Source: Pseudomonadota bacterium (GTDB lineage Bacteria; Pseudomonadota; Gammaproteobacteria; UBA9214). Taken from it: a stretch of 64,000 nucleotides of DNA. Below the pieces are notes generated by a model. The model did no database searches. It saw only the letters and a list, made by a program, of their open reading frames with translations, and had not been told where the DNA came from. Location of the stretch: positions 12,857-76,856 of the forward strand of contig JBDLIH010000005.1 of the NCBI GenBank assembly GCA_039714975.1. The letters are read 5' to 3'. Of this stretch, positions 1 through 64,000 are shown in pieces (position 1 is the first letter of the stretch; every line of letters starts with the position of its first letter). The translations under genes and the position numbers were made by a program.

Positions 1-171
1 CAAAGTCACCCGATCGACCGGACGTTCACAAAAGCAGAAATCGAGCGGCAATGTGCGGTGTATGAATTGCTGGCGCAGCATTTTCAGCGTTGCGGCATGC
101 GGGTCTTTGTGCGCACCGATTTTGAAGGCATGCCCCGGACGATTATTGATACGGAAGATTCCCGAGTTTGA
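1..171 (+). CDS. 3' end of an unidentified ORF entering from upstream of the window (last 56 codons)
   Basis: Frame 1 is open from the window edge to TGA at 169-171 (...CAVYELLAQHFQRCGMRVFVRTDFEGMPRTIIDTEDSRV*). No family recognised. Confidence 0.3.
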   Translation, partial: QSHPIDRTFTKAEIERQCAVYELLAQHFQRCGMRVFVRTDFEGMPRTIIDTEDSRV

Positions 172-176
172 AGTAG

Positions 177-209
177 CCCGGGTGCAGGCCCGTAGGGCCG
201 GAACCCGGG
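177..209. terminator. GC-rich nested hairpin between convergent genes (possible bidirectional terminator)
   Basis: CCCGGG (177-182) pairs with CCCGGG (204-209). Inner stem is GGCCC (187-191) / GGGCC (195-199). No clear T-run. Confidence 0.3.
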
Positions 210-236
210 AAAGTCCATATCCATCCCCGGATTCCG

Positions 237-1730
237 CTACGCTCCATCCGGGCTACAGGCCTGCTCATTCAGCCACGTGGTGAGTGTCTCAACCGGGTAG
301 ATTTGCGGCACCATCTTGCCTTCAATACCGATGAAAATTCCGACACGATCGGATCGTGAGCTGATGACGACATGGTGTTGATTAATCTGCCCGACATTCA
401 GCCACAGCGTCTCATCGATTGAGCAGGGGTGGTGGCCGACGATAAACGGAGTATCACCGCCAACTTCCAGACCCTTGCGGAACTGACGGACATCGTTACG
501 GGTATAACCGGCGGGGAAGGCCGTCGTCCTGACTCTGCTCCAGGTCATGTCATGGACAATGTCGGGGAACTGGTGTGCGTCGACCAGGCTTTGTCGTGAG
601 ACCTTTTTGCGCGGAGGACCTGCATGACAGGCAATAAAATCTTTTGAGAGCACCAGTAAGGGGGACTGCTGGTAAAAGAGTTCCAGCCCGGTTTTGTACT
701 CTTCGCCTCTTGACGACAGCACCTGTTTTTCCCAGAGCAGTCCCTGGGGGACCCCCTGCTTCATGATCTCATGCAGAAAGCTGTCGTGGTTACCAACGAT
801 ATAGAAAACCTTGTCAGGAAATTGCAGCTTCAGCCTGAAAATCAGGTCCATCATCAATAGAGAACTTTCCATGTCCCCAAGTTTTCCAGGTTCCTCAGGG
901 TGTACGGCATCCCCGAGGATGATCAGTGCAGCAGTACCTTTCTCCAGACTCTCAAGAACGGCATTCTCACTGAGTATCGTGAGCAGATTGTCCAGCTGCG
1001 CATGCAGGTCACCGACGAGTATTGGCGTGACATTGTCCGGCAACTCGAGGATGCCGCCGGGATTGCCAAGGGCATCCTTGCGATGGCCAATTTCGTTCAT
1101 GAGGAGGGTGTTGACCTGTTTCAGGGTTGCGGTTGCCTCGGGTGGAGACAGGGGCTCAAGTGGTCCTCCAAAGATTTCCAGGACCCGTTTTAAGGCGGCC
1201 CGGCGCTGAAGCACCCGGTCAGGGATTTCTTCCGGGTCGCCACTAAGCGAAATATAGGTGCCGAGTTCGGATATCGGGTCCTTGAAAATCAGGCTGTCAC
1301 CGTTGTGGGTGACAGAAAAATGGCGACGGAATGCGTCACGTGGCGAGCTGAATACATGTTCCTGGTACTTAACCTTGCTGTCTATTGCAAGCTTGCTTCC
1401 GGGGGACAGTCTTTGAAAATGAGAGACTCCGTTACTATAGCGCTCCGGGTCGAACAGAATAAAATCACAAGGCGATTCGTTGTCAGAAGCGGTGATGCCA
1501 GGGTCCGGCGACAGGATGAGAGTTTGCTTGCCCATCTCGATCCTGTATTCCTGATACCCCTTGATCGGGATGCGCAGTTCCTTGCCCGAGAGTCGAAGCT
1601 TTTGTGAAGGATCGGGAATAACGGTTTCCAGTTGAGGCTGGAAATAACCCCGAATATTTTGCCAGATCGATGGTTTCGTCATGCTGGAGTGAACCGGGTT
1701 CTCGCGATGGTTGTGTTTGTCTTCAGGCAT
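237..1730 (-). CDS. Calcineurin-like metallophosphoesterase (Ser/Thr-phosphatase-type) with FHA-like N-terminal region
   Basis: Motifs VGDLHAQLDNL, ILGDAVHPE and VGNHD. The N-terminal ~190 aa carries an FHA-like stretch (...SLIFKDPISELGTYISL). Confidence 0.75.
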   Translation of the reverse strand: MPEDKHNHRENPVHSSMTKPSIWQNIRGYFQPQLETVIPDPSQKLRLSGKELRIPIKGYQEYRIEMGKQTLILSPDPGITASDNESPCDFILFDPERYSNGVSHFQRLSPGSKLAIDSKVKYQEHVFSSPRDAFRRHFSVTHNGDSLIFKDPISELGTYISLSGDPEEIPDRVLQRRAALKRVLEIFGGPLEPLSPPEATATLKQVNTLLMNEIGHRKDALGNPGGILELPDNVTPILVGDLHAQLDNLLTILSENAVLESLEKGTAALIILGDAVHPEEPGKLGDMESSLLMMDLIFRLKLQFPDKVFYIVGNHDSFLHEIMKQGVPQGLLWEKQVLSSRGEEYKTGLELFYQQSPLLVLSKDFIACHAGPPRKKVSRQSLVDAHQFPDIVHDMTWSRVRTTAFPAGYTRNDVRQFRKGLEVGGDTPFIVGHHPCSIDETLWLNVGQINQHHVVISSRSDRVGIFIGIEGKMVPQIYPVETLTTWLNEQACSPDGA

Positions 1731-1937
1731 GGAGAAATGAAAGTGTAGCAGATGACCAACAGGTTTATCTCTATGCCCTGATTCGACCGGATAATATTGT
1801 CAACGTCATCGCTGGCATTATGGTGCCAGTGATTGTTACACTCCCGTCCTGTGATATTCCTGTCGTGTGTTGTTCTTACCTTGCAAGGAGAACCTGGCTG
1901 AAGTGTATCTGACAAACTGCAGTAAGAGACGGACCCG

Positions 1938-2348
1938 ATGGCTGTAAAGGCGGGGTATTTTCATCGACAGTCCGGGGTTATCCCTTACCGGGTGCGCAAG
2001 GGGGAGCTTGAGATCCTCCTCATTACCTCACGAAAAAAACGCCGCTGGATTATTCCCAAGGGCATCATCGAACCCGATTTCACTGCGCGCCACTCGGCCG
2101 CCAAAGAGGCGTTTGAAGAAGCCGGTGCCATGGGCGATGTGCACGACAAGCTACTTGGCCGCTATCAGCACAGGAAGCTGGGCAGGGACTGTACCGTCAA
2201 GGTATATCCGATGCGTGTTACCCGGACTTACAAGGTATGGGAAGAAGCCGATCGGGACCGCGAATGGGTGTCGCTGAAGAAAGCACTCAAACGAATCAGT
2301 AATGGCGGATTAAAGCGGGTATTGAGGAAGTTACCGCAAACGGTCTGA
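1938..2348 (+). CDS. Nudix hydrolase, DIPP/Aps1-like subgroup
   Basis: Nudix box region PKGIIEPDFTARHSAAKEAFEEAGA. Paralogous to the C-terminal half of the ORF at 20217-21176. Confidence 0.8.
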   Translation: MAVKAGYFHRQSGVIPYRVRKGELEILLITSRKKRRWIIPKGIIEPDFTARHSAAKEAFEEAGAMGDVHDKLLGRYQHRKLGRDCTVKVYPMRVTRTYKVWEEADRDREWVSLKKALKRISNGGLKRVLRKLPQTV

Positions 2349-2434
2349 CCGGACAGGAAATAATCAATTCACATGTAGCCTGTGTGCATCCCTGCAGCAG
2401 CATGCTGCATGCGGGATTCAGCGTCTGATTATCA

Positions 2435-3739
2435 TTATAAAATCACCCGTTCGGGCGGGAAGTGGCAGGTAAAGGTGCTGCCGCCTCCCACCGTGCTGAT
2501 GATTTCCAGTTCTGCCTCGTGACGCTCAAGTACGTGTTTGACGATGGCCAGTCCGAGGCCGGTTCCCCCGGTATCCCGCGAATGGCTGGCATCGACACGG
2601 TACAGCCGTTCAGTCAGTCGGGGGATGTGGCGGGGGGCAATGCCTTCGCCGGTATCCGTCACACTGAGGCGGGCACCCGCATGATCCACTTGCCAGCGGA
2701 CACTGACTTCCGCCTGGTTCGGGGTGTGTCTGATGGCATTGTTAACCAGATTTGAAAAAGCGGTACGGAGTTCCTTTGCGTTGCCGTGTAATCCGCCGGG
2801 TGAACGGATGTCCAGATGCAGTACATGCTGCGCTGCACCACTCAGGGTGCGTGCTTCCTCAATAATCGTTGTGAGCAGCTCCGCTATCGGAACGTGTTCG
2901 TCAGATGTGGATTTCTGTTGTATCTCCAGTCGAGACAATGTCAGCAGGTCGGACACCAGTTCACTCATGCGTCTTGCCTGTTGAACTATCAGTTCGGTTG
3001 ACCGTGACAGTATGGCCGGATCAGGTTTGTCTGTGTTCAACTGTTCAGCAAGTCCGGATATGACGGTCAGTGGGGTGCGCAGTTCATGCGACACATTGGC
3101 GACGAAGTCACGCCGTGCCGTATCGAGGTAATACTGGCGGGTAATGTCTCGCGCCACCAACATTAGCCGGTCGGCTTCATGTTTCAGCTGGGTGATAAAA
3201 ACCGAGAGGATCTTTGCCCGGTTTGCCGGAGAGGTAATGACCAGCGGCATGGCAAAATCACCGTTTGCCAGATATTCCCCGAGTACCGGGTCCGGTACAA
3301 GAGCGGTCAGTAAATCACCCTGTGAATCCGGCCATACGATATTTAGCAGGTTTCCGGCGGCGGGGTTGGACCAGTCGACCCGGCCTGACGGGTCCAGGAT
3401 GACCACGGCATCCGGTAGTGTGTTGACTGTGTCCCGAAAACGGCCAAGTTGCGAGGAGAGATCACGACTGCGAGTGTGGTTACTGAGATGCAGGCCCTGT
3501 ATTTCCCTGGCGATACCTTTCCACAGCCCCCTTGAATACGGCCCGTCTTGACCCTCATCCCCAAGCAGGTGCGGCAGACGGGCCAGTTGATACAAATGCC
3601 AGCCGAGATAAACCAGCAGACCGAGCATCAGGCAGGGCAGCAATTGTCCCGTTAGCGTACCTGCCAGGCCTGCTGCGAGCATTATCCCGAGGAACAGCCG
3701 GAGTTCTTCTTGCCAGTGGTTGGGCATGGAGAACATCAT
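2435..3739 (-). CDS. phoR: Phosphate regulon sensor histidine kinase PhoR
   Basis: Hydrophobic N-terminus, PAS-like region, H-box FVANVSHELRTPLTVI, and ATPase domain DTGEGI...GGTGLGLAIVKH. Lies directly downstream of phoB. The track start (TTG 3895) reads through the 90-bp repeat at 3771-3859. The first ATGs after it are 3739/3736/3727, so the start is uncertain. Confidence 0.85.
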   Translation of the reverse strand: MMFSMPNHWQEELRLFLGIMLAAGLAGTLTGQLLPCLMLGLLVYLGWHLYQLARLPHLLGDEGQDGPYSRGLWKGIAREIQGLHLSNHTRSRDLSSQLGRFRDTVNTLPDAVVILDPSGRVDWSNPAAGNLLNIVWPDSQGDLLTALVPDPVLGEYLANGDFAMPLVITSPANRAKILSVFITQLKHEADRLMLVARDITRQYYLDTARRDFVANVSHELRTPLTVISGLAEQLNTDKPDPAILSRSTELIVQQARRMSELVSDLLTLSRLEIQQKSTSDEHVPIAELLTTIIEEARTLSGAAQHVLHLDIRSPGGLHGNAKELRTAFSNLVNNAIRHTPNQAEVSVRWQVDHAGARLSVTDTGEGIAPRHIPRLTERLYRVDASHSRDTGGTGLGLAIVKHVLERHEAELEIISTVGGGSTFTCHFPPERVIL

Positions 3740-3770
3740 ACAAGGTAGAGTCGATCCAGAAACAATAATT

Positions 3771-3859
3771 CTCGCCAAGGCGCAAAGACGCAAAGAAAAA
3801 TATAATACACTTGCGAACTGTACGATTTTAACTTTGCGAGCTTTGCGTCTTGGCGAGAG
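3771..3859. repeat. ~90-bp intergenic element with ~22-bp terminal inverted repeats (copy 1)
   Basis: Left arm ctcgccaaggcgcaaagacgc, AT-rich centre, right arm gcgagctttgcgtcttggcgagag. Same architecture as 5431-5520. No coding capacity. Confidence 0.85.
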
Positions 3860-3891
3860 AGAATTACGGTGTTTAGGGAGTGATTCCGTGT

Positions 3892-4578
3892 TCAATCGTG
3901 TGTGGAAAACCGGTAGCCGCTACCGCGAACGGTCTGAACCAGCTGATCGTGTCCTGACGGCTCCAGCGTCTTGCGCAGGCGGCGTATGTGAACATCAACG
4001 GTGCGTTCCTCGACCCAGGCGCTGGTTCCCCAGACCTGGTCGATTAATTGCTGACGGCTGTAAACTCGTTCCGGATGTGTCATGAAGAACTGCAGTAACT
4101 GAAATTCCATAGGCGCCAGTTCCAGCGAGCTATTATTGATGCTGACCCGGTGAGTCGCCGGGTCCAGCCGCAGTGTCCCGGTTTCCAGAATTTCCCCGCC
4201 GCTGTCCCGGTGGGTGCGGCGCAGCACCGCCTTGATGCGTGCCAGCAGTTCGGAGACCGAGAAGGGTTTGGCGACATAATCATCTGCGCCGGCCTCCAGC
4301 GCGGCCACCTTGTCTTCCTCTTCAGCCCGCGCCGTTAACATGATGACGGGTATTTGTTTATGGACGGAATCCCGCTGCAGTGCACGGGCAAACTCGTATC
4401 CGGATTGACCGGGGAGCATCCAGTCGAGCAGGACCAGGTCAGGTGCCTGGTTGGCAATTGTTTGCCGGGCATCCAGTGTGTTGCCGGCCTCCTGTACCTC
4501 ATAGCCGCCACTCATCAGCGCCAGCTTGATCATCTCGCGAATAGCGGGATCGTCTTCAACGACAAGGATTGTCGGCAT
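3892..4578 (-). CDS. phoB: Phosphate regulon response regulator PhoB
   Basis: Receiver domain ILVVEDDPAIREMI...DLVLLDWMLPG plus OmpR/PhoB winged helix ...VQTVRGSGYRFS. Start moved to ATG 4578 (MPTILVVEDD), 13 nt after the pstB stop. Confidence 0.9.
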   Translation of the reverse strand: MPTILVVEDDPAIREMIKLALMSGGYEVQEAGNTLDARQTIANQAPDLVLLDWMLPGQSGYEFARALQRDSVHKQIPVIMLTARAEEEDKVAALEAGADDYVAKPFSVSELLARIKAVLRRTHRDSGGEILETGTLRLDPATHRVSINNSSLELAPMEFQLLQFFMTHPERVYSRQQLIDQVWGTSAWVEERTVDVHIRRLRKTLEPSGHDQLVQTVRGSGYRFSTHD

Positions 4579-4591
4579 TGATTCTGGATTG

Positions 4592-5395
4592 CTATCCGTA
4601 GCGGCCCTCGATGTAGTCCGCCGTTTCCTGTTTCTGTGGCGTGACGAACATGTCATCGGTGGCGGTGTGTTCCACGACCTTGCCCATCAACATGAAGATG
4701 CACTCTTCACTGGCACGGCGTGCCTGGGCCATGTTGTGGGTTACGATCAGAATGGTGTACTTGCCGCGCAGTTCCCAGATCAGCTCTTCCACGGCCTCGG
4801 TGCCTTTGGGATCGAGGGCGGAGCAGGGCTCATCCATCAGCAACAGGCCGGGCTTGACGGGCAGCAGACGGGCGATACACAGCTTTTGCTGCTCCTCCAG
4901 TGATAGCTCGGTGGCCTTGCTGTCCAGCCGGTCCTTGACCTTGTCCCATAACAGGACCTGGCGCAGGGCGCTTTCGGCAATCTCGTCCTGTTCACTGCGC
5001 GGTGCACGTTTGCCTTCCGCATGCAGGTTATAGCCAAACAGTACGTTGTCACGGATGGAGATCGGCAGGGGGTTCGGGCGCTGGAAAACCATGCCGATCT
5101 GTTTTCTGACCTGCACGAGTTCCACGGCCGGATCATAGATGTTGTTTCCGAAGACGTCGATCGTGCCATCGATACGAACATAGCCCAGCCGTTCGTTGAT
5201 GCGGTTGACGCTACGCAGGAAAGTGGACTTGCCGCAACCGGAAGGTCCTATGAGGGAGGTGATGATGCCTTGTTTGATACCGAGATCGATATCGAACAGC
5301 GCCTGAAACGTCCCGTACCAGAGATTCAACTGTTCTGTCCGGATGGCATAGTCCATCGGGTTATCAATGACTGCCTGGCTATTTGTATTCATCAT
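4592..5395 (-). CDS. pstB: Phosphate ABC transporter ATP-binding protein PstB (degenerate signature motif)
   Basis: Walker A GPSGCGKST, Q-loop MVFQRPNP, Walker B LLLMDEPCSALD, H-loop VTHNM. The signature reads LSLEEQ instead of LSGGQ. The track start is TTG 5404 and the first ATG is 5395. Confidence 0.9.
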   Translation of the reverse strand: MMNTNSQAVIDNPMDYAIRTEQLNLWYGTFQALFDIDLGIKQGIITSLIGPSGCGKSTFLRSVNRINERLGYVRIDGTIDVFGNNIYDPAVELVQVRKQIGMVFQRPNPLPISIRDNVLFGYNLHAEGKRAPRSEQDEIAESALRQVLLWDKVKDRLDSKATELSLEEQQKLCIARLLPVKPGLLLMDEPCSALDPKGTEAVEELIWELRGKYTILIVTHNMAQARRASEECIFMLMGKVVEHTATDDMFVTPQKQETADYIEGRYG

Positions 5396-5430
5396 AACAT
5401 CCAAGGATTTTCATAAATGCTGCAATTTTT

Positions 5431-5520
5431 CTTGCCAAGGTGCAAAGATGCCAAAAAAGAAATATTAATATTTTTATAGCAATAGTTTATAACTTTGCGA
5501 TCTTTGCGCCTTGGCGAGAG
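5431..5520. repeat. ~90-bp intergenic element with terminal inverted repeats (copy 2)
   Basis: Left arm cttgccaaggtgcaaagatgcc, AT-rich centre, right arm gcgatctttgcgccttggcgagag. Sits between the two pstB paralogs. Confidence 0.85.
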
Positions 5521-5537
5521 TTTTTCTTTTTGTCTGG

Positions 5538-6341
5538 TCACCCGAACCGTCCCTCGACATAATCCCGGGTGCGGGGATCCTTGACCTCGCCGGTAAACAG
5601 GTCCTCGGTTTTGCCAATTTCCACACACTCGCCATTGAGGAAAAAAGCGGTACGGCTGGCGAGTCGTCGTGCCTGCTGTACCAGGTTCGTCACCAGGATG
5701 ATGGTCATTTCCTGTTTCAGTTCCTTGAGGACATCTTCAATACGCATGGTTGTCACCGGGTCGACGGCAATGGAAAACTCGTCGAGCATCAGTACTTCCG
5801 GTTCCTGGGAGAGTGCCCGGGCAATCGTCAGACGCTGCTGCTGGCCTCCGGAAAGCAGGCTGCCGAGGGAATTCAGCCGGTCCTTGACCTCGTCCCAGAG
5901 TGCGGCGCGGGTCAGGCAACGCTCGACGATGACGTCGAGGTCAGCCTTGTTTTTCAATCCCGAGAGGCGTGGGGAGAGGGCTACATTGTCATAAATGGTC
6001 ATCGGCAGACCGACCGGCAGGGGGAACACCACGCCGATACGGGAACGCAATGCGTAGACATTTCTCAGACGACGGATATCAAGACCGTTGAACTGGATTT
6101 CACCTTCGACATGCATGTTGGAATCGAACATGTCCATGCGATTCAGTGTCTTTAGGAACGAGGTTTTACCGGCGTTGGCCGGGCCGATGATGCCGAAGAT
6201 TTCGTGTTCGCGTATGGCCAGGCTGACATTACTGAGTGCCGGTGTATTGCCATAGCGAATGGACAGGTCGCGCACTTCCAGCTTGACGGGTACCTGTTCT
6301 GTTACCGTTTCGTGTACGGCTGTCTGTGTACTGGCTACCAT
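5538..6341 (-). CDS. PstB-like ABC ATPase paralog with degenerate Q-loop and H-loop
   Basis: Walker A GPANAGKTS, intact signature LSGGQQQRL, Walker B VLMLDEFSIAVD. The Q-loop Gln is replaced (VVFPLP) and the H-loop His is replaced (VTNLVQQ). Confidence 0.85.
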   Translation of the reverse strand: MVASTQTAVHETVTEQVPVKLEVRDLSIRYGNTPALSNVSLAIREHEIFGIIGPANAGKTSFLKTLNRMDMFDSNMHVEGEIQFNGLDIRRLRNVYALRSRIGVVFPLPVGLPMTIYDNVALSPRLSGLKNKADLDVIVERCLTRAALWDEVKDRLNSLGSLLSGGQQQRLTIARALSQEPEVLMLDEFSIAVDPVTTMRIEDVLKELKQEMTIILVTNLVQQARRLASRTAFFLNGECVEIGKTEDLFTGEVKDPRTRDYVEGRFG

Positions 6342-7204
6342 TTCTTTTTACCCCGCAACCAGGTACGGAAGGCGATGGAGAGGCTGTTCATCAACAACAC
6401 CATGGCGATGAGCACCAGGGCAACACCATAAGGCAGGTTCTCGGGTACACCGGGCACCTGCGTCGATACCACGAACAGGTGCAGGGACATGGCCATGGTC
6501 TGGTCAAAGATACCCTGCGGCAGGAACGGGGTGAAGAATACCGCGCCGGTAAACATGATGGGAGCGGTCTCGCCGGAGGTGCGCGACACCTCGAGAATGA
6601 CACCGGTGAGGATGCCGGAGACGGCATTGGGCAGTACCACGCGGCGGATCGTCTGCCAGCGGGTGGCGCCCATGTTCCAGCAGGCCTCGCGAAATGCATG
6701 CGGGACTGCCTGCAGGGACTCGCGGGTTGCAACAATCACCACTGGCAGGGTCATGATGGCCAGCGTCAGACTGGCTGCGAGAATGCTGGTGCCAAAGCCG
6801 AAAAACAGCACAAAGGCGCCGACGCCAAACAGGGCATGCACGATCGACGGGACACCGGCCAGGTTGATGATGGCCAGGTTGATGATGCGGGTAAACCAGT
6901 TCTCGCCGGCGTATTCACTGAGATAGATGGCGGCTGCAATTCCCAGCGGTACGGAAATGAGTAACGCCACCGCGACCAGCCACATGGTACCCAGCAGGGC
7001 AGGGAAGATGCCGCCTGCGGTCATGCCGTCGGTCGGGGCGGTGAACAGGAAATCGATGGAGATGACCGAGCCGCCCTTTACAATCAAGGTTCCGAGGATG
7101 AGCAGTACTGGTAGAATCAGCAGCACAGTCATCAGCAGGAACAGGATATTGAAGAGTCGCTGGACCCGCTGGTTCCTGATGTTGAGTGCAGATGTCTCAA
7201 ACAT
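6335..7204 (-). CDS. pstA: Phosphate ABC transporter permease PstA
   Basis: Polytopic permease with ...ESLQAVPHAFREACWNMGATRWQTIRRVVLP. ATG 7204 lies just after the pstC stop (7209-7211). The track start is TTG 7234. Confidence 0.9.
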   Translation of the reverse strand: MFETSALNIRNQRVQRLFNILFLLMTVLLILPVLLILGTLIVKGGSVISIDFLFTAPTDGMTAGGIFPALLGTMWLVAVALLISVPLGIAAAIYLSEYAGENWFTRIINLAIINLAGVPSIVHALFGVGAFVLFFGFGTSILAASLTLAIMTLPVVIVATRESLQAVPHAFREACWNMGATRWQTIRRVVLPNAVSGILTGVILEVSRTSGETAPIMFTGAVFFTPFLPQGIFDQTMAMSLHLFVVSTQVPGVPENLPYGVALVLIAMVLLMNSLSIAFRTWLRGKKKW

Positions 7205-7208
7205 GGTC

Positions 7209-8141
7209 TTAGCCTTTGCGTACGCCGCGTACAATCAGATCGGCGGTGAGGTTAATAATGAAGGTGATCAGGAACAGGAAGATGCCGATGGTGAACAGTA
7301 CCTGGTAGTGATCGGAACCCACGGCAGTCTCACCCAGTTCGGCGGCAATCGTGGCCGTCAGGGCGCGCACCGAGTCGAAGATGCTGCCCGGGATGTTGAT
7401 CGAGTGACCTGTCGCCATCAGCACAGCCATGGTTTCACCGAAACCCCGGCCGACACCGAGCAGTACCGCACCCAGCAGGCCGTTTTTTGCAGCCGGCAAT
7501 ACCGTTTTGTAGATGACCTGCCAGCGGGTGGCGCCCATAGCTTCAGCCGCTTCACGGTAGCGGTCAGGCACTGCCTTGAGTGCATCCTCGGCGATGGAGG
7601 TCATGATAGGTGCGGCCATCAATCCGAGGATGATGCCGGCGTTCAGTACGTTCAGTCCCACCGGGACATCAAAGAGTTCAATAATCAGCGGGTTCATGAT
7701 GCTGAGACCTATGAAGCCCCAGACTACCGAGGGGATGGCGGCCAGCAGTTCCACCAGTATCTTGAGGATTTCCCGGGTCTTGCCGGTGGCAAACTCGGCA
7801 ATGTAGACCGCCGCACCCAGTGAAAACGGAATGGCCACCAGCATTGCCAGTCCGGTGACACTGGCCGTGCCCGCGATCAGTGCCAGGATGCCATATTCCG
7901 GATCTTCCTCCTCGGCAGGGTACCAGTAGGGTGAGGTGAAGAATTCCTGGAAATCAAAACGGTCGAGAATAAAACCGAAGCCTTCCTTGGTGACAAAGGC
8001 AAAGATACCAACGACGAAGATGATGGCCGAGATGCCGCCGATGAAGACCAGCAGCTGGACCAGCTTGTCGATATACCAGTCGGCGTTGCGGCGATCGAAG
8101 TCAGCCGCATGGCGACTGCTTGTCGAGGGTTGAGTGGTCAT
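7209..8141 (-). CDS. pstC: Phosphate ABC transporter permease PstC
   Basis: ...AEDALKAVPDRYREAAEAMGATRWQVIYKTVLPAAKNG. ATG 8141 lies 1 nt after the upstream stop (8143-8145). The track start is GTG 8159. Confidence 0.9.
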   Translation of the reverse strand: MTTQPSTSSRHAADFDRRNADWYIDKLVQLLVFIGGISAIIFVVGIFAFVTKEGFGFILDRFDFQEFFTSPYWYPAEEEDPEYGILALIAGTASVTGLAMLVAIPFSLGAAVYIAEFATGKTREILKILVELLAAIPSVVWGFIGLSIMNPLIIELFDVPVGLNVLNAGIILGLMAAPIMTSIAEDALKAVPDRYREAAEAMGATRWQVIYKTVLPAAKNGLLGAVLLGVGRGFGETMAVLMATGHSINIPGSIFDSVRALTATIAAELGETAVGSDHYQVLFTIGIFLFLITFIINLTADLIVRGVRKG

Positions 8142-8142
8142 G

Positions 8143-9228
8143 CTAGGTGGCGCCTTCACCGCGCAGGGCTTCCATCAGGTCACGGACCTGGACAGCCGTA
8201 TCGCGGTAAATCTCTTCCAGCCGGCTGATGCCAGCTTCATCGCTATTTTCCGGGGCGGGGCCGACATCCCACTCCAGGGGAGTTGTGTGGAAGGGGACCT
8301 GGTCGAAGTAGGATTTGACCGGGCCCTGCAGGCTGACGATGACATGTTGCGCGGTCAGTTCCAGTGCGGTCATGTCAAGCGGTCCGGGTTTGGCAGTGTC
8401 AGCAAGGCTTACGCCATGGCTGTCAAGAAATTCCACCATGGCCGGATTCAGTTCGTTGGCAGGCTGTCGCCCGGCGCTGGTGTAGTTGCCGCTTTCGGGA
8501 AAATGCTTGCGGGCAATGGCCTCGGCGATCTGGCTTTGACAACTGTTGTCCTCGTCAATAAACAGGATGTTGTATACCTTGGGTGCCTTGGTGTCCCCGG
8601 TAGAGGCGAATACCGCTTCTTCGCAGAGGTTCTTGGCCTGGTCTGCGACCCGTTTCAACTGGTTGAAAACGGCGAACATTGCCAGCAGGTTCTTGACTGC
8701 GTCCCGGTCGTCATTGGCCATCAATTCGGAATAAATGATATCCAGATCATTCTCCATCTGCTCTTCCAGGATCATGGTGGCTTTTGCCATCTCGGGGTTA
8801 AGCTCGTTAAAGGCCTTGATGGACTGGCCCAGCATGAGTTGCGTCTCGTTGCCGACACGTTCGAGTTCACTGGACATCGGCCCTGACGGAGGTGACGACA
8901 GCTGTATTGCCTCGCGGGCGATGGTGGCTGCGTAATCGCCGATCCGCTCCAGTTCGATGTTTGCCCGGATCACGGAAGACAGCAGCCGCAGATGGCCGGC
9001 ACTCGGCAGATGCAAGGCAATGAATTTATGACACAACTGATCGATCCGCCGCATGGCGCGGTTGATCGGGTGGTCTGCAATTACGGTAGCGGATGCGAGT
9101 TTGCCGTTGCCGGTTTGCAGTGCATGCATGGCATTCCTGACCGCTGTTTCCACCAGCCCGGCCATGTCTGCTACCTGCTCGCGGATAACGATCAGGTCTT
9201 TTTCCAGACGTTCTTCATAGTGACTCAT
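8143..9228 (-). CDS. PhoU-domain protein fused to a catalytically degenerate LMW-PTP/ArsC-like domain
   Basis: The N-terminal ~220 aa is a PhoU duplication (...ANIELERIGDYAATIAREA..., ...VFNQLKRVADQAKNLCEEAV). The C-terminal ~130 aa aligns to the LMW-PTP/ArsC fold (NILFIDEDNSCQSQIAEA...YTSAG...NP). Its P-loop is D-x5-Q instead of C-x5-R. Confidence 0.8.
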   Translation of the reverse strand: MSHYEERLEKDLIVIREQVADMAGLVETAVRNAMHALQTGNGKLASATVIADHPINRAMRRIDQLCHKFIALHLPSAGHLRLLSSVIRANIELERIGDYAATIAREAIQLSSPPSGPMSSELERVGNETQLMLGQSIKAFNELNPEMAKATMILEEQMENDLDIIYSELMANDDRDAVKNLLAMFAVFNQLKRVADQAKNLCEEAVFASTGDTKAPKVYNILFIDEDNSCQSQIAEAIARKHFPESGNYTSAGRQPANELNPAMVEFLDSHGVSLADTAKPGPLDMTALELTAQHVIVSLQGPVKSYFDQVPFHTTPLEWDVGPAPENSDEAGISRLEEIYRDTAVQVRDLMEALRGEGAT

Positions 9229-9302
9229 TGTCTAGCGTCCCGTTGTGTCAAGTCGGGTTAGGCCGCAAGGCCATAACCCGGCAGGGTGTAAGAAATTGCG
9301 GC

Positions 9303-10175
9303 TCAATCGCACTTCACGGCGTGTATCGGGGCATAGCCTTTCTTCACCAATATGCATTGACCGGCATCGCTATGAATCCAGTCCATGTAGCTCTTGATCG
9401 CACCCCGGGGTTCGCCGTTGGTATACATGAACAATGGACGGGCAATCGGGTAGCTGCGGTCACTGGCTGTTGCCACGCTCGGGCTTACACAGGCATCCGC
9501 ACCGTCTGTGGCGATGCAGACCGACTTGAGGTGGTCCGTTGCGTAAGCCAGACCACTGTAGCCGATGGCGCAGGGTGTCTTCTCGACCAGGTCAACGACA
9601 TCCTTGGAGCCATGCATGTCCAGAGTGCCCTGGCGATACTTGCCTTTCTTGCCCAGCACGGTCTCTTTGAAATAGGCGTAAGTGCCGGAATTGTTCTGCC
9701 GGCTGACGACCACAATTTCATCCTTGCAGCCGGGTACGGTGATACCCATGTCCGACCACTTTTTGACCTTGGGGTCACGGCCATAGATATCCTTCAACTG
9801 TGCCAGCGACATGGACTTGACCGGGTTATTCTTGTGAATAAATACGGCCAGCGCATCGAAACCGACAACATGTTCGACCGGTGACTGGCCATTTTTCTTG
9901 GCCAGGTCCATTTCCTTGCCCTTCATTTTGCGGCTGGCGTTGGCGATATCCACGGTGCCGTTGATCATGGCGGCAATGCCGGTACCGGAACCACCGCCGG
10001 AAACCGCAACAGCAACATCGGGGTTAACCGTGGGATAGGCTTCTGCCCAGGCCTGGGCCACATTAACGAGAGTGTCGGAACCCTTGTTCTGAATCAGGGT
10101 GCGTGCCTGCGGGGCCATTGCGGTGAGCAGGGCAGACATCAGCAGCGTGGTGGAAAAAACAAGTTTCAGCTTCAT
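9303..10175 (-). CDS. pstS: Phosphate-binding protein PstS
   Basis: Signal peptide, then GSDTLVNVAQAWAEAY...VSGGGSGTGIAAMINGTVDIANASR. Start set to ATG 10175, 9 nt after AGGAG. The track start at 10184 abuts the SD. Confidence 0.85.
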   Translation of the reverse strand: MKLKLVFSTTLLMSALLTAMAPQARTLIQNKGSDTLVNVAQAWAEAYPTVNPDVAVAVSGGGSGTGIAAMINGTVDIANASRKMKGKEMDLAKKNGQSPVEHVVGFDALAVFIHKNNPVKSMSLAQLKDIYGRDPKVKKWSDMGITVPGCKDEIVVVSRQNNSGTYAYFKETVLGKKGKYRQGTLDMHGSKDVVDLVEKTPCAIGYSGLAYATDHLKSVCIATDGADACVSPSVATASDRSYPIARPLFMYTNGEPRGAIKSYMDWIHSDAGQCILVKKGYAPIHAVKCD

Positions 10176-10241
10176 GGGTAACATCTCCTGTTTAGATTAA
10201 TATTAGAAAAATATTAAATCTGTGTTAGCAATGAGCAGCTG

Positions 10242-10275
10242 ACTATAACAGCGGGATGTTACCGTTTTGTTACAA
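10242..10275 (-). promoter_or_regulatory. Candidate Pho box plus -10 hexamer upstream of pstS
   Basis: The minus strand reads TTGTAACAAAACGGTAAC (two half-sites 11 bp apart with an A-rich spacer, roughly 12-14/18 to CTGTCATAWAWCTGTMAY). A 10-nt spacer and TATAGT follow. This is the same geometry as E. coli Pho promoters. Confidence 0.5.
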
Positions 10276-10361
10276 TACTGATTGCCTCAGGACGTCTCCA
10301 CCTTGTTACTTTGAATGTATAGGCAATATATAGGCCGTTGACGCCGGCTTGCCCTGCACGG

Positions 10362-10712
10362 CTACTTTTTGCCTTTCTTTTTTCCCTTGCCCTTTTTCTT
10401 GTCCTTGTCTTTTCCCTTGCCTTTGTTCTTTTTCTTTTTTTCCTTTTTGTCTTTCTTGCCTTTGACAGCAACCTTGCTCTGTTTCACTGACGCCCCTTTG
10501 TCTGTGTCTGGCCGGGTTGTTCCTGATTCGGCAAGCAGTTCGGTGGCAGCGGCAATGACCCGGGCTGCACGTGCTTCACTGAAGCCGGGAATGGCAGTGA
10601 TTTGTTCGATTGATGCCTTGGAAAGGCTGACAAGGCCTTTGATGCGATGTTCGGCCAGTGTTTCTGCTGCTGCCGGTCCGATGCCCGGAATATCGATAAT
10701 GGCTGGTTTCAT
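10362..10712 (-). CDS. Helix-hairpin-helix (HhH) DNA-binding protein with histone-H1-like poly-Lys tail
   Basis: HhH motifs IPGIGPAAAETL and IPGFSEARAARV. The C-terminal ~40 aa reads KGKKDKKEKKKKNKGKGKDKDKKKGKGKKKGKK. Confidence 0.7.
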   Translation of the reverse strand: MKPAIIDIPGIGPAAAETLAEHRIKGLVSLSKASIEQITAIPGFSEARAARVIAAATELLAESGTTRPDTDKGASVKQSKVAVKGKKDKKEKKKKNKGKGKDKDKKKGKGKKKGKK

Positions 10713-10926
10713 GTTATGCCCCCATTCGTTTTTGACGCCTTACCCATTCGTTGTTGATGCTTTAATTTAGATGAACTTGTAATACTGGCATTTGCCTGAA
10801 TTAGTGGCAATTTTATAGACTGATTATATGATGGAAATTTGATCTGGATCAAATATTACGGCCTGTTGATCCGGGCTCGCAGGGTGCGGGTCTGTCGTCG
10901 CCCGGGGTATTCCGGGATATGAGCAC

Positions 10927-11679
10927 CTATTCCCAGCAAGATATGCGTTGCTTGACATCCTCCCACAGGGCTTCGTAGCAATGGGCCGTGCGACCATTGG
11001 GTGCGAAGTCACCCAGCGGGGTGCGACAGGTCCCCATGCGTTCCACTTGACTGTCGTAGGGTATGGCCGTTTGCAGGAGATTTTTCATGTAGTCCGGCGG
11101 GGTGTCCACGATAGAACTGTGCATTTTTTTGCGGCGATCGACCATGGAGAAGAATGGCAGGATCTTGACGGTATCAAGATCGTGCTGCCGGAAAAACTTT
11201 TGTATCTGCTTGTAGGTACGCAATGACAGGGTGGTGGGTATGGTGGGCACCAGCACGGTGTCGGTTGCCTCGAAGATGTTTTCCGATACCAGGGAAATGC
11301 TCGGCGGACAGTCAAGAAAGACATAGTAATATTCGCTCTTGAAGGGTTTGAGCAGTTTGCGCAACTGGCTTATCGGGTTTTTCGTATGTTCCAGATAGAG
11401 GTCCATCTTGCGGTAGGAAAAATCCGCCGGCAACAGGTCGAGCAGTTCATAATCAGTGCCGCGGATAAAATCTTCCAGGTCACGTTTGCCCTGGACCAGG
11501 CGTTTGCCGCCGCCCTTGATCTTCGGTTTGATACGGAAGTAATAGCTCGCGGCACCCTGGGGATCAAGGTCCCAGACAAGTGTGGGTGCACCCTCGCGGG
11601 CAGCAAGCCAGGCAAGATTGACGGCAGTGGCGGTTTTCCCAACGCCCCCCTTGATATTGTATGTGGCGATTACTTTCAA
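10927..11679 (-). CDS. Orphan ParA/MinD-family ATPase
   Basis: Deviant Walker A KGGVGKTATAVNLA and DLDPQG. Start moved to TTG 11679 (M)KVIATYNIKGG, 10 nt after GGAG and 14 nt below the CHAD gene stop. No parB-like gene is adjacent. Confidence 0.85.
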   Translation of the reverse strand: MKVIATYNIKGGVGKTATAVNLAWLAAREGAPTLVWDLDPQGAASYYFRIKPKIKGGGKRLVQGKRDLEDFIRGTDYELLDLLPADFSYRKMDLYLEHTKNPISQLRKLLKPFKSEYYYVFLDCPPSISLVSENIFEATDTVLVPTIPTTLSLRTYKQIQKFFRQHDLDTVKILPFFSMVDRRKKMHSSIVDTPPDYMKNLLQTAIPYDSQVERMGTCRTPLGDFAPNGRTAHCYEALWEDVKQRISCWE

Positions 11680-11695
11680 GCTTGCGTTTCTCCGG

Positions 11696-13249
11696 CTAAT
11701 GGCTGGATGAGAAAAGTTTTCGGAATCGGTCCTGGTTGTCCTGGCGTGAGAAGCCGGCGTAGCGGCCGGAAAATTCCTCACGTGCCTGGCGCTGGCGCCG
11801 TTCCAGACCATCGATCAGCATACCCATGGCGAGCAGCGTGTCAGGAGGGACTGCGCCTTCGGCAACCATCTGGTGGCTGAATGTTTTCAGGGTGGTGACC
11901 TGTACCTCATAATCCTGAAAGTTACCCAGGTTGTCCTGCAATGTCTTGAGTGTGCGGATTAATTCCTTGATATTGCCGGCCGGGTACAGGCTCAGGAAGA
12001 ACTCCATGAGATAACGCAGTTTCTTGCAGGTCTTGCGCAGTTCATGGAGATCATCCGCGGGCGATTCAGGGGTGATGGCATCGCCTTCCCGGATGACGCG
12101 CCGGAAGATACGCCAGATACGCTCGCTGGCTACCTCAACGACGGGCCGGCCTGCATTTTTCAGCGTCGAGCGTTCGTTGACCGATTCCTCAAGAAAACTG
12201 CGCCAGTTCCTGATCAGACGGCTGTAGCGTGCCGAATTCAGTGCCTTGACCAGGCTTTTGTTTTCAGCTTTCTGGTGTTTGATGAGGAACGTACGCAGTG
12301 GCTCGATATCGGTCTGCACGGCGGCAGGGAGGCTGTTACGGTATTCGTCAAAGTTCAGTAAATAGACATCCAGGTCACGGCTGGGACTGGTTATTTGCCC
12401 GAGCCAGGCAAATTCGGCTTTATATCGGTCAACAATGCGTTTCGGGAACACTGCCTTGATCTGGGAAAGGGCGGAACGGGTACGGCGAATAGCGACCCGA
12501 AAATCATGCAGGAACTCGGTGTCCGTACCGGTGCGTGTGCCGGCCTCGTTTTGCAGCATGATATCAAGTAGCCGATGCAAGATGAGCTTGCTTGCCTCAT
12601 CTGCCCGCATGGCGGGATCCAGTTCCAGGTTCAGTTTGGACGAGTAGTTACCCGGTGTTTCACCGATAGTGGACAGGACCGCCAGCAAGAGATCATCCTC
12701 TGCCGGGCTCAAACCCTGCTGCTGCAGAATTTTTGCTACTGCCTTGCCGGGTTTCGGGAAACCCCTGACCGGAATGATGACTGCCCGATTATCAAGTTTT
12801 CCGGAACGGACTCCTTTCTGTCGAGGCAGGGTGTTTTCCTCGACCACCAGCCAGGCCACCGTTTTTTCGTCCTTGTTCAGGATGCGCAGGGTGTTGGTCC
12901 TGGTGCGAATTCTGAATTTCGGGACCAGTTCGCGCATTTCAAGCACCGGTTCAAGCTGCTTGCGGAGCGGTCCTTGTGGCAGGTCCCAGGCAAATCGGGG
13001 CGCTTTATTCAGCTTCAGGCGGGGACAGCGTTGTTCACCTTTCAGGGTTCGCCATACCAGTGTGTGGCTGTTGCCGTCACGGGTGTCTTCAAGTAGTGAA
13101 TCATCCAGATACAGACGCCAGTCAAAACTGTCATAGTACGTCCGGTAGATCGTCCGTGACGGTTCTGTGAGTAATCGTGTGTTTTCCTGAAGAGTTGACT
13201 GCAAGTCTTCGAAGCACAGGTTCTCGGGAATAATATAATCTATACGCAT
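11696..13249 (-). CDS. CYTH-like (degenerate) / CHAD domain protein
   Basis: CHAD helices EFLHDFRVAIRRTRSAL and DDLHELRKTCKKLRYLMEFF. The N-terminal ~200 aa is CYTH-like (YYDSFDWRL) but lacks ExExK. Start moved to ATG 13249 (MRIDYII...); the longer ORF would overlap the divergent gene. Confidence 0.8.
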   Translation of the reverse strand: MRIDYIIPENLCFEDLQSTLQENTRLLTEPSRTIYRTYYDSFDWRLYLDDSLLEDTRDGNSHTLVWRTLKGEQRCPRLKLNKAPRFAWDLPQGPLRKQLEPVLEMRELVPKFRIRTRTNTLRILNKDEKTVAWLVVEENTLPRQKGVRSGKLDNRAVIIPVRGFPKPGKAVAKILQQQGLSPAEDDLLLAVLSTIGETPGNYSSKLNLELDPAMRADEASKLILHRLLDIMLQNEAGTRTGTDTEFLHDFRVAIRRTRSALSQIKAVFPKRIVDRYKAEFAWLGQITSPSRDLDVYLLNFDEYRNSLPAAVQTDIEPLRTFLIKHQKAENKSLVKALNSARYSRLIRNWRSFLEESVNERSTLKNAGRPVVEVASERIWRIFRRVIREGDAITPESPADDLHELRKTCKKLRYLMEFFLSLYPAGNIKELIRTLKTLQDNLGNFQDYEVQVTTLKTFSHQMVAEGAVPPDTLLAMGMLIDGLERRQRQAREEFSGRYAGFSRQDNQDRFRKLFSSSH

Positions 13250-13337
13250 TTGCTGTCGTGCCCGGATTGCTTTCCGGTAATGAATATATCTGCCCCACGC
13301 TGATAATCCGGTAACCGTATTTTTTATACAGCCCATT

Positions 13338-13372
13338 CTGTCACTAAAACTGCCATTCATGCAATGATAAGT
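13338..13372 (+). promoter_or_regulatory. Pho-box-like direct repeat plus -10-like hexamer upstream of the CNNM gene
   Basis: CTGTCAC-TAAAA-CTGCCAT, then 10 nt, then ATAAGT. The half-site period is 12 bp rather than the canonical 11 bp. Confidence 0.3.
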
Positions 13373-13412
13373 GTATGTTTTGGCAGATCTGGCTGGATTC
13401 TGGTATGAATAT

Positions 13413-14672
13413 ATGATGGAAATTGTTGCTCTGCTGGTGTTGCTGGTTTTTTCCGGAATTTTCTCCGGCTCGGAGACGGCCCTGGTTGCGCTGTCCATGG
13501 CGCGGGTGGGAGCCCTTGTCACGGAAGAGAGAGCGGGTGCGAAGGCGCTCTACCAGCTCAAGAAAGACCCTTCGCGGATGCTGACGACCATCCTGATCGG
13601 TAACAATCTGGTCAATATTGCAGCCTCGGCACTGGCGACGGTTGTTGCAACGCGGGAGTTTGGCAGTGCCGGGCCGGGTATTGCCGTTGGTGTGCTGACC
13701 CTGTTTATTCTGGTGTTTGGTGAAATTACACCCAAGAGCCTGGCGACGCGTTTTTCCGAGCGCATTTCACTGTTTATCGCCTTTCCGTTACTGACATTCA
13801 TGCGCCTGATTTATCCCCTGGTGTGGTTCTTTGGCAATTTCACCAACTGGGTACACCGCCTGACAGGCGGCAAGGGGGATCCAACGGTGACCGAACTGGA
13901 ACTGATCGGGATGCTGGGATACGGTGTTGAGGAAGGCGCCATCGAGCATAATGAGCAGAAAATTATCGAGCGGGTATTTGCCTTCAATGACCTGAAGGTT
14001 CGGGATGTCATGACGCCCAAGGGTAAAATGTTTACCCTGGACAGTGCGCTTTCAGTAGCCGCAGCCATCCCGGTAGTATCGCAGGAGCGCTATTCGCGGA
14101 TTCCCCTGTTTGAAGGACAAAACGATAACATAACGAAGGTGCTATACCTGCGGGACCTGCTCAGGGCTTCTGCCAGCGGGCAGATGGAAGAATCACTGGG
14201 CAGTATTGCCCATGAGCCGCTGTTCGTGTCGCAGTATCAGGCGATCGATGACCTGTTTGCCACCTTGAGACAGCGTAACCGGCTTTTCTCTATCGTGGTG
14301 GATGAATACGGAGATGTACGGGGAATTGTGACGCTCGAAGACCTGCTGGAGGAACTGGTCGGTGAAATCTACGATGAAAGCGATGTTGCGCCACTTGATG
14401 TCGACAGTCTTTCCATGAATGAAATCAGTGTGCCGGGATCTGCTGAACTGCGTGTGGTAGAGGAATTCTTCAATCTGGAACTGCCGGGAAAACCAACCGA
14501 TACGGTCAGTCTGTGGATCTTGAGCCACACGGAATATATTCCCCGCGAGAGTGAAACATTCACAATCGACAATCTGGAAGTCAGGATTGTCAGGGCATCG
14601 GACCGCAGTATCGACCAGGTCAATATACGTTACCCTGCCGGTGTTCCGGACAGTGTTGAAGATGATCAATAA
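13413..14672 (+). CDS. CNNM/CorC-HlyC family transporter (DUF21 + CBS pair + CorC_HlyC)
   Basis: FSGIFSGSETALVAL (DUF21), a CBS pair, and a C-terminal transporter-associated domain. The track start is GTG 13371 and the first ATG pair is at 13413/13416. Confidence 0.85.
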   Translation: MMEIVALLVLLVFSGIFSGSETALVALSMARVGALVTEERAGAKALYQLKKDPSRMLTTILIGNNLVNIAASALATVVATREFGSAGPGIAVGVLTLFILVFGEITPKSLATRFSERISLFIAFPLLTFMRLIYPLVWFFGNFTNWVHRLTGGKGDPTVTELELIGMLGYGVEEGAIEHNEQKIIERVFAFNDLKVRDVMTPKGKMFTLDSALSVAAAIPVVSQERYSRIPLFEGQNDNITKVLYLRDLLRASASGQMEESLGSIAHEPLFVSQYQAIDDLFATLRQRNRLFSIVVDEYGDVRGIVTLEDLLEELVGEIYDESDVAPLDVDSLSMNEISVPGSAELRVVEEFFNLELPGKPTDTVSLWILSHTEYIPRESETFTIDNLEVRIVRASDRSIDQVNIRYPAGVPDSVEDDQ

Positions 14673-14681
14673 TGAGATCCC

Positions 14682-14755
14682 GTCATTCCCGCGAAGGCGG
14701 GAATCCAGTAAACCGAGCTGGATTCCAAATGGATCCCCGCTTTCGCGGGGATGAC
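14682..14755. repeat. GC-rich double-hairpin palindromic intergenic repeat (copy A)
   Basis: gtcattcccgcgaaggcgggaatcc...ggatccccgctttcgcggggatgac. Lies between convergent genes. Belongs to the same family as 40443-40509, with compensatory stem changes. Confidence 0.85.
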
Positions 14756-14763
14756 GTGGAGGG

Positions 14764-15966
14764 TTAAGTCAGAGACAGCAAGGCTGCAGCCAGCAGTTCA
14801 GCATCATAATAAGGTGCACTTTGCTTGCTGATCAGACGGGTATCGATGATCCGGATACCCAGTTCCTGCATGAGCGGGGCTGACAGTGATGACGGGTAGT
14901 TACCCCGCTTGCTGTCCATAAGCACAAAATTAAGCAGTTTCCCGTTGGGACACTTGTCGGTGTTATCGGCACGCAGGTAGTCGAGCAGGGTCAGTACGGA
15001 ACTGTCCAGGGTCATACCGATTTGTTCCGGGTCCTGTCCAAGGTTGGGAATGTAGACTTTCGGGCAATCCGTCGCGGCGATGGATGAACCGACGCCTGCC
15101 GGCAACAGGTTGGCCACCAGGCTTGAATAGAAACTACCGGGCGGGTAGCAGATGAGTTCCGACTGCTGGATCAGTCGGCAGTACTTTTTGCGCATTTCTG
15201 CCTTCGCAGCGATGGGTTTGTCGCGATGACTGGACAGGAACAGGCGGCTGACGGGTGACTTCAATGGTGCAGCTTCCTTGCCGGTCAGTCGATGCTGACC
15301 GGTCACGCAACTGCCGTCCTCCAGTTCTGCCGCCAGGTGCAGGTCGTTATTGACCACGGCGAGTACCGTGCCCAGTACATTGACCAGTTTGGAGAACAGG
15401 AAAATGATCGGGTCCAGGTGTTTGTGGTTATTCAGGTAACCGCCGGCAAGAATCAGATTGCCTGTACTGGCGCCACGCAGATCGAAATCATCCGGCATGG
15501 CCTCACGGAAGTAGCCCAGCTGGTTGCGGATCAGCCGGCGCATGGGGTTGGAGATGGCTGCCACCAGTGGTTCCTTGCCCCTGATCATCAGGTCGAGCCT
15601 GGCCAGCAGTTCGTCGGCGGGTTCATCAACGGGAAAACGATAGGTAAATAGCTGGTAAACCTCCGGGTGCCCGGTAATATTTTCATCGGCGAGAGCGACC
15701 AGTCGGCTGCGGAGGTCGCCAATCGACGGCATGGAGAAGGCCTGGCGCAGCTTTGCCGAGCTGCCGCCGGAATCAAAGGGCGTAACCAGGTGGATGGAGT
15801 TGTGCGTGTAGCGTTTTATTACACGGCTCGTGGCGGTGAGGGCAGTCCCGCCGCTGAAAAACAAAATGCGAGGCCCCAGTTCGGGTGCCTTCAGGTAGCG
15901 ACTGAGTCGCACCCGGTCGGGTATTTTTACGGTGCGGGTGATTCTGACAGATTTGTGTTCAGACAC
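14764..15966 (-). CDS. CofD/YvcK-like protein (GAK-system CofD-related type)
   Basis: N-terminal ILFFSGGTALTATSR...LVTPFDSGGSSAKLR is typical of the CofD/UPF0052 fold. Divergent from the ATP-grasp/kinase operon. Confidence 0.75.
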   Translation of the reverse strand: MSEHKSVRITRTVKIPDRVRLSRYLKAPELGPRILFFSGGTALTATSRVIKRYTHNSIHLVTPFDSGGSSAKLRQAFSMPSIGDLRSRLVALADENITGHPEVYQLFTYRFPVDEPADELLARLDLMIRGKEPLVAAISNPMRRLIRNQLGYFREAMPDDFDLRGASTGNLILAGGYLNNHKHLDPIIFLFSKLVNVLGTVLAVVNNDLHLAAELEDGSCVTGQHRLTGKEAAPLKSPVSRLFLSSHRDKPIAAKAEMRKKYCRLIQQSELICYPPGSFYSSLVANLLPAGVGSSIAATDCPKVYIPNLGQDPEQIGMTLDSSVLTLLDYLRADNTDKCPNGKLLNFVLMDSKRGNYPSSLSAPLMQELGIRIIDTRLISKQSAPYYDAELLAAALLSLT

Positions 15967-16115
15967 TATTCAGGTCCGTGAGTGGTTCAGGGGGCATGTC
16001 CACATCTCAGTCGCAGGTCTCCGGGCTCATCTGGTACATAAGGTTTGTATTATTAACCTCGACGTTTGACTGCTATGATTAAATACTACAATACAATAAC
16101 CGCTATGGCAGGCCT

Positions 16116-16589
16116 ATGGAATCGATAGTTGCTCCGATACGCAATGCTGCCCGCGCACTGATCAGGCAGGACAATAATATTCTGCTGTTGCGCAAGGAGG
16201 GGTATGAAGACGGTGAGCGCTTTGCCCTTCCCGGGGGAGGGCAGGATTTGGGGGAGACACTGGAACAGGCGTTGCACCGTGAATGTTTGGAGGAAATCGG
16301 TACCCGGGTGGAAATCCATGATCTGGTCCATGTGGCGGACTGTTTCAAGCCGCGGGATACATTGCCCCGCAGCACGCGTCACCTGACCGAATTTCTGTTC
16401 GCGTGTACCGTTCCTGGTGACTATGTACCCGGGAACGGTCACCACCCGGACAAGCACCAGGTAGAGGTGGTCTGGGTCAGGCTGGAGGAGCTGGCGGACA
16501 TGCCGCTTTACCCGAGGGCGCTGGCCCCGTATCTGGTGACATCCAGGGAGAGTGACGGCACCGTTTATCTGGGCACTATCGACTGGTAA
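16116..16589 (+). CDS. Nudix hydrolase (canonical Nudix box)
   Basis: GGGQDLGETLEQALHRECLEEIG matches Gx5Ex7REUxEExGU. Confidence 0.85.
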   Translation: MESIVAPIRNAARALIRQDNNILLLRKEGYEDGERFALPGGGQDLGETLEQALHRECLEEIGTRVEIHDLVHVADCFKPRDTLPRSTRHLTEFLFACTVPGDYVPGNGHHPDKHQVEVVWVRLEELADMPLYPRALAPYLVTSRESDGTVYLGTIDW

Positions 16590-18229
16590 TGAAACTTTCG
16601 AAGCAAATACGCAACAATCTCCGCTTCCTGGTAGCCGAGGTTGGATCCCAGGTCACCAATCTGCAGGCCTATCTTGACACCCCCTCGGCAACCGTCGCAC
16701 GGCGTATTCTTGATCGCAGCGGCTATGCCTATAATCTTATGCTGCGGATACACGACAGTTGCCACAGTCAGGTCATCAAGGCCGGTGAATCCGGTACAGA
16801 GACTGCGTCACTGCGGACCATTGAGTCCATTGCGACTGACCTGGAACATATCACCGGCTTGTGTCGCGAATGCATCCAGCAACTGGACCAGATGCAAAAG
16901 AGGTGTTGTCCCGGTGCCGGCACCTGCAGGTACATGCTTGGCAGTATCATTCAGGGACTGGACCGGATTGAAGATGCGATCCGTCAAAACGATACCCGGC
17001 TGGCTCTCAAGATCGGCCGCATCAAACCGCGCCTGGACAAGGCCAGTCAGAAACTGCTGAGAAAATACACGGCAGGGTTGAAGCACAAGAAACATACGGA
17101 AGACCTGGTGGCAGGGTTGTTCGTGGTTCATGGCATTGAGCAGATGGGCGATGCCATGCTCAATATCAGCGAAGCCATTATATCTGCCAATCTGGGGCAA
17201 CCCATCAATATTGAACGCTACAACTCCCTGCGTGCTTCAATGGAAGAGCTGGATACGGCAAGTAACCATTCAGAACTGGTGGCGGAGACGATTGCAGAAA
17301 CCCGTTCGGGCAGCGGTATTTCCGGTATCAGCTCAACGGGGCAGGAAGATGCCGGCTATGTGGCTATCTACAAGGATGGCAAGAAGCGCAAGTTGCGGGA
17401 GGAGCGCAGGGGCCTTGCAAGCTGGCAGGAAATATACCCGGGGCTGGCGCCGAGGATTCTTTCCTACAAAAAGCGCGGACAATCAGCCTCCTTATTGATT
17501 GAACATCTGGCCGGAATGACATTCGAGCAGATATTGCTGCATGAGCCAGGCCGCTTGCTCAGACAGACCCGGAAGCAACTCAATCGCACTCTGGGAAAGA
17601 TCTGGCGCGAGACGCGTACCGGCAAGCCGGTTTCCGCCGCTTACATGACGCAACTCTCAAAACGCCTGGAGGAGGTGTATACCATTCACCCGGAATTTCG
17701 GACGGATGACTGCCGTATCTGTGGCAAGGCCGTGCCGTCGTTTGGTGCCTTGCTGAAACAGGCACATAAACGCGAAGCCGGGATCAGGGCGCCGTTTTCC
17801 GTGTATATCCATGGCGATTTCAATGTGGACAATATCATCTACGATCCGCTGGAGAAGAAAATCAATTTCATTGACCTGCACCGTTCGCGCTACATGGACT
17901 ACGTACAGGATGTCTCTGTTTTCATGGTATCCAATTACCGCTTGCAGATTTTTGATGCACCACTACGCCGGCGTATCATGTTGCTGACACGGGATTTCTA
18001 CCGTTTTGCAGCGGCCTTTGCCAGGAAATCCGGCGACACAACATTTGAGCTGCGCCTGGCCCTGGGGCTGGCGCGCTCGTTTGCCACATCCACACGGTTC
18101 ATCCTGGACAAGTCACTGGCACGCGCCATGTTCCTGCGTGCGCAGTACCTGCTCGAGCAGGTACTGGCTGCAGACCTGAAAGACCCGGCAGCGTTCCGTG
18201 TGCCGGTTAAGGAGATCTTCATTGGCTGA
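16589..18229 (+). CDS. PhoU-like domain fused to an APH/choline-kinase-fold kinase
   Basis: The N-terminal ~200 aa has two PhoU-like helical repeats (...IESIATDLEHITGLCREC..., ...HGIEQMGDAMLNISEAI). The C-terminus has the kinase catalytic loop YIHGDFNVDNIIYD and NFIDL. There is a TAATG junction with the upstream gene. Confidence 0.65.
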   Translation: MKLSKQIRNNLRFLVAEVGSQVTNLQAYLDTPSATVARRILDRSGYAYNLMLRIHDSCHSQVIKAGESGTETASLRTIESIATDLEHITGLCRECIQQLDQMQKRCCPGAGTCRYMLGSIIQGLDRIEDAIRQNDTRLALKIGRIKPRLDKASQKLLRKYTAGLKHKKHTEDLVAGLFVVHGIEQMGDAMLNISEAIISANLGQPINIERYNSLRASMEELDTASNHSELVAETIAETRSGSGISGISSTGQEDAGYVAIYKDGKKRKLREERRGLASWQEIYPGLAPRILSYKKRGQSASLLIEHLAGMTFEQILLHEPGRLLRQTRKQLNRTLGKIWRETRTGKPVSAAYMTQLSKRLEEVYTIHPEFRTDDCRICGKAVPSFGALLKQAHKREAGIRAPFSVYIHGDFNVDNIIYDPLEKKINFIDLHRSRYMDYVQDVSVFMVSNYRLQIFDAPLRRRIMLLTRDFYRFAAAFARKSGDTTFELRLALGLARSFATSTRFILDKSLARAMFLRAQYLLEQVLAADLKDPAAFRVPVKEIFIG

Positions 18230-19112
18230 ATACAAAATTGGTGTTATCGGTATACCGGGCAAGTGGTCCACGGAAACCCTGGCCGATGCCGTTGAGGAAA
18301 GGACCGGTTACCGGCGGGTAATCGATATGGGTGAGGTGAGCCTTGACCTGGAACGACAGCGCCTGCTGTTCCAGGATCAGGACCTGTGTCAGCTGGATGC
18401 GCTGATCGTCAAGAAGATCAGTGCCAGCTACAACCCCAATACCCTGGATCGCCTGGAACTGCTACGTGTTGCCGAGCAGGCCGGGGTTCGGGTCTTCAGC
18501 CGGGCGGAGAACATCCTGCGCCTGATCGACCGCCTGAGTTGCACCGTTACCCTGCGCAATGCCGGCATCCCCATGCCGGCGACCCGTGTCACCGAGGATA
18601 TCGGGGCGGCAATTACGGCCGTAGAGGATTTTGGCAGCGCCGTCTTCAAACCCCTGTATTCCACCAAGGCGCGCGGCATGTGCGTGATCGATGCTGAACT
18701 TGACCACAGTGAGATTGAACGTGAAATTCAAGCCTTTCAGGCGGAGAATCCCATGATGTATATCCAGCAGAAAATCGAGTTGCCGGGCCGCGACCTGGGC
18801 ATGGTGTTCCTGGCGGGTGATTATCTTGGCAGCTATGCCCGGGTGTCCAGGGACGATGCCTGGAACACGACCATACACAGTGGCGGCAAGTATGCCGCAC
18901 ATACACCACCGGATGCTGTAATAGAGCTTGCACAGCGCTCCCAGGCGCTGTTTGATATGGACTTCACCACGGTCGATGTCGCCGAAACAAAGGAGGGTCC
19001 GATTGTGTTCGAAGTATCGGCATTCGGTGGCTTTCGTGGTGCGCTGGAGGGTATTGGCATCGATGCTGCCGGTTTGTATGTTGAACATGTACTGCGCCAA
19101 CTGACAGTATGA
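18222..19112 (+). CDS. RimK-like ATP-grasp enzyme (GAK-system type)
   Basis: VFKPLYSTKARGMCVI, YIQQKIELPGRDLGMVF and FTTVDVAETKEGPIVFEVSAFGGFRG. Start moved to TTG 18222, 7 nt after AAGGAG (18209-18214). The track start is GTG 18198. Confidence 0.8.
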   Translation: MAEYKIGVIGIPGKWSTETLADAVEERTGYRRVIDMGEVSLDLERQRLLFQDQDLCQLDALIVKKISASYNPNTLDRLELLRVAEQAGVRVFSRAENILRLIDRLSCTVTLRNAGIPMPATRVTEDIGAAITAVEDFGSAVFKPLYSTKARGMCVIDAELDHSEIEREIQAFQAENPMMYIQQKIELPGRDLGMVFLAGDYLGSYARVSRDDAWNTTIHSGGKYAAHTPPDAVIELAQRSQALFDMDFTTVDVAETKEGPIVFEVSAFGGFRGALEGIGIDAAGLYVEHVLRQLTV

Positions 19113-19131
19113 ACAAGAGGGGGGAACGACG

Positions 19132-20220
19132 ATGGGCTACACAGAAGAATCTGCCGTGAGTGCTTTACAGGCTGAAGCACCTTTGTGTGCTGATGAACTG
19201 TATCTTGCACTCAGTGGCTGTACGCTGAGACTGCGCTCCAACTCCACGGAACTGGTGGCCGTGCTGGCCGATTATTTCTCGCATGTCGCAAGCGAATCAG
19301 TGACGCCTGACGTCGACATCATTGCCATTGAACGCGATGCGCCGGAACTGGATATCAACTTTATTGACTGGGAACGCGAGCCGGGCAAGACCGGACGCAA
19401 GGATTCCTATGCGGACCTGCCGGGTGGACGTCTGGTACGCAAGGTGCGCACCGGCATGGTGTTTCTGCAAAGTGTGCATCACCGTATCGCGGCCGGGCCG
19501 TGCCTGAAATACGACAATCAGGTGATCAACTTTATCAACTCCCAGTACATGAACTGGTTGCAGAACCGGGGCTGGTTGATCTGCCATGCTGCGGGGCTGG
19601 TCTTCCGGGGCAAGGGTCTTGGAATTGCCGGGTTCTCCGGTGGCGGCAAGTCGACCCTGATGCTGCATTTACTGGACAATGATGAGGTATCGTACCTGAC
19701 CAACGATCGTTTGTTCATTCATGCCGGTTCCGGCCAGGTGCAGGCACGTGGCATACCGAAATTGCCACGCATCAATCCCGGTACCATCGTTCACAATCAA
19801 AAACTGCACAGCCTCATTCCTGCACAACAGCGCGAGGCTCTGCTGCAGTTGCCGGCAGCAGAGCTCTGGGAACTCGAGGAAAAATACGACGTGCATATCG
19901 ACAGGGTCTACGGACCCGGCAGGATCACACCGGAGGCCCCCCTGTCAGCATTCCTGATTCTTGACTGGCAACGTGACAGTGACAGCGAACTGCAGGTAGA
20001 GCGGATCGATCTGGCAACACAACGTGATCTGCTGGGTGCCTTGATGAAATCTCCCGGTCCGTTCTACCAGTATCCGGATGGCAGCTTCCAGGAGGATACG
20101 ACCGCCTTTGATGCTTCGGCCTACCTGGATGCACTGGAAAATGTGCCTGTCTATGTTGCCAGGGGGCGGGTTGATTTTTCCACCCTGTCAGACCGCTGTC
20201 TGCAGGAGGTACTGGCATGA
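19132..20220 (+). CDS. HprK-related P-loop kinase
   Basis: GLGIAGFSGGGKSTLMLHLL...LTNDRLFI parallels the HprK/P motif G-SG-GKS...DD. Confidence 0.7.
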   Translation: MGYTEESAVSALQAEAPLCADELYLALSGCTLRLRSNSTELVAVLADYFSHVASESVTPDVDIIAIERDAPELDINFIDWEREPGKTGRKDSYADLPGGRLVRKVRTGMVFLQSVHHRIAAGPCLKYDNQVINFINSQYMNWLQNRGWLICHAAGLVFRGKGLGIAGFSGGGKSTLMLHLLDNDEVSYLTNDRLFIHAGSGQVQARGIPKLPRINPGTIVHNQKLHSLIPAQQREALLQLPAAELWELEEKYDVHIDRVYGPGRITPEAPLSAFLILDWQRDSDSELQVERIDLATQRDLLGALMKSPGPFYQYPDGSFQEDTTAFDASAYLDALENVPVYVARGRVDFSTLSDRCLQEVLA

Positions 20221-21176
20221 ACCGCGAACTGCTGCTGCTGCGCCATGGCAAGTCCGACTGGAGTACCGGTCTCGATGATTTTCATCGCCCGCTGACGGAC
20301 CGAGGCAAGCGGGGTGCCCAGCGTATCGGGGTATGGCTTGCGCAGCAGAAAATGGTACCTGATTTTATTGTCACCTCACCGGCGGAACGTGCACTGGTCA
20401 CTGCCCAAAAGGCCTGCAAGGCCATGGGGAACGGTGACGAGGGGATACAGCGGGACAGACGCCTGTATGCAGCCGGTATAGATGAATTAGTGGCTGTGCT
20501 TGGTGATTGTCCGCCGGACGCAGGTCGGGTCATGCTGGTAGGACATAACCCGGGACTGGAGGAGCTGCTGGTATGGCTGGCGAGTGATACGGTAACGGTG
20601 CCGGATGATGGCAAACTCCTGCCGACAGCGACGCTGGCCAGATTATACATGCCGGCTGACTGGCAAGCCCTGATAGCCGGGTGTGCACAACTGGATGCCA
20701 TTACACGGCCGGCAATGCTGCCGAAGAAATTTCCTTATCCTGCACCCGACGGCAAGGAACAGCGTGACCGGCCCGCGTACTACTATACCCAGTCATCCGT
20801 GATCCCGTACCGTGTGCGTGACGGGAAAATGGAAATACTGGTTATAGCGTCCAGCAAGAAGCATCACCTCGTAGTCCCGAAAGGCATCAAGGATCCCGGG
20901 CTGTCTCCCCGGGCATCAGCCGCGAAGGAGGCACTGGAGGAGGCCGGCATCGAGGGAGACATTGCGGAAACCGCGCTCGGTAGTTATACCTGTGAAAAGT
21001 GGGGCGCTACCTGTACCGTCGCGGTATATCCCATGAAAGTAACCCGTGTCATACCGGAGGAAGAGTGGGAGGAACGCCACCGGGGGCGCGAGTGGGTTGC
21101 CCCGGACGTGGCAGCAAGCCGGCTGAAACAGGAGGAACTGCGGCCCCTGGTCAGGAAGCTGGAAGCGCTGCTCTGA
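20217..21176 (+). CDS. SixA-type histidine phosphatase fused to a DIPP-like Nudix domain
   Basis: N-terminus: LLLLRHGKSDW, SPAERALVTA, LVGHNPGLEEL. C-terminus: VIPYRVRDGKMEILVI...PKGIKDPGLSPRASAAKEALEEAGI. There is an ATGA overlap with the upstream gene. Confidence 0.8.
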   Translation: MNRELLLLRHGKSDWSTGLDDFHRPLTDRGKRGAQRIGVWLAQQKMVPDFIVTSPAERALVTAQKACKAMGNGDEGIQRDRRLYAAGIDELVAVLGDCPPDAGRVMLVGHNPGLEELLVWLASDTVTVPDDGKLLPTATLARLYMPADWQALIAGCAQLDAITRPAMLPKKFPYPAPDGKEQRDRPAYYYTQSSVIPYRVRDGKMEILVIASSKKHHLVVPKGIKDPGLSPRASAAKEALEEAGIEGDIAETALGSYTCEKWGATCTVAVYPMKVTRVIPEEEWEERHRGREWVAPDVAASRLKQEELRPLVRKLEALL

Positions 21177-21179
21177 ACA

Positions 21180-21881
21180 ATGGCCAGATTGATTGCGGCG
21201 CTGATTCGACACGGCGACTATCATCAGTCACCGGACACCCCCAGTGCCCATCAACCCTGGCCGCTCAACAGCGAAGGGGAAGCCCAGGCGCAGGAAGGTG
21301 CGCAACTGCTGCATGACATGATTATCCGGAGTGGCTGGACCCTGGTTCCGTCAATTGATTCATCCCGCTTGCTGCGTGCATGGCAGACGGCGGCGATATT
21401 TGCAGACAGGCTTGCCGAGCGGGCTTCATCCCCGCTGCATATCGAGAGTTATGACGAGTTGGCTGAAAGGGGCGTCGGCTGCCTGGCCAACCTGAGCATC
21501 GCACAGATCGAGGACGTCCTGCGCCAGGACCCGCGTGTTTCCGATCCACCTGCCGACTGGAAGGCGGACAGCCATTACCGCTTGCCGTTACAGGGTGCCG
21601 AATCCCTTTTGCAGGCCGGTGAACGGGTAGCCAATCACCTGTCGCAATCCATGGCGGCATTACCGCCCGACGATAATGACCGGGTAAAGGTTTTTGTCGG
21701 TCACGGCGCTGCCTTCCGCCATGCTGCCTACCATCTCGGGGTGCTGGAGTTCAGGCAACTCAGGCAACTCAGTATGTTTCACTGCCAGCCGGTCATGCTT
21801 GAGTATATACCCGACGGGAGCTGGCACCATGTCGAGGGAGACTGGAAAGTGCGTACCCTGCAGAGCAGCTTCACCGACTAA
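21180..21881 (+). CDS. Histidine phosphatase (PGAM-like) family protein
   Basis: ALIRHGDY, SSRLLRAWQTA and FVGHGAAFRH. Confidence 0.8.
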   Translation: MARLIAALIRHGDYHQSPDTPSAHQPWPLNSEGEAQAQEGAQLLHDMIIRSGWTLVPSIDSSRLLRAWQTAAIFADRLAERASSPLHIESYDELAERGVGCLANLSIAQIEDVLRQDPRVSDPPADWKADSHYRLPLQGAESLLQAGERVANHLSQSMAALPPDDNDRVKVFVGHGAAFRHAAYHLGVLEFRQLRQLSMFHCQPVMLEYIPDGSWHHVEGDWKVRTLQSSFTD

Positions 21882-21895
21882 TCGGGAATCCAGCC

Positions 21896-23230
21896 ATGCA
21901 ATTGAAGAATTCATGCAAATACCTCCCGCGTTACAAGGGGACATCCTGGATCAAGGCCAGCCTGCCGGGGCAGGGGCAGGTCTGGATGCTGGGTAAACAG
22001 CTTTCCGTTAAAAAAGACAAATACCACAGTGCTGCCTATGCGCAGGAAATGCACAAGGCAATCGGGCAGGAACCGTGGAAATGGCCGAAACGGACCCTGT
22101 ATTTTATTTCCGATATGCATGCCGATGCCGATGCCTTCATGGCCTCCCTGGTTGCCTCGGGCGGTGTAAAAAAAACCGGGCCGCGGGACAAGGATTTCAA
22201 GCTCACCAGGGCAGGGCGGAAGTCGCGTTTTCTTATCGGCGGCGACAGTTTTGACAAGGGGCCGAGTACGCTGCGGTTGCTGGATGTTATCCGTCTGCTG
22301 ATCGATCGTGGCGGGGATGTGCAACTACTGGCCGGTAATCATGATATCCGCATGATGCTTGGAATAAGGGCGGCCGGGATGGAGCCTGACCCGAGAATCG
22401 ATCATTTTTTTATCCGCATGGGGCCCAAGATGGTTCCGTTCCTGACCGAGATCCGTGACCGCTATCTGCAAGAGAAAGACGCTTTGCACGGTGTGCCGGA
22501 TAGTCGTGAATGCAGGCGCCGGCTCTACCCCCCGAAAAGCTGGTTCCAGGAATTTCCGCAACTGGCCGTCTGGGCAATGCCGGAAACGACCATTGAGCGT
22601 GAGGTGAACAAATTACGCAAGAAGGTGAGAATCTTTGAAGCGGATTGCGAGAAGGCAGGACTGTCCCTGCGCATGGTGTACGCGGCTGCAAGGAAATGGC
22701 AGGAGTTATTCATGCATTCAAAGGGCGAATACGCGTGGTTTTATAAACGTATGAAACTCGGTTACCGTGAAGGTTCTTTTATTTTTGTCCATGCCGGTAT
22801 CGATGACCGAATGGCCAGATTGATCAGCGAAAAGGGTATGAAGCATATCAACCGGAAATTCCGCAAGCTGATGTACAGTGATCCGTTTGATTTCTACTAT
22901 GGCCCCATGGCCAATATTATTCGCACCAAGTATCGTCCGGTAGACATGCCCCTGACCCGGTATGGTGTCAAACTGCTCAGAAACAAGAGTGGTGTGCATG
23001 CCATTGTTCACGGCCATCGCAACCTGCTGCATGGACAACGGGTGATGTTGAGAAAAGGGATGGTCAATTTTGAGTGTGATACCACGCTGGATCGCAACTC
23101 AAGAAAAAAAGAGGGGCTGGAGGGGCCGGGAGCGGCGGTCACCATCTTCAGGCCGGAAGGGCTGGTGATGGGCGTCAGTACCGACTACCCTTATATCAAG
23201 GTATTTGAACCGGCATCTGCAAATCACTAA
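21896..23230 (+). CDS. Metallophosphoesterase
   Basis: FISDMHADADAF, LIGGDSFDKGP and LLAGNHD. Confidence 0.75.
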   Translation: MQLKNSCKYLPRYKGTSWIKASLPGQGQVWMLGKQLSVKKDKYHSAAYAQEMHKAIGQEPWKWPKRTLYFISDMHADADAFMASLVASGGVKKTGPRDKDFKLTRAGRKSRFLIGGDSFDKGPSTLRLLDVIRLLIDRGGDVQLLAGNHDIRMMLGIRAAGMEPDPRIDHFFIRMGPKMVPFLTEIRDRYLQEKDALHGVPDSRECRRRLYPPKSWFQEFPQLAVWAMPETTIEREVNKLRKKVRIFEADCEKAGLSLRMVYAAARKWQELFMHSKGEYAWFYKRMKLGYREGSFIFVHAGIDDRMARLISEKGMKHINRKFRKLMYSDPFDFYYGPMANIIRTKYRPVDMPLTRYGVKLLRNKSGVHAIVHGHRNLLHGQRVMLRKGMVNFECDTTLDRNSRKKEGLEGPGAAVTIFRPEGLVMGVSTDYPYIKVFEPASANH

Positions 23231-23286
23231 CACCATTCCCGGACATAACCCGGTTACCGGGGAATACCGACAACGGATTTGTAAAA

Positions 23287-23556
23287 ATGAGAAACAGAAA
23301 AAAAAGTTTCCGTCACCAGTCACTGCAGGATGAGAAATCCATTCAGGATATTCTGAAAGCCATTACCGGCGGCATCGCCAGGGGGAAAATCACCTTCAGC
23401 GATGAAGACGAAAAAATCGTCATGCGGCCCGAGGGTCTGCTGGAACTCAAGGTTACCGCTAACCAGGAAGATAATCGCAACCGCTTCAATATCCGGATAA
23501 GCTGGCAGGTGGAGGATGACCATGAGAAGAAAAAGAAATCGTTGTCCGTGAAGTGA
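23287..23556 (+). CDS. Small charged protein, amphi-Trp-domain-like
   Basis: 89 aa with an amphipathic N-terminal helix (SIQDILKAITGGIARGKI) and a C-terminal ...RISWQVEDDHEKKKK. Assignment rests on context and my recollection of the amphi-Trp definition only. Confidence 0.5.
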   Translation: MRNRKKSFRHQSLQDEKSIQDILKAITGGIARGKITFSDEDEKIVMRPEGLLELKVTANQEDNRNRFNIRISWQVEDDHEKKKKSLSVK

Positions 23557-23727
23557 GGTCGACGACACAAATGCAGCATGGGTGCCTGCGACCGGGGAGG
23601 GTGCTTCATGGTTAAACTGCAGACAAGATCTGGAGGATATCTGACTTTCAGTACGCAGAGACGTTAACTTAAGTGACATTGTTGAAAGATCTTTTACATT
23701 GCAGTCATAACTTGTTATCTTTCAGTC

Positions 23728-24390
23728 ATGCGCGCGATTATTACCAGGCACTACAAGACCATAATCAATGCGTCGGAACAGATTCTGGGTTGGGGGGATT
23801 CTCCGCGAGACAGCGGCTGGAGGGCCGATGTCGAGTTTGTCAGTGTCCGGCTGCAGGAAAACGGGATCAACTTCGATGCCGTCTATTCAAGCGATCTGGA
23901 ACGCTCCCGGCAGACTGCAATGTTTCATGCCCGGCGCCTGGGTATCCATCTCATACACGACACGCCGGCACTGAATGAAGTCAACTACGGGAAGCTGTAC
24001 AAAAAGAAAAAGAAGTGGGTGGCCGAACACTACCCGCAACACAAGAAGGATCCGGATTTAGTCTATCCGGAAGGCGAGAGTTTTCGCCAGATGCAACAGC
24101 GCAGCGTCAACTATCTTTCATCCCTGGCACAGATACATCCACTACAGACTGTTCTTATCGTCGCTCATGCCGGAGTGATAAGGGGGCTTGTCAGCCATTT
24201 CCTCAGTCTGGACTATGCGGACAATCTCAACCATAAAATATCACACCGCTATATCGGTGATTTCCTGTTTGATGGTAAGCACTGTGTGCGTTATGACGAA
24301 CTGGGTAAGCCATCCGGATTTGTGCGTGAAAGTGTCATCAAGATACCCTTTTCCTGTTCTGTCACAGATAGTCTGGTGAATACTGCATAG
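23728..24390 (+). CDS. Histidine phosphatase (PGAM-like) family protein
   Basis: IITRHYKT, SSDLERSRQTA and VAHAGVIRG. Confidence 0.75.
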   Translation: MRAIITRHYKTIINASEQILGWGDSPRDSGWRADVEFVSVRLQENGINFDAVYSSDLERSRQTAMFHARRLGIHLIHDTPALNEVNYGKLYKKKKKWVAEHYPQHKKDPDLVYPEGESFRQMQQRSVNYLSSLAQIHPLQTVLIVAHAGVIRGLVSHFLSLDYADNLNHKISHRYIGDFLFDGKHCVRYDELGKPSGFVRESVIKIPFSCSVTDSLVNTA

Positions 24391-24543
24391 TTCCGACCCG
24401 TGCTGAAAATTTCCACCCGATCAGCCGGGAACACCTGGGTTTTCTGAGCTATCCTGCTGACACGGCCGGCCAGGCGTATTGGCAAGGCACATGGATCATG
24501 TCAGCGCCTTGTAGCTGCCCGCCATCTAAAAACAGGCAGATAG

Positions 24544-26376
24544 TTATACCGCATGTTCAAGTACTTCCTCAGGCAGGACAGTCTTGGCCATGCGCTTGGA
24601 GAAATAATAGATCCGCTTCAGTTTCTCGATTAAATCCATTTCGATTGTGTAGGCCTCCAGCCGGTTTGGTTCGTCTGCAACCAGTCGTTTGGCCTGGTGC
24701 ATGGTGGCTGAATCAATCAGACGGGCGATGTCATCTTTCATGGCAATCACTTCCTGCGCGGCCTGCTGGTCAGCTTTCATGACAGCATCCATGGACAGCT
24801 CCGCTGTTGTTGAAACGATGCCATGCAGCTTGTTGAGGACCTCCTGGGTCATATCACTGATGGATACCTCTTTATCGATACGCTGATTACCGAGGTAGAC
24901 CATCTCCTTTTCGATGACATCACCGATATTTTCCAGGTCATTGATGGCCTCCATCAGGTCGACGAGTTCACGGGTCTGCTTTTCCGAGAGCTGATTGCGG
25001 CTGATGCGGCCGAGATATTCGATGATGTGCTTGTAGAGAATGTCGACCTCGTCATCGATTTTGGCAATCTCCTTAAGGGTGGTACGATTACCCGACATAA
25101 TGGCCGGCATGATCTTTTCCAGCATTTTGTTGACGCGCTCTCCCATATGGCCTGCCTCCAGTCGTACCCGGTCCAGCGCCAGCGAGGGGGTTTCAAGGAG
25201 TTCATCGTCAAGATACTTTGGTCTTGCAATCATTTTTTCTGCCATCGGCCTGTCTGGCACCAGCCACTCCACCAGTCGTGCAAACTGGCCGGCAAGTCCG
25301 ATAAAGATGAAAGTATTGGCGACATTGAATACGGTATGGGCATTGGCGATCTGGCGCGGCGCCTCGGCACCCAGCCGGTCGACCCCCGCCAGTTCCGGGT
25401 GGGCGGGTGACAGCCAGGTGACGAATTGTGCCAGGTAGGGGATAAAACCGACCCACAGCAGTACGCCGAAGACATTGAACATGACGTGCACTACCGCAGC
25501 ACGAACGGCTTCCCGGGGTTTGCCGATGGCCGCCAGCATGGCGGTCACGCAGGTACCGATATTGGCACCCAAGGCAAGCGCAATACCGGCCTGCAGGGTA
25601 ATGAAGCCCTGGGTCGCCATTACGATCACGATACCCGTGGTTGCCGAGGATGACTGGACCAGTCCGGTGAAGGCTGCAGCGACCAGAATCCCGACAAACG
25701 GATTTTCCATGCTGGTCATCAGATCCAGGAACGGCTGATAGCTGCGCAATGGCTTCATGGCCTCGCTCATGACGCTCATGCCGAAAAAGACCATACCAAG
25801 CCCCATCAGCATGCCGCCATAGTTTTTTATCTTTTCCTGTTTCGAGAAAAACAGCATGCCGAAACCCACTGCAATCATGAGCAGTGCCGCCTTGGTGACC
25901 TTGAAGGCGACGATCTGGGCGGTGATGGTGGTGCCGATATTGGCCCCCATGATGACACCGATAGACTGGGACATGGACATCAGGCCGGCCGTGATAAAGC
26001 CGACCACCAGTACAGTAGTCACCGACGAGGACTGGATGATAGCGGTTACGAAGGCACCGGTCGCGGCCCCCATGAAGCGGTTGGTCGTCAGTTTCGCGAG
26101 GATGACTTTCATGCGTTCGCCGGCAACCGCCTTGAGTGCGTCGGCCATTTGCTCCATACCGAACAGGAACAGTGCCAGCCCGCCCAGCAGCTTCATGCCC
26201 ATATTCCACCATTCCATTTCACCCGGAGCGCCGCTGGCGGCCAGTGCCAGTGCCGGTGCAGCCATTAGCCCGGCCATTGCCGCACAAATCATTAACAGTG
26301 AAACGGGAATACTCTCCAGCAGACTGATGGCTTTGAAACGATGTCGCATGTTGCTCTCCTCAAGGAGTGTTTTCAT
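24544..26376 (-). CDS. Na/Pi cotransporter family protein with C-terminal PhoU-like domain
   Basis: Duplicated QSSSVTTVLVVGF / QSSSATTGIVIVMA motifs. The C-terminal ~230 aa is helical and PhoU-like. Confidence 0.85.
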   Translation of the reverse strand: MKTLLEESNMRHRFKAISLLESIPVSLLMICAAMAGLMAAPALALAASGAPGEMEWWNMGMKLLGGLALFLFGMEQMADALKAVAGERMKVILAKLTTNRFMGAATGAFVTAIIQSSSVTTVLVVGFITAGLMSMSQSIGVIMGANIGTTITAQIVAFKVTKAALLMIAVGFGMLFFSKQEKIKNYGGMLMGLGMVFFGMSVMSEAMKPLRSYQPFLDLMTSMENPFVGILVAAAFTGLVQSSSATTGIVIVMATQGFITLQAGIALALGANIGTCVTAMLAAIGKPREAVRAAVVHVMFNVFGVLLWVGFIPYLAQFVTWLSPAHPELAGVDRLGAEAPRQIANAHTVFNVANTFIFIGLAGQFARLVEWLVPDRPMAEKMIARPKYLDDELLETPSLALDRVRLEAGHMGERVNKMLEKIMPAIMSGNRTTLKEIAKIDDEVDILYKHIIEYLGRISRNQLSEKQTRELVDLMEAINDLENIGDVIEKEMVYLGNQRIDKEVSISDMTQEVLNKLHGIVSTTAELSMDAVMKADQQAAQEVIAMKDDIARLIDSATMHQAKRLVADEPNRLEAYTIEMDLIEKLKRIYYFSKRMAKTVLPEEVLEHAV

Positions 26377-26478
26377 TCTTGATGTACAGTGACGGACCCG
26401 GGACAGGTGGAATACCTGTGATCGGTCCCGGAGTTCTGGTGCCAGGGGGCAGCAAGGCCACCCGGATCCTGCAGGCTC

Positions 26479-26949
26479 CTACGAATTATCCTTTATGATC
26501 ATGACCGGAATCGGTGCCAGGCGGACCACCTGTTCCGCCTTGGATCCCAGCAGTACATGGGATATTCCGGTACGCCCCATACTGCCCATGATGATCATGC
26601 GTGCATTGAGTTTGCTTGCCGTTTCCAGGATCCGGGTTACCGGCAGCCCAACGGCCTGGATCGCCTGTGCATCTTTCAGGGTCTGTCGTTCGGGATATTT
26701 CTCCCTTATCTCCCGCATGAAGTTTTCCAGCATCTCGGTGGCAACATCTTCCATCCGGGCCATATGCTTCTTCCTGCCTTTGACTGCATAGTAGCCCGGT
26801 GCCTGGGCCAGATCATGGACAACGTGCAGGACAACGAGTGGCAGGTTCAGCACTTCGGCCATTTCGGCTGCGCACACCAGGGCTGCCTCTGAATGGGGTG
26901 AAAAATCGATGGGGACCAGAATCGTCTGGTTCTTTGTTTTTGAGGCCAT
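26479..26949 (-). CDS. Universal stress protein (UspA family)
   Basis: ILVPIDFSPHSEAAL, LVVLHVV and IIMGSMGRTGISHVLLGSKAEQV. Confidence 0.85.
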   Translation of the reverse strand: MASKTKNQTILVPIDFSPHSEAALVCAAEMAEVLNLPLVVLHVVHDLAQAPGYYAVKGRKKHMARMEDVATEMLENFMREIREKYPERQTLKDAQAIQAVGLPVTRILETASKLNARMIIMGSMGRTGISHVLLGSKAEQVVRLAPIPVMIIKDNS

Positions 26950-27095
26950 TATTTTATCCTGCGTTTTTAAAGCGGGTGTTTTATTGGATGCCAGTGCCTT
27001 AGCCTAATACTTGTTATGGAATAAATAAAGCATAACTCACGCATCCCGAAAGAATCTAACAGCAGGACAGCTGCTATCGGGCAAGGAAGTCGCCT

Positions 27096-27113
27096 CTGTC
27101 ACAAAACCGTCAA
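27096..27113 (+). promoter_or_regulatory. Pho-box-like direct repeat upstream of the PitR-like/PiT pair
   Basis: CTGTCAC-AAAA-CCGTCAA, with half-site cores 11 bp apart. No convincing -10 hexamer at the expected 10-nt distance. Confidence 0.35.
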
Positions 27114-27288
27114 TGTATCCACAAGCCTGCAGGCAATATGGAATAACCCCTTCAATCAACAGGTGTATGTATCTATACTTCGTATTTCAGATAGATGTGT
27201 TCCTGGTGCTGACTGCGAGTATTTACTGGCAAACACTGACCGGAGCATTATGGGGAAATCAGCAACACTAACAAGAGAGGTGATGGTA

Positions 27289-27969
27289 ATGCCCGCCACA
27301 ATCAACTTCAGCAAGCTTTTCGGGAAGTCTCCCTTCAAGCCCATGAAGAAGCACATGAGCATCGCCAACGAGTGCGCGATGCATATGCCAAGCGCCATGG
27401 AAGCCTTCTTCAAACGCGACAAGGAGACACTCAAGGATATCAAGCACAGCATTTCCCAGCTTGAGGGGGATGCCGACAAGATCCTGGAAGAACTGCAGAG
27501 CCGCTTGCCCAAGACCATGTTCATGCCGGTGGATCGCCGGGACCTGCTGGACGTGATGGAAATGCAGGAGGCCATTGCTGACCGTACCCAGGACATCATT
27601 GGCCTCATGCTTGACTTGCCCATGGATGTGCCCGAGGAAATGCACAAGCCCATTATGCGGCTTGTCAATAGTGTCACCGATGCAGTTAACGGTGCCTACA
27701 ACATCGTCAAGGCTTTCGAAGACCTTGTCGAGACCGGTTTCAAGGGCCCGCATGTGGAAAAGACACAGAGGTTGATTCACAACGTGGTTGGCATGGAAAC
27801 CGATGCCGATACCATTGGCACCGATATCACTCACACATTGTTCGCCCATGCCAAGGAAATGGATCCGGTTTCGGTTGTGTTCCTCTACCGCCTGATCGGA
27901 TGGATTGACGATCTGGCCGACTATTCTGAAGAACTTGCCATGCGCGCACGCCTGATGCTGGCGCGTTAA
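27289..27969 (+). CDS. DUF47/TIGR00153-type PhoU-like phosphate transport regulator (PitR-like)
   Basis: FSKLFGKSPFKPMKKH...ISQLEGDADKI. Start set to ATG 27289, 8 nt after GAGAGG. The track start is GTG 27163. Confidence 0.85.
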   Translation: MPATINFSKLFGKSPFKPMKKHMSIANECAMHMPSAMEAFFKRDKETLKDIKHSISQLEGDADKILEELQSRLPKTMFMPVDRRDLLDVMEMQEAIADRTQDIIGLMLDLPMDVPEEMHKPIMRLVNSVTDAVNGAYNIVKAFEDLVETGFKGPHVEKTQRLIHNVVGMETDADTIGTDITHTLFAHAKEMDPVSVVFLYRLIGWIDDLADYSEELAMRARLMLAR

Positions 27970-27998
27970 TACTCAATAAATTACAAGGGGGAGGAGCC

Positions 27999-29285
27999 AT
28001 GGGGATCATTGCCGAATACGGCACGGTTTTCATGATACTGGCCATCGTATTTGGCCTCTACCTGACATGGGGTATCGGGGCCAACGATGTCGCCAATGCC
28101 ATGGGCACCTCGGTCGGTTCGGGTGCCATCACCGTCAAGCAGGCGATCATCATCGCCGCAATTTTTGAATTTGCCGGTGCCTTCATTGCCGGTGGTTCAG
28201 TCACCAAGACTATCCGCAAGGGGATCATCAATCCCGAAGCCATTACCGGTACGCCGGAGATCCTGCTGTTCGGCATGCTGGCTGCCATGCTGGCTGCAGG
28301 CGTCTGGTTGATGATTGCCTCCTGGCGGGGATGGCCGGTCTCGACGACCCATACAATCATCGGTGGACTGGTCGGTTTTGCCGTGGTGGCCATCGGCATA
28401 AGCGCTGTCAACTGGGGCAAGATCGGTCAGATAGTCGCCAGCTGGCTGATATCCCCCCTGCTTGGCGGGGCTCTTGCCTATGGTTTGATGATCAGTATCC
28501 AGCGACTGATATTGAGGACCGACAAACCGTTCGAGAATGCGAAGAAATGGGGGCCGATGTATGTCTTCCTGGTCGGCTGGATCGTCAGTCTGGTGACCAT
28601 GTTCAAGGGTCTGAAACATCTGCATCTGGAAATCGGTCCTGTGACCACTTTCGTGCTCGCGGTGTTATTCGGTCTGGTGCTTGCTTACATCGGCAAGCGT
28701 ATGATCAATCGCATCCAGGTCGATGAGGCGGCCGATGAGGAATTTCACTTTGCCAGTGTCGAAAAGGCATTCGCACCCATGATGATATTTACCTCCTGTG
28801 CCATGGCCTTTGCACACGGTTCCAATGATGTTGCCAATGGTATCGGCCCGCTGGCGGCGGTGGTCAGCCTGGTCAAATCTGGCGGTGAAGTGGCGCAGAG
28901 CGCGGATATGCCCTTGTGGATTCTGGTGCTTGGCGGTATCGGCATCGTGGTCGGCCTGACCACGCTGGGTTACCGGGTGATGCGCACCATCGGTAGCGAG
29001 ATCACTCACCTCACGCCCACACGCGGCTATTGTGCGACCCTGGCGGCGGCTACCACCGTGGTGCTGGCCTCCAAGACGGGCTTGCCGGTATCGACAACCC
29101 ACATTGCGGTCGGTGCGGTCATGGGTGTGGGTATGACCAGTGGCGTGGCGGCCGTGGATCTGCGGGTCATCAGGGACATCGTCGCATCATGGGTGATTAC
29201 CCTCCCCGCAGGTGCAGTAATGGCGATAGTGTTCTTTTTCATGCTGAAGGGGATTTTTGGCATAAGCTGTCCCCCCTGTTCCTGA
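27999..29285 (+). CDS. Inorganic phosphate transporter, PiT family
   Basis: PHO4 signatures GANDVANAMGTSVGSGA and GSNDVANGIGPLA. Polytopic. Confidence 0.9.
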   Translation: MGIIAEYGTVFMILAIVFGLYLTWGIGANDVANAMGTSVGSGAITVKQAIIIAAIFEFAGAFIAGGSVTKTIRKGIINPEAITGTPEILLFGMLAAMLAAGVWLMIASWRGWPVSTTHTIIGGLVGFAVVAIGISAVNWGKIGQIVASWLISPLLGGALAYGLMISIQRLILRTDKPFENAKKWGPMYVFLVGWIVSLVTMFKGLKHLHLEIGPVTTFVLAVLFGLVLAYIGKRMINRIQVDEAADEEFHFASVEKAFAPMMIFTSCAMAFAHGSNDVANGIGPLAAVVSLVKSGGEVAQSADMPLWILVLGGIGIVVGLTTLGYRVMRTIGSEITHLTPTRGYCATLAAATTVVLASKTGLPVSTTHIAVGAVMGVGMTSGVAAVDLRVIRDIVASWVITLPAGAVMAIVFFFMLKGIFGISCPPCS

Positions 29286-29301
29286 CAGGCAGTGCGACAA
29301 C

Positions 29302-31593
29302 TTATTCTTTATGTTTCAGTCGGTTGTGGAAATGGTTCAGGAGTTTCTTGCGTAACTTGGCCTGCTGGTGTTTCGATGCAGCAGCCATGCGTTTCTGTGC
29401 CAGCTGGATGAAGGTCTCCTGTGAACTGAGTGATTTTTTGCCGCTGGTATCCTTGCGTTCGATATAGCTGCCGTCCGCCTGCATCTCCCAGACATGCTTG
29501 CGGCTGGATAGCTGGACATCGATGATCAGGCGCAGTTCCTGCCGCAGTTTTGCGTCTTCGACAGGGGTAACGACTTCCACACGGCTTTCCAGGTTGCGTT
29601 TCATGAGATCGGCAGAGCCTATGAAGTATTCCTCATCGCCGTTGTTGTGGAAATAATAGATCCGCGCATGTTCCAGAAAACGCCCGATGACACCGATGAC
29701 CTGGGTGCTTTCGGTCAGACCGGGAAGCCCCGGTCGCAGGCGGCAGGTGTCACGTACGATGAGGTCTACCTTGACACCCGCCCGGGCGGCACGATACAGG
29801 GCCCGGGTGATGTCCACATCTTCCAGTGCATTCATCTTGAACTGAATCAGACCCGGAGTCGCCGGCGAATGGTTCTTGATCTCCCGGTCGATTTTTTCAA
29901 TCAGGGTCTTTTTCAGGGTGTACGGGGAGGTCAGTATCTTGCGATACCTCGGTGGAGGTGAATAGCCGGTCAGGTAGTTGAACAGTTCGGTCAGGTCCTT
30001 GGCGATGGCTTCGTCGCAGGTCAGCATGCCGAGATCGCAGTACAGGTGTGCGGTGCCGGCGTGGTAATTGCCGGTTCCGATGTGGGCATAGCGGCGCAGG
30101 CCATTGTAATCCTTGCGAACCACGAGGATGACCTTGCTGTGCGTCTTGAGTCCGACGACACCATAGGTGACATGGATGCCGGCCTGTTCCATGCGCCGTG
30201 CCCAGCGTATGTTCGCCGCCTCGTCGAAACGCGCCTTGAGTTCAACGAGTACAGCGACCTGTTTGCCGTTGCGCGATGCATTGACAAGTGAGTCGACAAT
30301 TTCGCTGTCTTCCGATGTGCGGTACAGCGTCATCTTGATGGCCAGTACCTTGGGATCTTCACTTGCAGTGCGCAGGAAGCGTTCCACACTGGTACTGAAA
30401 GATTCATAGGGGTGCTGCAGCAACAAGGCGCCACGTTCCCGGATGATGTGAAAGATATTGCGGGAGTCATGGACCAGCCGGGTATGCTCTACCGGTTTGT
30501 GGGGTGCATCATGCAACTCGGGGAAGTCCAGGCCGGCGATCGTGAACAGATCGCGCATGGCCATCATCGATTCAACCCCGAACACATCGGCTGCCTCATC
30601 GAGCCCCAGTTCGGCGGCCAGCATGCCCCGGTGGGTCGGGTTCATGTCCTGTTCGACCTGCAGGCGGACGATGGGTGCAAAGTGACGGTCGCGCAACTCG
30701 GTTTCGATCATTGCCAGCAGGTCATCCGCCTCTTCTTCCTCTATTTCCACGACGGCATTGCGGGTAACCCGGAAAAGTTCACAGGAGGTGATCTCCATTC
30801 CCGGAAATAACAGGTCCAGGTTGTTGCTGACAACGTCCTCGAGTTTCACATAGATGTTGCTGTCATCAACATGCAAAAACCGTGGTGCAATCCCTTTCAC
30901 CATGGGCACCTTGACACGGGCATAGTGGGAGGCGCTGCCGCCCGGGTAGCGCAGTGAAACCAGCAGATTCAGGGCGAGATTGGAGATAAAGGGAAATGGA
31001 TGTCCGGGGTCCATGGCCAGGGGTGTCAGCAGCGGGAAGATGTTGGTGATAAATTTGTCCCGCAGCAGTTTCCGCTCACCCGGCTTCAGTTCGGTATAAC
31101 GGCTGAGCCGTATGCCCTGTGCATCCAGTAACTCGTGCAGTTGCCGGTAAATCCGGTTCTGCTCCTGGTGAGTATCCCGCACGACCACCTGGCTTTCCCG
31201 GAGTTGTTCCATCGGTGTCCGGCCATCAACCGATGGTGTGCGAATACCGGCAGCGATCTGCTGTTTCAGCCCGCCAACACGTTTCATGAAAAATTCATCG
31301 AGATTGGCGCTGACGATTGCAAGGAACTTGACGCGTTCCAGCAGGGGGGTGGCATCATCCGCAGCCATGTGCAGTACGCGGCGATTGAACTCCAGCCAGG
31401 TCAATTCCCGGTTCAGGTAGAGTGACGGATCATCCAGGTTGATCCTGGGCGTCTGTGTAGTGCGTGTTGCAGTCGTGTTTTTGCCTGTGGGTCGGGTACG
31501 TTTTGTAGCCGCTTTTTTGCGGGTCCCGGGACGGGCTGTGCTGCTTAGAGTTGATGATGCGGGTCGACCCTTTCTGGTTACGGGTTTATCCAT
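29302..31593 (-). CDS. ppk1: Polyphosphate kinase 1 with basic N-terminal extension
   Basis: YLNRELTWLEFNRRVL, and the autophosphorylation region ...DRHFAPIVRL. Two PLD-like C domains (HSKVILVVR). ~55 extra N-terminal residues are rich in R/K/T. Confidence 0.95.
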   Translation of the reverse strand: MDKPVTRKGRPASSTLSSTARPGTRKKAATKRTRPTGKNTTATRTTQTPRINLDDPSLYLNRELTWLEFNRRVLHMAADDATPLLERVKFLAIVSANLDEFFMKRVGGLKQQIAAGIRTPSVDGRTPMEQLRESQVVVRDTHQEQNRIYRQLHELLDAQGIRLSRYTELKPGERKLLRDKFITNIFPLLTPLAMDPGHPFPFISNLALNLLVSLRYPGGSASHYARVKVPMVKGIAPRFLHVDDSNIYVKLEDVVSNNLDLLFPGMEITSCELFRVTRNAVVEIEEEEADDLLAMIETELRDRHFAPIVRLQVEQDMNPTHRGMLAAELGLDEAADVFGVESMMAMRDLFTIAGLDFPELHDAPHKPVEHTRLVHDSRNIFHIIRERGALLLQHPYESFSTSVERFLRTASEDPKVLAIKMTLYRTSEDSEIVDSLVNASRNGKQVAVLVELKARFDEAANIRWARRMEQAGIHVTYGVVGLKTHSKVILVVRKDYNGLRRYAHIGTGNYHAGTAHLYCDLGMLTCDEAIAKDLTELFNYLTGYSPPPRYRKILTSPYTLKKTLIEKIDREIKNHSPATPGLIQFKMNALEDVDITRALYRAARAGVKVDLIVRDTCRLRPGLPGLTESTQVIGVIGRFLEHARIYYFHNNGDEEYFIGSADLMKRNLESRVEVVTPVEDAKLRQELRLIIDVQLSSRKHVWEMQADGSYIERKDTSGKKSLSSQETFIQLAQKRMAAASKHQQAKLRKKLLNHFHNRLKHKE

Positions 31594-31801
31594 TTTTTCT
31601 ATTGTCTCTCATGGGCTGGCCACCGAATCTATCAGTTTAAAATGACAGGTTAATTGATCCGCATCAAATATATGGAGGTTTCCTGCTGATAATGTAACCT
31701 ATTGGTCCTCGTTTGTTTAGCGATTCGGGATGCATGTATGGCTGCTGCCTGTGCGGACAGGTGGCACAGGGGAGCGCTGGGGCTATCCGGGTATAAGTCA
31801 A

Positions 31802-33349
31802 ATGGAAAGTATAATTCAGGAAATAATTCAGCAATGGGGTGCCATTAAGGCGTTTTTTGACTTTGATACCGCGCGCCTGGCAGAACCCGATATGATCTTT
31901 CGCCTGGGTATCCAGGTGATGTTGCTGTGTGGTTCTGCCTTCTTTTCCGGCTCGGAAACCGCTCTGTTCTCCCTGTCCCGTCTGGACCTGCAGAAACTTC
32001 GCCGGGAGCGTAACCGCCATACCGAGACCCTGCATGCCTTGCTGGATCAGCCGCGGCGGCTGATTATCTCCATTCTCTGTGGCAATGAACTGGTCAACAT
32101 TGCGGCGGCTGCCAATATGACGGGGATACTGGTGGTCCTTTATGGTGTGGAGCGTGCGGGCTGGATCAGTGTCCTGGTCATGGTTCCCCTGTTGTTGCTG
32201 TTTGGCGAGGTGACGCCGAAGACCATTTCGGTATCGAATCCTGTGCGAGTCAGCACCGGGATAGTGGCCACACCCATGAGTGTGTGGGTCAGGCTGATTG
32301 CGCCACTGGTGTGGGCGATTCGCAGTGTTGCCGACCGCATTACCACTCTGATCGTCGGCGAGGAAAAAGCCGCCGAGAATATTCTGCAACTGGACGAATT
32401 CCGCACGCTGGTGGAGGAGGTCGCCAAGGAAGGGGAACTCAATGCAACCGAGCGTGCCCTGATTTACAACCTGCTGGAAGCGGGGGATACGGAAGTCGTC
32501 GAGATCATGACCCCGCGGACGCGCACGGCCTTTCTTAATGCGGAGATGACAGTACCTGAAATGGTCGAGCGGTTCCGCACTTTCCGTCATCCGCGGGTCC
32601 CGGTTTTCAGGGAACACCGTGATAACCTGGTTGGCTTTGTCCATGCCGAGGATATCCTGCGGCTGGTACTTGATGAAACCAACCTGATGTCACTGGGGCT
32701 GGATGACATTATGCATTCACCGGTGGTGGTTCCCCTTACCAAGAAAGTCGATGAGATGTTTGACTTTTTTACAGTAAACAATGCCCGTGCCGCGGCAGTG
32801 CTGAACGAGTTCGGCGGGGTCGAGGGCTTCGTTACTATGAAAGATGTTCTGACCTTTATCTTTGGTCAGATTTCCGGTGATGTCGAGGGGCAGGAGTTGT
32901 ATCACGAACGTGACGAGGACGCCTATGAGGTGGACGGTGATATGAAGCTGACAGACTTCAATAACCTGAGTAACTTCGGGATTGAGGACCCCCGCATGAC
33001 GACCATCGGCGGTGTCGCATTCCGGCACCTGGACCGCCTGCCCAGGGTTGGCGACAGCATCAGTATTGAAGATATCAGTATCACCGTCCTGGCAATGGAT
33101 GAACACCGGATTGCACGCGTCAGGGTGAGCCGTGGCAACCGGGACGATGAGGTGTTTGCCGCAGAAGCACTGGCTGACTCCATTGATACAGAAGCAGCGT
33201 CAGATGGATATCACAATGACGGGATGCCTGATTCGGATGGCGATGAAGACGTCACTGCTGACAATCAATTAATCAATGATGATACCCCACCCGGGTCTGC
33301 CGGCACGGGTGGTGCAGACAACGACCCTGACCACAAGGTGATTCACTGA
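31802..33349 (+). CDS. CNNM/CorC-HlyC family transporter with acidic C-terminal tail
   Basis: LLCGSAFFSGSETALFSL, a CBS pair and CorC_HlyC. The tail reads ...DSDGDEDVTADNQLINDDTPPGSAGTGGADNDPD. The start is uncertain (31730, 31802 or a later ATG). Confidence 0.8.
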   Translation: MESIIQEIIQQWGAIKAFFDFDTARLAEPDMIFRLGIQVMLLCGSAFFSGSETALFSLSRLDLQKLRRERNRHTETLHALLDQPRRLIISILCGNELVNIAAAANMTGILVVLYGVERAGWISVLVMVPLLLLFGEVTPKTISVSNPVRVSTGIVATPMSVWVRLIAPLVWAIRSVADRITTLIVGEEKAAENILQLDEFRTLVEEVAKEGELNATERALIYNLLEAGDTEVVEIMTPRTRTAFLNAEMTVPEMVERFRTFRHPRVPVFREHRDNLVGFVHAEDILRLVLDETNLMSLGLDDIMHSPVVVPLTKKVDEMFDFFTVNNARAAAVLNEFGGVEGFVTMKDVLTFIFGQISGDVEGQELYHERDEDAYEVDGDMKLTDFNNLSNFGIEDPRMTTIGGVAFRHLDRLPRVGDSISIEDISITVLAMDEHRIARVRVSRGNRDDEVFAAEALADSIDTEAASDGYHNDGMPDSDGDEDVTADNQLINDDTPPGSAGTGGADNDPDHKVIH

Positions 33350-33366
33350 GGTCTGGAGAAGCGCTT

Positions 33367-34626
33367 ATGGATTTTCTGATTATATTACTGGTGATGGTGT
33401 TGCTCCTGCTGCTGAAGGGGTTTTTCTCGGGCTCGGAAATCGCCCTTGTTAACTCGGACAAGTTCAAGATGCACCACAAGGCGAATCAGGGAAACCGCGG
33501 TGCCAGGTTGGTGCTCAAGTTGTTCGAGACGCCGGATGTATTGCTGGGCACTACACTGGTCGGGACCAATATAGCGACCATTATTCTGACGACGCTCGGG
33601 ACCATGCTGATGATTCGCTCGTTCGGCCAATTGGGCGACCTGTACGCCGTGCTGTTGTTTACGCCCCTGTTCCTGGTGCTGGGCGAGATTGTGCCCAAGA
33701 GTGTGTTTCAGCAGAAATCCAACGAGATTGCACCGATGATGGTGTATCCCTTGCGGGTGTTTTCCATACTGTTCTATCCCATTGTGTTTGTCTTTTCACG
33801 CATCGCACGTCTGGTCGCGCGTCTCGTGGGCGGCGGCAAGACCGAGCAGACTGTCTTTATTACCCGGGAACAGATGCGCATGGTGGTGGACATGGCCGAA
33901 CGCGGGGCCAATGTAGACGTCTTTGACCGTGTACGCATCAAGCGTGTCATTCGTTTCGCGGAAACCTCGGTAGGCGAGGCCATGATACCGGTAGCCGAGA
34001 TGACGGCGATCAACCGCAACCGGGACACCCGCAGTGCCATTACCCTGGTACGTCGGCGTGGCTATAACCGGCTCCCGGTATATAGCCGGAATATCAGCAA
34101 TATCGTGGGTATTGTTACACTGACAACCTGGGATCTGATGGACCAGGAACTGCCGGATCGTCCCCTGGAGGAACTCATCAAGCCGGCCCACTATGTTTCT
34201 CCTTACCAGACGATCGATCAGTTGCTGCCCATTTTGCGTAACCGCGATGATCACATGGCCATTGTGGTGAATGAATTCGGTTCGGCGATCGGCATGATCA
34301 CCATGGAAGATATCCTGGAAGAGGTGGTTGGTGAAATAGATGTCGGGTATGACTTCGAGGAATACCTGCCACGTCGGAAACGTATTTTCGAAATGCTGGA
34401 TGAAGAGACTTACCTGATGGATGCGCGCCTGCCCATTTCTGAAGTCAACGAATTGCTTGGCACCAGTCTGCCGGCCGTGGAATCACATACTATTGGTGGT
34501 CTGATGATGGCTCGGTTACGCCATATTCCCGATGAAGGGGAGTCCATTGTGGAATCGGGATTTAAATTTACGGTAACTGAGGCAACCGACCGGGCTGTTG
34601 TGAAGTTGCGGGTTGAACCGGCGTAG
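33367..34626 (+). CDS. CNNM/CorC-HlyC family transporter
   Basis: LLLLKGFFSGSEIALV, a CBS pair and a CorC_HlyC C-terminus. Lies 18 nt after the preceding paralog. Confidence 0.85.
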   Translation: MDFLIILLVMVLLLLLKGFFSGSEIALVNSDKFKMHHKANQGNRGARLVLKLFETPDVLLGTTLVGTNIATIILTTLGTMLMIRSFGQLGDLYAVLLFTPLFLVLGEIVPKSVFQQKSNEIAPMMVYPLRVFSILFYPIVFVFSRIARLVARLVGGGKTEQTVFITREQMRMVVDMAERGANVDVFDRVRIKRVIRFAETSVGEAMIPVAEMTAINRNRDTRSAITLVRRRGYNRLPVYSRNISNIVGIVTLTTWDLMDQELPDRPLEELIKPAHYVSPYQTIDQLLPILRNRDDHMAIVVNEFGSAIGMITMEDILEEVVGEIDVGYDFEEYLPRRKRIFEMLDEETYLMDARLPISEVNELLGTSLPAVESHTIGGLMMARLRHIPDEGESIVESGFKFTVTEATDRAVVKLRVEPA

Positions 34627-34642
34627 GAAAAGGGGGGAGAAC

Positions 34643-34921
34643 ATGGCTGAACCATCTGATGAAGATGGCGTCATTCTGGCGCTCATCGAGAGATTCGAAA
34701 AACAGAGACTTCCAAGGCTCAAGGCACTCAAAGAGAAGGTTGACAGAGGCGAAGTGCTGGGCGAAGGGGATGTTAAATTCCTGGAAACGGTGATAGACGA
34801 TGCCCAGCAGAGCAAACAGTTAATAGACCGGCATCCGGAATGGCAGTCATTTTGCTCGTATGTAGTACACCTCTATGAAACGATCACTGAAAAGGCACTG
34901 GAAAACGAAAAGACGCCATAG
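34643..34921 (+). CDS. Hypothetical 92-aa helical acidic protein
   Basis: ATG 34643 is preceded by AAGGGGGGAGA. Lies directly after the CNNM pair. No family recognised. Confidence 0.5.
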   Translation: MAEPSDEDGVILALIERFEKQRLPRLKALKEKVDRGEVLGEGDVKFLETVIDDAQQSKQLIDRHPEWQSFCSYVVHLYETITEKALENEKTP

Positions 34922-34963
34922 GGCGCAGGCCTTCTGCTGGAAGTGGAACGCCATGCCGGTATG

Positions 34964-35992
34964 CTAGCTGAGTGAAAACACTGTCCTGTCAAGCAGTTCT
35001 CTTTTAGGGAACATTGCCAGTGTGACCACACGGGGCAGGTCATTGCCAAAAGTTACTTCGGTCAGGTTGAGTTCGTTGACTGCCTGTGCTGAATCGTCGC
35101 TGATCTTGACGCCCATCTTGTTGAGCCTGAGTGGAAAATTCCTGACACTGACAAAATCTTCCGGCTTGCTGAACACGTCCATTACCTGCTCCAGCATTAC
35201 TTGTGGGGTCAGCAGTGGATTATTCATCATTTGTTTCTCGGCCTTTCCCAGTTCCAGGCTGGTCTCTTCAATGCTGTATGCAAGTTTGACGGCAGTTGGG
35301 GTGCCTTGTCCCGCTTCACCTGCTTTTTGATTGTAGTGTCTGAGCCTCGCGTGCAGCATCTGATGCCTGCTTTGCAGTTGGTCGCTTGCAAACCGCAGTT
35401 GCACGATTTGCTCGAGCGCTTTTGTCACCAGGCCCTGGAACAGGCAGTTCTTGAGTCCTTCCCGTGTTTCAGGCTCACTCGGGGCGGGTGAATAAACCCT
35501 GTGATCCGAGAAGCTGACTGCAGTCTGCAAGACATCCTTTTTCAGCATATTGCCTGACAGTTCCATTCCCATGACGGTTTTCTCTGAGCGACGCATGCAT
35601 AACAGGGCGCAGCAACGGGTATCACTGTCATGGCAGGATTCCATATAATCCTGTACTTCGGAGCTGTGACTGAAAATCGATTGCAAATCCGTGACATTCG
35701 TGAAAAAGGCATTCACATAGGGGTCGGAGACAAAAGTACTGCTGCTGACTTCAATGGCTGCAGGCATCTGGTTGACGAGATCATCAGCAAGTTCGAGCGA
35801 GCCTCGAATATAATTCTGCAGTTTCTTTTTATAGCCGGGTACCAGCCGGATCTTGCTGTCCGTACCATCCACCACGTTTTCCACGGTGTTGAGGACATCA
35901 GCGGCACTGCTGCGTCCAGGTGTTTTCCCCTGGCCGTTACGCTGGAAGGTATCCCGCAGTGCGGAAAATTTGTTGTCCATAAAATGCCACAT
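34964..35992 (-). CDS. Hypothetical protein (342 aa)
   Basis: A long ORF with ordinary composition and the only minus-strand gene in this stretch. No family recognised. Confidence 0.5.
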   Translation of the reverse strand: MWHFMDNKFSALRDTFQRNGQGKTPGRSSAADVLNTVENVVDGTDSKIRLVPGYKKKLQNYIRGSLELADDLVNQMPAAIEVSSSTFVSDPYVNAFFTNVTDLQSIFSHSSEVQDYMESCHDSDTRCCALLCMRRSEKTVMGMELSGNMLKKDVLQTAVSFSDHRVYSPAPSEPETREGLKNCLFQGLVTKALEQIVQLRFASDQLQSRHQMLHARLRHYNQKAGEAGQGTPTAVKLAYSIEETSLELGKAEKQMMNNPLLTPQVMLEQVMDVFSKPEDFVSVRNFPLRLNKMGVKISDDSAQAVNELNLTEVTFGNDLPRVVTLAMFPKRELLDRTVFSLS

Positions 35993-36068
35993 AACGATGG
36001 CCCCCTGTTTTTATTACTAAAGTATAGGATGCCCCGATCCATTTGTCATTGTGTCATAATAGTCTGCC

Positions 36069-36923
36069 ATGAGTGCAATGAAAGCAAAGGCTGGAAAAAT
36101 CAAGAACCAGCAGCGCCGCAAGAAGAAATCCATGGCTGAAAGGGCAGACCGGCATGTCCTGTATGAAAAATCGGTGCAAAATGTTGCATTTGAATACAAA
36201 TTCGTAAGCAAGACCTTCCGGAAATTACGTGGTCGGCGTCCCCGGCATGTACGAGAGGACTTCTGCGGTACTGCCAGTATGTGCTGTGAATGGGTCAGGC
36301 GTGACAAGGGGAATACCGCCATTGGCGTGGATCTCGATCCGGAAGTGCTGTCATGGGGACGTAAACATAACCTGTCCCGTCTGAAACCGGACGAGCGCCT
36401 GCGGGTCAGCCTGATTGAGAAAAATGTATGCGAGCTGAAAACAGCAAAGCCGCTTGATGTGGTGCTGGCCATGAATTTCAGTTACCAGTTGCTTATGACA
36501 CGCAAGAAGCTGGGTGGCTATTTCCGCAATGTGCACAAGGCGCTGGCCAAAGACGGTATTTTATTTATGGATGCCTTCGGGGGGTCAGATGCCTATCGGG
36601 AACTCAAGGACAAGCGCAAGTACAAGGGCTTCAAGTACATCTGGGAGCATGCTCGCTATAATCCTGTTGACGGACACATGGTCTGTCATATCCATTTCGG
36701 ATTCCCTGACGGGTCAAAGTTGAGGAAGGCGTTTAGCTATGAGTGGCGTCTGTGGAGTTTGCCTGAGCTGCGTGAACTTCTTGATGAGGCAGGTTTTTCA
36801 AAGGTTACGGTGTACTGGGAGGGGACTGACCCGGAGACCGGAGAGGGGACCAATGTCTATTCACCGGCTACCGTGGGCGATGCAGATCCAGGGTGGATTT
36901 GTTTTCTTGTCGCAGAAAAATAG
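36069..36923 (+). CDS. Class I SAM-dependent methyltransferase (probable)
   Basis: Motif I-like EDFCGTASM...AIGVDLD and post-I/II VVLAMNFSYQ. Confidence 0.65.
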   Translation: MSAMKAKAGKIKNQQRRKKKSMAERADRHVLYEKSVQNVAFEYKFVSKTFRKLRGRRPRHVREDFCGTASMCCEWVRRDKGNTAIGVDLDPEVLSWGRKHNLSRLKPDERLRVSLIEKNVCELKTAKPLDVVLAMNFSYQLLMTRKKLGGYFRNVHKALAKDGILFMDAFGGSDAYRELKDKRKYKGFKYIWEHARYNPVDGHMVCHIHFGFPDGSKLRKAFSYEWRLWSLPELRELLDEAGFSKVTVYWEGTDPETGEGTNVYSPATVGDADPGWICFLVAEK

Positions 36924-36968
36924 ACGGAGTACTTCTTCAGCCCGATCCCGGTTGATTATGTTGTAATC

Positions 36969-38159
36969 ATGTCAAAGTTAATTGTCATCAAGGAGTCCGA
37001 AGGTGACCGCACCCCTTTTCTGCGCGGGATCCTGGTGCGGTCTCTGGTCAAGACCGGGCTTGCATTTGAAGATGCCTATGAACTGGCACAGGCCGTACGC
37101 AATGAGCTGCAGGAAGGACGGGAGATTACAAGTACTGAACTGAAGGGCAGGGTGGCCGTGCTGCTGGAAGAACGACACGGCAGCCAAAAGCGCGAGCTCT
37201 ATGAAGCCGAGCCCCACGGTGATTCCGGTATCATCGTGCACGCACCCACACGCAGCGTCCCCTTTTCTGTAGGCATACTGGCGCATTCACTGGAAACCTG
37301 TGCCATAACACCGGAGATGGCCATGCAGGGCGCGCGCAAGGTTCTGGCCAATTTGAGAAAAACAGGTCACCGGGAAATTGACCACAAGGCCCTGCGGCGG
37401 GTTATACACAGATGCCTGCATGAGCACTGTTCCCCGGAAGCGGCTGACCGCTATCTGTCATGGCGCCGCTTTGAGAACAGCGGCATGGCCCTGATTATCC
37501 TGATTGGCGGTATTACCGGTAGTGGCAAGAGCACGGTATCATCCGAACTCGCTTATCGACTGGATATTTCACGTCACCAGTCCACGGACATGATGCGAGA
37601 GATCATCCGCTCCTACCTGTCACCGCAGATGGTGCCTACCCTGAAGTATTCAAGCTTCGAGGCCTGGCGTGGTCTGCCGGGTAATGCGGACGGGAGCGGG
37701 TCGGCCACTGAAGGTCAGGTCATTGCCGGTTTTCTTTCACAGTTTTCCGCCATGAAACTGGCACTGGAATCAACCATTGACCGCGCCATCGAGGAAAGAC
37801 AGCATCTGATTCTGGAAGGTGTCCACGTGGTACCCACAGAATTGGGTCTTCAGGCCAGGCAGGACGAGGCTGTTGTTATCCCGATCAAGCTTGCCTGCAT
37901 GAAAAAGGAATTGTTGCGGAAACAGCTTGAACGACATGGCCGTAAAAAAAACAAGCAGCTTGCCGCGCACTACCTGGAGAATCTGGATGATATCTGGAAT
38001 CTGCAATCATGGTTGCTGGATGAAGCAGACAAGGCAGAGATAACCATCATAGAAAACTGGTATATCGAAGATACAGTACGTGCGGCACTGGATCTTGTTA
38101 TCGGGGAATTAATGAAGCGGTTTCCGCCAGAACCGGATGATGAGCAGTACCTGAACTGA
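36969..38159 (+). CDS. ATP-cone domain fused to a P-loop kinase (2-phosphoglycerate-kinase-like)
   Basis: N-terminal ATP-cone-like IVIKESEGDRTPFLRGILVRSL...ELAQAVRNEL. P-loop ILIGGITGSGKSTVSSELA, followed by STDMMREIIR. Confidence 0.65.
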   Translation: MSKLIVIKESEGDRTPFLRGILVRSLVKTGLAFEDAYELAQAVRNELQEGREITSTELKGRVAVLLEERHGSQKRELYEAEPHGDSGIIVHAPTRSVPFSVGILAHSLETCAITPEMAMQGARKVLANLRKTGHREIDHKALRRVIHRCLHEHCSPEAADRYLSWRRFENSGMALIILIGGITGSGKSTVSSELAYRLDISRHQSTDMMREIIRSYLSPQMVPTLKYSSFEAWRGLPGNADGSGSATEGQVIAGFLSQFSAMKLALESTIDRAIEERQHLILEGVHVVPTELGLQARQDEAVVIPIKLACMKKELLRKQLERHGRKKNKQLAAHYLENLDDIWNLQSWLLDEADKAEITIIENWYIEDTVRAALDLVIGELMKRFPPEPDDEQYLN

Positions 38160-38626
38160 TGCCCCGGGAGATTGAAAGAAAATATCGGGTCAGGGGTGTC
38201 GGCTGGCGCACGCAGGGGACAGGGGTTCCTTACCGGCAGGGTTATCTCTCCACGGTAGCAGAACGTACTGTCCGTGTAAGGGTAATCCGGGATAAAGGCT
38301 ATCTCACTATCAAGGGCATCACTGTCGGCGCCACGCGCGCCGAGTACGAATATGAAATCCCGGCCGATGAGGCTGGCGAGATGCTGGATAATCTCTGTGA
38401 ACGTCCCTTGATAGAAAAAACACGTTACCGGATTGAACACCAGGGCCTGACCTGGGAGGTTGATGAGTTCGACGGCGACAATGCGGGTCTGATCATTGCC
38501 GAGGTGGAACTTGACGCGGAAGAGCAGGCTATCGTGTTACCTGACTGGGTTGGAGAAGAAGTGACAGACGACCCGCGCTACTACAATGCAAACCTGATTG
38601 CACACCCTTATTCAACATGGCCGTGA
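38159..38626 (+). CDS. CYTH (triphosphate tunnel metalloenzyme) domain protein
   Basis: Canonical N-terminal ExExK (MPREIERKYRV) and ...IIAEVELD acidic strand. There is a TGATG junction with the upstream gene. Confidence 0.85.
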   Translation: MPREIERKYRVRGVGWRTQGTGVPYRQGYLSTVAERTVRVRVIRDKGYLTIKGITVGATRAEYEYEIPADEAGEMLDNLCERPLIEKTRYRIEHQGLTWEVDEFDGDNAGLIIAEVELDAEEQAIVLPDWVGEEVTDDPRYYNANLIAHPYSTWP

Positions 38627-38646
38627 TCTGGCAGCCGTTGCATGAT

Positions 38647-39933
38647 CTAGGGTACCTTGCTGTTAATCGTTATTTGAATTTCTTCTTTCGTCTGCGTGGC
38701 TACAGGTGAAACGGTACCTTGCAGGTCACCGCTCTGTGGCATCGCGCCGCCTGACTTTGAAACCCGGGCGCCGACGGTGACCTGATCAAACTTTGACAGC
38801 ACCATTTGCGGCGTCATTGCCATTGAGTCATTCAGTGTCACGGTAACGGGCAGGTCTTTTACCTGCTTGCGAACGATGGCCAGCGGCATGCGTGGCCCTT
38901 GCGCTGCGCGGGCAAAGATAAACACGGTGTCTTCAGCAGCGGCCGCTGCAGCAAGGTCCGGGTCCAGGGCGACGTGCACGCTCAGTGTTGCGCTACTGGC
39001 ACTGTCCACGGCTGCGGTGGTGGCTGACTCCGCCATTACTGTGGCGGGGGCAGTTTCTGTGTCAATACCGAGTTGACCCTGAAGCCTGTTGATCTGTTGA
39101 GCGATCACGGCGGCATCTTCACTGCCGGCCGGCAGCTTCGCGGCTGCCTGCTGCCAGTACTCAAGTGCCTCTGTATACGCACCCGACTGATTCTTCCAAT
39201 GCCCGGCGAGCCACAGGCCCTTGACGTTGCCCGGGTCGAGTTCCAGCGCCCGTATCAGCAGTGCACCGGAATCATCAGTGAAGGTGCCGCCGCTGGCCAT
39301 GACCATGGCATCGGCATAATCGGTCAGCAGGGCGGCATTCTCACCACCCAGGCGCAGCACGTTTTCATAGGCGGTCACGGCTTCGTTGTAGCGTTTCATG
39401 ATGCTGTAGCTGCGGGCCAGCATCACCCAGCCTTTCAGGTCGTCCGGTTGTTGCTGCAGGCGTGCAGCAAGCTTGGCCACCATTTCCTCTATCGAGGCTG
39501 CCTGCTGTGACTGTGCTGCTTGTGGCTGTGCTGCTTGTGACGGTGAAGATCGTGCCTGCTGCAACCGGTCAATTAGCTCCGCAGAGCCCATGAGTTGATA
39601 AAACAGTACCGCACACAGGGGGATGGCGGGAATTAACAGCAGCGTAAGCCAGCGGCCATTGCGTTCGGGTGTTATCGTCCGCTCGCTTTCGGTGGAGCCA
39701 AGATCATAGAGCAGCTCTCGCTCAATATCCTGGCGAGCCGCATCATACTGGGTCTTGTCAAGTTTGCCGGCAGTCAGGTCGGCCTCCAGTTCAGCAAGCT
39801 GTTCCTTGATGACCGTTGTGTTGAGATCGTCCCGGGTAACGACGGACACTGTGCGCTTGCGCATCAGCGGTGGCAATACAAACAGTAGTGCCACCATCAC
39901 CATGACGGTGGCGAGACTCCAGAAGACGGTCAT
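38647..39933 (-). CDS. ccmI: Cytochrome c maturation protein CcmI (TPR)
   Basis: N-terminal TM segments and TPR-like repeats (...YSIMKRYNEAVTAYENVLRL...). Last gene of the ccm operon, with an ATGA overlap with ccmH. Confidence 0.8.
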   Translation of the reverse strand: MTVFWSLATVMVMVALLFVLPPLMRKRTVSVVTRDDLNTTVIKEQLAELEADLTAGKLDKTQYDAARQDIERELLYDLGSTESERTITPERNGRWLTLLLIPAIPLCAVLFYQLMGSAELIDRLQQARSSPSQAAQPQAAQSQQAASIEEMVAKLAARLQQQPDDLKGWVMLARSYSIMKRYNEAVTAYENVLRLGGENAALLTDYADAMVMASGGTFTDDSGALLIRALELDPGNVKGLWLAGHWKNQSGAYTEALEYWQQAAAKLPAGSEDAAVIAQQINRLQGQLGIDTETAPATVMAESATTAAVDSASSATLSVHVALDPDLAAAAAAEDTVFIFARAAQGPRMPLAIVRKQVKDLPVTVTLNDSMAMTPQMVLSKFDQVTVGARVSKSGGAMPQSGDLQGTVSPVATQTKEEIQITINSKVP

Positions 39934-40457
39934 TGGTCTTTGTCCTGGCTGGTTGTTGTATTGCCGAGGATGGTATTCAGTCGTTCACGTTCCTCGGCCG
40001 AAATTTCGGCAGCCGGCACTTTTTGCTGTCTGCGTATACTGCGCAGCAACAACAGGCCGGCAATGAGCAACAGCACGAAAGGGCCAAACCAGATCAGGTA
40101 AGTGGACGGTTTTATCGGCGGATTATAGAGCACGAAGTCACCGTAGCGGGCGACAAGAAATTCGACAATCTCCTGGTCATTCTTGCCAGCCTGAACCATG
40201 TCATAGACTTCGGCGCGCAGGTCATGGGCCAGTTCGGCATCAGAGTCCACCAGTGACTGATTCTGGCACACAAGGCAACGAAGTTCTTCAATAAGGTCCT
40301 TGAAGTGCTGTTCTTCAGCCTTGCTGTCAAACTTGAAGGACTCCAGAGTGACGCCGGCCTGTGCCAGGCTGGCGCCTAGCAGCAGGCATAGCGTCAGAAC
40401 AGCAACCAGTGTTTTCAGGATGCCCTGAGTAATTATTTTATCGTCATCCCGGCGCAT
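39930..40457 (-). CDS. ccmH: Cytochrome c heme lyase subunit CcmH
   Basis: LRCLVCQNQSLVDSD (CXXC) and a C-terminal TM. Start set to ATG 40457, giving the signal peptide MRRDDDKIITQGILKTLVAVLTLCLLLGASLAQA. This ATG lies inside the palindromic repeat. The track start at 40535 adds 26 repeat-encoded residues. Confidence 0.8.
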   Translation of the reverse strand: MRRDDDKIITQGILKTLVAVLTLCLLLGASLAQAGVTLESFKFDSKAEEQHFKDLIEELRCLVCQNQSLVDSDAELAHDLRAEVYDMVQAGKNDQEIVEFLVARYGDFVLYNPPIKPSTYLIWFGPFVLLLIAGLLLLRSIRRQQKVPAAEISAEERERLNTILGNTTTSQDKDQ

Positions 40458-40509
40458 GCCGGGATCCAGGGTTTTCAATGCACTGGATGCCGGCATGCGC
40501 CGGCATGAT
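40443..40509. repeat. GC-rich double-hairpin palindromic intergenic repeat (copy B)
   Basis: gtcatcccggcgcatgccgggatcc...ggatgccggcatgcgccggcatgat. Same architecture as 14682-14755. Lies at the ccmG/ccmH junction. Confidence 0.85.
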
Positions 40510-40531
40510 GAATTAATCAGCGTTTCACTTT

Positions 40532-41071
40532 TCATGGGGTGGATTGCAGCTCTGCGATTAGTGGCAATATTTCATTGTTCAGGGCGTCGACTGTAAGCGG
40601 GCCAATATGCTTGTGGCGGATGATCCCCTGTTTATCCATGATGAAGGTCTCCGGTGCGCCGTAAACACCCCAGTCAATGCCGGTGCGGCCATCGGCATCG
40701 AAGGCATTTGCTGCGTAGGGGTCACCGAGTTGCAGCAGCCACTGTTGTGCCTTGGGACGTTCATCCTTGTAATTCAGGCCATAGATATCGACCTTGCCGG
40801 TCTTTGCCAGCAACAATAACACTTCGTGTTCTGCGCGACAGGAGACGCACCAGGTCGCCCAGATATTCAGAATGGAGACTTTGCCCTTGAGGTCGGTGTC
40901 GCTAATGGTGGCAGCGGGGTCCTGTAAACGCGGTAACACAAATGCCGGCATCGGTTTGCCGACCAGCGGGGACGGCACCCGCTTGGGATCGAGACTCAGT
41001 CCCCGGTAAAGAAAGGCAACCAGAATAAAAAAGATTGCCAGTGGTACCAGGTAGCGCAGGTAGCGTGTCAT
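40532..41071 (-). CDS. ccmG: Thiol:disulfide interchange protein DsbE/CcmG
   Basis: Thioredoxin-fold WATWCVSCRAEH and an N-terminal membrane anchor. Confidence 0.9.
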   Translation of the reverse strand: MTRYLRYLVPLAIFFILVAFLYRGLSLDPKRVPSPLVGKPMPAFVLPRLQDPAATISDTDLKGKVSILNIWATWCVSCRAEHEVLLLLAKTGKVDIYGLNYKDERPKAQQWLLQLGDPYAANAFDADGRTGIDWGVYGAPETFIMDKQGIIRHKHIGPLTVDALNNEILPLIAELQSTP

Positions 41072-43077
41072 CAGACGCGGCCCTCCGTTGCCAGCCGTTT
41101 GGAGGCGACCGGTTCCGCGACGGTCTTGCGCAGGGCCGCCATACGATAGCGCCGGTCGGTGGCAGCGAGCAGGCCGCCCAGACCCATGAGGATGCAGCCG
41201 AGCCAGATCCAGCGTACAAAGGGTTTGTAATACAGGCGCAGACTCCAGTCACCGTTGCCCAGTGTTTCTCCCAGCGAGACATAGATGTCGCGGGTGAAAC
41301 CGGGGTCGATACCGGCTTCCGTCATTGGTTTGGTCTGTACCAGGTAGGTGCGTTTTTCAGGATTCAGCACGGCGACTTCCTGACCACTGCTGTTGAATAC
41401 CCGAATCGTGCCCCGGTCGGCGCGGTAGTTGGGGCCCTGTACGGCCTCGGCGCCATCGAAGCGGAAGGTGTGTCCTGCCAGTTCGACCGTCTGTCCGGGT
41501 GACATGCGGATGTCCTGTTCCACATCAAACTGGGTGACAAAGGTGACCCCGATAATAAAGACGGCGATGCCGAAGTGCGCAATGATCATGCCGTAGTAGC
41601 TGCCACTGCCGCGTGCGCCGAAATCCCGCAGTAGGCCGGCCAGTCCCTTGCGGTATTTGAAACGCTGCCGCAGGCTGAGCACCAGTGACGAGACCACCCA
41701 CAGTGACAGCATCACGGCGAGACCGATCCAGATATTGCCTTCATGGAATAGCGGTAATGCCAGCAGGATACCGCCGCCAACACTCACCAGCAGTGCAAGA
41801 CGCAGTTGCCGGGCGAGGGCGCCGGGGTCCTGCTTTTTCCAGCGGGCCAGGGGGCCGATTCCCATGAGCATGACCAGAAACGGCGTAAAGATGACAAACA
41901 TGGTGGTGAACCAGGGGAACCCGACCGAGATCTTTCCCCAGCCCATGGCGTCGTAAATCAGCGGTGCCAGTGTCCCCAGCAGAATAAAGGCGGTGATCAC
42001 TACCAGCAGTACGTTATTCCCCAGCAACAGGGTCTCGCGGCAGAACAGGTCAAAACGTCCGCCGCTGGTGACTTCAGGCGCCCGCCAGGCGTACAACAGC
42101 AGCGAACCGCCAATGACAATGCACAGAAAGATCAGGATGAACAGTCCGCGTGCCGGGTCGGCGGCAAAGGAGTGCACCGAGGTGAGTACGCCGGAGCGCA
42201 CCAGGAAGGTGCCCAGCAGGCTCAAGGAGAAGGCCGTCAGCGCCAGCAGCACCGTCCAGCGTTTGAAGGCGCCGCGTTTTTCGGTCACCGCCAGTGAATG
42301 GATCAGGGCCGTGGCCACCAGCCAGGGCATGAACGAGGCATTCTCGACCGGGTCCCAGAACCACCAGCCGCCCCAGCCCAGTTCATAGTAGGCCCACCAG
42401 CTGCCCAGGCCGATGCCAAGGGTCAGAAACACCCAGGCGATCAGGGTCCAGGGCCTGGACCAGCGCGCCCAGGCCGCATCCAGTTTGCCGCCAATCAGCG
42501 CCGCGATGGCAAAACTGAAGGCCACGGACAGGCCGACGTAGCCCATGTAGAGCATGGGGGGGTGTATCGCCAGACCAAAGTCCTGCAGCAGCGGGTTCAG
42601 GTCGCCGCCTTCCAGCGGCACCGGGAAGATGCGTTCAAACGGGTTGGAGGTAAACAGCAGGAATGATATGAAGCCGATACTGACCATGCCCATCACCGAC
42701 AGCACCCGCGCCAGCACCTCGGCCGGCAGCTTGCGACTGAACAGCGAGACGGCCACGGTCCAGGTGCCCAGGGTCAGGGCCCACAGCAGCAGTGATCCCT
42801 CGTGGGCGCCCCAGACGGCGGAGATCTTGTAGATGTCCGGCAGCTGGGAGTTGCCATTTTGGGCGACATAGAGCACGGAAAAGTCATTGGTCAGGAAGGC
42901 ATTGACAAGGCAACCAAAGGAAATCATCAGAAAGGTGAACTGTCCCAAAGCCGCCGGGCGTGCCAGCGCGACCCAGCCGGGTGTGTTGTTGAGGCTGCCG
43001 ATCATGGGAACGGTCGCCAGCACCAGCGACATGCACAGCGCCAGGATCAGGGCAAATTGACCAAGTTCCGGGATCAT
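41071..43077 (-). CDS. ccmF: Cytochrome c heme lyase subunit CcmF
   Basis: 668-aa polytopic protein with WWD motif WGGWWFWDPVENASFMPW. Confidence 0.95.
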   Translation of the reverse strand: MIPELGQFALILALCMSLVLATVPMIGSLNNTPGWVALARPAALGQFTFLMISFGCLVNAFLTNDFSVLYVAQNGNSQLPDIYKISAVWGAHEGSLLLWALTLGTWTVAVSLFSRKLPAEVLARVLSVMGMVSIGFISFLLFTSNPFERIFPVPLEGGDLNPLLQDFGLAIHPPMLYMGYVGLSVAFSFAIAALIGGKLDAAWARWSRPWTLIAWVFLTLGIGLGSWWAYYELGWGGWWFWDPVENASFMPWLVATALIHSLAVTEKRGAFKRWTVLLALTAFSLSLLGTFLVRSGVLTSVHSFAADPARGLFILIFLCIVIGGSLLLYAWRAPEVTSGGRFDLFCRETLLLGNNVLLVVITAFILLGTLAPLIYDAMGWGKISVGFPWFTTMFVIFTPFLVMLMGIGPLARWKKQDPGALARQLRLALLVSVGGGILLALPLFHEGNIWIGLAVMLSLWVVSSLVLSLRQRFKYRKGLAGLLRDFGARGSGSYYGMIIAHFGIAVFIIGVTFVTQFDVEQDIRMSPGQTVELAGHTFRFDGAEAVQGPNYRADRGTIRVFNSSGQEVAVLNPEKRTYLVQTKPMTEAGIDPGFTRDIYVSLGETLGNGDWSLRLYYKPFVRWIWLGCILMGLGGLLAATDRRYRMAALRKTVAEPVASKRLATEGRV

Positions 43078-43541
43078 GGATCGGTTCCGTTGGTGTTTGT
43101 GTCAGCGGTACCTGCCTCATGGGTGGCTTTCAGGGCATCGGCCACTTCCGGTGGCATGTAGTTTTCGTCATGCTTGGCCAGCACTTCGCTGGCGACGAAC
43201 ATCCGGTCCTTGCCAAGCTCTCCCAGCGCCACGATACCCTGACCCTCGCGGAACAGATCCGGCAGGATACCGGTGTACCGGATGGTGGTCGTTTCGGCGT
43301 TGTCGGTGATGTCAAAGTGTACGGTCAGTCCGTCTTCCTGGCGTTTCACGCTGCCGGTGGTGACCAGTCCGCCGACGCGGATGGGATGATCGACCGGTGC
43401 CTCACCGGCGACGATGTCGGACGGTGTATAGAAGAACATCAGGTTTTCGTTGAAGGCCTTGAGCGCAAAGCCGGCCGCGATAGCGATGCCTGCGACCATG
43501 AGCACTATCAGGATCATGCGTTTCTTGCGTTTGGGTGTCAT
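43074..43541 (-). CDS. ccmE: Heme chaperone CcmE
   Basis: LAKHDENYMPPEV (heme-binding His). Start moved to ATG 43541 (MTPKRKKRM...), which overlaps the ccmD stop (ATGA). Confidence 0.9.
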   Translation of the reverse strand: MTPKRKKRMILIVLMVAGIAIAAGFALKAFNENLMFFYTPSDIVAGEAPVDHPIRVGGLVTTGSVKRQEDGLTVHFDITDNAETTTIRYTGILPDLFREGQGIVALGELGKDRMFVASEVLAKHDENYMPPEVADALKATHEAGTADTNTNGTDP

Positions 43542-43711
43542 GTGGTGTTTCTCCGTGCCCGTCTTGCTGCACGGGCAATGTCGCCCAGCAGCTTCTTGCG
43601 CTGCCGCAGCGGCAGGATCACATTGGCCAGCAGGACGATCAGGGCCAGACCGTAGGATGTCCACACGTAGAACGCGTAACCACCCATGTGGAAGAATTCA
43701 TTCAGATTCAT
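43538..43711 (-). CDS. ccmD: Heme exporter protein CcmD (57 aa; not in the ORF track)
   Basis: My own translation is MNLNEFFHMGGYAFYVWTSYGLALIVLLANVILPLRQRKKLLGDIARAARRARRNTT*. The NEFFxMGGYAFxVW core matches CcmD. There are ATGA overlaps with ccmC (43708-43711) and ccmE (43538-43541). Confidence 0.85.
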   Translation of the reverse strand: MNLNEFFHMGGYAFYVWTSYGLALIVLLANVILPLRQRKKLLGDIARAARRARRNTT

Positions 43712-44448
43712 TTTGTCTCCGCAAGTTCCCTGACCCAGCCGGTATTACGCTCGCGCTCCAGCACCTCGCAGCGTGCACGCATCAGCACCACGAAAGCGTA
43801 GTAGAACTTGAAGGCAAACGCCATCAGCAGCAGGGGTATCAGCATACTGAGATGGATAGAGGGTTTGTCGAACTTGGTAACGGTCGGGCCCTGGTGCAGG
43901 GTATTCCACCATTCGACCGAATAGTGAATGATGGGGATATTCACGACGCCGACCAGAGCAAGGATAGCCACGGCACGCGCTGCAGTGCGCTTGTCGTCGA
44001 TTGCATTGTACAGCGCGATCACACCCAGGTAGAGAAACAGCAGGATCAGTTCGGACGTCAGGCGTGCATCCCAGACCCACCAGGTGCCCCACATCGGCTT
44101 GCCCCAGATCGAACCGGTAACCAGCGCCAGAAACGTAAACGAGGCACCGACGCCCGCACTGCTGATGGCCATCACCTCGGCCAGCTTGATATGCCAGATC
44201 AGGCCGATGGCCCCGGCAGCGGCCATTACCACATAGATGAACATCGACATCCAGGCGGCCGGCACATGAATGAACATGATGCGGTAACTATCACCCTGCT
44301 GGTAATCCGGCGGCGCCTTGTACAGGCCGTAGTACAGGCCGGCCAGGAACAGCAGAACGCAGCCCGTCGCGAGCCACGGGATAAGGCGCCCGGAAATACT
44401 GTAGAAGTATTTTGGTGACGCCATCTTGTGAAAGAAGTTATTGAACAT
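43708..44448 (-). CDS. ccmC: Heme exporter protein CcmC
   Basis: WWD motif WGKPMWGTWWVWDARLTS. Confidence 0.95.
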   Translation of the reverse strand: MFNNFFHKMASPKYFYSISGRLIPWLATGCVLLFLAGLYYGLYKAPPDYQQGDSYRIMFIHVPAAWMSMFIYVVMAAAGAIGLIWHIKLAEVMAISSAGVGASFTFLALVTGSIWGKPMWGTWWVWDARLTSELILLFLYLGVIALYNAIDDKRTAARAVAILALVGVVNIPIIHYSVEWWNTLHQGPTVTKFDKPSIHLSMLIPLLLMAFAFKFYYAFVVLMRARCEVLERERNTGWVRELAETK

Positions 44449-44449
44449 A

Positions 44450-45133
44450 TCAACTCAAACTTATACGCAGGGCCGCAGCGGTTGCCAGTGGCGACAGGCT
44501 CAGGGACAACACCAGTAACGCGCTGATCAGCGATAAATGGGCAGTAACCGGAAGGCCTGCAGCAGCCGTATCCACTGCATTGGCCGCAAATATCAACAAC
44601 GGAATGTATAATGGTAACACGAGCAGGGACAGTATCATCCCCCCCTTGCGCAGTCCCACCGTGAGTGCCACGCCCACGGCACCGATCAGGCTCAGCACCG
44701 GCGTGCCCAGCGCCAGGGTAACCAGCAGGATCATAATGGCATCGCCGGGCAGCCCCAGCAGCACGCCCAGCAGCGGTGAAATCACCAGCAAGGGCAGGCC
44801 GGTGATCAGCCAGTGGGCCAGTACCTTGGCAAGCACCAGCACCGATACCGGGTGCGAACTCAGCAGGAACTGTTCCAGTGTGCCGTCCTCGAAATCGGAG
44901 CGGAAGATGCCTTCCAGCGACAGCAGGGCGGCGAGCAGCGCTGCCACCCAGATTACACCCGGGCCCACTGCCTGCAGCAGTTTCGGGTCGGCGCCGATGC
45001 CAAGCGGGAACAGGCTGGTGACCAGCACGAAGAACAGCAGCGGGTTGATCATTTCCGCCCGGTGCCGGATTGCCAGCGTCAGGTCACGCTTCAGCAGCAG
45101 GGTAAAGGCACGGAGCAGGGAATCGGAGGTCAT
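44450..45133 (-). CDS. ccmB: Heme exporter permease CcmB
   Basis: 227-aa six-TM protein between ccmA and ccmC. Confidence 0.9.
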   Translation of the reverse strand: MTSDSLLRAFTLLLKRDLTLAIRHRAEMINPLLFFVLVTSLFPLGIGADPKLLQAVGPGVIWVAALLAALLSLEGIFRSDFEDGTLEQFLLSSHPVSVLVLAKVLAHWLITGLPLLVISPLLGVLLGLPGDAIMILLVTLALGTPVLSLIGAVGVALTVGLRKGGMILSLLVLPLYIPLLIFAANAVDTAAAGLPVTAHLSLISALLVLSLSLSPLATAAALRISLS

Positions 45134-45774
45134 GCGGCCAGTTCGGACAGGTTGATGCGCTGGATAGTGGTGCTGGCAAGGTTGACGGCGTGGTGTGAAG
45201 TCACCGCCAGCATACCGCCGCGGGACGTGTGCTGGTCCAGCAGTTCCTCAATGACCTGGATGCCATGCACATCGAGTGAGGTAAACGGCTCGTCCAGAAT
45301 CCACAGGACGGTGTCGGTGACCAGCAGGCGCGCCAGCGCCAGGCGCCGCTGCTGGCCGGCTGACAGGTTGCGCGTCAGCACATCCTCAAACCCGTACAGG
45401 TCAACCTTCTCCAGGGCCTCCTCAAGCGTGGTGTCATTGGGTTTGCCCAGCGCCCGGGCCATGGCGAGGTTCTCCAATGGCGTCAGGTCGAGCTTGATAC
45501 CGTCCCGGTGGCCCACGTAGGCCGTATGTTCATGATAGTCCGCACCCAGCCGGTTGATCTCTTCACCGCACCAGTTGATACGGCCGGCGTCCGGCAGCCG
45601 GATGCCGCACAGGATGCGCAACAGCGAAGTCTTGCCGCTGCCGTTACGGCCTTCCAGTACCAGTGCCTGTCCACGTTCGAGCCTGAAGCTCAAGTCACTG
45701 AACAGGGTGCGGTCATCGCGAATGCATTCCAGTCCATGGGCTTCGAGTCTGGTATTGTTCTTGCTCTGGGTCAC
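45130..45774 (-). CDS. ccmA: Heme exporter ATP-binding protein CcmA
   Basis: Walker A GRNGSGKTS, signature LSAGQQRRLALARL, Walker B LWILDEP. Confidence 0.9.
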   Translation of the reverse strand: MTQSKNNTRLEAHGLECIRDDRTLFSDLSFRLERGQALVLEGRNGSGKTSLLRILCGIRLPDAGRINWCGEEINRLGADYHEHTAYVGHRDGIKLDLTPLENLAMARALGKPNDTTLEEALEKVDLYGFEDVLTRNLSAGQQRRLALARLLVTDTVLWILDEPFTSLDVHGIQVIEELLDQHTSRGGMLAVTSHHAVNLASTTIQRINLSELAA

Positions 45775-45884
45775 AGTCTTTAATTTGTATTAACGACAGG
45801 CAGTCGCACGGATTAGTGGATTAAAAATCGAATCATACCTGTTTCAGGCTGTTTAGCCCAAGACTGTACACAGGTAATATTGTT

Positions 45885-45914
45885 AAAAAAAAAAGGGCGG
45901 AATAATCCGCCCTT
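45885..45914 (-). terminator. Rho-independent terminator after the small Cys-peptide gene
   Basis: The minus strand reads AAGGGCGG-attatt-CCGCCCTT followed by T10. Confidence 0.8.
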
Positions 45915-45965
45915 GGGGATGGAACTGGAAAGTGGGGGGTTCCAGTCCCTGGAAACCGTGCTGTA

Positions 45966-46178
45966 CTAGTTAGCGATGCAAACCTTGTTTTTATTACCCC
46001 CAGGGTAAGTCGTTCGCGCATTGCAAGCCGTCTTGTCGAGGATTTCATCGCAGGTTACCGTGCTTTCACAATCCGAATCGACTGCGTGGCTGGTGCTAAC
46101 CAGCATCAGACTGCCAATGGCCAGCAACAGGCCGCCAACAAGTAACAGGGTTCCTGCAATGCCGTTTCTCATGACCAT
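45966..46178 (-). CDS. Small secreted Cys-rich peptide (70-aa precursor)
   Basis: Signal/anchor GTLLLVGGLLLAIGSLMLVSTSHA. The mature ~37 aa has 4 Cys. It has its own sigma-54 promoter and intrinsic terminator. The C-terminus is homologous to the C-terminus of the cytochrome at 49265-51907. Confidence 0.7.
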   Translation of the reverse strand: MVMRNGIAGTLLLVGGLLLAIGSLMLVSTSHAVDSDCESTVTCDEILDKTACNARTTYPGGNKNKVCIAN

Positions 46179-46217
46179 CTTTTCTGAATAGTGTTTTCCA
46201 TATAATTAGTGAACAAG

Positions 46218-46232
46218 GCAAGCTTCATGCCA
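46218..46232 (-). promoter_or_regulatory. Sigma-54 (-24/-12) promoter of the small Cys-peptide gene
   Basis: The minus strand reads CTGGCATGAAGCTTGCC (TGGCAT-N5-TTGC). The -12 element lies 40 nt upstream of ATG 46178. Confidence 0.75.
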
Positions 46233-46308
46233 GGCACGGGTAAATCAGGAACTTTCTGGCAGAATAGGACGTTAGCTTACACATTCCTCCTGGTCCAGAT
46301 TAGAAGCA

Positions 46309-46356
46309 TGACAAATTTGTCAGGTATGTCACATACAGTCTGTCAGACAAATGACA
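46309..46356. promoter_or_regulatory. TGTCA/TGACA array (candidate enhancer/UAS), site A
   Basis: Five pentamers in 48 bp, including the perfect 14-bp palindrome TGACAAATTTGTCA (46309-46322) and TGTCAGACAAATGACA (46341-46356). Lies 75-125 bp upstream of the -24 box. Confidence 0.6.
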
Positions 46357-46578
46357 TTATTGGCAAAAAAAACCTGTATCAAGAAAGAAAACCTGCCAAG
46401 GGTACACATACACAGGGTTGTTTAATGAGGCAGCTGTAATTACGGGATGATTCATCGCGCCGGGGAGGGCGCTCTCACAGGTTGGTGAAATAATGCATGG
46501 TAGAAATGTTTGCCAGGCTGGTGTTGATCTGGAGAATAGGGTGTTCGGTCGTTATCACGCTTCACCCATGGACTAAAC

Positions 46579-47373
46579 ATGTTTCTGCGACTACCGAAAT
46601 TCATCTGTGCATTGTTCCTCGCCTGCATGGCCGGCTGTGCGCCCGACTCGGGCCAGCAACCGCAACTCATGGTGTTTGCCGCGGCAAGTCTGCGCGATGT
46701 CATGAGTGAAGTGGGTACGCGTTTTGAGCAGGAACACGGCATCCACGTCAACTACAACTTCGCCGGCAGTAATGTGCTTGCCCAGCAACTCCTTGCTGCC
46801 CCCAAGGCCGACCTCTTTCTCAGTGCCAACAAAGCCTGGATGCGGCGTCTGGGACAGGCTGAGCGGATCGTGCCCGGCTCGCACCAGGCGGTTCTGGGCA
46901 ACCGGCTCGTGGTCATCGCCAATCATGCCAGTATCCTGAAGGCTAATCCCCGGGAACTGTTCTGCACGCCCGGCTTTGAATACCTTTCCATTGGCAATCC
47001 GGAGGCAGTGCCCGCTGGAATCTATGCCAGGGAGTGGCTGGAAAAACTTCCCTGCGACGAGGGCAGCGCCTGGGACGCGGTTGCCGGCCGCATTGCGCCG
47101 GCGCCTGACGTGCGCGCGGCCCTGGGTCTGGTGGAAGCCGATCGGGATATTCCGGGAATTGTCTATGCCACCGATGCGGCCATGTCGGACAAGGTGCGCG
47201 TCATTCAGGAGGTGAGCGGTAACGATGCGCCCGTCATCCTCTATTACGCGGCCCTGGTGGACAACGAATCCAGCCATGAGCAGGCCAGGCTGTTTCTTCG
47301 TTTCCTGACCGGCGAGCAGGCCGCCGAAGTGTTCCGTCGTTACGGTTTTACCGGTCCGCAGAACCATGAATGA
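46579..47373 (+). CDS. modA: Molybdate ABC transporter substrate-binding lipoprotein ModA
   Basis: Lipobox [15 protein letters not shown], and the overall ModA pattern. Followed by modB and modC. Confidence 0.85.
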
Positions 47374-48046
47374 GGCCTCGCTGACGGCGCTGCTGTTGAC
47401 GCTGCAATATGCCTCGCTGGCCACGGCCATCGTCTTTGTACCCGGCATGCTCATTGCCTATGTGCTGGCACGTTTTTCCTTTCCCGGCAAGGTCTTCGTC
47501 AGTGCCCTGACGAGCCTGCCCCTGGTCCTGCCGCCCACTGCGGTGGGTTATCTGTTGCTGCAGATGCTCGCCACTGACGGGATTCTCGGCAGGGAGATTC
47601 TGGGTGTCGACCTGGACATTCTGTTGACCGGAAAAGCGGTCGTCGTGGCATGCGCGGTGATGTCGGTGCCGCTGATTATCCGGACTGCCCGGATCGCCTT
47701 CGAGGGGGTGAATGACCGCTACGAGGCTATGGCGCGCACTCTGGGTTATGGACCTGTAGAAACCTTTCTGCGTTTCACCTTTCCACTGGCGGCACGCGGC
47801 CTGCTGGCGGCGATGATCCTGGGTTTCACCCGCGCCATGGGCGAGTTTGGTGTGACCGTCACGATTGCCGGCAACATCCCCGGCCGCACCCAGACCCTGG
47901 CCTCTGCCATCTTCAGTGCCCAGCAGGTCGGCAACGATCACGAGGCCAATTTCCTGGTTCTCGTTGCCCTGGCGACCGGCTTTTGTGCGATCCTGGCGGC
48001 CGAGTTCCTTTCGCTACGGGGCGCGCGTAGACGCAAATCCCCTTGA
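47366..48046 (+). CDS. modB: Molybdate ABC transporter permease ModB
   Basis: Five/six-TM permease with the conserved loop ...[24 protein letters not shown]. Confidence 0.85.
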
Positions 48047-49146
48047 GCAACGGCCATGAAATTCGGGCTAAGCTGAATCTGCCCCTCGATCGATTCACCC
48101 TGTCAGTGGATCTCAAGCTGCGCCGGCATGTGACGGGTATCTTTGGGGCTTCGGGTTCCGGAAAGACCAGCCTGCTGGAGACTGTTGCCGGACTCCGCCG
48201 CAGTGCGCAGGGCATGCTCCGTCTGGGTGACCAGCTGTGGCAGGACTCTTACCGGGGCGCCTTCATGCCGCCTGAACGCCGCAATATCGGTTATGTGCCC
48301 CAGGATGCCCTGCTGTTTCCACACCGGAATGTGCGTGCGAACCTGCTTATTGGCCAGCGCCGGGCGCGGTGCCAGGGTCAGGATGTCGAGGCCCTGCAGC
48401 AGGAAGTGATCGCCTTGCTGGAACTGGATGCCCTGCTGGAGCGCAACGTCGACACTCTCTCGGGAGGGGAGCGCCAGCGGGTGGCCTTGGGTCGGGCTCT
48501 GTGTTCCGGACCGCGGCTGCTGCTGATGGATGAGCCACTGGCTTCCCTCGACCTGGGTATGCGGCGCAAGTTGTTGCCCTTTCTGCGCACGATCCGCCAA
48601 TCCTTCGACATCCCCATGCTATTGGTCTCACACGACCCAATTGAGGTTCAGGCCCTGTGTGATGAGTTGGTGGTCCTGCAGGATGGTCAGGTCATTGCCC
48701 AGGGTGAACCCCGGGTTACCCTGATGCAGGCGTCCCGTGATGCGGCGGAATTTGCGCATTTGGTCGAAAATGTACTGCCTTGCCGCTTTGAGCGTCATGA
48801 GGGCGAGGCAACTCTGGTCCGTATCGGGCTTGAGGGCGATGGCCCGCTGCTGACACTGCCCCGGGTGAGCGGGGCGGGTGCAAGCGCGCAGATGATTGCC
48901 GTGCGCAGCCGGGACATTATCGTATCCAATACCCGGCCATACGGTCTCTCGGCCCGCAATGTCCTGCCCGGTGTGGTGCGGCGGGTGGCAGCGGCCGGCA
49001 AGAAATACCTGGTCTTTTGCGCAGTAGACCGGAGCGCGGTGGAACTGGCCGTGGAAGTCACGCTGGCCTCGCTGCAGGAACTGGATCTCAAGCCGGAAAC
49101 CCCGGTGTTTCTTATTATCAAGGCAACTACCCTGGAACTCTGCTGA
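48043..49146 (+). CDS. modC: Molybdate ABC transporter ATP-binding protein ModC
   Basis: Walker [37 protein letters not shown], and a C-terminal Mop/TOBE-like ~130 aa. Confidence 0.85.
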
Positions 49147-49205
49147 ACCGCATCAGCACGCTGAGTCATGCAGGCATCAACTTGATGCGAACTGATAAAT
49201 GCAAA

Positions 49206-49239
49206 GGCCCGGGAGAAGTTCGCCCGGGCCGTTGATTTT
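49206..49239. terminator. Bidirectional hairpin terminator between modC and the cytochrome gene
   Basis: GGCCCGGG (49206-49213) pairs with CCCGGGCC (49223-49230). It is followed by gttgatttt on the plus strand and by tttgcattt on the minus strand. Confidence 0.55.
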
Positions 49240-49264
49240 CTACTTCAAGGTTAACCAGGTCCGG

Positions 49265-51907
49265 CTAGATCGGGCTACAGACCTTGTTCTTGTTGCTATA
49301 GCTGCAGGTGGCCTGCGCGTTGCAGGAGGTCTTGTCGCCGTTGTACTGCGAGCAGTCGACCTGCTCGCAGACAGGATCTCCGCCGCAGTTGTCGATGTCA
49401 TCACAGTCGACCAGTCCGTTGCAGTCGTTGTCAACACCGTCATCACAGGTCAGCTCCGTCGGCCCTTCCGGTGTACAGACGTTCGACACACACTGGCCGT
49501 TCTTTGGGCTGCCCTGCCAGTCACAGACAGGATCATTATTGCAGCTACCCTTGTCTTCGTGTATGGAGCAACCCTGGCCTGTTAGGCAGTCGGTATCCGA
49601 CGCATCGGTAAAACCATCACAGTCGTTGTCGACACCGTCAGTGCAGAAAGTTTCCTGTGTTTCCTGGCCGGGGGTCGGATTGCAGACCGGCGGGGTACCC
49701 CATTCGACCGAGTACATGACCACCGGCGGCACCATCTTGTAGTCGCCGTTGATCATCTGCACGCCGGTGATTGGCGCGCCGGTACTCTGGACAACGTCGG
49801 CATTGAGCCAGGCATCCATCATGGCGTCACCCTGATTGCCGAGGAACGCGTTCTCCCCGGTGTTGGCCATCTGCAGGAACTGTATGTATTCCCAGCTGGT
49901 GCCCTGATAGAGCAGGTCGATGGTGGCATGGACAGCACCGATTGGCGGGTTGAGCAATACATCGTCCGCGTGCTCGTAGGTATCGCCTGTCCTGGTATAA
50001 CGGGTTTCCGGCACCGGCAGTGCGTTGCGCTTCTTGGCTTCGGTGTAGCTCATCTGATACGGCGGAATGCGGTTGTCCTTGGATACGTAGTTGTTGAGCG
50101 CAAAATGGAAGGTCTCATGGTAGTCGCCCGAGCAATCAGGATACTGGACGGGATCGTCGAGCAGGAACTGACTGACAGTACAGTCTGGCAGACCCGTTAA
50201 GCGGTCATAGCTGAGCGCGAAGTCCGGGTCTTGCACGGCCTGCACGATAACAGCCCATTCCCTGGTGATGGCGTAGTGCGCTTCGTAGATCTCGGTGTTG
50301 GTGCCATCCAGCTTGAGGATGGTTTCCACGGCATCGGCCTGACCGTCACCGTCGAGGTCCATGTCGGTCTGCAGGCTGCCGTACGCGCCATCTTCTCCAA
50401 CCAGGGCGCCTTCACTGTCATACCACTTGATGTTCAGCCACATGCGGCGTCCTTCAGGGTAGCCGGTGATCAGCTTGTGGCCGGTCAGGTTGGTGACCGT
50501 GACGGTGTTGCCCGTTACCGACAGGGCACCCGCTTCACGCAGATGCTTGGTGGCGCGTTCCTGGCCGAGGTCCATTGCCAGCAGCTGGGTGCTGTTCAGA
50601 CCACCGCCTACACGCAGCGTACCGACGTCAGGCCGATCCTGGTACTGTGCCATGCTGGCGAACCAGTAGTTGCCGCCGGTGTGGTCATGGCGCGGCAGGT
50701 CGGACCGTGTCTTGACGTTCTTGTTGCAACCTTTGCCGGTAGTCGGGCGCATATGGCAGCTCTGGCAGCTGAATTTACGCGGTGTACCGTCAGCATAGTC
50801 ACCTTCGATTATGCTTGAGTCATTTGGGTCACCCGGATCTGCCGCGATGGCGGCCTGGTAGGTGACTTCAAGAGAACCGCCCGCCACCTGCAGGTCGAGC
50901 GGGAGATCTTCATTGAATCGGCCAACGCGCATGTTTGAAAGCGGGCTGGACTTGTATTCGCTGAAGGTACGTTCGACGATGCCGTAGGCATACGGCGGGT
51001 TGTTGAACGCGGCCTTGTTGACGATGGCGCCGCCCAGGCAGCCGCCGCCGACTGCGGACAGGTCGCCGCCCTCGGGAAACGGCAGGATGGTGTTGCCATT
51101 GTCATCGACACAGTCGAAATCACGACTTGAAATAACTGTTGCGTCTGTAGGCGCCAGACTCTGGGTGCCATGGTTGCCGGCGAGGTCACCCACCGCTGAG
51201 TTGGACACGTCGTGGCAGCTTCCGCAGAAATCCGGGTCGCGGTGCCATGCTGACTGTCTGAACTGGTGGCGTGCTTCGGCATCATCCTCAGCGTATGGTC
51301 CCAGTTTTACATTGACGTCAGGCCACAGCGAGAGCATGCCGCTGCCGTAGAAGCCTTCGCCAGCCGAGCCGGTCTTCGTACATTTGTCAGGGACGTTTGG
51401 ATCGGGCTCACAGTTGGCGATAAACGGCGAGTTCATCATGCCCTGCAGTATGGGGTCGGAATTGTTCGGGTTGGTCGCGGCATGGCAGGTATCGCAGTCG
51501 ATGCCGTTATCATCGCTCGCTGCCAGGCCGGAACCGTCGGTCGGTGTGGAGCGGCCATCATACCAACCCTTGGCGCTGTGGCAGCGGATGCAGAGATCGC
51601 CCGCGCCGTCGAAGTCCTGCTCGGCAATGGCCAGCGTGGCCCAGAACACCGGGTCACGTCCGGCGTTACCCATGGCGGCGCCGCGCCAGCCCGTGGCAGG
51701 TTCGGCGCCCGGGTCGTCGAGGTTGTATCCGGCGTGGCAGTTGTCGCACTTGTCCGGTGACTCGAAATTCCCGACTTCACCCGGCTGGGTGCCGGGCATC
51801 TTGATTTCGTTAGGCACAACACCAGCTGCTTGCGCAGTGATTGCGAATATTAGTGTCAGGCAGGCGAGTAGTGCACCTATAGGCAGGTCTTTGGTGAGGC
51901 TTGTCAT
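49265..51907 (-). CDS. Secreted five-heme c-type cytochrome with C-terminal Cys/Asp-rich (MopE-like) repeats
   Basis: Signal peptide ...IFAITAQAAG. Five CXXCH motifs (CDNCH, CIRCH, CDTCH, CGSCH, CQSCH). The C-terminal ~125 aa contains CTDGVDNDCDGFTD and CDDGVDNDCNGLVD repeats. Confidence 0.85.
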   Translation of the reverse strand: MTSLTKDLPIGALLACLTLIFAITAQAAGVVPNEIKMPGTQPGEVGNFESPDKCDNCHAGYNLDDPGAEPATGWRGAAMGNAGRDPVFWATLAIAEQDFDGAGDLCIRCHSAKGWYDGRSTPTDGSGLAASDDNGIDCDTCHAATNPNNSDPILQGMMNSPFIANCEPDPNVPDKCTKTGSAGEGFYGSGMLSLWPDVNVKLGPYAEDDAEARHQFRQSAWHRDPDFCGSCHDVSNSAVGDLAGNHGTQSLAPTDATVISSRDFDCVDDNGNTILPFPEGGDLSAVGGGCLGGAIVNKAAFNNPPYAYGIVERTFSEYKSSPLSNMRVGRFNEDLPLDLQVAGGSLEVTYQAAIAADPGDPNDSSIIEGDYADGTPRKFSCQSCHMRPTTGKGCNKNVKTRSDLPRHDHTGGNYWFASMAQYQDRPDVGTLRVGGGLNSTQLLAMDLGQERATKHLREAGALSVTGNTVTVTNLTGHKLITGYPEGRRMWLNIKWYDSEGALVGEDGAYGSLQTDMDLDGDGQADAVETILKLDGTNTEIYEAHYAITREWAVIVQAVQDPDFALSYDRLTGLPDCTVSQFLLDDPVQYPDCSGDYHETFHFALNNYVSKDNRIPPYQMSYTEAKKRNALPVPETRYTRTGDTYEHADDVLLNPPIGAVHATIDLLYQGTSWEYIQFLQMANTGENAFLGNQGDAMMDAWLNADVVQSTGAPITGVQMINGDYKMVPPVVMYSVEWGTPPVCNPTPGQETQETFCTDGVDNDCDGFTDASDTDCLTGQGCSIHEDKGSCNNDPVCDWQGSPKNGQCVSNVCTPEGPTELTCDDGVDNDCNGLVDCDDIDNCGGDPVCEQVDCSQYNGDKTSCNAQATCSYSNKNKVCSPI

Positions 51908-51958
51908 TGTGGATCCCCTCGTACGTTTTTTGGAACTTCGATTTGATCTACGTACAAA

Positions 51959-51973
51959 GCAAGAACGGTGCCA
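51959..51973 (-). promoter_or_regulatory. Sigma-54 (-24/-12) promoter of the five-heme cytochrome gene
   Basis: The minus strand reads CTGGCACCGTTCTTGCTT, a full match to TGGCAC-N5-TTGC. The -12 element lies 52 nt upstream of ATG 51907. Confidence 0.85.
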
Positions 51974-52062
51974 GATCTATAATAGATCTAAAATAGTAAA
52001 GAATATCTTAAGGTTATTCAGAAAAGATAAAATCCATGTTCAGCCTGACTTATGTTGATAGC

Positions 52063-52118
52063 TGTCAGAATTGGCAGAGAGGTGCCAATTCTGGTGTCAG
52101 TAGATGTCAGTAATGACA
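52063..52118. promoter_or_regulatory. TGTCA/TGACA array plus 11-bp perfect inverted repeat (candidate enhancer/UAS), site B
   Basis: TGTCA at 52063, 52095 and 52105; TGACA at 52114. CAGAATTGGCA-N6-TGCCAATTCTG spans 52066-52093. Lies 90-145 bp upstream of the -24 box. Confidence 0.6.
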
Positions 52119-52149
52119 GTACTGCGTGACTGGAGAAATACTGCAGGCG

Positions 52150-53007
52150 TCAGATTATGTCATGGCGTAACGCAAGACCAACGGCTTCTGTGCGGCTATG
52201 TACCCCCAGCTTCAGGAACATGTTCTTGAAATGGTTGCGTACGGTCTCGGCACTGATAAACAATTGTTTGGCAATTTGCGCGGTCTTCACTCCCTCTGAC
52301 GCCATGTTCAGCAATTGTTTTTCCCGGGGCGTCAGGCGACTGAAACATGTGTCGGGATGTGTATCGGTATTCTTCGTATTGGCCATCCGTTGCAGCAGTT
52401 GCCGGGTACTAATGTGCCGCAGGCTGAAAAAGACGCCAACGTTATCGGTATTCTGCTGTAATTCAGCCGGTGTGTAGTAAGCGCCCACATTGACCATAAT
52501 GGAATTACCGTTCTCGTGATCCACCATCATGTCGATATTCCCGGCCGCCGGCCTGCCGCTAGCCCTTTGGGAGAAGGGGCAATCGTGTCCACAAATGGCG
52601 TTTCCATGCAGGCCGACGCTGCACAGCACCCCGGCGCACGCGGTATTCAGGATATCTTCCCGGGTATGTCCCAGCAGATTTTCGCAACTGCTGTTCCAGA
52701 AGCGGATTCTTTTCTCACCATCAATGCCAAATACAGCATCTGTGCTCTGTTCAAAGACCTGGTACATGCCATTCATCATCTGGTTTCCCTTTAATGCATT
52801 ATCTGGAACCCATCCTTGTTGTTTATCAAACAGCCTTGTCCCGGTAACGATATATTCGGATGCACCAAACGTGCCAGAAATCTGTTTCGTATAAACAGAT
52901 GAATCTAAAGGTGTAAAATCACGGCTGCTCAGATCGTTCTGATCGAACATGACATAAATGACATATGTAAATGCCGATATGACGTTATTGGCATATTTTG
53001 GTGACAT
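52150..53007 (-). CDS. PAS-domain LuxR/FixJ-type (HTH) transcriptional regulator
   Basis: PAS core ...STDAVFGIDGEKRIRFWNSSCENLLGH... with a four-Cys cluster CAGVLCSVGLHGNAICGHDCP. The C-terminal HTH is LTPREKQLLNMASEGVKTAQIAKQLFISAETVRNHFKNMF. There is no receiver domain and the start is uncertain. Confidence 0.8.
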   Translation of the reverse strand: MSPKYANNVISAFTYVIYVMFDQNDLSSRDFTPLDSSVYTKQISGTFGASEYIVTGTRLFDKQQGWVPDNALKGNQMMNGMYQVFEQSTDAVFGIDGEKRIRFWNSSCENLLGHTREDILNTACAGVLCSVGLHGNAICGHDCPFSQRASGRPAAGNIDMMVDHENGNSIMVNVGAYYTPAELQQNTDNVGVFFSLRHISTRQLLQRMANTKNTDTHPDTCFSRLTPREKQLLNMASEGVKTAQIAKQLFISAETVRNHFKNMFLKLGVHSRTEAVGLALRHDII

Positions 53008-53237
53008 TAACTGACCAGGGAGGGAGGTTTTCCTCGTACGGTTTTGCCTGGTGCACTTTATCGAATATGACCCATGTGACGAGATTTATGACTCAAACGG
53101 GTCATTCATTCCGTATGGAGTAACCGCCAGAATCATTACCCATGACCAGTTGCCTGTGACGCCAGTGGTGTCGCAGGGTACGTGGTCCGGATAACGATAG
53201 TTCAACTAATTTTGGTCCGGTGACAGGAGGACAGGGG

Positions 53238-56030
53238 ATGGGCATTAAACGGCGTGTATTTCTGAAGATGCTGGCCGGGACGACGGTCACGGCGGCCTCC
53301 ATCAAGGCTTTTGGACTGGCTGGTGATAGCCTGAAGGTTGTTAGCGATCCCTATGCCTATCCACCGCAATACCGGGGCTGGGAGGATCTGTACCGTGACG
53401 AATGGACCTGGGACAGTGTGGCGCGCAGCACCCACGGCGTAAACTGCACCGGGTCGTGTTCGTGGAAAGTCTATGTCAAGGACGGCATGATCATGCGCGA
53501 GGAGCAGGCCGCCGACTTCCCCGTGATTGATCCGGCACTGCCCGACCTTAACCCGCGCGGTTGTAACAAGGGCGCCTGTTATACCGCCGAGTATGTCAAT
53601 GGCGACCGGCGCATCAAGTACCCGCTGCGTCGTACCGGCCCGCGTGGCTCCGGGCAATGGGAACGGATTTCCTGGGACACGGCGCTGACCGATATTGCCG
53701 ACCAGGTTATTGCAAATATCCAGGACAGTGGCCCGGATTCGCTTACCTTCTTCTCGCCCATCCCGGCCATGAGCCCGGTCTCCTTTTCGGCAGGTATCCG
53801 TCTGGCACACTTGCTTGGCGGCGTGGCCTGCAGTTTCTATGACTGGTACTGCGACCTGCCTCCCGGTTCGCCCATTACCCTGGGCGAGCAGACCGACGTG
53901 GCCGAGTCCACCGACTGGGTGAATTCCAAATACATGATCCTGTGGGGTTCGAACCCGGTGCAGACGCGCATCCCGGATGCCCACTTTGTTACCGAGGCAA
54001 AATACAACGGGTGCAAGGTACTGGCTATCTATCCTGATTTTGCCTCCAGTTCTATCCGTGCTGATCGCTGGCTGTCCGTTGAACCGGGCACCGATGCGGC
54101 CCTGGCGCTGGCCATCTGCCAGCACCTGATCGCAAGCGGCCAGTACGACGTGGGTTACCTGCAGGAGCAGACCGACATGCCGTTCCTGGTGGACACCGTC
54201 ACCGGCAAGTATCTGCGTGAGGCCGATGTGGTCACCGGTGGTGCTGAAGATCGGTTCTACGTCTGGTCCGGTGGTCAGCCTGAACTGGCACCTGATAGCG
54301 GTCTGGACCTGGGAAATCTCTCGCCAGTGCTCAACGGTGGTAGCTACGACGTCGACACTCTGAGCGGCTCGGTAACCGTAGAGACGGTATTTGACCGCCT
54401 CGCGACGCGCCTGCAAGCGAATGATCCATATGGACTGGTCTCGGCCGAGACCGGCGTAAGCGGCCAGGTTATCAGCGAGATCGCCGATGAAATCGGCGCC
54501 GCCGGTATCAGCAGTGGCGGCCAGGTGATGATTATGCACGGTGCCGGCACCAATCACTGGTACCACAACGACCTCAACAACCGTGCCATGCTGCTGATGC
54601 TGAGCCTGCTCGGTGCCATCGGCAAGAACGGCGGTGGTTTCAACCACTACGTGGGCCAGGAGAAGATCTGGCCGGGTGCTGGTCTAGGGAAGCTGTCATT
54701 CCCGCTGGGCACGGCATTTCAGCGTTTCCAGAACACCACCCTGTGGACCCATGTACATGCCGAACTTGATGATCAACCTGCCGCCGACATGAGTCAGACC
54801 ACCCGTGGTTATATGTTTGACTCGGTGGCCAATGGCTGGATGCCGCTTTACCCCGAAGGGGCGATGGGCAACGACAAGGCCAGCTTCGTAGCCAATGGGG
54901 TTCCGGTGAAGGACCCCAAGATGATGTTCATCTGGCGCGCCAACTGGTTCAACCAGGCCAAGGGCAATAACTACATAGAGGCCAGCCTGTATCCCAAGCT
55001 GAACATGATCGTTGACCTCAACTTCCAGATGGATACCACGGCTTTTTATGCCGACATCGTGCTGCCTTCAGCGAGCCACTACGAGAAGCACGACCTCAAT
55101 ACCACGGACATGCACAGTTTCTGCCATCCGTTCAATCCGGCGATCCCGCCCATGTTTGAATCCAAAACCGACTGGCAGATCTTCCAGGCGCTGGCGGCGA
55201 AGATCGAGGAGCGGGCGGGTGGTCTCACCTACGACGATTCGAAAGCGCCGGGCGGGGAACGTGACCTGTCGACCCTGGCAAGCGATTTTACCAATAATGG
55301 CGCCATTGCGGCGGATATCGATGCCGCCCAGTTGATTCTCGACAATGCCCCGGAGACCGTTGGCATGACCATGGCGGGCATTACGGCACAGCCGCAACGC
55401 TTCAACGCCACCACTAACTGGACCAGCAATATCGAAGAGGGACGGCCCTACACGGCCTTCCTGAAACACACCGAAGGCGATAAGGATCTATACCATACTC
55501 TCACCGGCCGTCAGCAATACCTGATTGAGCACGAGTGGTTCGTGGAGGCCGGTGAGGAACTGCCAACCTATAAACCGCCGGTGTTGGCAGCAGGGGAGGA
55601 GAGCTTCCCGCTGCTCTACAACACCCCGCACGGCCGCTGGGCCATCCATTCGACCTGGCGAAATGCCAAGCAGATGCTGCGCCTCAATCGCGGTGGCCCG
55701 ATCTGCTACATGCATCCCTCGGACATGGCCAGTCGCGGCCTGGTGGATGACGACTGGGTGAAGATGCACAACAACCACGGCCAGGTCATCGTCCGGGTCA
55801 AGGCAATGGAAAGCGAGAAGGCAGGCCGTGTCACCATGTTTCACAGCTGGGAGCGTTACGTCGGTGTGAAGGGGCAGATGGCCAACTTCAACAGCGTGAC
55901 GGGCATCCGTATCAAGCCCACCCAGCTTGCCGGGGGCTACGGTCAACTGAAATTCAAGCTCAACTACTGGGGGCCTACCGGCGTGCAGCGGGATACGCGG
56001 GTTGAAGTGGAGAAATACGTCGAACCCTGA
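53238..56030 (+). CDS. Type II DMSO-reductase-family molybdoenzyme, catalytic alpha subunit (Tat-exported, NarG/EbdA/SerA-like)
   Basis: AGGAGG lies 7 nt before ATG 53238. Tat signal MGIKRRVFLKML. FS0 motif HGVNCTGSCSWKVYVKDG. The NarG-like Mo-ligand region is SFYDWYCDLPPGSPITLGEQTDVAESTDW. Confidence 0.85.
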   Translation: MGIKRRVFLKMLAGTTVTAASIKAFGLAGDSLKVVSDPYAYPPQYRGWEDLYRDEWTWDSVARSTHGVNCTGSCSWKVYVKDGMIMREEQAADFPVIDPALPDLNPRGCNKGACYTAEYVNGDRRIKYPLRRTGPRGSGQWERISWDTALTDIADQVIANIQDSGPDSLTFFSPIPAMSPVSFSAGIRLAHLLGGVACSFYDWYCDLPPGSPITLGEQTDVAESTDWVNSKYMILWGSNPVQTRIPDAHFVTEAKYNGCKVLAIYPDFASSSIRADRWLSVEPGTDAALALAICQHLIASGQYDVGYLQEQTDMPFLVDTVTGKYLREADVVTGGAEDRFYVWSGGQPELAPDSGLDLGNLSPVLNGGSYDVDTLSGSVTVETVFDRLATRLQANDPYGLVSAETGVSGQVISEIADEIGAAGISSGGQVMIMHGAGTNHWYHNDLNNRAMLLMLSLLGAIGKNGGGFNHYVGQEKIWPGAGLGKLSFPLGTAFQRFQNTTLWTHVHAELDDQPAADMSQTTRGYMFDSVANGWMPLYPEGAMGNDKASFVANGVPVKDPKMMFIWRANWFNQAKGNNYIEASLYPKLNMIVDLNFQMDTTAFYADIVLPSASHYEKHDLNTTDMHSFCHPFNPAIPPMFESKTDWQIFQALAAKIEERAGGLTYDDSKAPGGERDLSTLASDFTNNGAIAADIDAAQLILDNAPETVGMTMAGITAQPQRFNATTNWTSNIEEGRPYTAFLKHTEGDKDLYHTLTGRQQYLIEHEWFVEAGEELPTYKPPVLAAGEESFPLLYNTPHGRWAIHSTWRNAKQMLRLNRGGPICYMHPSDMASRGLVDDDWVKMHNNHGQVIVRVKAMESEKAGRVTMFHSWERYVGVKGQMANFNSVTGIRIKPTQLAGGYGQLKFKLNYWGPTGVQRDTRVEVEKYVEP

Positions 56031-56132
56031 GCGGAGCACGTGAATTGAAGTGGAAAAATACAATGGTTAAGCAAATAAACAAGTTAACAGCGTTACCGGG
56101 TAACCGGGTAACCGAGACTGGAGGTACCTGCA

Positions 56133-57149
56133 ATGGCTAAAGGTGGAGGTGGTGGTGGCAATCAGATTGCGATGCTCATCAATCTTGATAAGTGTCTTGG
56201 CTGCCATACGTGTACGGTTGCTTGCAAGAACCTGTGGACCAACAAGGGTGGCCGCGAGTACATGTACTGGAACAACGTTGAATCGCGTCCCGGCGAGGGT
56301 TACCCGAGGAACTGGGAAGGTATGGGCGGTGGCTTCCAGGGCGGTCAACCTGACCCGGGTATCTTCCCGGCAAACAGCGACTACGGCCTGGGCGACCAGG
56401 GTCAGATCGTCGATTTCGATTATCCGACACGCCTGGGTCATGATCCGGACAACGTGACCCCGAATCCCGGTATCGTCGATGCCGACCCGCAACCGGAGTG
56501 GCTGTCCAACTGGGACGAGGAGCAGGGTGACGGTACGTTCCCGAACAGCTACTACTTCTATCTGCCGCGTATGTGCAATCATTGCGATCGGCCCGCGTGT
56601 CTGGAGTCCTGTCCGCGCAAGGCCATCTACAAGCGCGAGGAGGACGGCATCGTGCTGGTGGACCAGGATCGCTGCCGCGGCTACCGCCAGTGCGTGCGCA
56701 CCTGCCCCTACAAGAAAGTCTTCTTCAACAGCGAGACGCTGAAATCGGAGAAGTGCATCTTCTGCTACCCGCGTATCGAAGCTGGCGAGGCCACCGCCTG
56801 TGCGGTGCAATGCCCCGGCCGCGTCCGCCATGTGGGTTTCGTGAGCGACGCTTCCTCGGATGTCTACAGGCTGGCCAAGGACCTGAAGGTGGCCCTGCCG
56901 CTGCATCCGGAGTACGAGACCGGACCCAACGTCTACTATATACCGCCCTTCTCGGGGCCTTCACAGGTCGATTCGAACGGAAATCTGATAAACGTGGAAC
57001 GGATACCGGTGGCCTACCTGCGCTTCCTGTTTGGCGATGAAGTCGATGCGGCCATCGCCACCCTGCGAGACGCCAGGGCTAACGGCGACCCGGACGGCAT
57101 CCTTGCCATCCTGAATTCCAATAATCGTTACGACATACCGCAACCGTAG
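56133..57149 (+). CDS. Molybdoenzyme beta subunit (NarH/EbdB-like, four Fe-S clusters)
   Basis: CLGCHTCTVACK, CNHCDRPACLESCP, CRGYRQCVRTCPY and CIFCYPRIEAGEATACAVQCP. Confidence 0.9.
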   Translation: MAKGGGGGGNQIAMLINLDKCLGCHTCTVACKNLWTNKGGREYMYWNNVESRPGEGYPRNWEGMGGGFQGGQPDPGIFPANSDYGLGDQGQIVDFDYPTRLGHDPDNVTPNPGIVDADPQPEWLSNWDEEQGDGTFPNSYYFYLPRMCNHCDRPACLESCPRKAIYKREEDGIVLVDQDRCRGYRQCVRTCPYKKVFFNSETLKSEKCIFCYPRIEAGEATACAVQCPGRVRHVGFVSDASSDVYRLAKDLKVALPLHPEYETGPNVYYIPPFSGPSQVDSNGNLINVERIPVAYLRFLFGDEVDAAIATLRDARANGDPDGILAILNSNNRYDIPQP

Positions 57150-57159
57150 GGGGCTAGTC

Positions 57160-58392
57160 ATGAAAACGTCTATGATGAAACACAACTGGTTACGCCTCCT
57201 TTGCATCCTCGTGTGTCTCTCGTTCACCGCGGGCATGAGCGCCGGCGCCTTTGCGGCCCCTCCGGATCGAGACGGCGATGGTTACGATAAGCGATCCGAC
57301 TGCGACGACAATAATGCCGCCGTCAATCCGGGCGCAACAGAAGGCCCGTTTGGTGACGCGACCTGTTCCGATACCTGGGACAACGACTGCAATGGATTGA
57401 CCGATGGAGACGATCCGCAATGTCAGGGCGGTGTCACATGCACCGACAACGACCTGGATGGTTACGGCAGTCCGGGCGATCCCTCCTGTCCGAACGGCGG
57501 AGCCACGGACTGCGACGACAATAATGCTGCCGTCAACCCGGACGCGACGGAAGGCCCGTTTGGTGACCCAACCTGTACAGATACCTGGGACAACAACTGT
57601 AACGGATTGACCGACGTTGATGACCTGAGTTGCCAGCTTGTCGACGAGGTCTGCAATGATGGCTTCGACAACGACGGTGATGGCAATATTGACTGCGCCG
57701 ATTCGGACTGTGCCGGCGAATCTGCCTGCACCGCGGGCAATAAGCTGACGGTCAACCGAGTTACCGGCACCGTGCTGGGCATCGGGCCGGATGACGGTCT
57801 GTGGAACGCCACCGCAGCGACCAGCTACAACCTGGCCTGGCGCGACGATATCAATGATACCTGTCCGCCGGAGCAAAGCTGCAGTGGTAACCAGCCGAGC
57901 TTGACGGTCAAGGCCATCCACAACGGCACCGACATCGCCTTCCTGATGTCCTGGACCGATGTCGACCAGAGCAGCGAGGTCTATCAGCCGTCGGAATTCG
58001 GCGACCGCGCCGTGATCATGCTCAACGCCAACCGCATTTGCCAGATGGGCAGTCCGACCAATCCGACCAATATGTGGTTCTGGAATGCGGCGGACAAGAC
58101 CCAGGAGACCGAGGGATCATATGGCAGCGTGCAGAACCTGCTCGGGGGTGGGATCGGCACTATCACCCATACCGATGGCGACGACAACATCCAGGCAGTC
58201 AGCAGCTACGCGGGAGGCATGTGGCAGGTGGTAATGAGTCGTCCGCTGGCCGCGATTGATCCGCTTGATCAGTTCGAGTTTACTCTTGGTGTGACCACCG
58301 ATGTGTCCTATGCCGTGTATGATGGAGCGTTCAAGCAGCGCAACGGGTCCAAGTGGATCAGCGGCCGGGAAGCGATAAACATCGCACCTTGA
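57160..58392 (+). CDS. Molybdoenzyme gamma subunit (EbdC/DdhC/SerC-like heme-b domain) with N-terminal Cys/Asp-rich repeat extension
   Basis: Sec signal ...GMSAGAFAAPP. Residues ~35-200 hold three DxDxDG...CDDNNAAVNPxATEGPFGDxTCxDTWDNxCNGLTD-type repeats. The C-terminal ~210 aa is EB_dh-like (LTVKAIHNGTDIAFLMSWTD, FGDRAVIMLN, MWFWNA, GMWQVVMSRPL). Confidence 0.75.
   Translation: MKTSMMKHNWLRLLCILVCLSFTAGMSAGAFAAPPDRDGDGYDKRSDCDDNNAAVNPGATEGPFGDATCSDTWDNDCNGLTDGDDPQCQGGVTCTDNDLDGYGSPGDPSCPNGGATDCDDNNAAVNPDATEGPFGDPTCTDTWDNNCNGLTDVDDLSCQLVDEVCNDGFDNDGDGNIDCADSDCAGESACTAGNKLTVNRVTGTVLGIGPDDGLWNATAATSYNLAWRDDINDTCPPEQSCSGNQPSLTVKAIHNGTDIAFLMSWTDVDQSSEVYQPSEFGDRAVIMLNANRICQMGSPTNPTNMWFWNAADKTQETEGSYGSVQNLLGGGIGTITHTDGDDNIQAVSSYAGGMWQVVMSRPLAAIDPLDQFEFTLGVTTDVSYAVYDGAFKQRNGSKWISGREAINIAP
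57298..57414 (+). repeat. Intragenic direct repeat, copy 1 (~117 bp)
   Basis: gactgcgacgacaataatgccgccgtcaatccg...acctgggacaacgactgcaatggattgaccgat.... By eye it is highly similar to 57508-57624, offset by 210 bp (70 codons). Confidence 0.85.
57508..57624 (+). repeat. Intragenic direct repeat, copy 2 (~117 bp)
   Basis: gactgcgacgacaataatgctgccgtcaacccg...acctgggacaacaactgtaacggattgaccgac.... Confidence 0.85.
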
Positions 58393-58402
58393 TTGCCGGG
58401 CA

Positions 58403-59092
58403 ATGACTACAGAAGCAAAGGAGAACAACATGTCGGGACAAGCTGCACTGGAAATGACGAAGCTCACGGACGAGGATCTTGTCGATGTTAACCGCAGTCG
58501 GCTGTACAAGCTGCTTGCCCTGGGGTTCGGGTTTCCGTGCAAGGATTTGCATGATGCACAGGCCGAACTCCGGGAAATCGCGGCAGCGCTGTATCCCGAT
58601 CTGGAACTGAACCGGGAAGATGTGAACCTGCTGGCCCCGGAAATCGAGTCGTTGTACATCAATGTGCTCGATGGGCATAACCAGAAAAAGGCCTGCAGGC
58701 CCTACGAAACTGCCTGGCGAGAGGGCGAACGGTCCATGCAGCAGTGGGAAGTGAAGAAGTTATACCAGATATTCGGTCTGGAGCTGAACAAGGAAACCAA
58801 CGAGTTGCCGGACCATATCGTGAACGAACTGGAGTTCATGCATTTCCTCAGTCATCAGGCAGTGGAGGCCAGCAGGGGGCTGCTGGGTGATGGCGACAGC
58901 CGCAAGCAGTATGTGCATGCGCAGAAGGACTTTCTGGAGCGGCACCTCAGTCTGTGGGTGCCAAAATTCTGCAAGGCACTGCAGGAAAAGATTGACGAAC
59001 CGTTCTACATGAATCTCGCAGCCCTCACGGAACAGTTTGTCACGGATGACCTCGAGTGGGTGCAGGAGCAGTACGAGGCCGAGAACGGCTAG
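58403..59092 (+). CDS. TorD/NarJ/EbdD-family molybdoenzyme maturation chaperone
   Basis: RSRLYKLLALGFGFP and ELPDHIVNELEFMHFL. Its position is directly after the structural genes. Confidence 0.8.
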   Translation: MTTEAKENNMSGQAALEMTKLTDEDLVDVNRSRLYKLLALGFGFPCKDLHDAQAELREIAAALYPDLELNREDVNLLAPEIESLYINVLDGHNQKKACRPYETAWREGERSMQQWEVKKLYQIFGLELNKETNELPDHIVNELEFMHFLSHQAVEASRGLLGDGDSRKQYVHAQKDFLERHLSLWVPKFCKALQEKIDEPFYMNLAALTEQFVTDDLEWVQEQYEAENG

Positions 59093-59113
59093 CCGCGACT
59101 TCCATTTACTGCC

Positions 59114-60109
59114 ATGCCTAACCTTGTTGATTCGTTCGGGCGCTGCATCGATTACCTGCGGATTTCAGTTACCGACCGTTGTAATTACCACTGCTTCTAC
59201 TGCCGGCCGGCCGGTGCGGTGGTCGATGGCAGCCATCATGACTTTCTCAGGCATGAGGAAATAGCTCGCCTGGTCCGCCTGTTTTCCGAACTGGGTGTGA
59301 GCAAGGTGCGGCTCACCGGTGGTGAACCGCTGCTGCGGCGCAATCTTGCAGGGTTGGCGACCATGATCACCGGCCTGCCGGGGATTGCCGATCTTTCCCT
59401 GTCCACCAACGGCCATTTGCTCGAACGTTTCGCGGCACCGCTGCAAGCGGCGGGGATAGGGCGCGTCAATATCTCCCTGGATTCCCTGGATCAGGATAAT
59501 TTCTCGGCCATTACCTGTGGTGGCGATCTCGACTGCGTCATCAAGGGAATCGAGGCCGCTCAGGCAGCCGGTATGACACCGATAAAGATCAACATGGTGG
59601 TCATGAAGGGGGTCAATGAACACGAGATCGATAGCATGCTGGACTTCGCGCTGGAGCGGGGTCTGGAGCTGCGTTTTATTGAAACCATGCCGGTGGGAAC
59701 GGCCGGTGCCGGTAACATGGTCCATTATTATCCGGCTGCCCGGATTCTCGAGCATATTCGCGCGCATTACGGTTCCCGGCTTGTTCCCGTGCAGGGACAA
59801 CGCGGGCCGGGACCCGCACGTTACTATCAGGCCGGCGACAGTGATGTAAAGGTCGGGGTGATATCCGCGGTATCCAGGCATTTCTGCGAGAGCTGTAATC
59901 GCGTGCGCCTGACAGCGCGCGGCGATCTGGTGCTTTGTCTGGGTCACGAGGACCGGGTTTCATTGCGCAGTGCGCTGCGTGACGGGCGTTCCGATGCCGG
60001 GATCAAGCAGGACATCCTGGCAGCCATCGCGAGAAAACCGGAACACCATGATTTCAGCAGTAAGGCTGACCAGCCGGTTACCGCTCAAATGGTCACCCTG
60101 GGTGGATGA
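59114..60109 (+). CDS. moaA: GTP 3',8-cyclase MoaA (molybdenum cofactor biosynthesis)
   Basis: Radical-SAM CNYHCFYC and LTGGEPLLR. The C-terminal cluster is CESCNRVRLTARGDLVLCL. Confidence 0.9.
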   Translation: MPNLVDSFGRCIDYLRISVTDRCNYHCFYCRPAGAVVDGSHHDFLRHEEIARLVRLFSELGVSKVRLTGGEPLLRRNLAGLATMITGLPGIADLSLSTNGHLLERFAAPLQAAGIGRVNISLDSLDQDNFSAITCGGDLDCVIKGIEAAQAAGMTPIKINMVVMKGVNEHEIDSMLDFALERGLELRFIETMPVGTAGAGNMVHYYPAARILEHIRAHYGSRLVPVQGQRGPGPARYYQAGDSDVKVGVISAVSRHFCESCNRVRLTARGDLVLCLGHEDRVSLRSALRDGRSDAGIKQDILAAIARKPEHHDFSSKADQPVTAQMVTLGG

Positions 60110-60174
60110 AGCCCGGGCGGCACGATGACAACGGGTTCGAGCGTGAAGATAAAAAAGGCAGGAAACTGATTGGG

Positions 60175-60801
60175 ATGTCAGAGCACGGTGAGACAGGCAG
60201 GGTTCAGCCACTGACAGCAGCGCTGTTCAGTCTCATATTCGTGTGCGCATGCGTTCCTGTTTCCGCTGATGAATCGGTCGAGGCCGCCCGGGCGGCGGCT
60301 CACGCCGCCGAGGCAGCCAGAGAGGGAACCGGGATTCCTGCGCTTCCGGAGAAACAGATGGCTGCCTACCTGGATGGCCGGGCGATGTGGATGGCCAGTG
60401 TGGCAGAGCTGAATCATTATCCCGACCCGCGGCAGGTACTGGAACTCGCAGCGAAGCTTGAACTCTCCGCGGAACAGCAACAGGCCACCATGAAGCTTTA
60501 TGATGAAACACGCCCGGAGGCAATCCGTCTTGGCAAACAACTGGTAGAACAGGAGCAGAGACTTAACCGGGTCTTTGCATGGGGACAGGCATCAGGAAAA
60601 AATATCAGGCAAGTCGTGACTGACATCGGCGCACTTAAGGCAAAACTCAGATTAACGCATCTGCTGGCCCACATTAGTACAAGAGAACTGCTCACGGAAG
60701 ATCAGGTCAAGCGCTATGATGAACTTCAGGGCTATGGCGAAACAACCGGGGAGAGCGGTAACAGGATGGGCTGCAATGCCATGCATCATCACGGGCGCTG
60801 A
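60175..60801 (+). CDS. Periplasmic CpxP/Spy/ZraP-like protein with His-rich C-terminus
   Basis: Signal peptide ...LFSLIFVCACVPVSA. LTxxQ-type helices (LSAEQQQATMKLYDE, LTEDQVKRYDEL). The C-terminus is ...CNAMHHHGR. The start could instead be ATG 60106 (ATGA-coupled to moaA). Confidence 0.6.
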   Translation: MSEHGETGRVQPLTAALFSLIFVCACVPVSADESVEAARAAAHAAEAAREGTGIPALPEKQMAAYLDGRAMWMASVAELNHYPDPRQVLELAAKLELSAEQQQATMKLYDETRPEAIRLGKQLVEQEQRLNRVFAWGQASGKNIRQVVTDIGALKAKLRLTHLLAHISTRELLTEDQVKRYDELQGYGETTGESGNRMGCNAMHHHGR

Positions 60802-61622
60802 GAGGGTTTATTGTCCGAAGGTTGCTGCTCCAGCGCCTGTTTGATAGCACTATTGAACACGTTTACTGGTTGTGCACCAATAACGACCTTCCCGGTAATC
60901 TTCTTGCTGTCCGATTTCCCGATAATAAAGCTGGGTGTACCTGTCAATTTCACACCCCTGGCGTCTTGTGCATCCTTGTCGATTGCGTCGAGATGCCGGT
61001 CGCTGTTCAGGCAAGCATTGAAGGCTTCAACGTCCAGTGACAGCTCTTGGGCATAACCGGGCAGGTGTTGCACACCAATTGCTTTCGGGTTCTCGAACAG
61101 CGTTTCACGCATTTCCCAGAACTTGCCCTGGTCGCCCGCGCACAGCGCGCCCTGGGCTGCCTTGCGCGCGTCCTTGTGGAATGCCAGCGGCAGATTGAGG
61201 GCGACCCAGCGCACCTTGCCGGTATCGATGTAGTTTTTCTTTAAATGGGGGAACGTGGTCTTGCTGAAGCGCAGGCAAAACGGGCACTGGTAATCGGCGA
61301 ATTCCACCACGGTGACAGGGGCATCCGCGGAACCCATGGTTGGCCGACCCTCGATGTTCATCGTGGCGACCGTCGGTTTGGAAGGCCGCTTGGCGGTGCG
61401 TCCACCCTGTTTCTCAATCTTCTCCAGCACCTGTCTGATCGCCTTGAGTTCAAGCAGGATGGCATCCATCTTCACGTCGGGGTTAGTAGCCGAATCCACG
61501 GCTTCCTCCGTCATGGCTGCCGGTGACGTCAGCAGGGCAACAGCGGTCAGTGCCAGCGGAATACAGGTTTTAAACAACCGGGAAAGTCGATTGTTAGCGT
61601 TCGTGAAGTTTTGAATAGCCAT
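60789..61622 (-). CDS. DsbA-family thiol:disulfide oxidoreductase
   Basis: Signal peptide and thioredoxin-fold FADYQCPFCLRF. The 3' end overlaps the convergent gene by 13 nt. Confidence 0.8.
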   Translation of the reverse strand: MAIQNFTNANNRLSRLFKTCIPLALTAVALLTSPAAMTEEAVDSATNPDVKMDAILLELKAIRQVLEKIEKQGGRTAKRPSKPTVATMNIEGRPTMGSADAPVTVVEFADYQCPFCLRFSKTTFPHLKKNYIDTGKVRWVALNLPLAFHKDARKAAQGALCAGDQGKFWEMRETLFENPKAIGVQHLPGYAQELSLDVEAFNACLNSDRHLDAIDKDAQDARGVKLTGTPSFIIGKSDSKKITGKVVIGAQPVNVFNSAIKQALEQQPSDNKPSQRP

Positions 61623-61642
61623 GCTTAGTATCGTTATCTGTT

Positions 61643-61720
61643 ATGTCAATCATGTCAATCATGCCAATTATGTCATAAGTATAACCCGACATTATGTTAT
61701 ACTCACTGACAGTATTGACA
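61643..61720. promoter_or_regulatory. 9-bp-periodic ATGTCAATC iterons and TGACA pair upstream of the sigma-54 activator gene, site D
   Basis: ATGTCAATC ATGTCAATC ATGCCAATT ATGTCATAA (61643-61678), then TGACA at 61707 and 61716, again 9 bp apart. Confidence 0.6.
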
Positions 61721-61756
61721 GCAGACATGCAACACTACTGATTCCGTGGGGGCATC

Positions 61757-63163
61757 ATGAAAGATTCAATTTCCAATATCGTTAATTTGGTTGATCCGGT
61801 TACACCGGTCTCGGTTGAGTTGCAATCACTGGTTGACAGTCATGAACAACCGTTTGTCGTGATCGACAGGGATTACCGCATACTGGCAATCAACAGTGCC
61901 TACGAAAAGACCTTTGGCGTACGCTGTGACAAGGCCGTTGGATTGCCGTGTTACAAGGTCAGTCACGATAGCGAGGTACCTTGCCATGAATCCGGCGAAG
62001 ACTGCCCGCACGCCAATATGTTCGAAATAGGTAAATCTGATTCTTGCCTGCACGTCCACTTTGATTCAGACCACCGGATGTGTCAGGTCCGGGTAACTGC
62101 CTTTCCACTGCGTGGCAATAATGGCGAACTCTATATGGGTGAGCTGATTCAGCAGCTCTCGGGGCCTGAAGATCGCCGCGTCAATGGCCGGCGCATGGTT
62201 GGCCAGACACCCCCGTTTCTTGCCTGTATTGATCAGATGAAAATGATTGCAGCAGCATCGGCGCCGGTACTACTGCAGGGAGAAACCGGCACCGGCAAGG
62301 AGCTGGCGGCGCACTTTATTCATAGTCATTCCATGCGTCGTGAACAGCCGTTTCTTACCGTGGACTGTACGGTACTGACAGAACCCCTGTTCGAGGCCGA
62401 GGTCTTCGGGCATGCGCGCGGTGCCTATACCGGCAGTGTCGGTGACCGGACCGGTCTGTTCGAACAGGCCGATAGAGGCACCCTGTTTCTGGACGAGGTG
62501 GGTGAGTTGCCGCTGTCCCAGCAGGCCAAGCTGTTGCGAGTGCTGGAAACGGGGCAGTATCGCCGTGTCGGTGGTAAAGGGACTCGCAATGCAGACGTGC
62601 GCATTGTTTGTGCCACCAACCGGCACTTGTGGGAGTTGGTGAGTGCCGGTCGGTTCCGTGAGGATCTTTACTATCGGATCGCCTGTCTGTCTGTACGCTT
62701 GCCTGCACTGCGGGAACGGCTGGATGATATCGAGGTGCTGGCGCCTGATCTGCTGGGCCCGGTCAGCCATACCATGAATCAGAAGTTCAAACTGACCCAG
62801 GCGGCCATAGAGCGTCTCAAATTATATGATTACCCCGGTAATGTGCGTGAACTCCGCAACATCCTGTTTATTGCCGCCACACACTCCAGCGCTGGCGAGA
62901 TTGATGACACTATGATAGAAACCGTGCTGCAACAACTTGCCCATGGCAGGAATGACCGGAATCAGAAAGCGCCTGCGGAGGCCCAGCCGCTTGTGACAGA
63001 AGCATCACCCGGTAAGGCTGGCAAAGGATTGCATGAAGTGGAGGCAAAGCACATCGCTGAGTTGTTAGTGCAGCACCATGACAACCGCAGGCAGGTCGCG
63101 GCGGTACTCGGTGTCAGCGAACGCACCCTGTATCGGAAACTCAAGCGTTATAATCTGAACTGA
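61757..63163 (+). CDS. Sigma-54-dependent transcriptional activator (PAS - AAA+ - Fis HTH), no receiver domain
   Basis: PAS-like N-terminus with a four-Cys cluster ([29 protein letters not shown]). AAA+ [14 protein letters not shown], sigma-54 contact loop GAYTGS, and C-terminal [19 protein letters not shown]. Confidence 0.9.
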
Positions 63164-63301
63164 TCGAATCACTTTCAGCAGCCTGCCGGTAGAGAGGTCC
63201 TGTCGCCGCAGAATTTGTCAGCGCCGTTACCGGCGCGAGTTGTCACTGTAATCATCCACTGAAACCCGTTTGCATAAGTGTACAAACTGTCTTCGTTCGA
63301 A

Positions 63302-63365
63302 TGACAGCATTAACGGCGACCTCATGACAAACAAGACATGACAGCCCTGACGCGACTGTCATGAC
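63302..63365. promoter_or_regulatory. TGTCA/TGACA array (candidate enhancer/UAS), site C
   Basis: TGACA at 63302, 63325 and 63339. TGTCATGAC spans 63357-63365. Extra copies are at 63216 and 63241. Lies 75-140 bp upstream of the candidate -24 box. Confidence 0.55.
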
Positions 63366-63438
63366 GGTGTCGCATGTTATTGAATTAGTCTTGTTCCCGA
63401 TTCTATTTAAAACAATAGCTTGTGTTGCCAATAGAAAC

Positions 63439-63454
63439 TGGCATGGATTGTGCC
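63439..63454 (+). promoter_or_regulatory. Candidate sigma-54 (-24/-12) promoter of the downstream secreted-protein gene
   Basis: CTGGCATGGATTGTGCC. GG-N10-GC spacing is correct. The -12 reads GTGC rather than TTGC. Lies 110 nt upstream of ATG 63564. Confidence 0.5.
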
Positions 63455-63563
63455 TGCTTGTATGTCCAGTGTTCGCTTATCTGGAAACATATAAGCGGTC
63501 CGTTTGCCAGGGGGGCAATCCGTACACAGACGGAGCCGTAAACAATAACCGGGAGATATCCTA

Positions 63564-64000
63564 ATGTTTAGAACTTCATTTTCACGAATCGCACACAAGG
63601 CACTGGCACTGGTTGCCTGTACCGGCGCCATCCTGGCGTTGGCGGCGGGGCCGGTATCGGCGGCGCACAACACGACGCTGACGATTAGCAAGGCGTCCTG
63701 GAATGATAAAAAGAGCGAACTGACCATTGAGGGTCGGGCTGAAGCCGGTTTTGAAGTCTTCGCCTCCAATGCGGCGGACGTTAGCCAGTCTCTGGGCTCC
63801 GATATTCCGGGCAATAACCAGCGATACAAGATTGTGGTTGCCGGGCCGATCAGCCCCTTCCCTTGTGCCGTGCACGTCGAACAGTGGGACGGTGTCGAAC
63901 TCGGCATCGTCGAGGCACCGGTTGCCAATGCACCGCCGGAGTGTCAGGGCGGCCAGAATCTGCCACCGATCTGTACTATCAACACCCCGACAGGCGATAC
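63564..64000 (+). CDS. 5' part of a secreted protein of unknown function (runs off the window; not in the ORF track)
   Basis: GGGAGA lies 7 nt before the ATG. My own translation is MFRTSFSRIAHKALALVACTGAILALAAGPVSAAHNTTLTISKASWNDKKSELTIEGRAEAG...APPECQGGQNLPPICTINTPTGD, open to the window end. The signal peptide has an A-x-A site. Confidence 0.6.
   Translation, partial: MFRTSFSRIAHKALALVACTGAILALAAGPVSAAHNTTLTISKASWNDKKSELTIEGRAEAGFEVFASNAADVSQSLGSDIPGNNQRYKIVVAGPISPFPCAVHVEQWDGVELGIVEAPVANAPPECQGGQNLPPICTINTPTGD

Follow-up and report, generated by a model that had tools for sequence, protein, structure and literature searches.

In E. coli, the NorR enhancer lies in the norR-norVW intergenic region and comprises several dyad sites upstream of a divergent sigma-54 promoter, with the activator sensing through a non-haem iron GAF domain and recognising GT-N7-AC. 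Characterised activators, NorR, PspF and NtrC among them, as a rule have binding sites next to their own gene. In Staphylococcus, nitrate reductase is controlled by the kinase/response-regulator pair NreB/NreC, and TGTCA is known as the core of the Pho box. The upstream activating sequences of NtrC and PspF represent the textbook mechanism of bacterial enhancer-binding proteins (bEBPs) (PMC7057263), and PilR sites combine a NifA-like TGT-N11-AGA with adjoining GTCT elements (PMC6058289).

Here, we describe dyad arrays in a 64,000-nucleotide stretch of DNA (the window) and in related loci. We propose, with a probability of roughly 75%, that these arrays are upstream activating sequences (enhancers) for a PAS-AAA+-HTH sigma-54 activator encoded at 61757-63163. 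As far as sequence comparison can tell, the circuit is real, conserved in many uncultured bacteria and textbook in operation.

Results

TGTCA/TGACA clusters consist of 9-bp-spaced dyads

The first-pass annotation of this DNA had pointed at four intergenic TGTCA/TGACA clusters, and the copies it listed are present in all four ranges: five in 46309-46356, four in 52063-52118, five plus a TGCCA variant in 61644-61720, and four in 63302-63361. The inverted pairs it quoted were recovered as well (TGACA-N4-TGTCA at 46309, TGTCA-N4-TGACA at 52105, TGTCA-N6-TGACA at 46341 and TGTCATGAC at 63357). Scanning the whole 64 kb identified at least four copies per 80 bp at these four places only. Their density is indeed far above chance: dinucleotide-preserving shuffles yield 0.077 clusters (≥4 copies/80 bp) per window with a maximum of one across 300 shuffles, and shuffling inside 100-bp blocks, which keeps local AT-richness, yields 0.012, compared with four observed. 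The background assumed there, about one copy per 500 bp, was measured as one per 337 bp, leaving the enrichment conclusion unaffected.

The clustering is genuine, but the loose 5-mer is not the repeat unit. Half-site spacing peaks sharply at 9 bp (84 cases versus a background of ~8), and what is recognised is the palindromic dyad M-TGWCA-N4-TGWCA-K, spanning 16 bp with flanks around a 14-base core. The window and 43 related loci together contain 84 dyads compared with 4.6 expected, and the M/K flanks are palindromic. Half-site orientations are used about equally, with all four combinations present. When a PWM built from other loci only was applied to the window, every match of at least 15 bits fell within five arrays. 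Each array holds ~2-3 dyads, i.e. 4-7 half-sites.

Four of these arrays are those already seen. The fifth, at 52950-53006 with a promoter at 52876->52861, had been overlooked because the PAS-LuxR open reading frame was over-called at its 5' end; it is placed in intergenic DNA because all PAS-LuxR homologues (98/98) are 204-220 aa long. Arrays and promoters are as follows:

46309..46365, unstranded: array 1, dyads from 46309 (21.0 bits), 46318 (15.9) and 46352 (15.7, TGACAttatTGGCA); lone TGTCA at 46341
46217..46232, minus strand: promoter P1, sigma-54-type, TGGCATgaagcTTGCC; 85-128 bp from the array 1 dyad centres
52063..52118, unstranded: array 2, dyads from 52063 (13.5 bits, TGTCAgaatTGGCA) and 52105 (20.5); TGTCA at 52095
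51958..51973, minus strand: promoter P2, sigma-54-type, TGGCACcgttcTTGCT, 11/12 match
61644..61720, unstranded: array 3, four tandem half-sites with 9-bp spacing
63302..63365, unstranded: array 4, one-mismatch dyads from 63325 (15.3 bits), 63339 (11.9) and 63348 (12.0); TGACA at 63302
63439..63454, plus strand: promoter P4, sigma-54-type, TGGCATggattGTGCC, weak match (9/12), read directly
52950..53006, unstranded: array 5, dyads from 52950 (22.0 bits, the best of the window) and 52980 (11.5); TGACA at 53002
52861..52876, minus strand: promoter P5, sigma-54-type, TGGCACgtttgGTGCA, 11/12 match

Four of the five arrays sit upstream of a -24/-12 promoter, at 81.5-139.5 bp from dyad centre to the -24 GG. 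Three of these elements, at 46232->46217 and 51973->51958 on the minus strand and at 63439-63454 on the plus strand, bear out the first-pass annotation, which had described three of its arrays as lying at enhancer distance from sigma-54 promoters. Measured from P5, the proximal dyad centre is ~82 bp upstream and the LuxR start codon ~85 bp downstream. In the window and related loci combined, a -24/-12 element follows 29 of 48 arrays at a distance of 40-200 bp, compared with ~11% by chance; promoters equivalent to P4 occur in L008, L018, L019 and L038. An IHF consensus was sought in the array-promoter spacers and not found. Array 2 additionally contains the palindrome AATTGGCA-N6-TGCCAATT. Array 3, with dyads at 61644, 61653 and 61662 and another from 61707 (19.3 bits), occupies the 134-bp gap between a dsbA-like gene and the activator gene, matching the earlier description of an array ahead of the latter; a search for a sigma-54 promoter on both of its flanks found none.

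Arrays are associated with genes of secreted proteins and two regulators

The genes next to the arrays are the following:

45966..46178, minus strand: predicted target 1, 70-aa secreted peptide with signal peptide and four Cys
49265..51907, minus strand: predicted target 2, big880, secreted 880-aa multiheme cytochrome with five CxxCH heme motifs
52150..52779, minus strand: predicted target 3, PAS-LuxR (GerE) regulator of 209 aa, true start at M77 of a 285-aa ORF
60789..61622, minus strand: gene for a DsbA-like thioredoxin lipoprotein, transcribed divergently from the activator gene, start codon 22 bp from array 3
61757..63163, plus strand: PAS / AAA+ sigma-54 interaction / Fis-type HTH activator (bEBP) of 468 aa, proposed dyad binder
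63564..64000, plus strand: predicted target 4, secN, secreted protein, function unassigned, continuing past the window end

The predicted target of array 1 is the gene of the 70-aa peptide and neither modABC nor ccm; an intrinsic terminator (45885-45912) lies behind this gene. The big880 protein belongs to an uncharacterised family of >4,500 members and carries acidic double-disulfide repeats at its C-terminus. Scanning of modABC and the Nar/Pcr-like reductase operon revealed neither a dyad array nor a sigma-54 promoter, and the one co-regulated unit proposed for the island is only partly borne out.

The activator contains an AAA+ sigma-54 interaction domain (PF00158, 4.3e-62, residues 148-313) with Walker A and B motifs (GETGTGK, LFLDEV) and a C-terminal Fis-type HTH (PF02954 HTH_8, 1.4e-8, residues 425-465) that is kept in all orthologues. 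Its sigma-54-contacting loop reads GAYTGS (GAFTGS or GAYTGS in orthologues) and departs from the canonical GAFTGA by conservative F/Y and A/S changes; natural Tyr variants of this loop can be functional. The PAS domain displays a Cys4-His3 signature of four invariant Cys and three invariant His. No rpoN is among the window genes.

Dyad arrays accompany the activator gene across divergent genomes

Of 39 orthologous loci from uncultured Gammaproteobacteria, 33 have strong dyads in the 330 bp preceding the activator gene, compared with a background density of 0.3-0.9 per 10 kb. The PWM behind this count was trained on the same loci, although the definition of the motif came from the window; the remaining six orthologues have no strong upstream dyad. 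The orthologues compared share 48-82% identity, at a GC content of 42-66% and in very different gene neighbourhoods. Four loci with unrelated sigma-54 activators contain no dyad clusters, and three loci with big880 homologues but no activator nearby contain no dyads. About half of the orthologous upstream arrays have no detectable sigma-54 promoter. In relatives such as L006, L008, L011, L014, L015, L019, L025, L029, L034, L035, L037 and L041, the array is situated between the activator gene and a divergent sigma-54 operon and overlaps the activator's promoter; the divergent sigma-54-driven neighbour is a big880 homologue in L015, L037 and L041. Downstream of the activator, the order array, sigma-54 promoter, secreted-protein gene recurs; secN homologues are located downstream of the activator in L004, L007, L020 and L038. 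The regulon predates the island and occurs also in genomes without the reductase, contrary to the purely local regulon suggested before.

The PAS activator is the favoured binder

The adjacency of array and activator gene is correlative, and the arrays might be sigma-54 enhancers of another, unlinked enhancer-binding protein that has the PAS activator as one of its targets. The HTH helix is not distinctive: the recognition helix also occurs in the unrelated activator L044, and therefore cannot by itself account for specificity. Moreover, some loci (L016, L041) encode a second activator paralogue. We nevertheless regard an unlinked binder as unlikely, because self-adjacent sites are usual for NorR, PspF and NtrC; against it also stand the persistence of the array-gene link over 48-82% identity and very different neighbourhoods, and the absence of arrays from the loci of unrelated activators.

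The first-pass annotation had named either the PAS activator or the PAS-LuxR as binder, and the 33 of 39 orthologous loci with dyads favour the former. An operator of the PAS-LuxR (GerE-type), through which LuxR would regulate the activator gene and others, is quite improbable in our estimate. Palindromes are bound by LuxR-type HTH dimers, and the array upstream of the LuxR gene (window, L048, L050, L052) could be read as autoregulation. However, no LuxR gene was found within 10 kb of any of 43 activator loci (L001-L043), nor the reductase within 10 kb of the orthologous ones, where dyads are nonetheless present in 33 of 39; LuxR might be encoded elsewhere in these genomes. The -24/-12 promoters, from which the arrays are an enhancer distance away, require an AAA+ activator, and LuxR-type proteins are not known to activate sigma-54. 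Scanning of the LuxR loci L053-L055, including the LuxR-reductase pairs L053 and L055, detected no dyads, and L053, the window and L048 have another palindrome in common. We assign the motif to the PAS activator because dyads track activator loci and target homologues without an activator have none.

Upstream of LuxR homologues of 79%, 46% and 44% identity there are dyads as well as a sigma-54 promoter, and array 5 is kept in L048/L049, L050/L051 and L052. Judging from these sequences, the PAS-LuxR is a target of the activator, not the owner of the dyad motif. The other palindrome reads:

53088..53105, unstranded: ATGACTC-N4-GGGTCAT between the LuxR and reductase genes, candidate operator through which PAS-LuxR would control the reductase operon

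It is not a TGWCA dyad (PWM score 4.2), and in 818 kb scanned it is limited to the LuxR-reductase intergenic regions of the window, L048, L049 and L053. Because the reductase promoter has no array but this separate conserved palindrome, probably a LuxR operator, a two-tier cascade is suggested, in which the reductase is probably reached only indirectly, via PAS-LuxR and this palindrome.

Pho boxes, the PhoB sites in which two or more 7-bp CTGTCAT units recur in direct orientation every 11 bp, share the TGTCA core, and the window encodes PhoR, PhoU-domain, Ppk and Na/Pi transporter proteins, with phosphate-metabolism genes filling its first 45 kb. This candidate was rejected as highly improbable: spacing is 9 and not 11 bp, with the 11-bp class at background level, and none of the arrays contains an 11-bp direct repeat. 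The two array matches to the consensus have 3/14 mismatches and opposed half-sites, in keeping with the about equal use of both orientations. Furthermore, the arrays are positioned 80-140 bp upstream of -24/-12 promoters instead of over a -35 region, and track the activator gene, not pho genes. A chance or AT-rich promoter by-product of sigma-70 -35 hexamers has a negligible probability: the consensus TTGACA contains TGACA and one sigma-70-like match in array 3 is made of the repeats themselves, but the local-composition shuffles refute this origin statistically, of 21 TGACA copies 16 are preceded by A or C and only three by T, the 9-bp register is strict with palindromic flanks, and the arrays are conserved over 43 loci.

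Discussion

We envisage that one HTH dimer of the PAS activator would occupy each 16-bp palindrome, and that the ~2-3 dyads of an array may suffice to assemble the AAA+ hexamer, as suggested by the family's mode of action. The hexamer would then make contact, over 80-140 bp, with the sigma-54 RNA polymerase at a -24/-12 promoter. Predicted direct targets are the 70-aa Cys-rich peptide, the 880-aa multiheme cytochrome, secN and the PAS-LuxR gene. Array 3 extends into the core promoters of both the activator and the divergent dsbA-like gene, a position that suggests an autoregulatory, probably negative role; in relatives, the own-gene array doubles as the predicted enhancer of the divergent sigma-54 promoter. 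At the next tier, PAS-LuxR is the probable activator of the Nar/Pcr-clade reductase operon, acting via ATGACYC-N4-GRGTCAT.

The PAS sensors of both regulators are Cys-rich and related; that they respond to redox state, O2 or a metal is a guess. Only tentatively, and with considerable doubt, do we suggest that these previously undescribed sensors bind an Fe-S cluster or metal and that both regulators form a coherent feed-forward loop serving an electron-transfer module and the reductase. The module considered here includes the multiheme cytochrome, multicopper oxidases and adhesin-like surface proteins. If true, one redox, O2 or metal cue would turn on an extracytoplasmic electron-transfer module plus, via LuxR, a periplasmic Nar/Pcr-clade reductase, amounting to dedicated control of a lifestyle based on respiration or metal transformation in uncultured Gammaproteobacteria of the sulfur cycle.

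Among known systems, the Pho box has the TGTCA core in common with these arrays, but its direct repeats follow an 11-bp period and cover a sigma-70 -35 region, whereas here the spacing is 9 bp, orientation is free and the sites are predicted sigma-54 enhancers. PilR sites bear a loose resemblance, in that short elements containing TGT or GTC recur ahead of sigma-54 promoters; PilR is, however, a response regulator, and motif sequence, spacing, orthology, sensor domain and regulon all differ. The predicted PAS-LuxR-reductase tier recalls NreB/NreC in its Cys-rich PAS sensor, LuxR/GerE output and Nar-type molybdoenzyme operon, a likeness read from sequence; here sensor and output are fused in one polypeptide and the Cys spacing differs. 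With NtrC and PspF, the locus shares the C-terminal Fis-type HTH and dimer-sized palindromes that precede a -24/-12 promoter by 80-150 bp. NtrC differs in being a response regulator that is phosphorylated and uses a TGCACC-N5-GGTGCA-type site, and no IHF consensus was detected in the spacers here. As in NorR, the sensor is fused directly to AAA+ and HTH without a receiver domain, sites overlap the activator's own promoter (with autoregulation predicted here from position) and their number fits a hexamer. Unlike NorR, the activator has a Cys4-His3 PAS sensor and a TGWCA-N4-TGWCA site, the own-gene array of the window has lost the divergent sigma-54 promoter and faces a dsbA-like neighbour, and at least five arrays are present compared with one.

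Dyad arrays and their recognition element

TGTCA and TGACA pentamers were counted 190 times in the entire window, and the only places with at least four copies per 80 bp are the four intergenic sites proposed as shared motif arrays by the first-pass annotation (arrays 1–4), which indeed hold the motif copies described there. At this threshold the first 45 kb are free of comparable clusters, as had been noted, and the impression that the density exceeds chance was substantiated by dinucleotide-preserving shuffles, in which 0.077 clusters per window are expected, with a maximum of one. Shuffling inside 100-bp blocks, which preserves local intergenic AT-richness, yields an expectation of 0.012 clusters per window. 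Chance and clusters of sigma-70 -35 hexamers were excluded as origin of the arrays by shuffles and sequence tests.

The motif was characterized in a pool comprising the window and 43 loci (L001–L043; GC 42–70%), all from uncultured Gammaproteobacteria, that encode orthologues (48–82% identity) of the PAS-domain sigma-54 activator downstream of array 3 (61757–63163, plus strand, 468 aa). Among these loci, L034 derives from a complete sequence, CP070838.1. Distances between successive TGWCA pentamers in the pooled loci display a single sharp peak at 9 bp (84 cases vs. a background of ~8), and TGWCA-N4-TGWCA dyads were observed 84 times vs. 4.6 expected. All four A/T combinations occur at the central W, the left flank is A or C and the right flank G or T, with half-site variants TGGCA and TGCCA tolerated. 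Spacing, dyad excess and flank preferences together define a predicted recognition element, the 16-bp palindrome M-TGWCA-N4-TGWCA-K, whose length would suit a single HTH dimer. The window was then scanned with a position weight matrix (PWM) trained on the other loci only; all matches of at least 15 bits fall inside arrays, including a new, fifth one.

Arrays in the window, with starts of dyads scoring at least 15 bits
46309–46365, array 1; dyads at 46309, 46318 and 46352
52063–52118, array 2; dyad at 52105
52950–53006, array 5 (new); dyad at 52950 (22.0 bits, the best match in the window)
61644–61720, array 3; dyads at 61644, 61662 and 61707
63302–63365, array 4; dyad at 63325

Array 2 also contains an 8-bp inverted repeat, AATTGGCA-N6-TGCCAATT (52069–52090), which may represent either two degenerate half-sites (TGGCA, TGCCA) at 11-bp spacing or the site of another factor. 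Positions 1–40000 hold one strong dyad-like match only (14.2 bits at 13120).

Predicted sigma-54 promoters and target genes

Three arrays had been placed at enhancer distance from sigma-54 promoters, and this was borne out: arrays 1, 2 and 4 are each followed by a predicted -24/-12 element (P1, P2 and P4), and so is array 5 (P5), with 81.5–139.5 bp between dyad centre and the GG of the -24 element in the window. Across all loci, such an element follows 40–200 bp downstream in 29 of 48 arrays (~11% by chance). The IHF consensus is absent from the enhancer-promoter spacers. A riboswitch or other RNA explanation finds no support in Rfam (0 matches at the gathering threshold).

Predicted targets of the four promoters
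P1, 70-aa secreted peptide with four Cys and a clean terminator at its end; not modABC or ccm
P2, big880, an 880-aa secreted protein that combines five CxxCH motifs with acidic double-disulfide repeats
P5, PAS-LuxR regulator
P4, secN, a secreted protein; the window ends inside its gene

The big880 family comprises more than 4,500 unnamed proteins, and secN homologues are encoded downstream of the activator in L004, L007, L020 and L038. At other loci, pairs of array and promoter precede PKD, cadherin-like and Big_9 surface proteins, multicopper oxidases and small haem proteins. Targets across the window and these loci thus suggest a conserved regulon of extracytoplasmic redox and surface proteins. 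The proposal that the island is one co-regulated unit would hold for the peptide, big880, PAS-LuxR and secN genes, all with arrays and promoters, but not for modABC and the reductase operon next to PAS-LuxR, which have neither. No dyad and no sigma-54 promoter was found at modABC; the sole candidate for a modA promoter, TGGTGAAATAATGCAT at ~46483, has GG-N9-GC, a spacing one base short, and was rejected.

The PAS-LuxR gene start

The longest PAS-LuxR ORF encompasses array 5 (dyads at 52950 and 52980, half-site at 53002) in its initial 76 codons. The 98 LuxR database homologues are all 204–220 aa long, and their alignment is restricted to the C-terminal 73% of this ORF. Since the homologues are uniformly this short, the predicted true start of PAS-LuxR is M77 (52779), the 285-aa ORF being over-extended by 76 codons (52780–53007, minus strand), which places array 5 in an intergenic region. 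The supposed 5' coding part would then be an enhancer followed by a predicted sigma-54 promoter: on the minus strand, array 5 is followed by a ~75 bp spacer, TGGCACgtttgGTGCA (52876→52861), a ~85 bp spacer, and a ribosome-binding site with ATG. TGGCACgtttgGTGCA, which constitutes P5, and P2 are the joint best sigma-54 matches in the window.

This arrangement recurs at other LuxR loci. In L048 and L049 (79% LuxR identity), upstream dyads of 17.7 and 18.6 bits precede TGGCACggttgTTGCC; in L050 and L051 (46% identity, unrelated neighbourhood), two dyads separated by 42 bp (19.6 and 18.2 bits) precede a sigma-54 promoter; and L052 (44% identity) has strong dyads with only a weak promoter match. 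A metagenome scan for close LuxR relatives gave zero matches.

Candidate binder of the dyads

The first-pass annotation had attributed the arrays to either the PAS sigma-54 activator or PAS-LuxR. Of the 39 evaluable orthologous loci, 33 have a strong dyad in the 330 bp preceding the activator gene, compared with a background of 0.3–0.9 per 10 kb. Controls were 45 kb of the window, those parts of the related loci at a distance of over 1 kb from the activator gene (~450 kb), and control loci totalling 156 kb. Clusters are absent from four loci encoding unrelated sigma-54 activators, and three big880 homologues without a nearby activator (Ca. Thiodiazotropha, Nitrospirota and Planctomycetota) have neither dyads nor a sigma-54 promoter. 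A sigma-54 interaction domain with Walker A and B motifs is present in the activator, along with a GA(F/Y)TGS loop and an HTH of the Fis type. Sigma-54 promoters need an AAA+ activator; because of this requirement, and because its gene is consistently flanked by sites, we infer that the activator is the best candidate for the dyad binder.

Binding by PAS-LuxR, the other part of the earlier attribution, is disfavoured: neither PAS-LuxR nor reductase genes were found within 10 kb of the activator in the orthologous loci, and the LuxR-reductase pair of L053 lacks TGWCA dyads yet carries a different palindrome. Binding by an activator encoded elsewhere in the genome appears improbable given the recurrent linkage of sites and activator gene. 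A reading of the arrays as Pho boxes, which share the TGTCA core and would suit the phosphate metabolism genes in the first 45 kb, is excluded by the 9-bp rather than 11-bp spacing, the half-site orientation and the site position. Covariation of the HTH recognition helix with the motif was uninformative. The phosphate-metabolism genes of the first 40 kb encode PhoR, PhoU-domain proteins, an Na/Pi cotransporter, polyphosphate kinase and a CHAD protein.

Regarding the signal, four Cys and three His of the activator PAS domain (61814–62200) are invariant among 20 orthologues, and the LuxR PAS domain (52330–52779) has three invariant Cys and one that is nearly so. The two domains are related according to hhalign profile-profile comparison (94.6% probability, E = 7e-8, 70 columns, two Cys aligned). 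No PDB relative of the activator PAS domain was found with E below 0.01, and database matches number only about 60, chiefly sigma-54 regulators of Gammaproteobacteria in fragmentary form. It is plausible that these domains bind a metal or Fe-S cofactor and that both regulators respond to a common cue.

The array at the activator gene

In agreement with the earlier assignment of one array to the activator gene itself, array 3 takes up the 134 bp that separate the dsbA-like from the activator gene, 22 bp from the start codon of the former and 37 bp from that of the latter, with a sigma-54 promoter on neither side. By its position and by analogy with NorR, PspF and NtrC, it would modulate the activator's own and the dsbA-like promoters, most likely by repression. 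The corresponding array of ~12 relatives additionally serves a sigma-54 promoter in divergent orientation, whose gene is a big880 homologue where intact (L015, L037, L041) and a signal-peptide remnant of it in L006 and L035.

An FNR/CRP-type box, TTGAT-N4-ATCAA with at most two mismatches, is present at the activator's own array in 27 of 39 loci (0.16 expected by chance), just upstream of the first half-site or overlapping it (e.g., TTGATctatGTCAA in L001 and TTGATatatATCAA in L030); the box is degenerate in the window. Class II FNR geometry was rejected, the best -10 candidate (TATACT) being ~10 bp too far. Two perfect boxes are found at other window positions, 10839 and 31654.

The reductase operon as a proposed second tier

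The reductase operon encodes alpha (53220–56030), beta, an EB_dh-type gamma and a NarJ-like delta subunit, moaA and a ZraP-like gene. Its upstream region (53008–53219) contains no dyad (best PWM score 4.2) and no sigma-54 promoter. The LuxR-alpha intergenic region contains the palindrome ATGACYC-N4-GRGTCAT (window copy ATGACTCaaacGGGTCAT, 53088–53105), found once per LuxR-reductase pair (window 53089, L048 4617, L049 904, L053 7719) and nowhere else in 818 kb; the LuxR-reductase pairing is itself conserved. This palindrome is a candidate PAS-LuxR operator for the reductase operon. The most economical reading is a two-tier cascade, in which the activator would act on the PAS-LuxR gene via dyads and sigma-54, and PAS-LuxR in turn would act on the reductase operon via ATGACYC-N4-GRGTCAT.

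Overall, the alpha subunit resembles perchlorate reductase PcrA most closely (PDB 4ydd, 863 bits), with an active-site stretch, FYDWYCDLPPGSP..GEQTDV, that we take to be NarG-like. Gamma has an EB_dh haem-b domain after MopE-like acidic double-disulfide repeats and is not PcrC-type. Within its gene, a 129-nt direct repeat (57298–57426 and 57508–57636, 83% identity) encodes the duplicated repeats, a type also present at the big880 C-terminus. A 32-nt repeat (78% identity) at the alpha 3' end (55987–56018) and right after the stop codon (56030–56061) looks like a small tandem duplication.

Neighbourhood of the island

In relatives (L002, L006–L012, L015, L027, L035, L041), the activator has a divergent ccmA at a distance of ~600 bp or directly adjoins a divergent big880. 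In the window, the ccmA-activator gap spans 15 kb and contains modABC, big880, LuxR, reductase, moaA, zraP-like and dsbA-like genes (45775–46580, 52150–61622), with the LuxR-to-dsbA cassette placed exactly between arrays 2 and 3. On the basis of synteny, this cassette may have entered the intergenic region that ancestrally separated big880 from the activator gene, splitting the array there. Neither flanking direct repeats nor a GC or skew break were found at the island borders. ccmABCDEFGH-like cytochrome c maturation genes occupy 39.9–45.8 kb.

Comparison with known systems

For an uncharacterised activator family that occurs in many uncultured Gammaproteobacteria of sediments and soils, our analysis defines a cis-element precisely (M-TGWCA-N4-TGWCA-K) and maps five enhancers along with four predicted sigma-54 promoters; the motif permits genome-wide regulon prediction in these MAGs at once. 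The analysis also corrects the PAS-LuxR gene start and exposes a putative cascade of regulators leading to a Nar/Pcr-like molybdoenzyme. Regulatory context is gained for the more than 4,500 unnamed members of a multiheme cytochrome family, which can be treated as one testable regulon together with small peptides rich in Cys and with PKD/cadherin-like surface proteins.

No description of a TGTCA-type sigma-54 enhancer, this motif, the regulator family or the regulon was found in literature searches. PilR sites differ from these dyads (PMC6058289), and 'TGTC repeats' as PilR sites are not borne out by that work. The enhancer-binding-protein mechanism is the standard one (reviewed in PMC7057263) and the system is conceptually unsurprising; since the mechanism is textbook, the value lies in hypothesis generation and annotation, the latter useful for many uncultured Gammaproteobacteria, rather than in a new concept. 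The closest analogue of this system is the NorR-type layout.

Follow-up and report, generated by a model that had tools for sequence, protein, structure and literature searches.

The classical pairs of a sigma-54 activator and its promoter are NtrC with glnAp2, NifA with nifH (operator TGT-N10-ACA) and NorR with norVW (three GT-N7-AC sites). These systems have in common a GG at -24, a GC at -12, several activator sites about 80 to 170 bp upstream, a spacer that permits looping and an activator with a GAFTGA-type loop. To our knowledge, only three classes of reactive-sulfur sensors are known, among them FisR, with sqr and pdo as its described targets, and FisR of Cupriavidus pinatubonensis JMP134 is reportedly a sigma-54-dependent activator that responds to sulfide and sulfane sulfur. 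Like Acinetobacter baumannii FisR, it combines a cysteine-bearing regulatory domain with an AAA+ sigma-54 domain and a Fis-type helix-turn-helix (HTH). A Cys53-Cys64 tetrasulfide has been described in FisR, which senses through three cysteines (PMC9495516; PMC12754779); A. baumannii FisR functions without these cysteines (PMC7315123). Here, we compared these systems with a locus in a 64,000-nucleotide stretch of gammaproteobacterial DNA (the whole of which is called the window below). In our reading, which we consider likely, the element at 51959-51973 is a functional promoter of a pentaheme cytochrome gene, at which a FisR-family activator would act from an array of TGNCA pentamers in response to a sulfane-sulfur-type signal.

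The cytochrome gene (49265-51907, minus strand) encodes a secreted protein of 880 aa with five CXXCH motifs. On the same strand, in the intergenic region 52 nt ahead of its ATG at 51907, the sequence TGGCAC-CGTTC-TTGC was read directly at 51973-51959, and the full match to the -24/-12 consensus claimed for this site in an earlier note on the same DNA was thereby confirmed. The GG (51972-51971) and the GC (51960-51959) are exactly 10 bp apart within TGGCAC-N5-TTGCW, of which the last position is also satisfied by the T that follows TTGC (TGGCACCGTTCTTGCT at 51973-51958). Transcription is predicted to start at about 51947, which would leave about 40 nt as the 5' UTR, and GAGGGG is found just ahead of the ATG, at 51920-51915. 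On the minus strand, no sigma-70-like promoter was found between 51908 and 52150, and no intrinsic terminator was found between the stop of the upstream LuxR-type gene at 52150 and the cytochrome gene. A search for known RNA families over 45800-53300 found none.

By itself, the promoter match did not exceed chance at the scale of the window. The exact 10-base consensus was present in one copy compared with 0.33 expected. A scan with a sigma-54 weight matrix, modeled loosely on the compilation of Barrios et al. 1999 so that all bit scores given here are approximate, did rank 51959-51973 as the best site in the window, at 16.6 bits, but did not set it apart from shuffled sequence. Because 29 of 100 shuffles held at least one exact copy of the consensus and 6 of 30 reached the matrix score, the match alone was not significant.

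The case for the promoter is decided by its conservation in orthologous loci rather than by the match. Cytochrome orthologues in related uncultured Gammaproteobacteria retained a sigma-54 site 40 to 100 nt ahead of the start codon. The sites of the nearest gammaproteobacterial orthologues (L002, L004, L005 and L074) scored 16.6 to 19.7 bits and were located 63 to 84 nt from the ATG, and that of L085 was located 64 nt from it. The core in L094 was identical to that of the window promoter, and near-identical cores were found in other orthologues (for example, TGGCATTGTTCTTGC). Both position and core were kept in orthologues whose activator sensor domain was as little as 47% identical. Among 71 orthologue loci, sites of at least 12 bits were found seven times in the forward orientation and once in the reverse. 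The presence of the activator and that of the site coincided across the genome loci (table 3/1/4/63; Fisher P of about 0.002, calculated by hand). Most of the distant orthologues had no sigma-54 site, and the closest cytochrome orthologue, L081 (76% identity), had neither the site nor a nearby activator; therefore, the link between activator and cytochrome is limited to some lineages. On the strength of the conservation, it is very probable that 51959-51973 is a genuine sigma-54 promoter and that its enhancer is genuine as well.

The candidate enhancer, or upstream activating sequence, is found at 52063-52118 on the minus strand and consists of six TGNCA pentamers spaced 9 to 12 bp apart. Four of them are the TGTCA/TGACA pentamers seen previously (plus-strand starts at 52063, 52095, 52105 and 52114), and the perfect 11-bp inverted repeat that had been described with them, CAGAATTGGCA-N6-TGCCAATTCTG (minus strand, arms at 52093-52083 and 52076-52066), is likewise present. 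The repeat is built on two pentamers, its arms contributing one TGGCA and one TGCCA to the total of six. A stable RNA hairpin was predicted for it, but the U tail of a terminator is missing; a role as a conserved operator was also rejected, the repeat being absent from the closest orthologues. The array contains the dyads TGTCA-ttac-TGACA and TGCCA-attc-TGACA. Its earlier placement at -90 to -145 is right when counted from the -24 element (-91 to -146 from the GG), but the array is at about -116 to -171 when counted from the predicted start.

Dyads of the form TGNCA-N4-TGNCA occurred 12 times in the window compared with 2.07 expected, a number reached in none of 100 shuffles. Ten of the 12 fell into four clusters, three of them by sigma-54 promoters and the fourth by the activator gene. 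We then counted 283 TGNCA pentamers in 55 non-redundant related promoters (less than 85% identical), compared with 38 ± 6.6 in shuffles, and although this enrichment is about 7-fold, it may in part reflect inheritance rather than selection, since the promoters share common ancestry. The pentamers were restricted to positions -162 to -63, and the same 55 promoters held 56 dyads compared with 0.1 expected, the 9-bp spacing being dominant. The predicted enhancer unit is TGNCA, usually as TGNCA-N4-TGNCA. With its AT-rich spacer and 9-bp register, this motif matches none of the NtrC, NifA or NorR sites. In the literature, we found neither a description of it nor a published FisR operator.

The spacer between enhancer and promoter (51974-52054, minus strand) is AT rich. 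The low G+C content reported previously for 51974-52060 was confirmed, at 26% compared with 56% for the window, and the family averaged 68 to 70% A+T at -62 to -3. Such a spacer may bend intrinsically. Unlike in the classical pairs, the window spacer had no match to the IHF consensus WATCAR-N4-TTR; IHF-like matches in the family (3 versus 1.8 expected) were not enriched, and an IHF-assisted promoter was rejected. A palindrome-like box, cTGACAgctATCAA, is located on the promoter-proximal side of the array (52055-52068, minus strand). Read as cTGACagctATCAA, it departs at a single position from the FNR/CRP-type sequence TTGAY-N4-RTCAA, and a perfect box of this type was found in 18 of the 55 related promoters, where its position is fixed at -70 or -86. 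The tail of the box, ATCAACATAAG, is common to the window and L141.

The earlier note had also placed an AAA+ sigma-54 activator about 10 kb away, at 61757-63163 (plus strand), and the domain searches agreed, with PAS, Sigma54_activat (E value of 4e-62; 209 bits compared with a Pfam cutoff of 20.2) and HTH_8 matches, the last corresponding to a C-terminal Fis-type HTH at residues 425 to 465. A Walker A motif is present, and the loop that contacts sigma-54 reads GAYTGS, a variant of GAFTGA; its orthologues have the variant forms GSFTGS or GAFTGS. The gene is not adjacent to the cytochrome promoter, being 9.8 kb from it. Nearness of the activator gene had been the sole basis on which the earlier note paired it with a target. 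Neither another activator of this type nor an rpoN gene was found within the window.

The sensor of this activator is a cysteine-rich PAS-like domain with C65, C76, C83 and C97. The activator was 39% identical over its full length, and 44% identical over residues 17 to 101, to a protein of C. metallidurans CH34 whose assignment to FisR is based on synteny and on the numbering of its cysteines, and these identities refer to CH34 and not to FisR of C. pinatubonensis JMP134. C65, C76 and C83 aligned with C53, C64 and C71 of the CH34 protein, with the same spacing of 11 and 7 residues, and each of the eight family members in the alignment retained them. The CH34 gene is divergent from pdo-sqr, and in its fisR-pdo spacer, TGCCA-N5-TGCCA-N4-TGCCA-N3-TGGCA is found upstream of TGGCAC-N5-TTGA, so that both systems have TGNCA repeats upstream of the target promoter. 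Furthermore, two distant orthologues, L164 and L166, have sulfide:quinone reductase family genes as their divergent neighbors, each with a sigma-54 site ahead; sqr-family targets were seen only in these two. Judged by this homology, the activator is a member of the sulfur-sensing FisR family. Because the sensor keeps the three cysteines used by Cupriavidus FisR, its signal is most likely sulfide-derived polysulfide or persulfide (sulfane sulfur). However, C97 is invariant, together with H70, H99 and H101, in the close clade linked to the cytochrome, whereas sqr-linked relatives and the CH34 protein have a valine at this position, and the signal could therefore differ. The system also departs from FisR in the distance of the activator gene, in having several promoters per regulon and in its predicted targets, which are not the sulfide oxidation genes pdo and sqr but the pentaheme cytochrome, a LuxR-type regulator and a small cysteine-rich peptide. 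In a literature search on multiheme cytochromes, Sedimenticola or Thiodiazotropha in connection with FisR, none of the papers listed contained FisR.

Evidence for the pairing of activator and target came from gene order. In 23 loci, comprising 6 genome or assembly loci (L002, L005, L020, L074, L085 and L086) and 17 metagenome loci, an activator orthologue was located directly upstream of the cytochrome gene and divergent from it, with the sigma-54 site in between. These orthologues were 47 to 85% identical to the window activator in the sensor domain. Among 74 activator-orthologue loci, a sigma-54 site scoring 12 bits or more was found on the divergent strand in 48 and on the same strand in 4; as with FisR, the activator gene is divergent from a sigma-54 target in most of these relatives. 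The linkage, the divergent sites and the conserved TGNCA array support the earlier proposal that the cytochrome gene is a direct target of 61757-63163. In the window, the divergent neighbor of the activator gene is a gene for a DsbA-like thioredoxin-fold lipoprotein (60789-61622, minus strand), ahead of which the sigma-54 site is absent. In relatives, the DsbA-like gene is a conserved partner of the cytochrome gene and is found downstream of it in L002, L074, L084, L085 and L123. Another TGNCA array, in which the 9-bp unit ATGYCAATN is repeated four times in tandem and a TGACA-gtat-TGACA dyad is also present, precedes the activator gene at 61644-61720, with the same layout in the closest relative, L093; it is not accompanied by a sigma-54 site. 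This array is a probable autoregulatory site, and the activator probably binds there ahead of its own gene. The best sigma-54 scores for the activator gene, the DsbA-like gene and the molybdoenzyme operon nearby were at most 3.9 bits.

Two further sigma-54 promoters with arrays were found on the minus strand. One, TGGCAC-GTTTG-GTGC at 52862-52876 (15.2 bits), is 82 nt before the ATG at 52779 of a gene encoding a regulator with PAS and LuxR-type HTH domains (52150-52779, minus strand), and pentamer and dyad scanning placed its array at 52950-53006. The true start of this gene is probably ATG 52779 and not 53007, given that the 5' extension had a GC3 of 0.37 compared with 0.62 downstream and that the L093 orthologue begins at the equivalent methionine; ahead of that start, L093 also has an array and TTGGTATGGGAATTGCA. 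The PAS-LuxR sensor was considered as a paralogue of the FisR sensor, but the pairwise match was weak (E value of 0.037). The other promoter, TGGCAT-GAAGC-TTGC at 46218-46232 (16.0 bits), has seven pentamers at 46309-46398, found by the same scan. The same activator probably drives both promoters as well, and the cytochrome gene is one of at least three predicted sigma-54 targets in the window.

The cytochrome itself gave no family in a Pfam search, and its C terminus consists of acidic double-disulfide (MopE-like) repeats with an NCBIfam repeat match. Its homologues exceed 4,500, most of them carrying the name "hypothetical," and the five CXXCH motifs were invariant or present in 78 to 79 of 80 aligned sequences. 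The family is widespread in sediment bacteria and also occurs in Shewanella and Methanosarcina; the gene neighborhood of the Shewanella orthologue was uninformative. A profile search of PDB sequences gave no match or homologue. Using Foldseek with a predicted model (pLDDT of 78.6, lower in the heme region), we obtained a sole significant PDB match, the pentaheme cytochrome c552 of T. tepidum (5ZE8; E value of 1.3e-4, probability of 1.00, TM score of 0.54 by target and 0.26 by query, rmsd of 10.9). A role in sulfur metabolism has been suggested for this protein, which is grouped as a PHC with ExtKL/MccSep of Geobacter sulfurreducens and with Gsu2801, the "long PHC" (PMC11976967; bioRxiv 10.1101/2025.11.18.688581), and the short pentaheme relative MccSep is a polysulfide reductase that is induced by sulfur (bioRxiv 10.1101/2025.11.18.688581). 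The window protein shares with this group the five CXXCH motifs and the sulfur theme. It differs in being about twice as long (core of about 740 aa), with variable adhesin-like or cysteine-rich C-terminal repeats, and in having no selenocysteine site and no sequence-level match to any PDB chain.

In the mechanism that we infer, sigma-54 RNA polymerase would form a closed complex at 51959-51973, and the FisR-family AAA+ activator would bind the array at 52063-52118, mostly at TGNCA-N4-TGNCA dyads one helical turn apart. The activator would then oligomerize and contact the polymerase by looping over the AT-rich spacer, and ATP hydrolysis together with the GAYTGS loop would open the promoter. Such a mechanism is canonical; neither the target gene nor the enhancer motif appears to have been described so far. 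It is possible, if rather doubtful, that the promoter and activator are correctly paired and that the sensor does not serve for sulfane sulfur, its four invariant cysteines and the histidines nearby binding instead a metal or an iron-sulfur cluster and reporting oxygen, redox state or metal. The invariance of C97 and the three histidines in the close clade and the valine that replaces C97 in the sqr-linked relatives and CH34 would fit such a sensor, as would the FNR-like box beside the array, the activity of A. baumannii FisR without the three cysteines and the neighboring genes (a type II molybdoenzyme operon, moaA, modABC and a gene for a ZraP-like protein), which suggest anaerobic respiration and metal handling. 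However, the three Cupriavidus FisR cysteines are conserved at identical spacing, distant family members adjoin sqr- and fccB-like genes, the only structural relative of the target comes from a purple sulfur bacterium and the short pentaheme relative reduces polysulfide.

The other alternatives concern the pairing or the promoter. An enhancer-binding protein encoded outside the window could act at a real sigma-54 promoter here, leaving 61757-63163 to serve other targets: bacterial genomes often encode many such activators, this gene is 9.8 kb from the promoter, and the cytochrome gene is unlinked from the activator in L081 and L084. We consider this improbable, as the same TGNCA arrays are found at the activator gene and at all three window promoters, the two genes are divergent neighbors in 23 loci and the window contained no further activator of this type. 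It is also quite improbable that the adjacent PAS-LuxR regulator or an FNR/CRP-type protein is the factor that binds the array and the proximal palindrome, with the cytochrome expressed mainly by read-through from the upstream gene. The arrays also occur in L074, L085 and L123, which gave no PAS-LuxR hit, and in the Cupriavidus fisR-pdo spacer. They accompany the activator gene, as 56 of 74 loci have one or more exact dyads within 480 nt of its start, and their distance from the -24 element is in the classic enhancer range. This alternative draws on the PAS-LuxR gene immediately upstream, on the lack of a terminator after it and on the fixed position of the FNR-like box in 18 of 55 relatives, but read-through is compatible with the cytochrome gene having its own promoter. 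Finally, the frequencies of the consensus and of the matrix score in shuffled sequence would allow a functionless chance match, which is highly improbable for a site that is intergenic, correctly oriented and at a typical distance, that co-occurs with a highly nonrandom array and whose position and core are conserved in orthologues.

With the sulfane-sulfur-responsive promoter as the preferred reading, the locus connects FisR relatives to five-heme cytochromes of unassigned function by gene order and enhancer; the promoter itself is of a textbook kind and unsurprising. The activator being of the FisR family, this large uncharacterized cytochrome family may therefore work in sulfur chemistry. 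For the window protein, the hypothesis is that its expression responds to sulfane sulfur and that it may act on polysulfide. A broader picture, which we offer only tentatively, is that a variant of the FisR persulfide sensor with four cysteines runs, in uncultured Gammaproteobacteria of marine sediments and through a TGNCA-N4-TGNCA enhancer code, a multipromoter regulon, the core of which would be the long secreted pentaheme cytochrome with thiol-disulfide partners (DsbA-like and AhpC/thioredoxin-like) and not sqr-pdo. If so, more than 4,500 "hypothetical" cytochromes would be assigned to periplasmic or extracellular redox chemistry of polysulfide or sulfane sulfur. The PAS-LuxR protein, encoded beside the type II molybdoenzyme operon, may relay the signal to that operon in a possible regulatory cascade. 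TGNCA-N4-TGNCA arrays are also a candidate operator for the prediction of FisR regulons in genomes.

The promoter at 46218-46232 is about 40 nt before a 70-aa ORF (45966-46178, minus strand) with a signal peptide and a cysteine-rich tail that resembles the C terminus of the cytochrome. In a tblastn search, this ORF fell on the C termini of cytochrome orthologues. The possibility that its promoter is orthologous to those of L100 and L104 was rejected, as the latter aligned instead to the cytochrome gene, at its 5' end. The ORF is followed by an intrinsic terminator at about 45885-45915.

The minus strand at 51973-51959 reads TGGCAC-CGTTC-TTGC, as the earlier note had claimed, with a T following, and the end of this element lies 52 nt before the cytochrome ATG at 51907, just before which stands GAGGGG. 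No other exact match to TGGCAC-N5-TTGC occurs in the window. In a scan with an approximate sigma-54 weight matrix based on the compilation of Barrios et al. (1999), the site also ranked first in the window with 16.6 bits, a score that 6 of 30 shuffles nevertheless attained. The exact consensus was expected 0.33 times per window and occurred at least once in 29 of 100 shuffles. By itself, the promoter match is not beyond chance.

The sequence upstream was as previously described: the AT-rich stretch 51974-52060 has 26% G+C, and within 52063-52118 are four TGWCA (TGTCA/TGACA) pentamers, starting at plus-strand positions 52063, 52095, 52105, and 52114, together with a perfect inverted repeat of 11 bp (52093-52083 and 52076-52066). 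The repeat arms contribute one TGGCA and one TGCCA, and the cytochrome array therefore comprises six TGNCA units spaced by 9-12 bp. The position given for it in the earlier note, -90 to -145, holds if counted from the -24 element; counted from the predicted transcription start near 51947, the array extends from about -116 to -171. TGNCA-N4-TGNCA dyads were found 12 times in the window versus 2.07 expected, a count that none of 100 shuffles attained, and 10 of the 12 sit within four short clusters. The TGNCA array is thus beyond chance.

Enhancer statistics were obtained from 55 non-redundant upstream regions aligned on the -24 element. These regions contained 283 TGNCA pentamers versus 38 +/- 6.6 in shuffles, nearly all within -162 to -63, and 56 TGNCA-N4-TGNCA dyads versus 0.1 expected. 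The dominant start-to-start spacing was 9 bp, and the consensus was a-TGACA-TAAT-TGTCA-t, with an AT-rich spacer. Of 74 loci, 56 had one or more exact dyads no farther than 480 nt from the activator start. Some of these loci have no sigma-54 site, so the motif goes together with the activator gene.

The cytochrome belongs to a family of more than 4,500 proteins, mostly unnamed. Strong sigma-54 sites were found upstream of it in the forward orientation at 7 of 71 orthologous loci from reference genomes and in the reverse orientation at 1. The closest gammaproteobacterial orthologues (loci L002, L004, L005, and L074) had sites of 16.6-19.7 bits, 63-84 nt before the ATG, and L085 had one at 64 nt. 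No site was found on scanning the nearest orthologue (L081, 76% identity) or most of the distant ones; therefore, the promoter is specific to certain lineages. A full-length activator orthologue (53-59% identity, sensor domain included) lay directly upstream of and divergent from the cytochrome in L074, L020, L005, L002, and L085/L086. Metagenome contigs were searched with the activator sensor domain alone, giving 80 loci, 74 of them usable. The cytochrome was the divergent gene in 17 of the 80, and a sigma-54 site (at least 12 bits, within 450 nt) was found on the divergent strand in 48 of the 74 and on the same strand in 4. The usual gene behind the divergent promoter was the cytochrome; it was a different multiheme protein with MopE repeats in L158 and, in the most distant activator loci (L164 and L166), a sulfide:quinone reductase (sqr) family gene, followed in L164 by an FccB-like gene.

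At many metagenome activator loci, the divergent promoter preceded a short ORF consisting only of the cytochrome signal peptide and first residues. These ORFs (31-90 aa; L100, L104, L126, L127, L131, L113, L116, and about 12 others) reach a stop after at most 20-30 of the first mature residues (AADVVPNEIxMPGTQP), and in L100 and L104, a terminator and then ccmA follow. They could reflect repeated gene decay, assembly artefacts, or genuine small peptides.

The activator is encoded at 61757-63163, as had been noted, and has PAS, Sigma54_activat, and HTH_8 domains. The conserved divergent gene pairs, sigma-54 sites, and TGNCA arrays support the earlier proposal that the cytochrome is its direct target, and we consider it likely that the promoter is real and served by this activator. 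The data are best read as a canonical sigma-54 system. Sigma-54 polymerase would wait in a closed complex at 51973-51959, the FisR-type activator would bind the TGNCA array and loop over the AT-rich spacer, where no IHF consensus was found, and its GAYTGS loop would drive ATP-dependent promoter opening. A sigma-54 promoter with a FisR-family activator is a mechanism known in kind; the accessible literature seems to contain no description of the target gene, the multi-promoter regulon, or the enhancer motif. Neither an rpoN gene nor a second activator of the FisR-like type was found in the window.

When plasmid and chromid records were searched with tblastn, the activator matched a FisR-like protein on the Cupriavidus metallidurans CH34 megaplasmid (39% identity over the full length). 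Divergent from the gene of this protein are genes for a persulfide-dioxygenase-like protein and an sqr-family protein, and the spacer between fisR and pdo carries TGCCA-N5-TGCCA-N4-TGCCA-N3-TGGCA upstream of TGGCAC-N5-TTGA, pentamers of the same TGNCA type as those of the window. The window residues C65, C76, and C83, kept in all eight aligned family members, align with cysteines 53, 64, and 71 of the CH34 FisR-like protein, positions that coincide with the cysteine numbering of C. pinatubonensis FisR (PMC9495516; PMC12754779). The latter protein senses through three regulatory-domain cysteines and forms a Cys53-Cys64 tetrasulfide with sulfane sulfur (PMC9495516; PMC12754779; background in PMC7315123). 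Judged by this homology and by the sqr-linked relatives, the chances that sulfane sulfur is the signal are about even. Room is left for a sensor that binds a metal or an iron-sulfur cluster by a fourth cysteine, C97 (in SCLHVH, encoded within 61757-62176), which is invariant in the cytochrome-linked activators, whereas the sqr-linked relatives and the CH34 protein have valine at this position. As far as the alignment goes, C97 may mark a changed sensing chemistry.

The product of the cytochrome gene (49265-51907, minus strand) is a secreted protein of 880 aa that has five CXXCH motifs and, at the C terminus, acidic double-disulfide (MopE-like) repeats; no Pfam family matched it. The sole significant PDB match of its AlphaFold2 model (pLDDT 78.6, pTM 0.78) was 5ZE8 (E 1.3e-4, TM 0.54 on the target), the pentaheme cytochrome c552 from the purple sulfur bacterium Thermochromatium tepidum. 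A search of PDB sequences did not place the protein in the c552 group at the sequence level. Cytochrome c552, ExtKL, and the "long" form Gsu2801 have been grouped as one pentaheme family (PMC11976967), and ExtKL/MccSep is a polysulfide reductase induced by sulfur (bioRxiv 10.1101/2025.11.18.688581). In activator-linked loci, a DsbA-like gene lies 3' of the cytochrome, joined in L085 and L123 by AhpC/thioredoxin-like and DUF2059 genes. A role in extracytoplasmic sulfur or thiol redox chemistry fits these data but is not proved by them. The Cys-rich repeats (49265-49700) gave a weak sequence match to the teneurin-4 C-rich domain (7PLP; E 0.005), with a fold match that was not significant by E value (E 2.4; TM 0.68 on a 42-residue target). 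Homologues replace this tail by Ig-like, cadherin-like, PKD, or thrombospondin repeats, a swapping that suggests surface or matrix attachment.

Arrays occur at four places in the window: the cytochrome promoter, 46309-46398, 52950-53006, and 61644-61720. The seven-pentamer array at 46309-46398 lies upstream of a second sigma-54 promoter (46218-46232, minus strand), which would drive a minus-strand ORF (45966-46178) for a 70-aa Cys-rich secreted peptide with a signal peptide. The ORF may encode a small secreted product, or it may be a cytochrome paralogue that has undergone an internal deletion. Its Cys-rich tail (..DKTACNARTTYPGGNKNKVCIAN) resembles the cytochrome C terminus (..DKTSCNAQATCSYSNKNKVCSPI), and an intrinsic terminator and then ccmA follow it (region 45885-46398).

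The array at 52950-53006 lies upstream of a third sigma-54 promoter (52862-52876, minus strand). Both fall within the first 76 codons annotated for a PAS and LuxR-type HTH gene (52150-53007), located 5' of the cytochrome gene on the same strand. This 5' extension has intergenic composition (GC3 0.37 versus 0.62), and the L093 orthologue begins at the residue corresponding to M77, with its own array and sigma-54 site upstream; therefore, the ORF is probably over-extended and truly starts at ATG 52779. The third promoter suggests that the activator controls the LuxR-type regulator, in a cascade that perhaps extends to the divergent molybdoenzyme operon. No terminator was found between the LuxR-type gene and the cytochrome, so transcription that reads through from the third promoter may contribute to cytochrome expression. 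The PAS region of the regulator (52150-52779) has four cysteines, and its ..CGHDCP.. aligns weakly with ..GEDCPH.. of the activator (pairwise E 0.037), which raises the possibility that the two sensors are distant paralogues.

The array at 61644-61720 precedes the activator gene. The 134-nt gap between the DsbA-like and activator genes (61623-61756) holds four tandem 9-bp ATGYCAATN units and a TGACA-gtat-TGACA dyad; no sigma-54 site was found in it, and the last pentamer is only 21 nt from the DsbA-like start codon. The array looks like an enhancer stripped of its promoter by rearrangement, or an autoregulatory operator. The activator locus has its closest relative in L093, where an extra gene (2243-3149) absent from the window lies between the DsbA-like and activator genes. 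Its 244-aa product contains a single CXXCH together with acidic double-disulfide repeats, and the gene comes with a TGNCA array of its own and a TGGAAC-N5-TTGC site.

An FNR/CRP-like palindrome, TTGAY-N4-RTCAA, was present in 18 of the 55 related sigma-54 promoters (L002, L005, L074, L092, L094, and L123-L130 among them), fixed at -70 or -86 from the GG of the -24 element, and the window has a one-mismatch copy at 52055-52068. An FNR-type site would be an unusual element of a sigma-54 promoter, and this box may instead be a proximal activator site.

The molybdoenzyme operon (53220-60801), of the type II DMSO-reductase family, is divergent from the PAS-LuxR gene and encodes a Tat-signal alpha subunit, beta and gamma subunits, and a chaperone, followed by moaA and a ZraP-like gene. 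The gamma subunit, of the Ser/Clr/Ddh type, combines a heme-b EB_dh domain with MopE-like repeats. The nearest solved structure to the alpha subunit is perchlorate reductase PcrA (E 5e-257), a likeness that gives no substrate assignment. No sigma-54 promoter was found for this operon. Beyond it are the DsbA-like gene (minus strand) and the activator gene, and modABC and a ccm cytochrome-maturation operon lie on the opposite side of the cytochrome region.

The left half of the window (237-34626) contains an unusually dense phosphate/polyphosphate gene set: phoR/phoB, pstSCAB with a PhoU-phosphatase fusion, polyphosphate kinase, a PHO4 transporter, an Na/Pi cotransporter-PhoU fusion, a CHAD protein, three CNNM/CorC proteins, and several histidine phosphatases and NUDIX proteins. 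Two perfect FNR-type palindromes, TTGATCTGGATCAA (10839-10852) and TTGATCCGCATCAA (31654-31667), lie in or near intergenic parts of this cluster.

Follow-up and report, generated by a model that had tools for sequence, protein, structure and literature searches.

A Cys/Asp repeat extension, possibly a calcium- and disulfide-dependent stalk, on the heme-b gamma subunit of an uncharacterised type II molybdoenzyme

The window analysed here, a single stretch of 64,000 nucleotides (64 kb), contains four forward-strand genes whose order, alpha-beta-gamma-delta, is that of a type II DMSO reductase operon. The alpha gene (53220..56030, + strand) encodes the molybdopterin subunit. Its product carries KRRVFLK as a Tat motif and an FS0 motif of the form H-x3-C-x3-C, and scores 1034.5 bits against TIGR03479 (cutoff 984.75) and about 860 bits against the PcrA structures 4ydd and 5e7o. 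Downstream on the same strand lie the beta Fe-S subunit (56133..57149; TIGR03478, E = 8.9e-136; Fer4_11), the gamma subunit (57160-58392) and a NarJ/TorD-like delta chaperone (58403..59092; PF02613 and TIGR03482). The matches to TIGR03478 (452 bits vs 480.7) and TIGR03482 (124.6 vs 152.3) are strong and fall below the curated cutoffs. A PAS-LuxR regulator (52150..53007, - strand; Pfam GerE and PAS) diverges from the alpha gene and is conserved upstream of it in relatives, as seen from synteny, and the end of the operon is marked by a conserved moaA (59114..60109, + strand), identified through synteny and tblastn at 64-93%. The next gene (60106..60801, + strand), conserved after moaA in three related loci (L001, L002 and L087), encodes a conserved periplasmic protein with LTxxQ-like motifs and weak matches to PF13801 (E = 4.5e-5) and ZraP; the product is possibly a Spy/CpxP/ZraP-type chaperone, and the real start of the ORF is probably near 60232. 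It is followed by a gene for a DsbA-like thioredoxin-fold protein (60789..61622, - strand; PF13462 and PF01323).

PcrABCD and NarGHI have a beta subunit and a delta chaperone of the type found here, and in the alpha subunit F164 and Y165 of the PcrA gate are retained, along with D170, the Mo ligand. The full aromatic gate F164/Y165/W461 is not present, however, as the position of W461 is occupied by Glu, the residue that E. coli NarG and the 5e7o mutant also have there. This comparison was made directly on the PDB sequences. PcrC is a multiheme c-type cytochrome, whereas the gamma subunit here is a heme-b EB_dh protein, and unlike NarGHI the enzyme is predicted, from its Tat motif, to be periplasmic. 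Among the large ORFs that were annotated from approximately 27 to 64 kb of the window, neither a cld gene nor a Cld domain was found. A canonical perchlorate reductase can be ruled out on the Glu at position 461, the EB_dh-type gamma and the lack of cld in this interval. Judged by these features, the enzyme is predicted to be a periplasmic, Tat-exported member of the type II DMSO-reductase family, PcrA/NarG-like and uncharacterised, for which a nitrogen oxyanion is the most plausible substrate.

The 410-residue gamma ORF (57160-58392, + strand) divides into four parts, which take in a signal peptide, an extension with its repeat units and an EB_dh domain. Residues 1-32 (57160..57255, + strand) read as a Sec-type signal peptide with a ...SAGAFA/AP cleavage site, which is conserved in orthologues both with and without the extension. 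The peptide has no lipobox, and a lipoprotein anchor can be ruled out since an AxA cleavage site is found instead of L-x-[GAS]-C. The heme-b domain was delimited to residues 195-410 (57742..58392, + strand) through Pfam, TIGR03477 and alignment to relatives, in agreement with the sequence-only reading made earlier on this DNA, which had assigned only the C-terminal ~210 residues of the 410 to EB_dh. Pfam EB_dh (PF09459) matches residues 239-397 with an E-value of 9.4e-22 and 78.6 bits, well above its cutoff of 33.3. TIGR03477 (DMSO_red_II_gam) covers residues 199-401 at 92.5 bits, which is below its curated cutoff of 169.85; the protein belongs to the wider family as a divergent member, outside the curated subfamily. 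The predicted axial heme ligands, Met296 (58045-58047, + strand) and Lys398 (58351-58353, + strand), align with Met108 and Lys201 of EbdC (chain 2ivf_C), and neither varies in gamma alignments of 23 and 40 sequences, whatever the length of the extension. In an AlphaFold2 model the EB_dh domain is confidently predicted (block-mean pLDDT mostly ~80-97, with some dips), and Foldseek matches the model to 2ivf_C with an E-value of 4.3e-16 and a TMt of 0.79, indicating an EbdC-like fold. The system thus shares with EbdC, SerC, ClrC, DdhC and NxrC the fold of the C-terminal 216 residues of gamma (2ivf_C; 7b04_C), the Met/Lys heme ligands, the Sec signal peptide and the alpha-beta-gamma-delta gene order, but differs in that 162 residues rich in Cys/Asp repeats are inserted between signal peptide and domain.

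This extension (residues 33-194) is strongly acidic, with 36 Asp, 4 Glu and only 3 Lys plus Arg; it has 14 Cys, an even number, and neither His nor Met. It holds no CxxCH, which rules out a c-type heme. PF11617 (Cu-binding_MopE) matches two stretches of gamma above its gathering score (E = 1.6e-11; 44.7 bits vs 27), and NF033662, the 'acidic double-disulfide repeat', matches residues 162-190 at 43.5 bits (cutoff 41). Three units can be distinguished. Unit A1 (residues 36-89; 57265..57426, + strand) is made up of a DRDGDG loop and, after it, a MopE-type unit, DCDDNNAAVNPGATEGPFGDATCSDTWDNDCNGLTDGDDPQC; it has 4 Cys and a PF11617 match at residues 47-82. Unit A2 (residues 93-159; 57436..57636, + strand) begins with CTDNDLDGYGSPGDPSC, continues with a copy of the A1 core and has 6 Cys. 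Unit B (residues 162-190; 57643..57729, + strand), DEVCNDGFDNDGDGNIDCADSDCAGESAC, lies beside EB_dh and is recognised by NF033662 and through a match to PDB entry 7plp (E = 0.0018); the motif scan places its motif CNDGFDNDGDGNIDCADSDC at 57652-57711. The Cys pattern of units A1 and A2 is unlike that of unit B.

A1 and A2 are related by a direct DNA repeat (57298-57426 and 57508-57636) of 129 nt, 83% identical and spaced by 210 nt. Two near-identical 70-residue units and a 117-bp duplication had been described from the letters alone, together with a shorter third unit; that third unit is unit B, while the duplication proves slightly longer, and near-identity is limited to 43 of the 70 residues in each period (36 of 43 identical), the other 27 being different. 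The two copies differ at 17 codons, 10 of them synonymous and 7 non-synonymous, and every Cys has been retained, as have the acidic ligand positions.

Much of what can be said of the chemistry of these units comes from the single homologue for which a structure is available, the C-rich domain of teneurin-4 (PDB 7plp; Meijer et al. 2022), which binds three Ca2+ through carboxylates, with side-chain ligands E835, D840, D843, N844, D845, D847, D851, D854 and D856 (PMC9058538). The domain has six Cys, with disulfides 1-3, 2-5 and 4-6, and two of its Ca sites have been equated with TSP3 sites (PMC9058538); PF11617 and the teneurin C-rich core had already been linked (PMC3278476). When aligned to 7plp, unit B matches all nine Ca ligands (E163, D167, D170, N171, D172, D174, D178, D181 and D183), that is, the eight acidic residues and the Asn that bind the three Ca2+, and its Cys165, Cys179, Cys184 and Cys190 correspond to teneurin Cys 1, 2, 3 and 5. 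The teneurin domain and unit B have the core C-x-D-x2-D-N-D-x-D-x3-D-C-x-D-x-D-C in common, and it recurs in the units of the cytochrome tail described below. Unit B does not fit the full six-Cys pattern, however, since Ala185 stands in place of Cys4 and Cys6 is missing, which would leave it with four Cys and two disulfides where teneurin has six and three. Consistent with such pairing, Cys2 and Cys5 have been lost together in two clade members (P0024 and P0025). Teneurin is moreover an adhesion receptor, whereas unit B is bacterial, stands in tandem with MopE-type units and is carried by a redox subunit. Units A1, A2 and B match the PF11617 and NF033662 models and, as in many members of these families, are arranged in tandem in a secreted protein, but the partner domain here is EB_dh. 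TSP3 repeats and dockerin-type loops likewise have acidic loops of the DxDxDG type, with or without disulfides, and fold only with Ca2+. The resemblance to MopE-type and TSP3-like repeats that had been pointed out in the first reading therefore holds, and is sharpened by the match of unit B to a calcium-binding domain, although Pfam TSP_3 (PF02412) itself has no match in gamma or in the pentaheme cytochrome at E<=0.01. No dockerin or cohesin partner was identified.

Given that unit B keeps nine Ca2+ ligands and four of the six Cys, calcium and disulfides are likely to be the relevant chemistry, rather than copper. Ca2+ binding by the extension is likely on homology over some 30 residues, and strictly this applies to unit B. 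The absence of His and Met, the even number of Cys and the Dsb genes alongside together argue that the Cys form disulfides rather than thiolate ligands, and seven such disulfides are predicted, for which the product of the DsbA-like gene at 60789..61622 is a candidate oxidase. Downstream of the operon, a DsbA-like gene is likewise present in the P0010 contig and at loci L003 and L004, and a DsbB precedes alpha at L087 and L088, whereas no DsbA-like or DsbB gene was found at the loci of repeat-free relatives (L007-L010); the association rests on about six loci against four, and some of the contigs are incomplete. When the full gamma subunit was modelled with AlphaFold2 from a 40-sequence alignment, the extension was returned at a pLDDT of 35-65 with no regular secondary structure, so neither a disulfide map nor a contact with EB_dh can be read from it. 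Such low confidence is as expected for what may be a metal-dependent fold.

Extensions of this kind are rare among gamma subunits. The nearest 150 EB_dh clusters (at 50% identity) have a median length of 292 residues; Cys/Asp repeats occur in four of them, all belonging to gamma's own clade, and the other long members are CxxCH cytochrome c fusions. It follows that extensions are common in the EB_dh family only in the sense of cytochrome c fusions and not of Cys/Asp repeats, which fits the statement, in the sequence-only reading, that EbdC/SerC/DdhC-type gammas carry nothing similar. Clusters that combine the repeats with EB_dh number only about 25 (at 90% identity), and every one of them derives from metagenomes or MAGs. 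Our literature searches on the PF11617/MopE motif and on EB_dh N-terminal extensions returned no account of such a fusion, only papers on teneurin phylogeny and PmoD, and those on Thiohalobacter, made in connection with a repeat-free relative, returned nothing useful.

Within the clade the extension varies greatly in length. Among orthologues whose EB_dh domains are 67-84% identical it may be lacking altogether (P0023), contain one unit (P0014 and P0019) or reach ~340 residues (P0012). Unit B is nevertheless found at a fixed spacing in 21 of 22 informative representatives, and it is the distal units that vary. Compared with the nearest relative, the extension shows a dN/dS of 0.11 and an amino acid identity of 93%, against 0.25 and 84% for EB_dh. 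The extension is therefore real, under purifying selection and accessory, and it is restricted to one small group of uncultured bacteria.

A six-frame regular-expression scan of the whole 64-kb window found Cys/Asp motifs in one gene besides gamma, that of a cytochrome of 880 residues with five CxxCH (49265-51907, - strand). Its signal peptide and conserved core (49688..51907, - strand) hold the CxxCH motifs at residues 54, 106, 138, 228 and 381, after which comes a beta-rich domain, and the core gives a weak fold match to a pentaheme c552 (5ze8). More than 4561 homologues were found at 50-78% identity, with many invariant residues in the core. The C-terminal tail (residues 741-880; 49268..49687, - strand), recognised by motif scan and by an NF033662 match below cutoff, has 18 Cys and holds two acidic Cys/Asp units (49586-49645 and 49385-49447) and two 4-Cys modules of the form C-x8-C-x5-C-x-W. 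AlphaFold2 models it at a pLDDT of 60-89, and Foldseek superposes it on 7plp with a TMt of 0.68. That the cytochrome ends with the same units as gamma, as had been proposed, is borne out in so far as two similar units are present; the scores for PF11617 (19.4 bits vs 27) and for NF033662 (32.7 vs 41, despite an E-value of 4.6e-8) remain below the curated cutoffs. Tails are interchangeable across the cytochrome family and may be cadherin-like, PKD, Big, TSP3 or Cys/Asp, with TSP3 present in the orthologues P0192, P0202 and P0231.

Taking these data together, the reading that we favour, and hold with moderate confidence, is that gamma is an ordinary heme-b electron-transfer subunit of the EbdC/NxrC type, with predicted heme binding, into which a modular Ca2+/disulfide stalk has been inserted that positions, stabilises or docks the enzyme in the cell envelope. 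In this stalk, three small units would coordinate Ca2+ by way of Asp/Asn carboxylates, with seven disulfides as staples. Gamma would leave the cytoplasm unfolded via Sec, its stalk would then be oxidised by Dsb proteins encoded beside the operon, and folding around calcium would follow. Unit B, a constant element of gamma within this clade, is probably a structural cap or linker, while the distal units may form a rigid, strongly acidic spacer of variable length that takes no part in electron transfer and through which the enzyme would be positioned, stabilised or docked in the envelope. Both the pairing of the disulfides and a role in positioning or docking are what we infer from these features, and such a role is unspecific. 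That closely related orthologues differ so much in repeat number speaks against a single, constant binding partner. About half of the 80 nearest repeat-bearing proteins (39) are c-type cytochromes, recognised by CxxCH, a hint of a narrower role, tied to redox chemistry, that the stalk explanation leaves out.

An alternative is docking or tethering, in which the Cys/Asp units of gamma and of the cytochrome bind one common partner and hold the molybdoenzyme together with its electron donor or acceptor. This partner might be each other, an envelope or outer-membrane scaffold, an exopolymer or a mineral surface, in the manner of dockerin and cohesin. Besides the abundance of cytochromes among repeat carriers and the strong purifying selection on the extension, it is in keeping with this idea that the two genes with the motif lie ~5 kb apart around a shared regulator, that the slot of the cytochrome tail can alternatively hold modules typical of adhesion or cell surfaces (cadherin-like, PKD, Big and TSP3), and that the unusual 'EGPxGDxTC' sub-type of gamma recurs in three cytochrome-family tails (P0130, P0134 and P0148). 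The sub-type is also found in 32 of 80 unrelated repeat proteins, however, which rules it out as a private tag of gamma and the cytochrome, and a single unit, or no unit at all, is present in some of the closely related gamma orthologues. At all three cytochrome orthologue loci examined the gene stands alone, with no Mo-enzyme operon, and at L087 and L088, where alpha is 85% identical and gamma carries repeats, the cytochromes are different ones (including one with 10 hemes), have no such tails and include no member of the 880-residue family, so that conserved linkage between this cytochrome and the operon was not found in the loci examined. Since the family swaps its tails and is usually not beside the enzyme at these loci, and with gamma repeats ranging from none to ~340 residues, the earlier suggestion of a shared module that co-localises enzyme and cytochrome is poorly sustained, and we consider docking of this kind possible but unlikely.

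It may instead be that the repeats are unimportant decoration, promiscuous recombining cassettes of secreted proteins that are tolerated after a signal peptide and serve at most as a solubility tag. The wide differences in repeat number and type among close orthologues, some with no repeat at all, the recent duplication within the gene and the mosaic tails of the cytochrome family would all be accommodated, but a cassette of this sort is hard to reconcile with an extension that is better conserved than EB_dh in both dN/dS and identity, with duplicated units that keep all Cys and acidic ligand positions, or with a proximal unit whose spacing is fixed in almost every member of the clade, and we regard decoration as quite unlikely. 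A more speculative proposal, which we judge improbable, is that PF11617/teneurin-like units serve uncultured marine sediment bacteria as a general system, dependent on Ca2+, by which extracytoplasmic redox proteins are assembled or anchored. The stalk would then recruit a normally soluble Mo-enzyme, along with the tailed cytochrome, to an electron-transfer scaffold that is envelope, outer-surface or mineral-bound, a 'cellulosome-like' logic applied to respiratory enzymes.

Metal handling, in which the extension would sequester, deliver or sense copper or another transition metal, is suggested by the Pfam name of PF11617 ('Cu-binding_MopE / putative metal-binding motif'), the Cys/Asp-rich composition and the weakly Metal_resist/ZraP-like gene downstream, but is very improbable given an extension without His or Met, with an even number of Cys and Dsb genes alongside, a sole solved homologue that binds three Ca2+ through carboxylates, and a MopE Cu site that is found in the C-terminal domain, where it involves His and kynurenine.

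In type II molybdoenzymes, the heme-b gamma subunit is regarded as a simple, soluble module for electron transfer. What is found here is a new combination of known parts, with EB_dh, MopE-type and teneurin-like units brought together on one gamma subunit, and the 'Cu-binding' label of the repeat is misleading in that the solved homologue binds calcium. Two uncharacterised families emerge as worth biochemical study, namely a small clade of PcrA/NarG-like enzymes (17 clusters at at least 63% identity) and a very large group of highly conserved pentaheme cytochromes (more than 4,500 relatives) whose tails, of surface type, are interchangeable. If it is true that the repeats dock redox proteins, the significance of the finding would be considerably greater. 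As matters stand, a selected stalk of Ca2+/disulfide type, together with adjacent Dsb genes in this clade, suggests that the cell may control where in the envelope the enzyme is placed or how stable it is there.

The gamma subunit of the molybdoenzyme (57160-58392, + strand, 410 aa) is, as the sequence-only reading described, a long protein with a repeat-rich N-terminal part and a C-terminal EB_dh domain. A Sec signal peptide (residues 1-32, AFA/AP, no lipobox) is followed by units A1 (residues 36-89), A2 (93-159) and B (162-190), and then by the haem-b domain (195-410). In Pfam, EB_dh matches residues 239-397 (78.6 bits against a cutoff of 33.3), and PF11617 ('Cu-binding_MopE / putative metal-binding motif') matches in two places (44.7 bits, cutoff 27), which bears out the MopE-type resemblance. 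From NCBIfam come matches to the 'acidic double-disulfide repeat' NF033662 (residues 162-190, 43.5 bits, cutoff 41) and to TIGR03477 (residues 199-401), and a motif scan recovered the expected third, shorter unit, CNDGFDNDGDGNIDCADSDC, at 57652-57711 (+). A 117-bp duplication encoding two near-identical 70-residue units had also been proposed; a direct repeat with a 210-nt period is indeed present, but it extends over 129 nt (57298-57426 / 57508-57636, 83% identity) and near-identity is limited to 43 residues of each 70-residue period. The copies differ at 17 codons, 10 synonymously and 7 non-synonymously, with all Cys retained. The haem domain is modelled by AF2 with mostly high confidence, aligns with EbdC (2ivf_C; Foldseek TMt 0.79) and Kuenenia NxrC (7b04_C), and carries M296 and K398 at the positions of the EbdC haem ligands, both invariant in alignments of 23 and 40 sequences. 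For the extension (residues 33-194), pLDDT is 35-65 and the model shows no secondary structure.

Gamma lies within an operon comprising alpha (53220-56030, +; Tat motif KRRVFLK; TIGR03479, 1034.5 bits, cutoff 984.75), beta (56133-57149, +), a delta chaperone (58403-59092, +) and moaA (59114-60109, +). Alpha scores ~860 bits against PcrA (4ydd/5e7o), ~520 against E. coli NarG and ~360 against EbdA. It retains F164, Y165 and the Mo ligand D170 of perchlorate reductase PcrA, but the W461 gate position is Glu (nt 54660-54662, alpha residue ~481), as in E. coli NarG ('HYVGQEK') and the 5e7o mutant. This residue rules out a canonical perchlorate reductase, despite PcrA being the best PDB match, and the large ORFs annotated from about 27 to 64 kb showed no Cld domain. 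At 63% identity or above, the alpha clade consists of 17 clusters, all environmental; further out, at ~50-55% identity, comes a wide spread of unnamed proteins of the 'nitrate reductase / nitrite oxidoreductase' type. In two relatives' loci, L087 and L088, the operon neighbours an ANTAR regulator, a globin, cytochromes, a NirB-like flavoprotein and ATP-citrate lyase, a gene set that may point to an rTCA autotroph metabolising nitrogen oxides. Taken together, these features indicate that the enzyme is a putative periplasmic PcrA/NarG-like oxyanion oxidoreductase, as yet uncharacterised, whose substrate is probably a nitrogen oxyanion. The upstream regions of L087 (1-9214) and L088 (1-9416), where alpha is 85% identical, also encode a 10-haem cytochrome, a Tll0287-like protein, a cytochrome c and DsbB.

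Upstream of alpha are a divergent PAS-LuxR regulator, a cytochrome, modABC (46579-49146) and Pfam-confirmed ccmA, ccmB and ccmF/G/H/I-type genes (38647-45774); with modABC and ccm directly upstream, the region is given over to periplasmic redox cofactor supply. At 27-35 kb, still further upstream, are genes for polyphosphate kinase and for PitA/PhoU-like and CNNM/CorC proteins. Relatives' loci repeat the gene order LuxR, alpha-beta-gamma-delta, moaA. The operon also takes in, after moaA, a conserved LTxxQ-like periplasmic protein (60106-60801, likely start ~60232, +; weak Metal_resist (PF13801)/ZraP matches), 59-83% identical in two relatives' loci (L001, L002) and possibly a periplasmic chaperone of the Spy/CpxP type; relatives have a SET-domain gene in front of it, which the window lacks. 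A PAS-sigma54 activator is found at 61757-63163. In a repeat-free relative (L007 10816-13754, alpha 72% identical), the operon is followed by a Phenol_MetA_deg outer-membrane channel-like protein and a CLC chloride-channel homologue.

Among 5.8 billion proteins searched, about 25 clusters combine EB_dh with Cys/Asp repeats (P0001-P0025, 355-584 aa), all from metagenomes or MAGs. Across 185,579 species genomes, the full form occurred in a single MAG ('Pseudomonadota bacterium MAG113', L005, 87% identical) and a short form in one MAG, and the next gamma relatives there (42-47% identity; Gammaproteobacteria vent MAGs, Thiogranum) had no repeats. An exhaustive HMMER search that used just the EB_dh domain covered 1.84 billion 50%-identity representatives; the best 150 clusters have a median length of 292 aa and about a quarter exceed 380 aa, most of the latter being cytochrome c fusions with one or two CxxCH motifs. 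Cys/Asp units appeared in only four of these 150 (P0014, P0004, P0016, P0025), all from the query's own clade. The extension is thus clade-specific; that comparable extensions are widespread across this gamma family, which would have counted against the sequence-only reading, is not borne out. Both domain families are already known and the architecture is precomputed in databases, and our literature searches found no paper describing it; what is new here is the clade-specific accretion of repeats of a predicted Ca2+-binding type onto a haem-b subunit.

The same type of unit had been said to end the neighbouring cytochrome, and this is the case: the 880-aa protein (49265-51907, - strand) has a 735-aa core of five CxxCH motifs and a beta-rich domain (49688-51907, -), then a tail with two comparable acidic Cys/Asp units (49586-49645 and 49385-49447, -). 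Between and after these are two 4-Cys modules (C-x8-C-x5-C-x-W/Y-x8-C, e.g. CSIHEDKGSCNNDPVCDWQGSPKNGQC; ~49490-49573 and ~49274-49357, -; cytochrome residues ~779-806 and ~851-878), which are conserved in relatives' tails and belong to no Pfam family, DUF7107 giving just a weak hit (E 0.024). Scanned in all six frames, the window has the Cys/Asp motif in gamma and the cytochrome and in no other place. It was from this sharing that a module co-localising enzyme and cytochrome was first proposed. That the gamma repeats hold the enzyme with the cytochrome, or with a scaffold, is favoured by the proximity of the two genes, by the presence of the EGP sub-type unit in some cytochrome-family tails (P0130, P0134, P0148) and by the 80 nearest proteins with similar repeats, 39 of which have at least one CxxCH and 15 at least three, so that the module is strikingly often joined to c-type cytochromes. 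Comparative genomics, however, lends the idea no support. At all three orthologue loci the cytochrome gene has no adjacent Mo-enzyme and stands alone, sometimes by a DsbA-like gene or PAS-sigma54 activator, and no member of the 880-aa family is present at L087/L088. The core family is very large and strongly conserved: matches at 50-78% identity number more than 4561, and dozens of residues are invariant. A single structural relative was found, the pentahaem c552 from Thermochromatium tepidum (5ze8, E 4.5e-4). The family's C-terminal tails are interchangeable, being cadherin-like, PKD, TSP3 or Cys/Asp. Among the best 120 relatives, 62 tails have acidic Cys/Asp units, 27 are otherwise Cys-containing, 28 are Cys-poor (presumably the cadherin-like/Big, PKD or TSP3 modules annotated by Pfam in the family) and three proteins have no tail. 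We regard docking or co-localisation as unlikely.

Amongst gammas whose EB_dh domains are 67-84% identical to the window's, the stretch that separates EB_dh from the conserved signal peptide varies from nothing (P0023, 256 aa), through one repeat unit (P0014 and P0019, about 275 aa), to about 340 aa (P0012, 584 aa). The unit next to EB_dh, E-x-C-x-D-G-x-D-N-D-x-D-x3-D-C-x-D-x-D-C-x5-C-x-x-G-N-[KR]-L, keeps a fixed spacing in 21 of 22 informative representatives; the distal units vary in number and type, and among gammas the 'EGPxGDxTC' sub-type to which A1 and A2 belong is confined to the window, P0001 and P0002. Such variability might invite the view that the extension is neutral decoration, but this is improbable given the purifying selection seen against MAG113, where dN/dS is 0.11 for the extension (93% aa identity) compared with 0.25 for EB_dh (84%). 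The stalk, variable or absent yet constrained, is thus predicted to be accessory to electron transfer but not neutral.

With 36 Asp, 17 Asn, 22 Gly, 14 Cys and 3 Lys+Arg, the extension has a net charge of about -37. Unit B matches the crystal structure of the teneurin-4 C-rich domain (7plp, E 0.0018), in which three Ca2+ are bound through E835, D840, D843, N844, D845, D847, D851, D854 and D856, with disulfides 1-3, 2-5 and 4-6 (PMC9058538). All nine ligand residues are kept in unit B (E163, D167, D170, N171, D172, D174, D178, D181, D183), as are Cys 1, 2, 3 and 5, which make up exactly two disulfides, matching the NCBIfam name. In the orthologues P0024 and P0025 (L003 2799-3866), the proximal-unit Cys2 (to Leu) and Cys5 are lost together, which fits the 2-5 pairing. 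Models of the cytochrome tail units have pLDDT values of 60-89, and one of these units can be superposed on 7plp (TMt 0.68, 46% identity). Calcium plus disulfides is therefore the best-supported reading of the repeat chemistry. A connection between the teneurin core and PF11617 has already been pointed out (PMC3278476), and PF11617 covers a small part of MopE, without specificity (PMC6189053). Transition-metal handling by the extension seems very improbable, copper binding in particular being unlikely since the extension has no His, no Met and an even Cys count; it also lacks CxxCH.

In the scheme we propose, gamma would be exported through Sec and the 14 Cys of its stalk would form seven disulfides, assisted by adjacent Dsb proteins, with Ca2+ as the folding core of each unit. 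The proximal unit may serve the haem domain as a fixed cap or linker, and the distal units may form a rigid and very acidic spacer with a role in positioning, stabilising or docking the alpha-beta-gamma complex but none in electron transfer. We put the chances of this whole scheme at about even. A DsbA-like gene lies downstream of the operon in the window (60789-61622, -), on the P0010 contig and at L003 (5744-6511) and L004, and DsbB sits directly upstream of alpha at L087 (8705-9214) and L088; no such gene turned up close to the repeat-free operons L007-L010. The loci compared are few, and some contigs end early. Within those limits of sample size and contig completeness, the synteny fits dedicated oxidative folding of the repeat-bearing gammas. 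A DsbA-like gene also comes after the lone cytochrome orthologue at L084. If such repeats turned out to be a means of assembling extracytoplasmic redox proteins, the finding would gain in interest.
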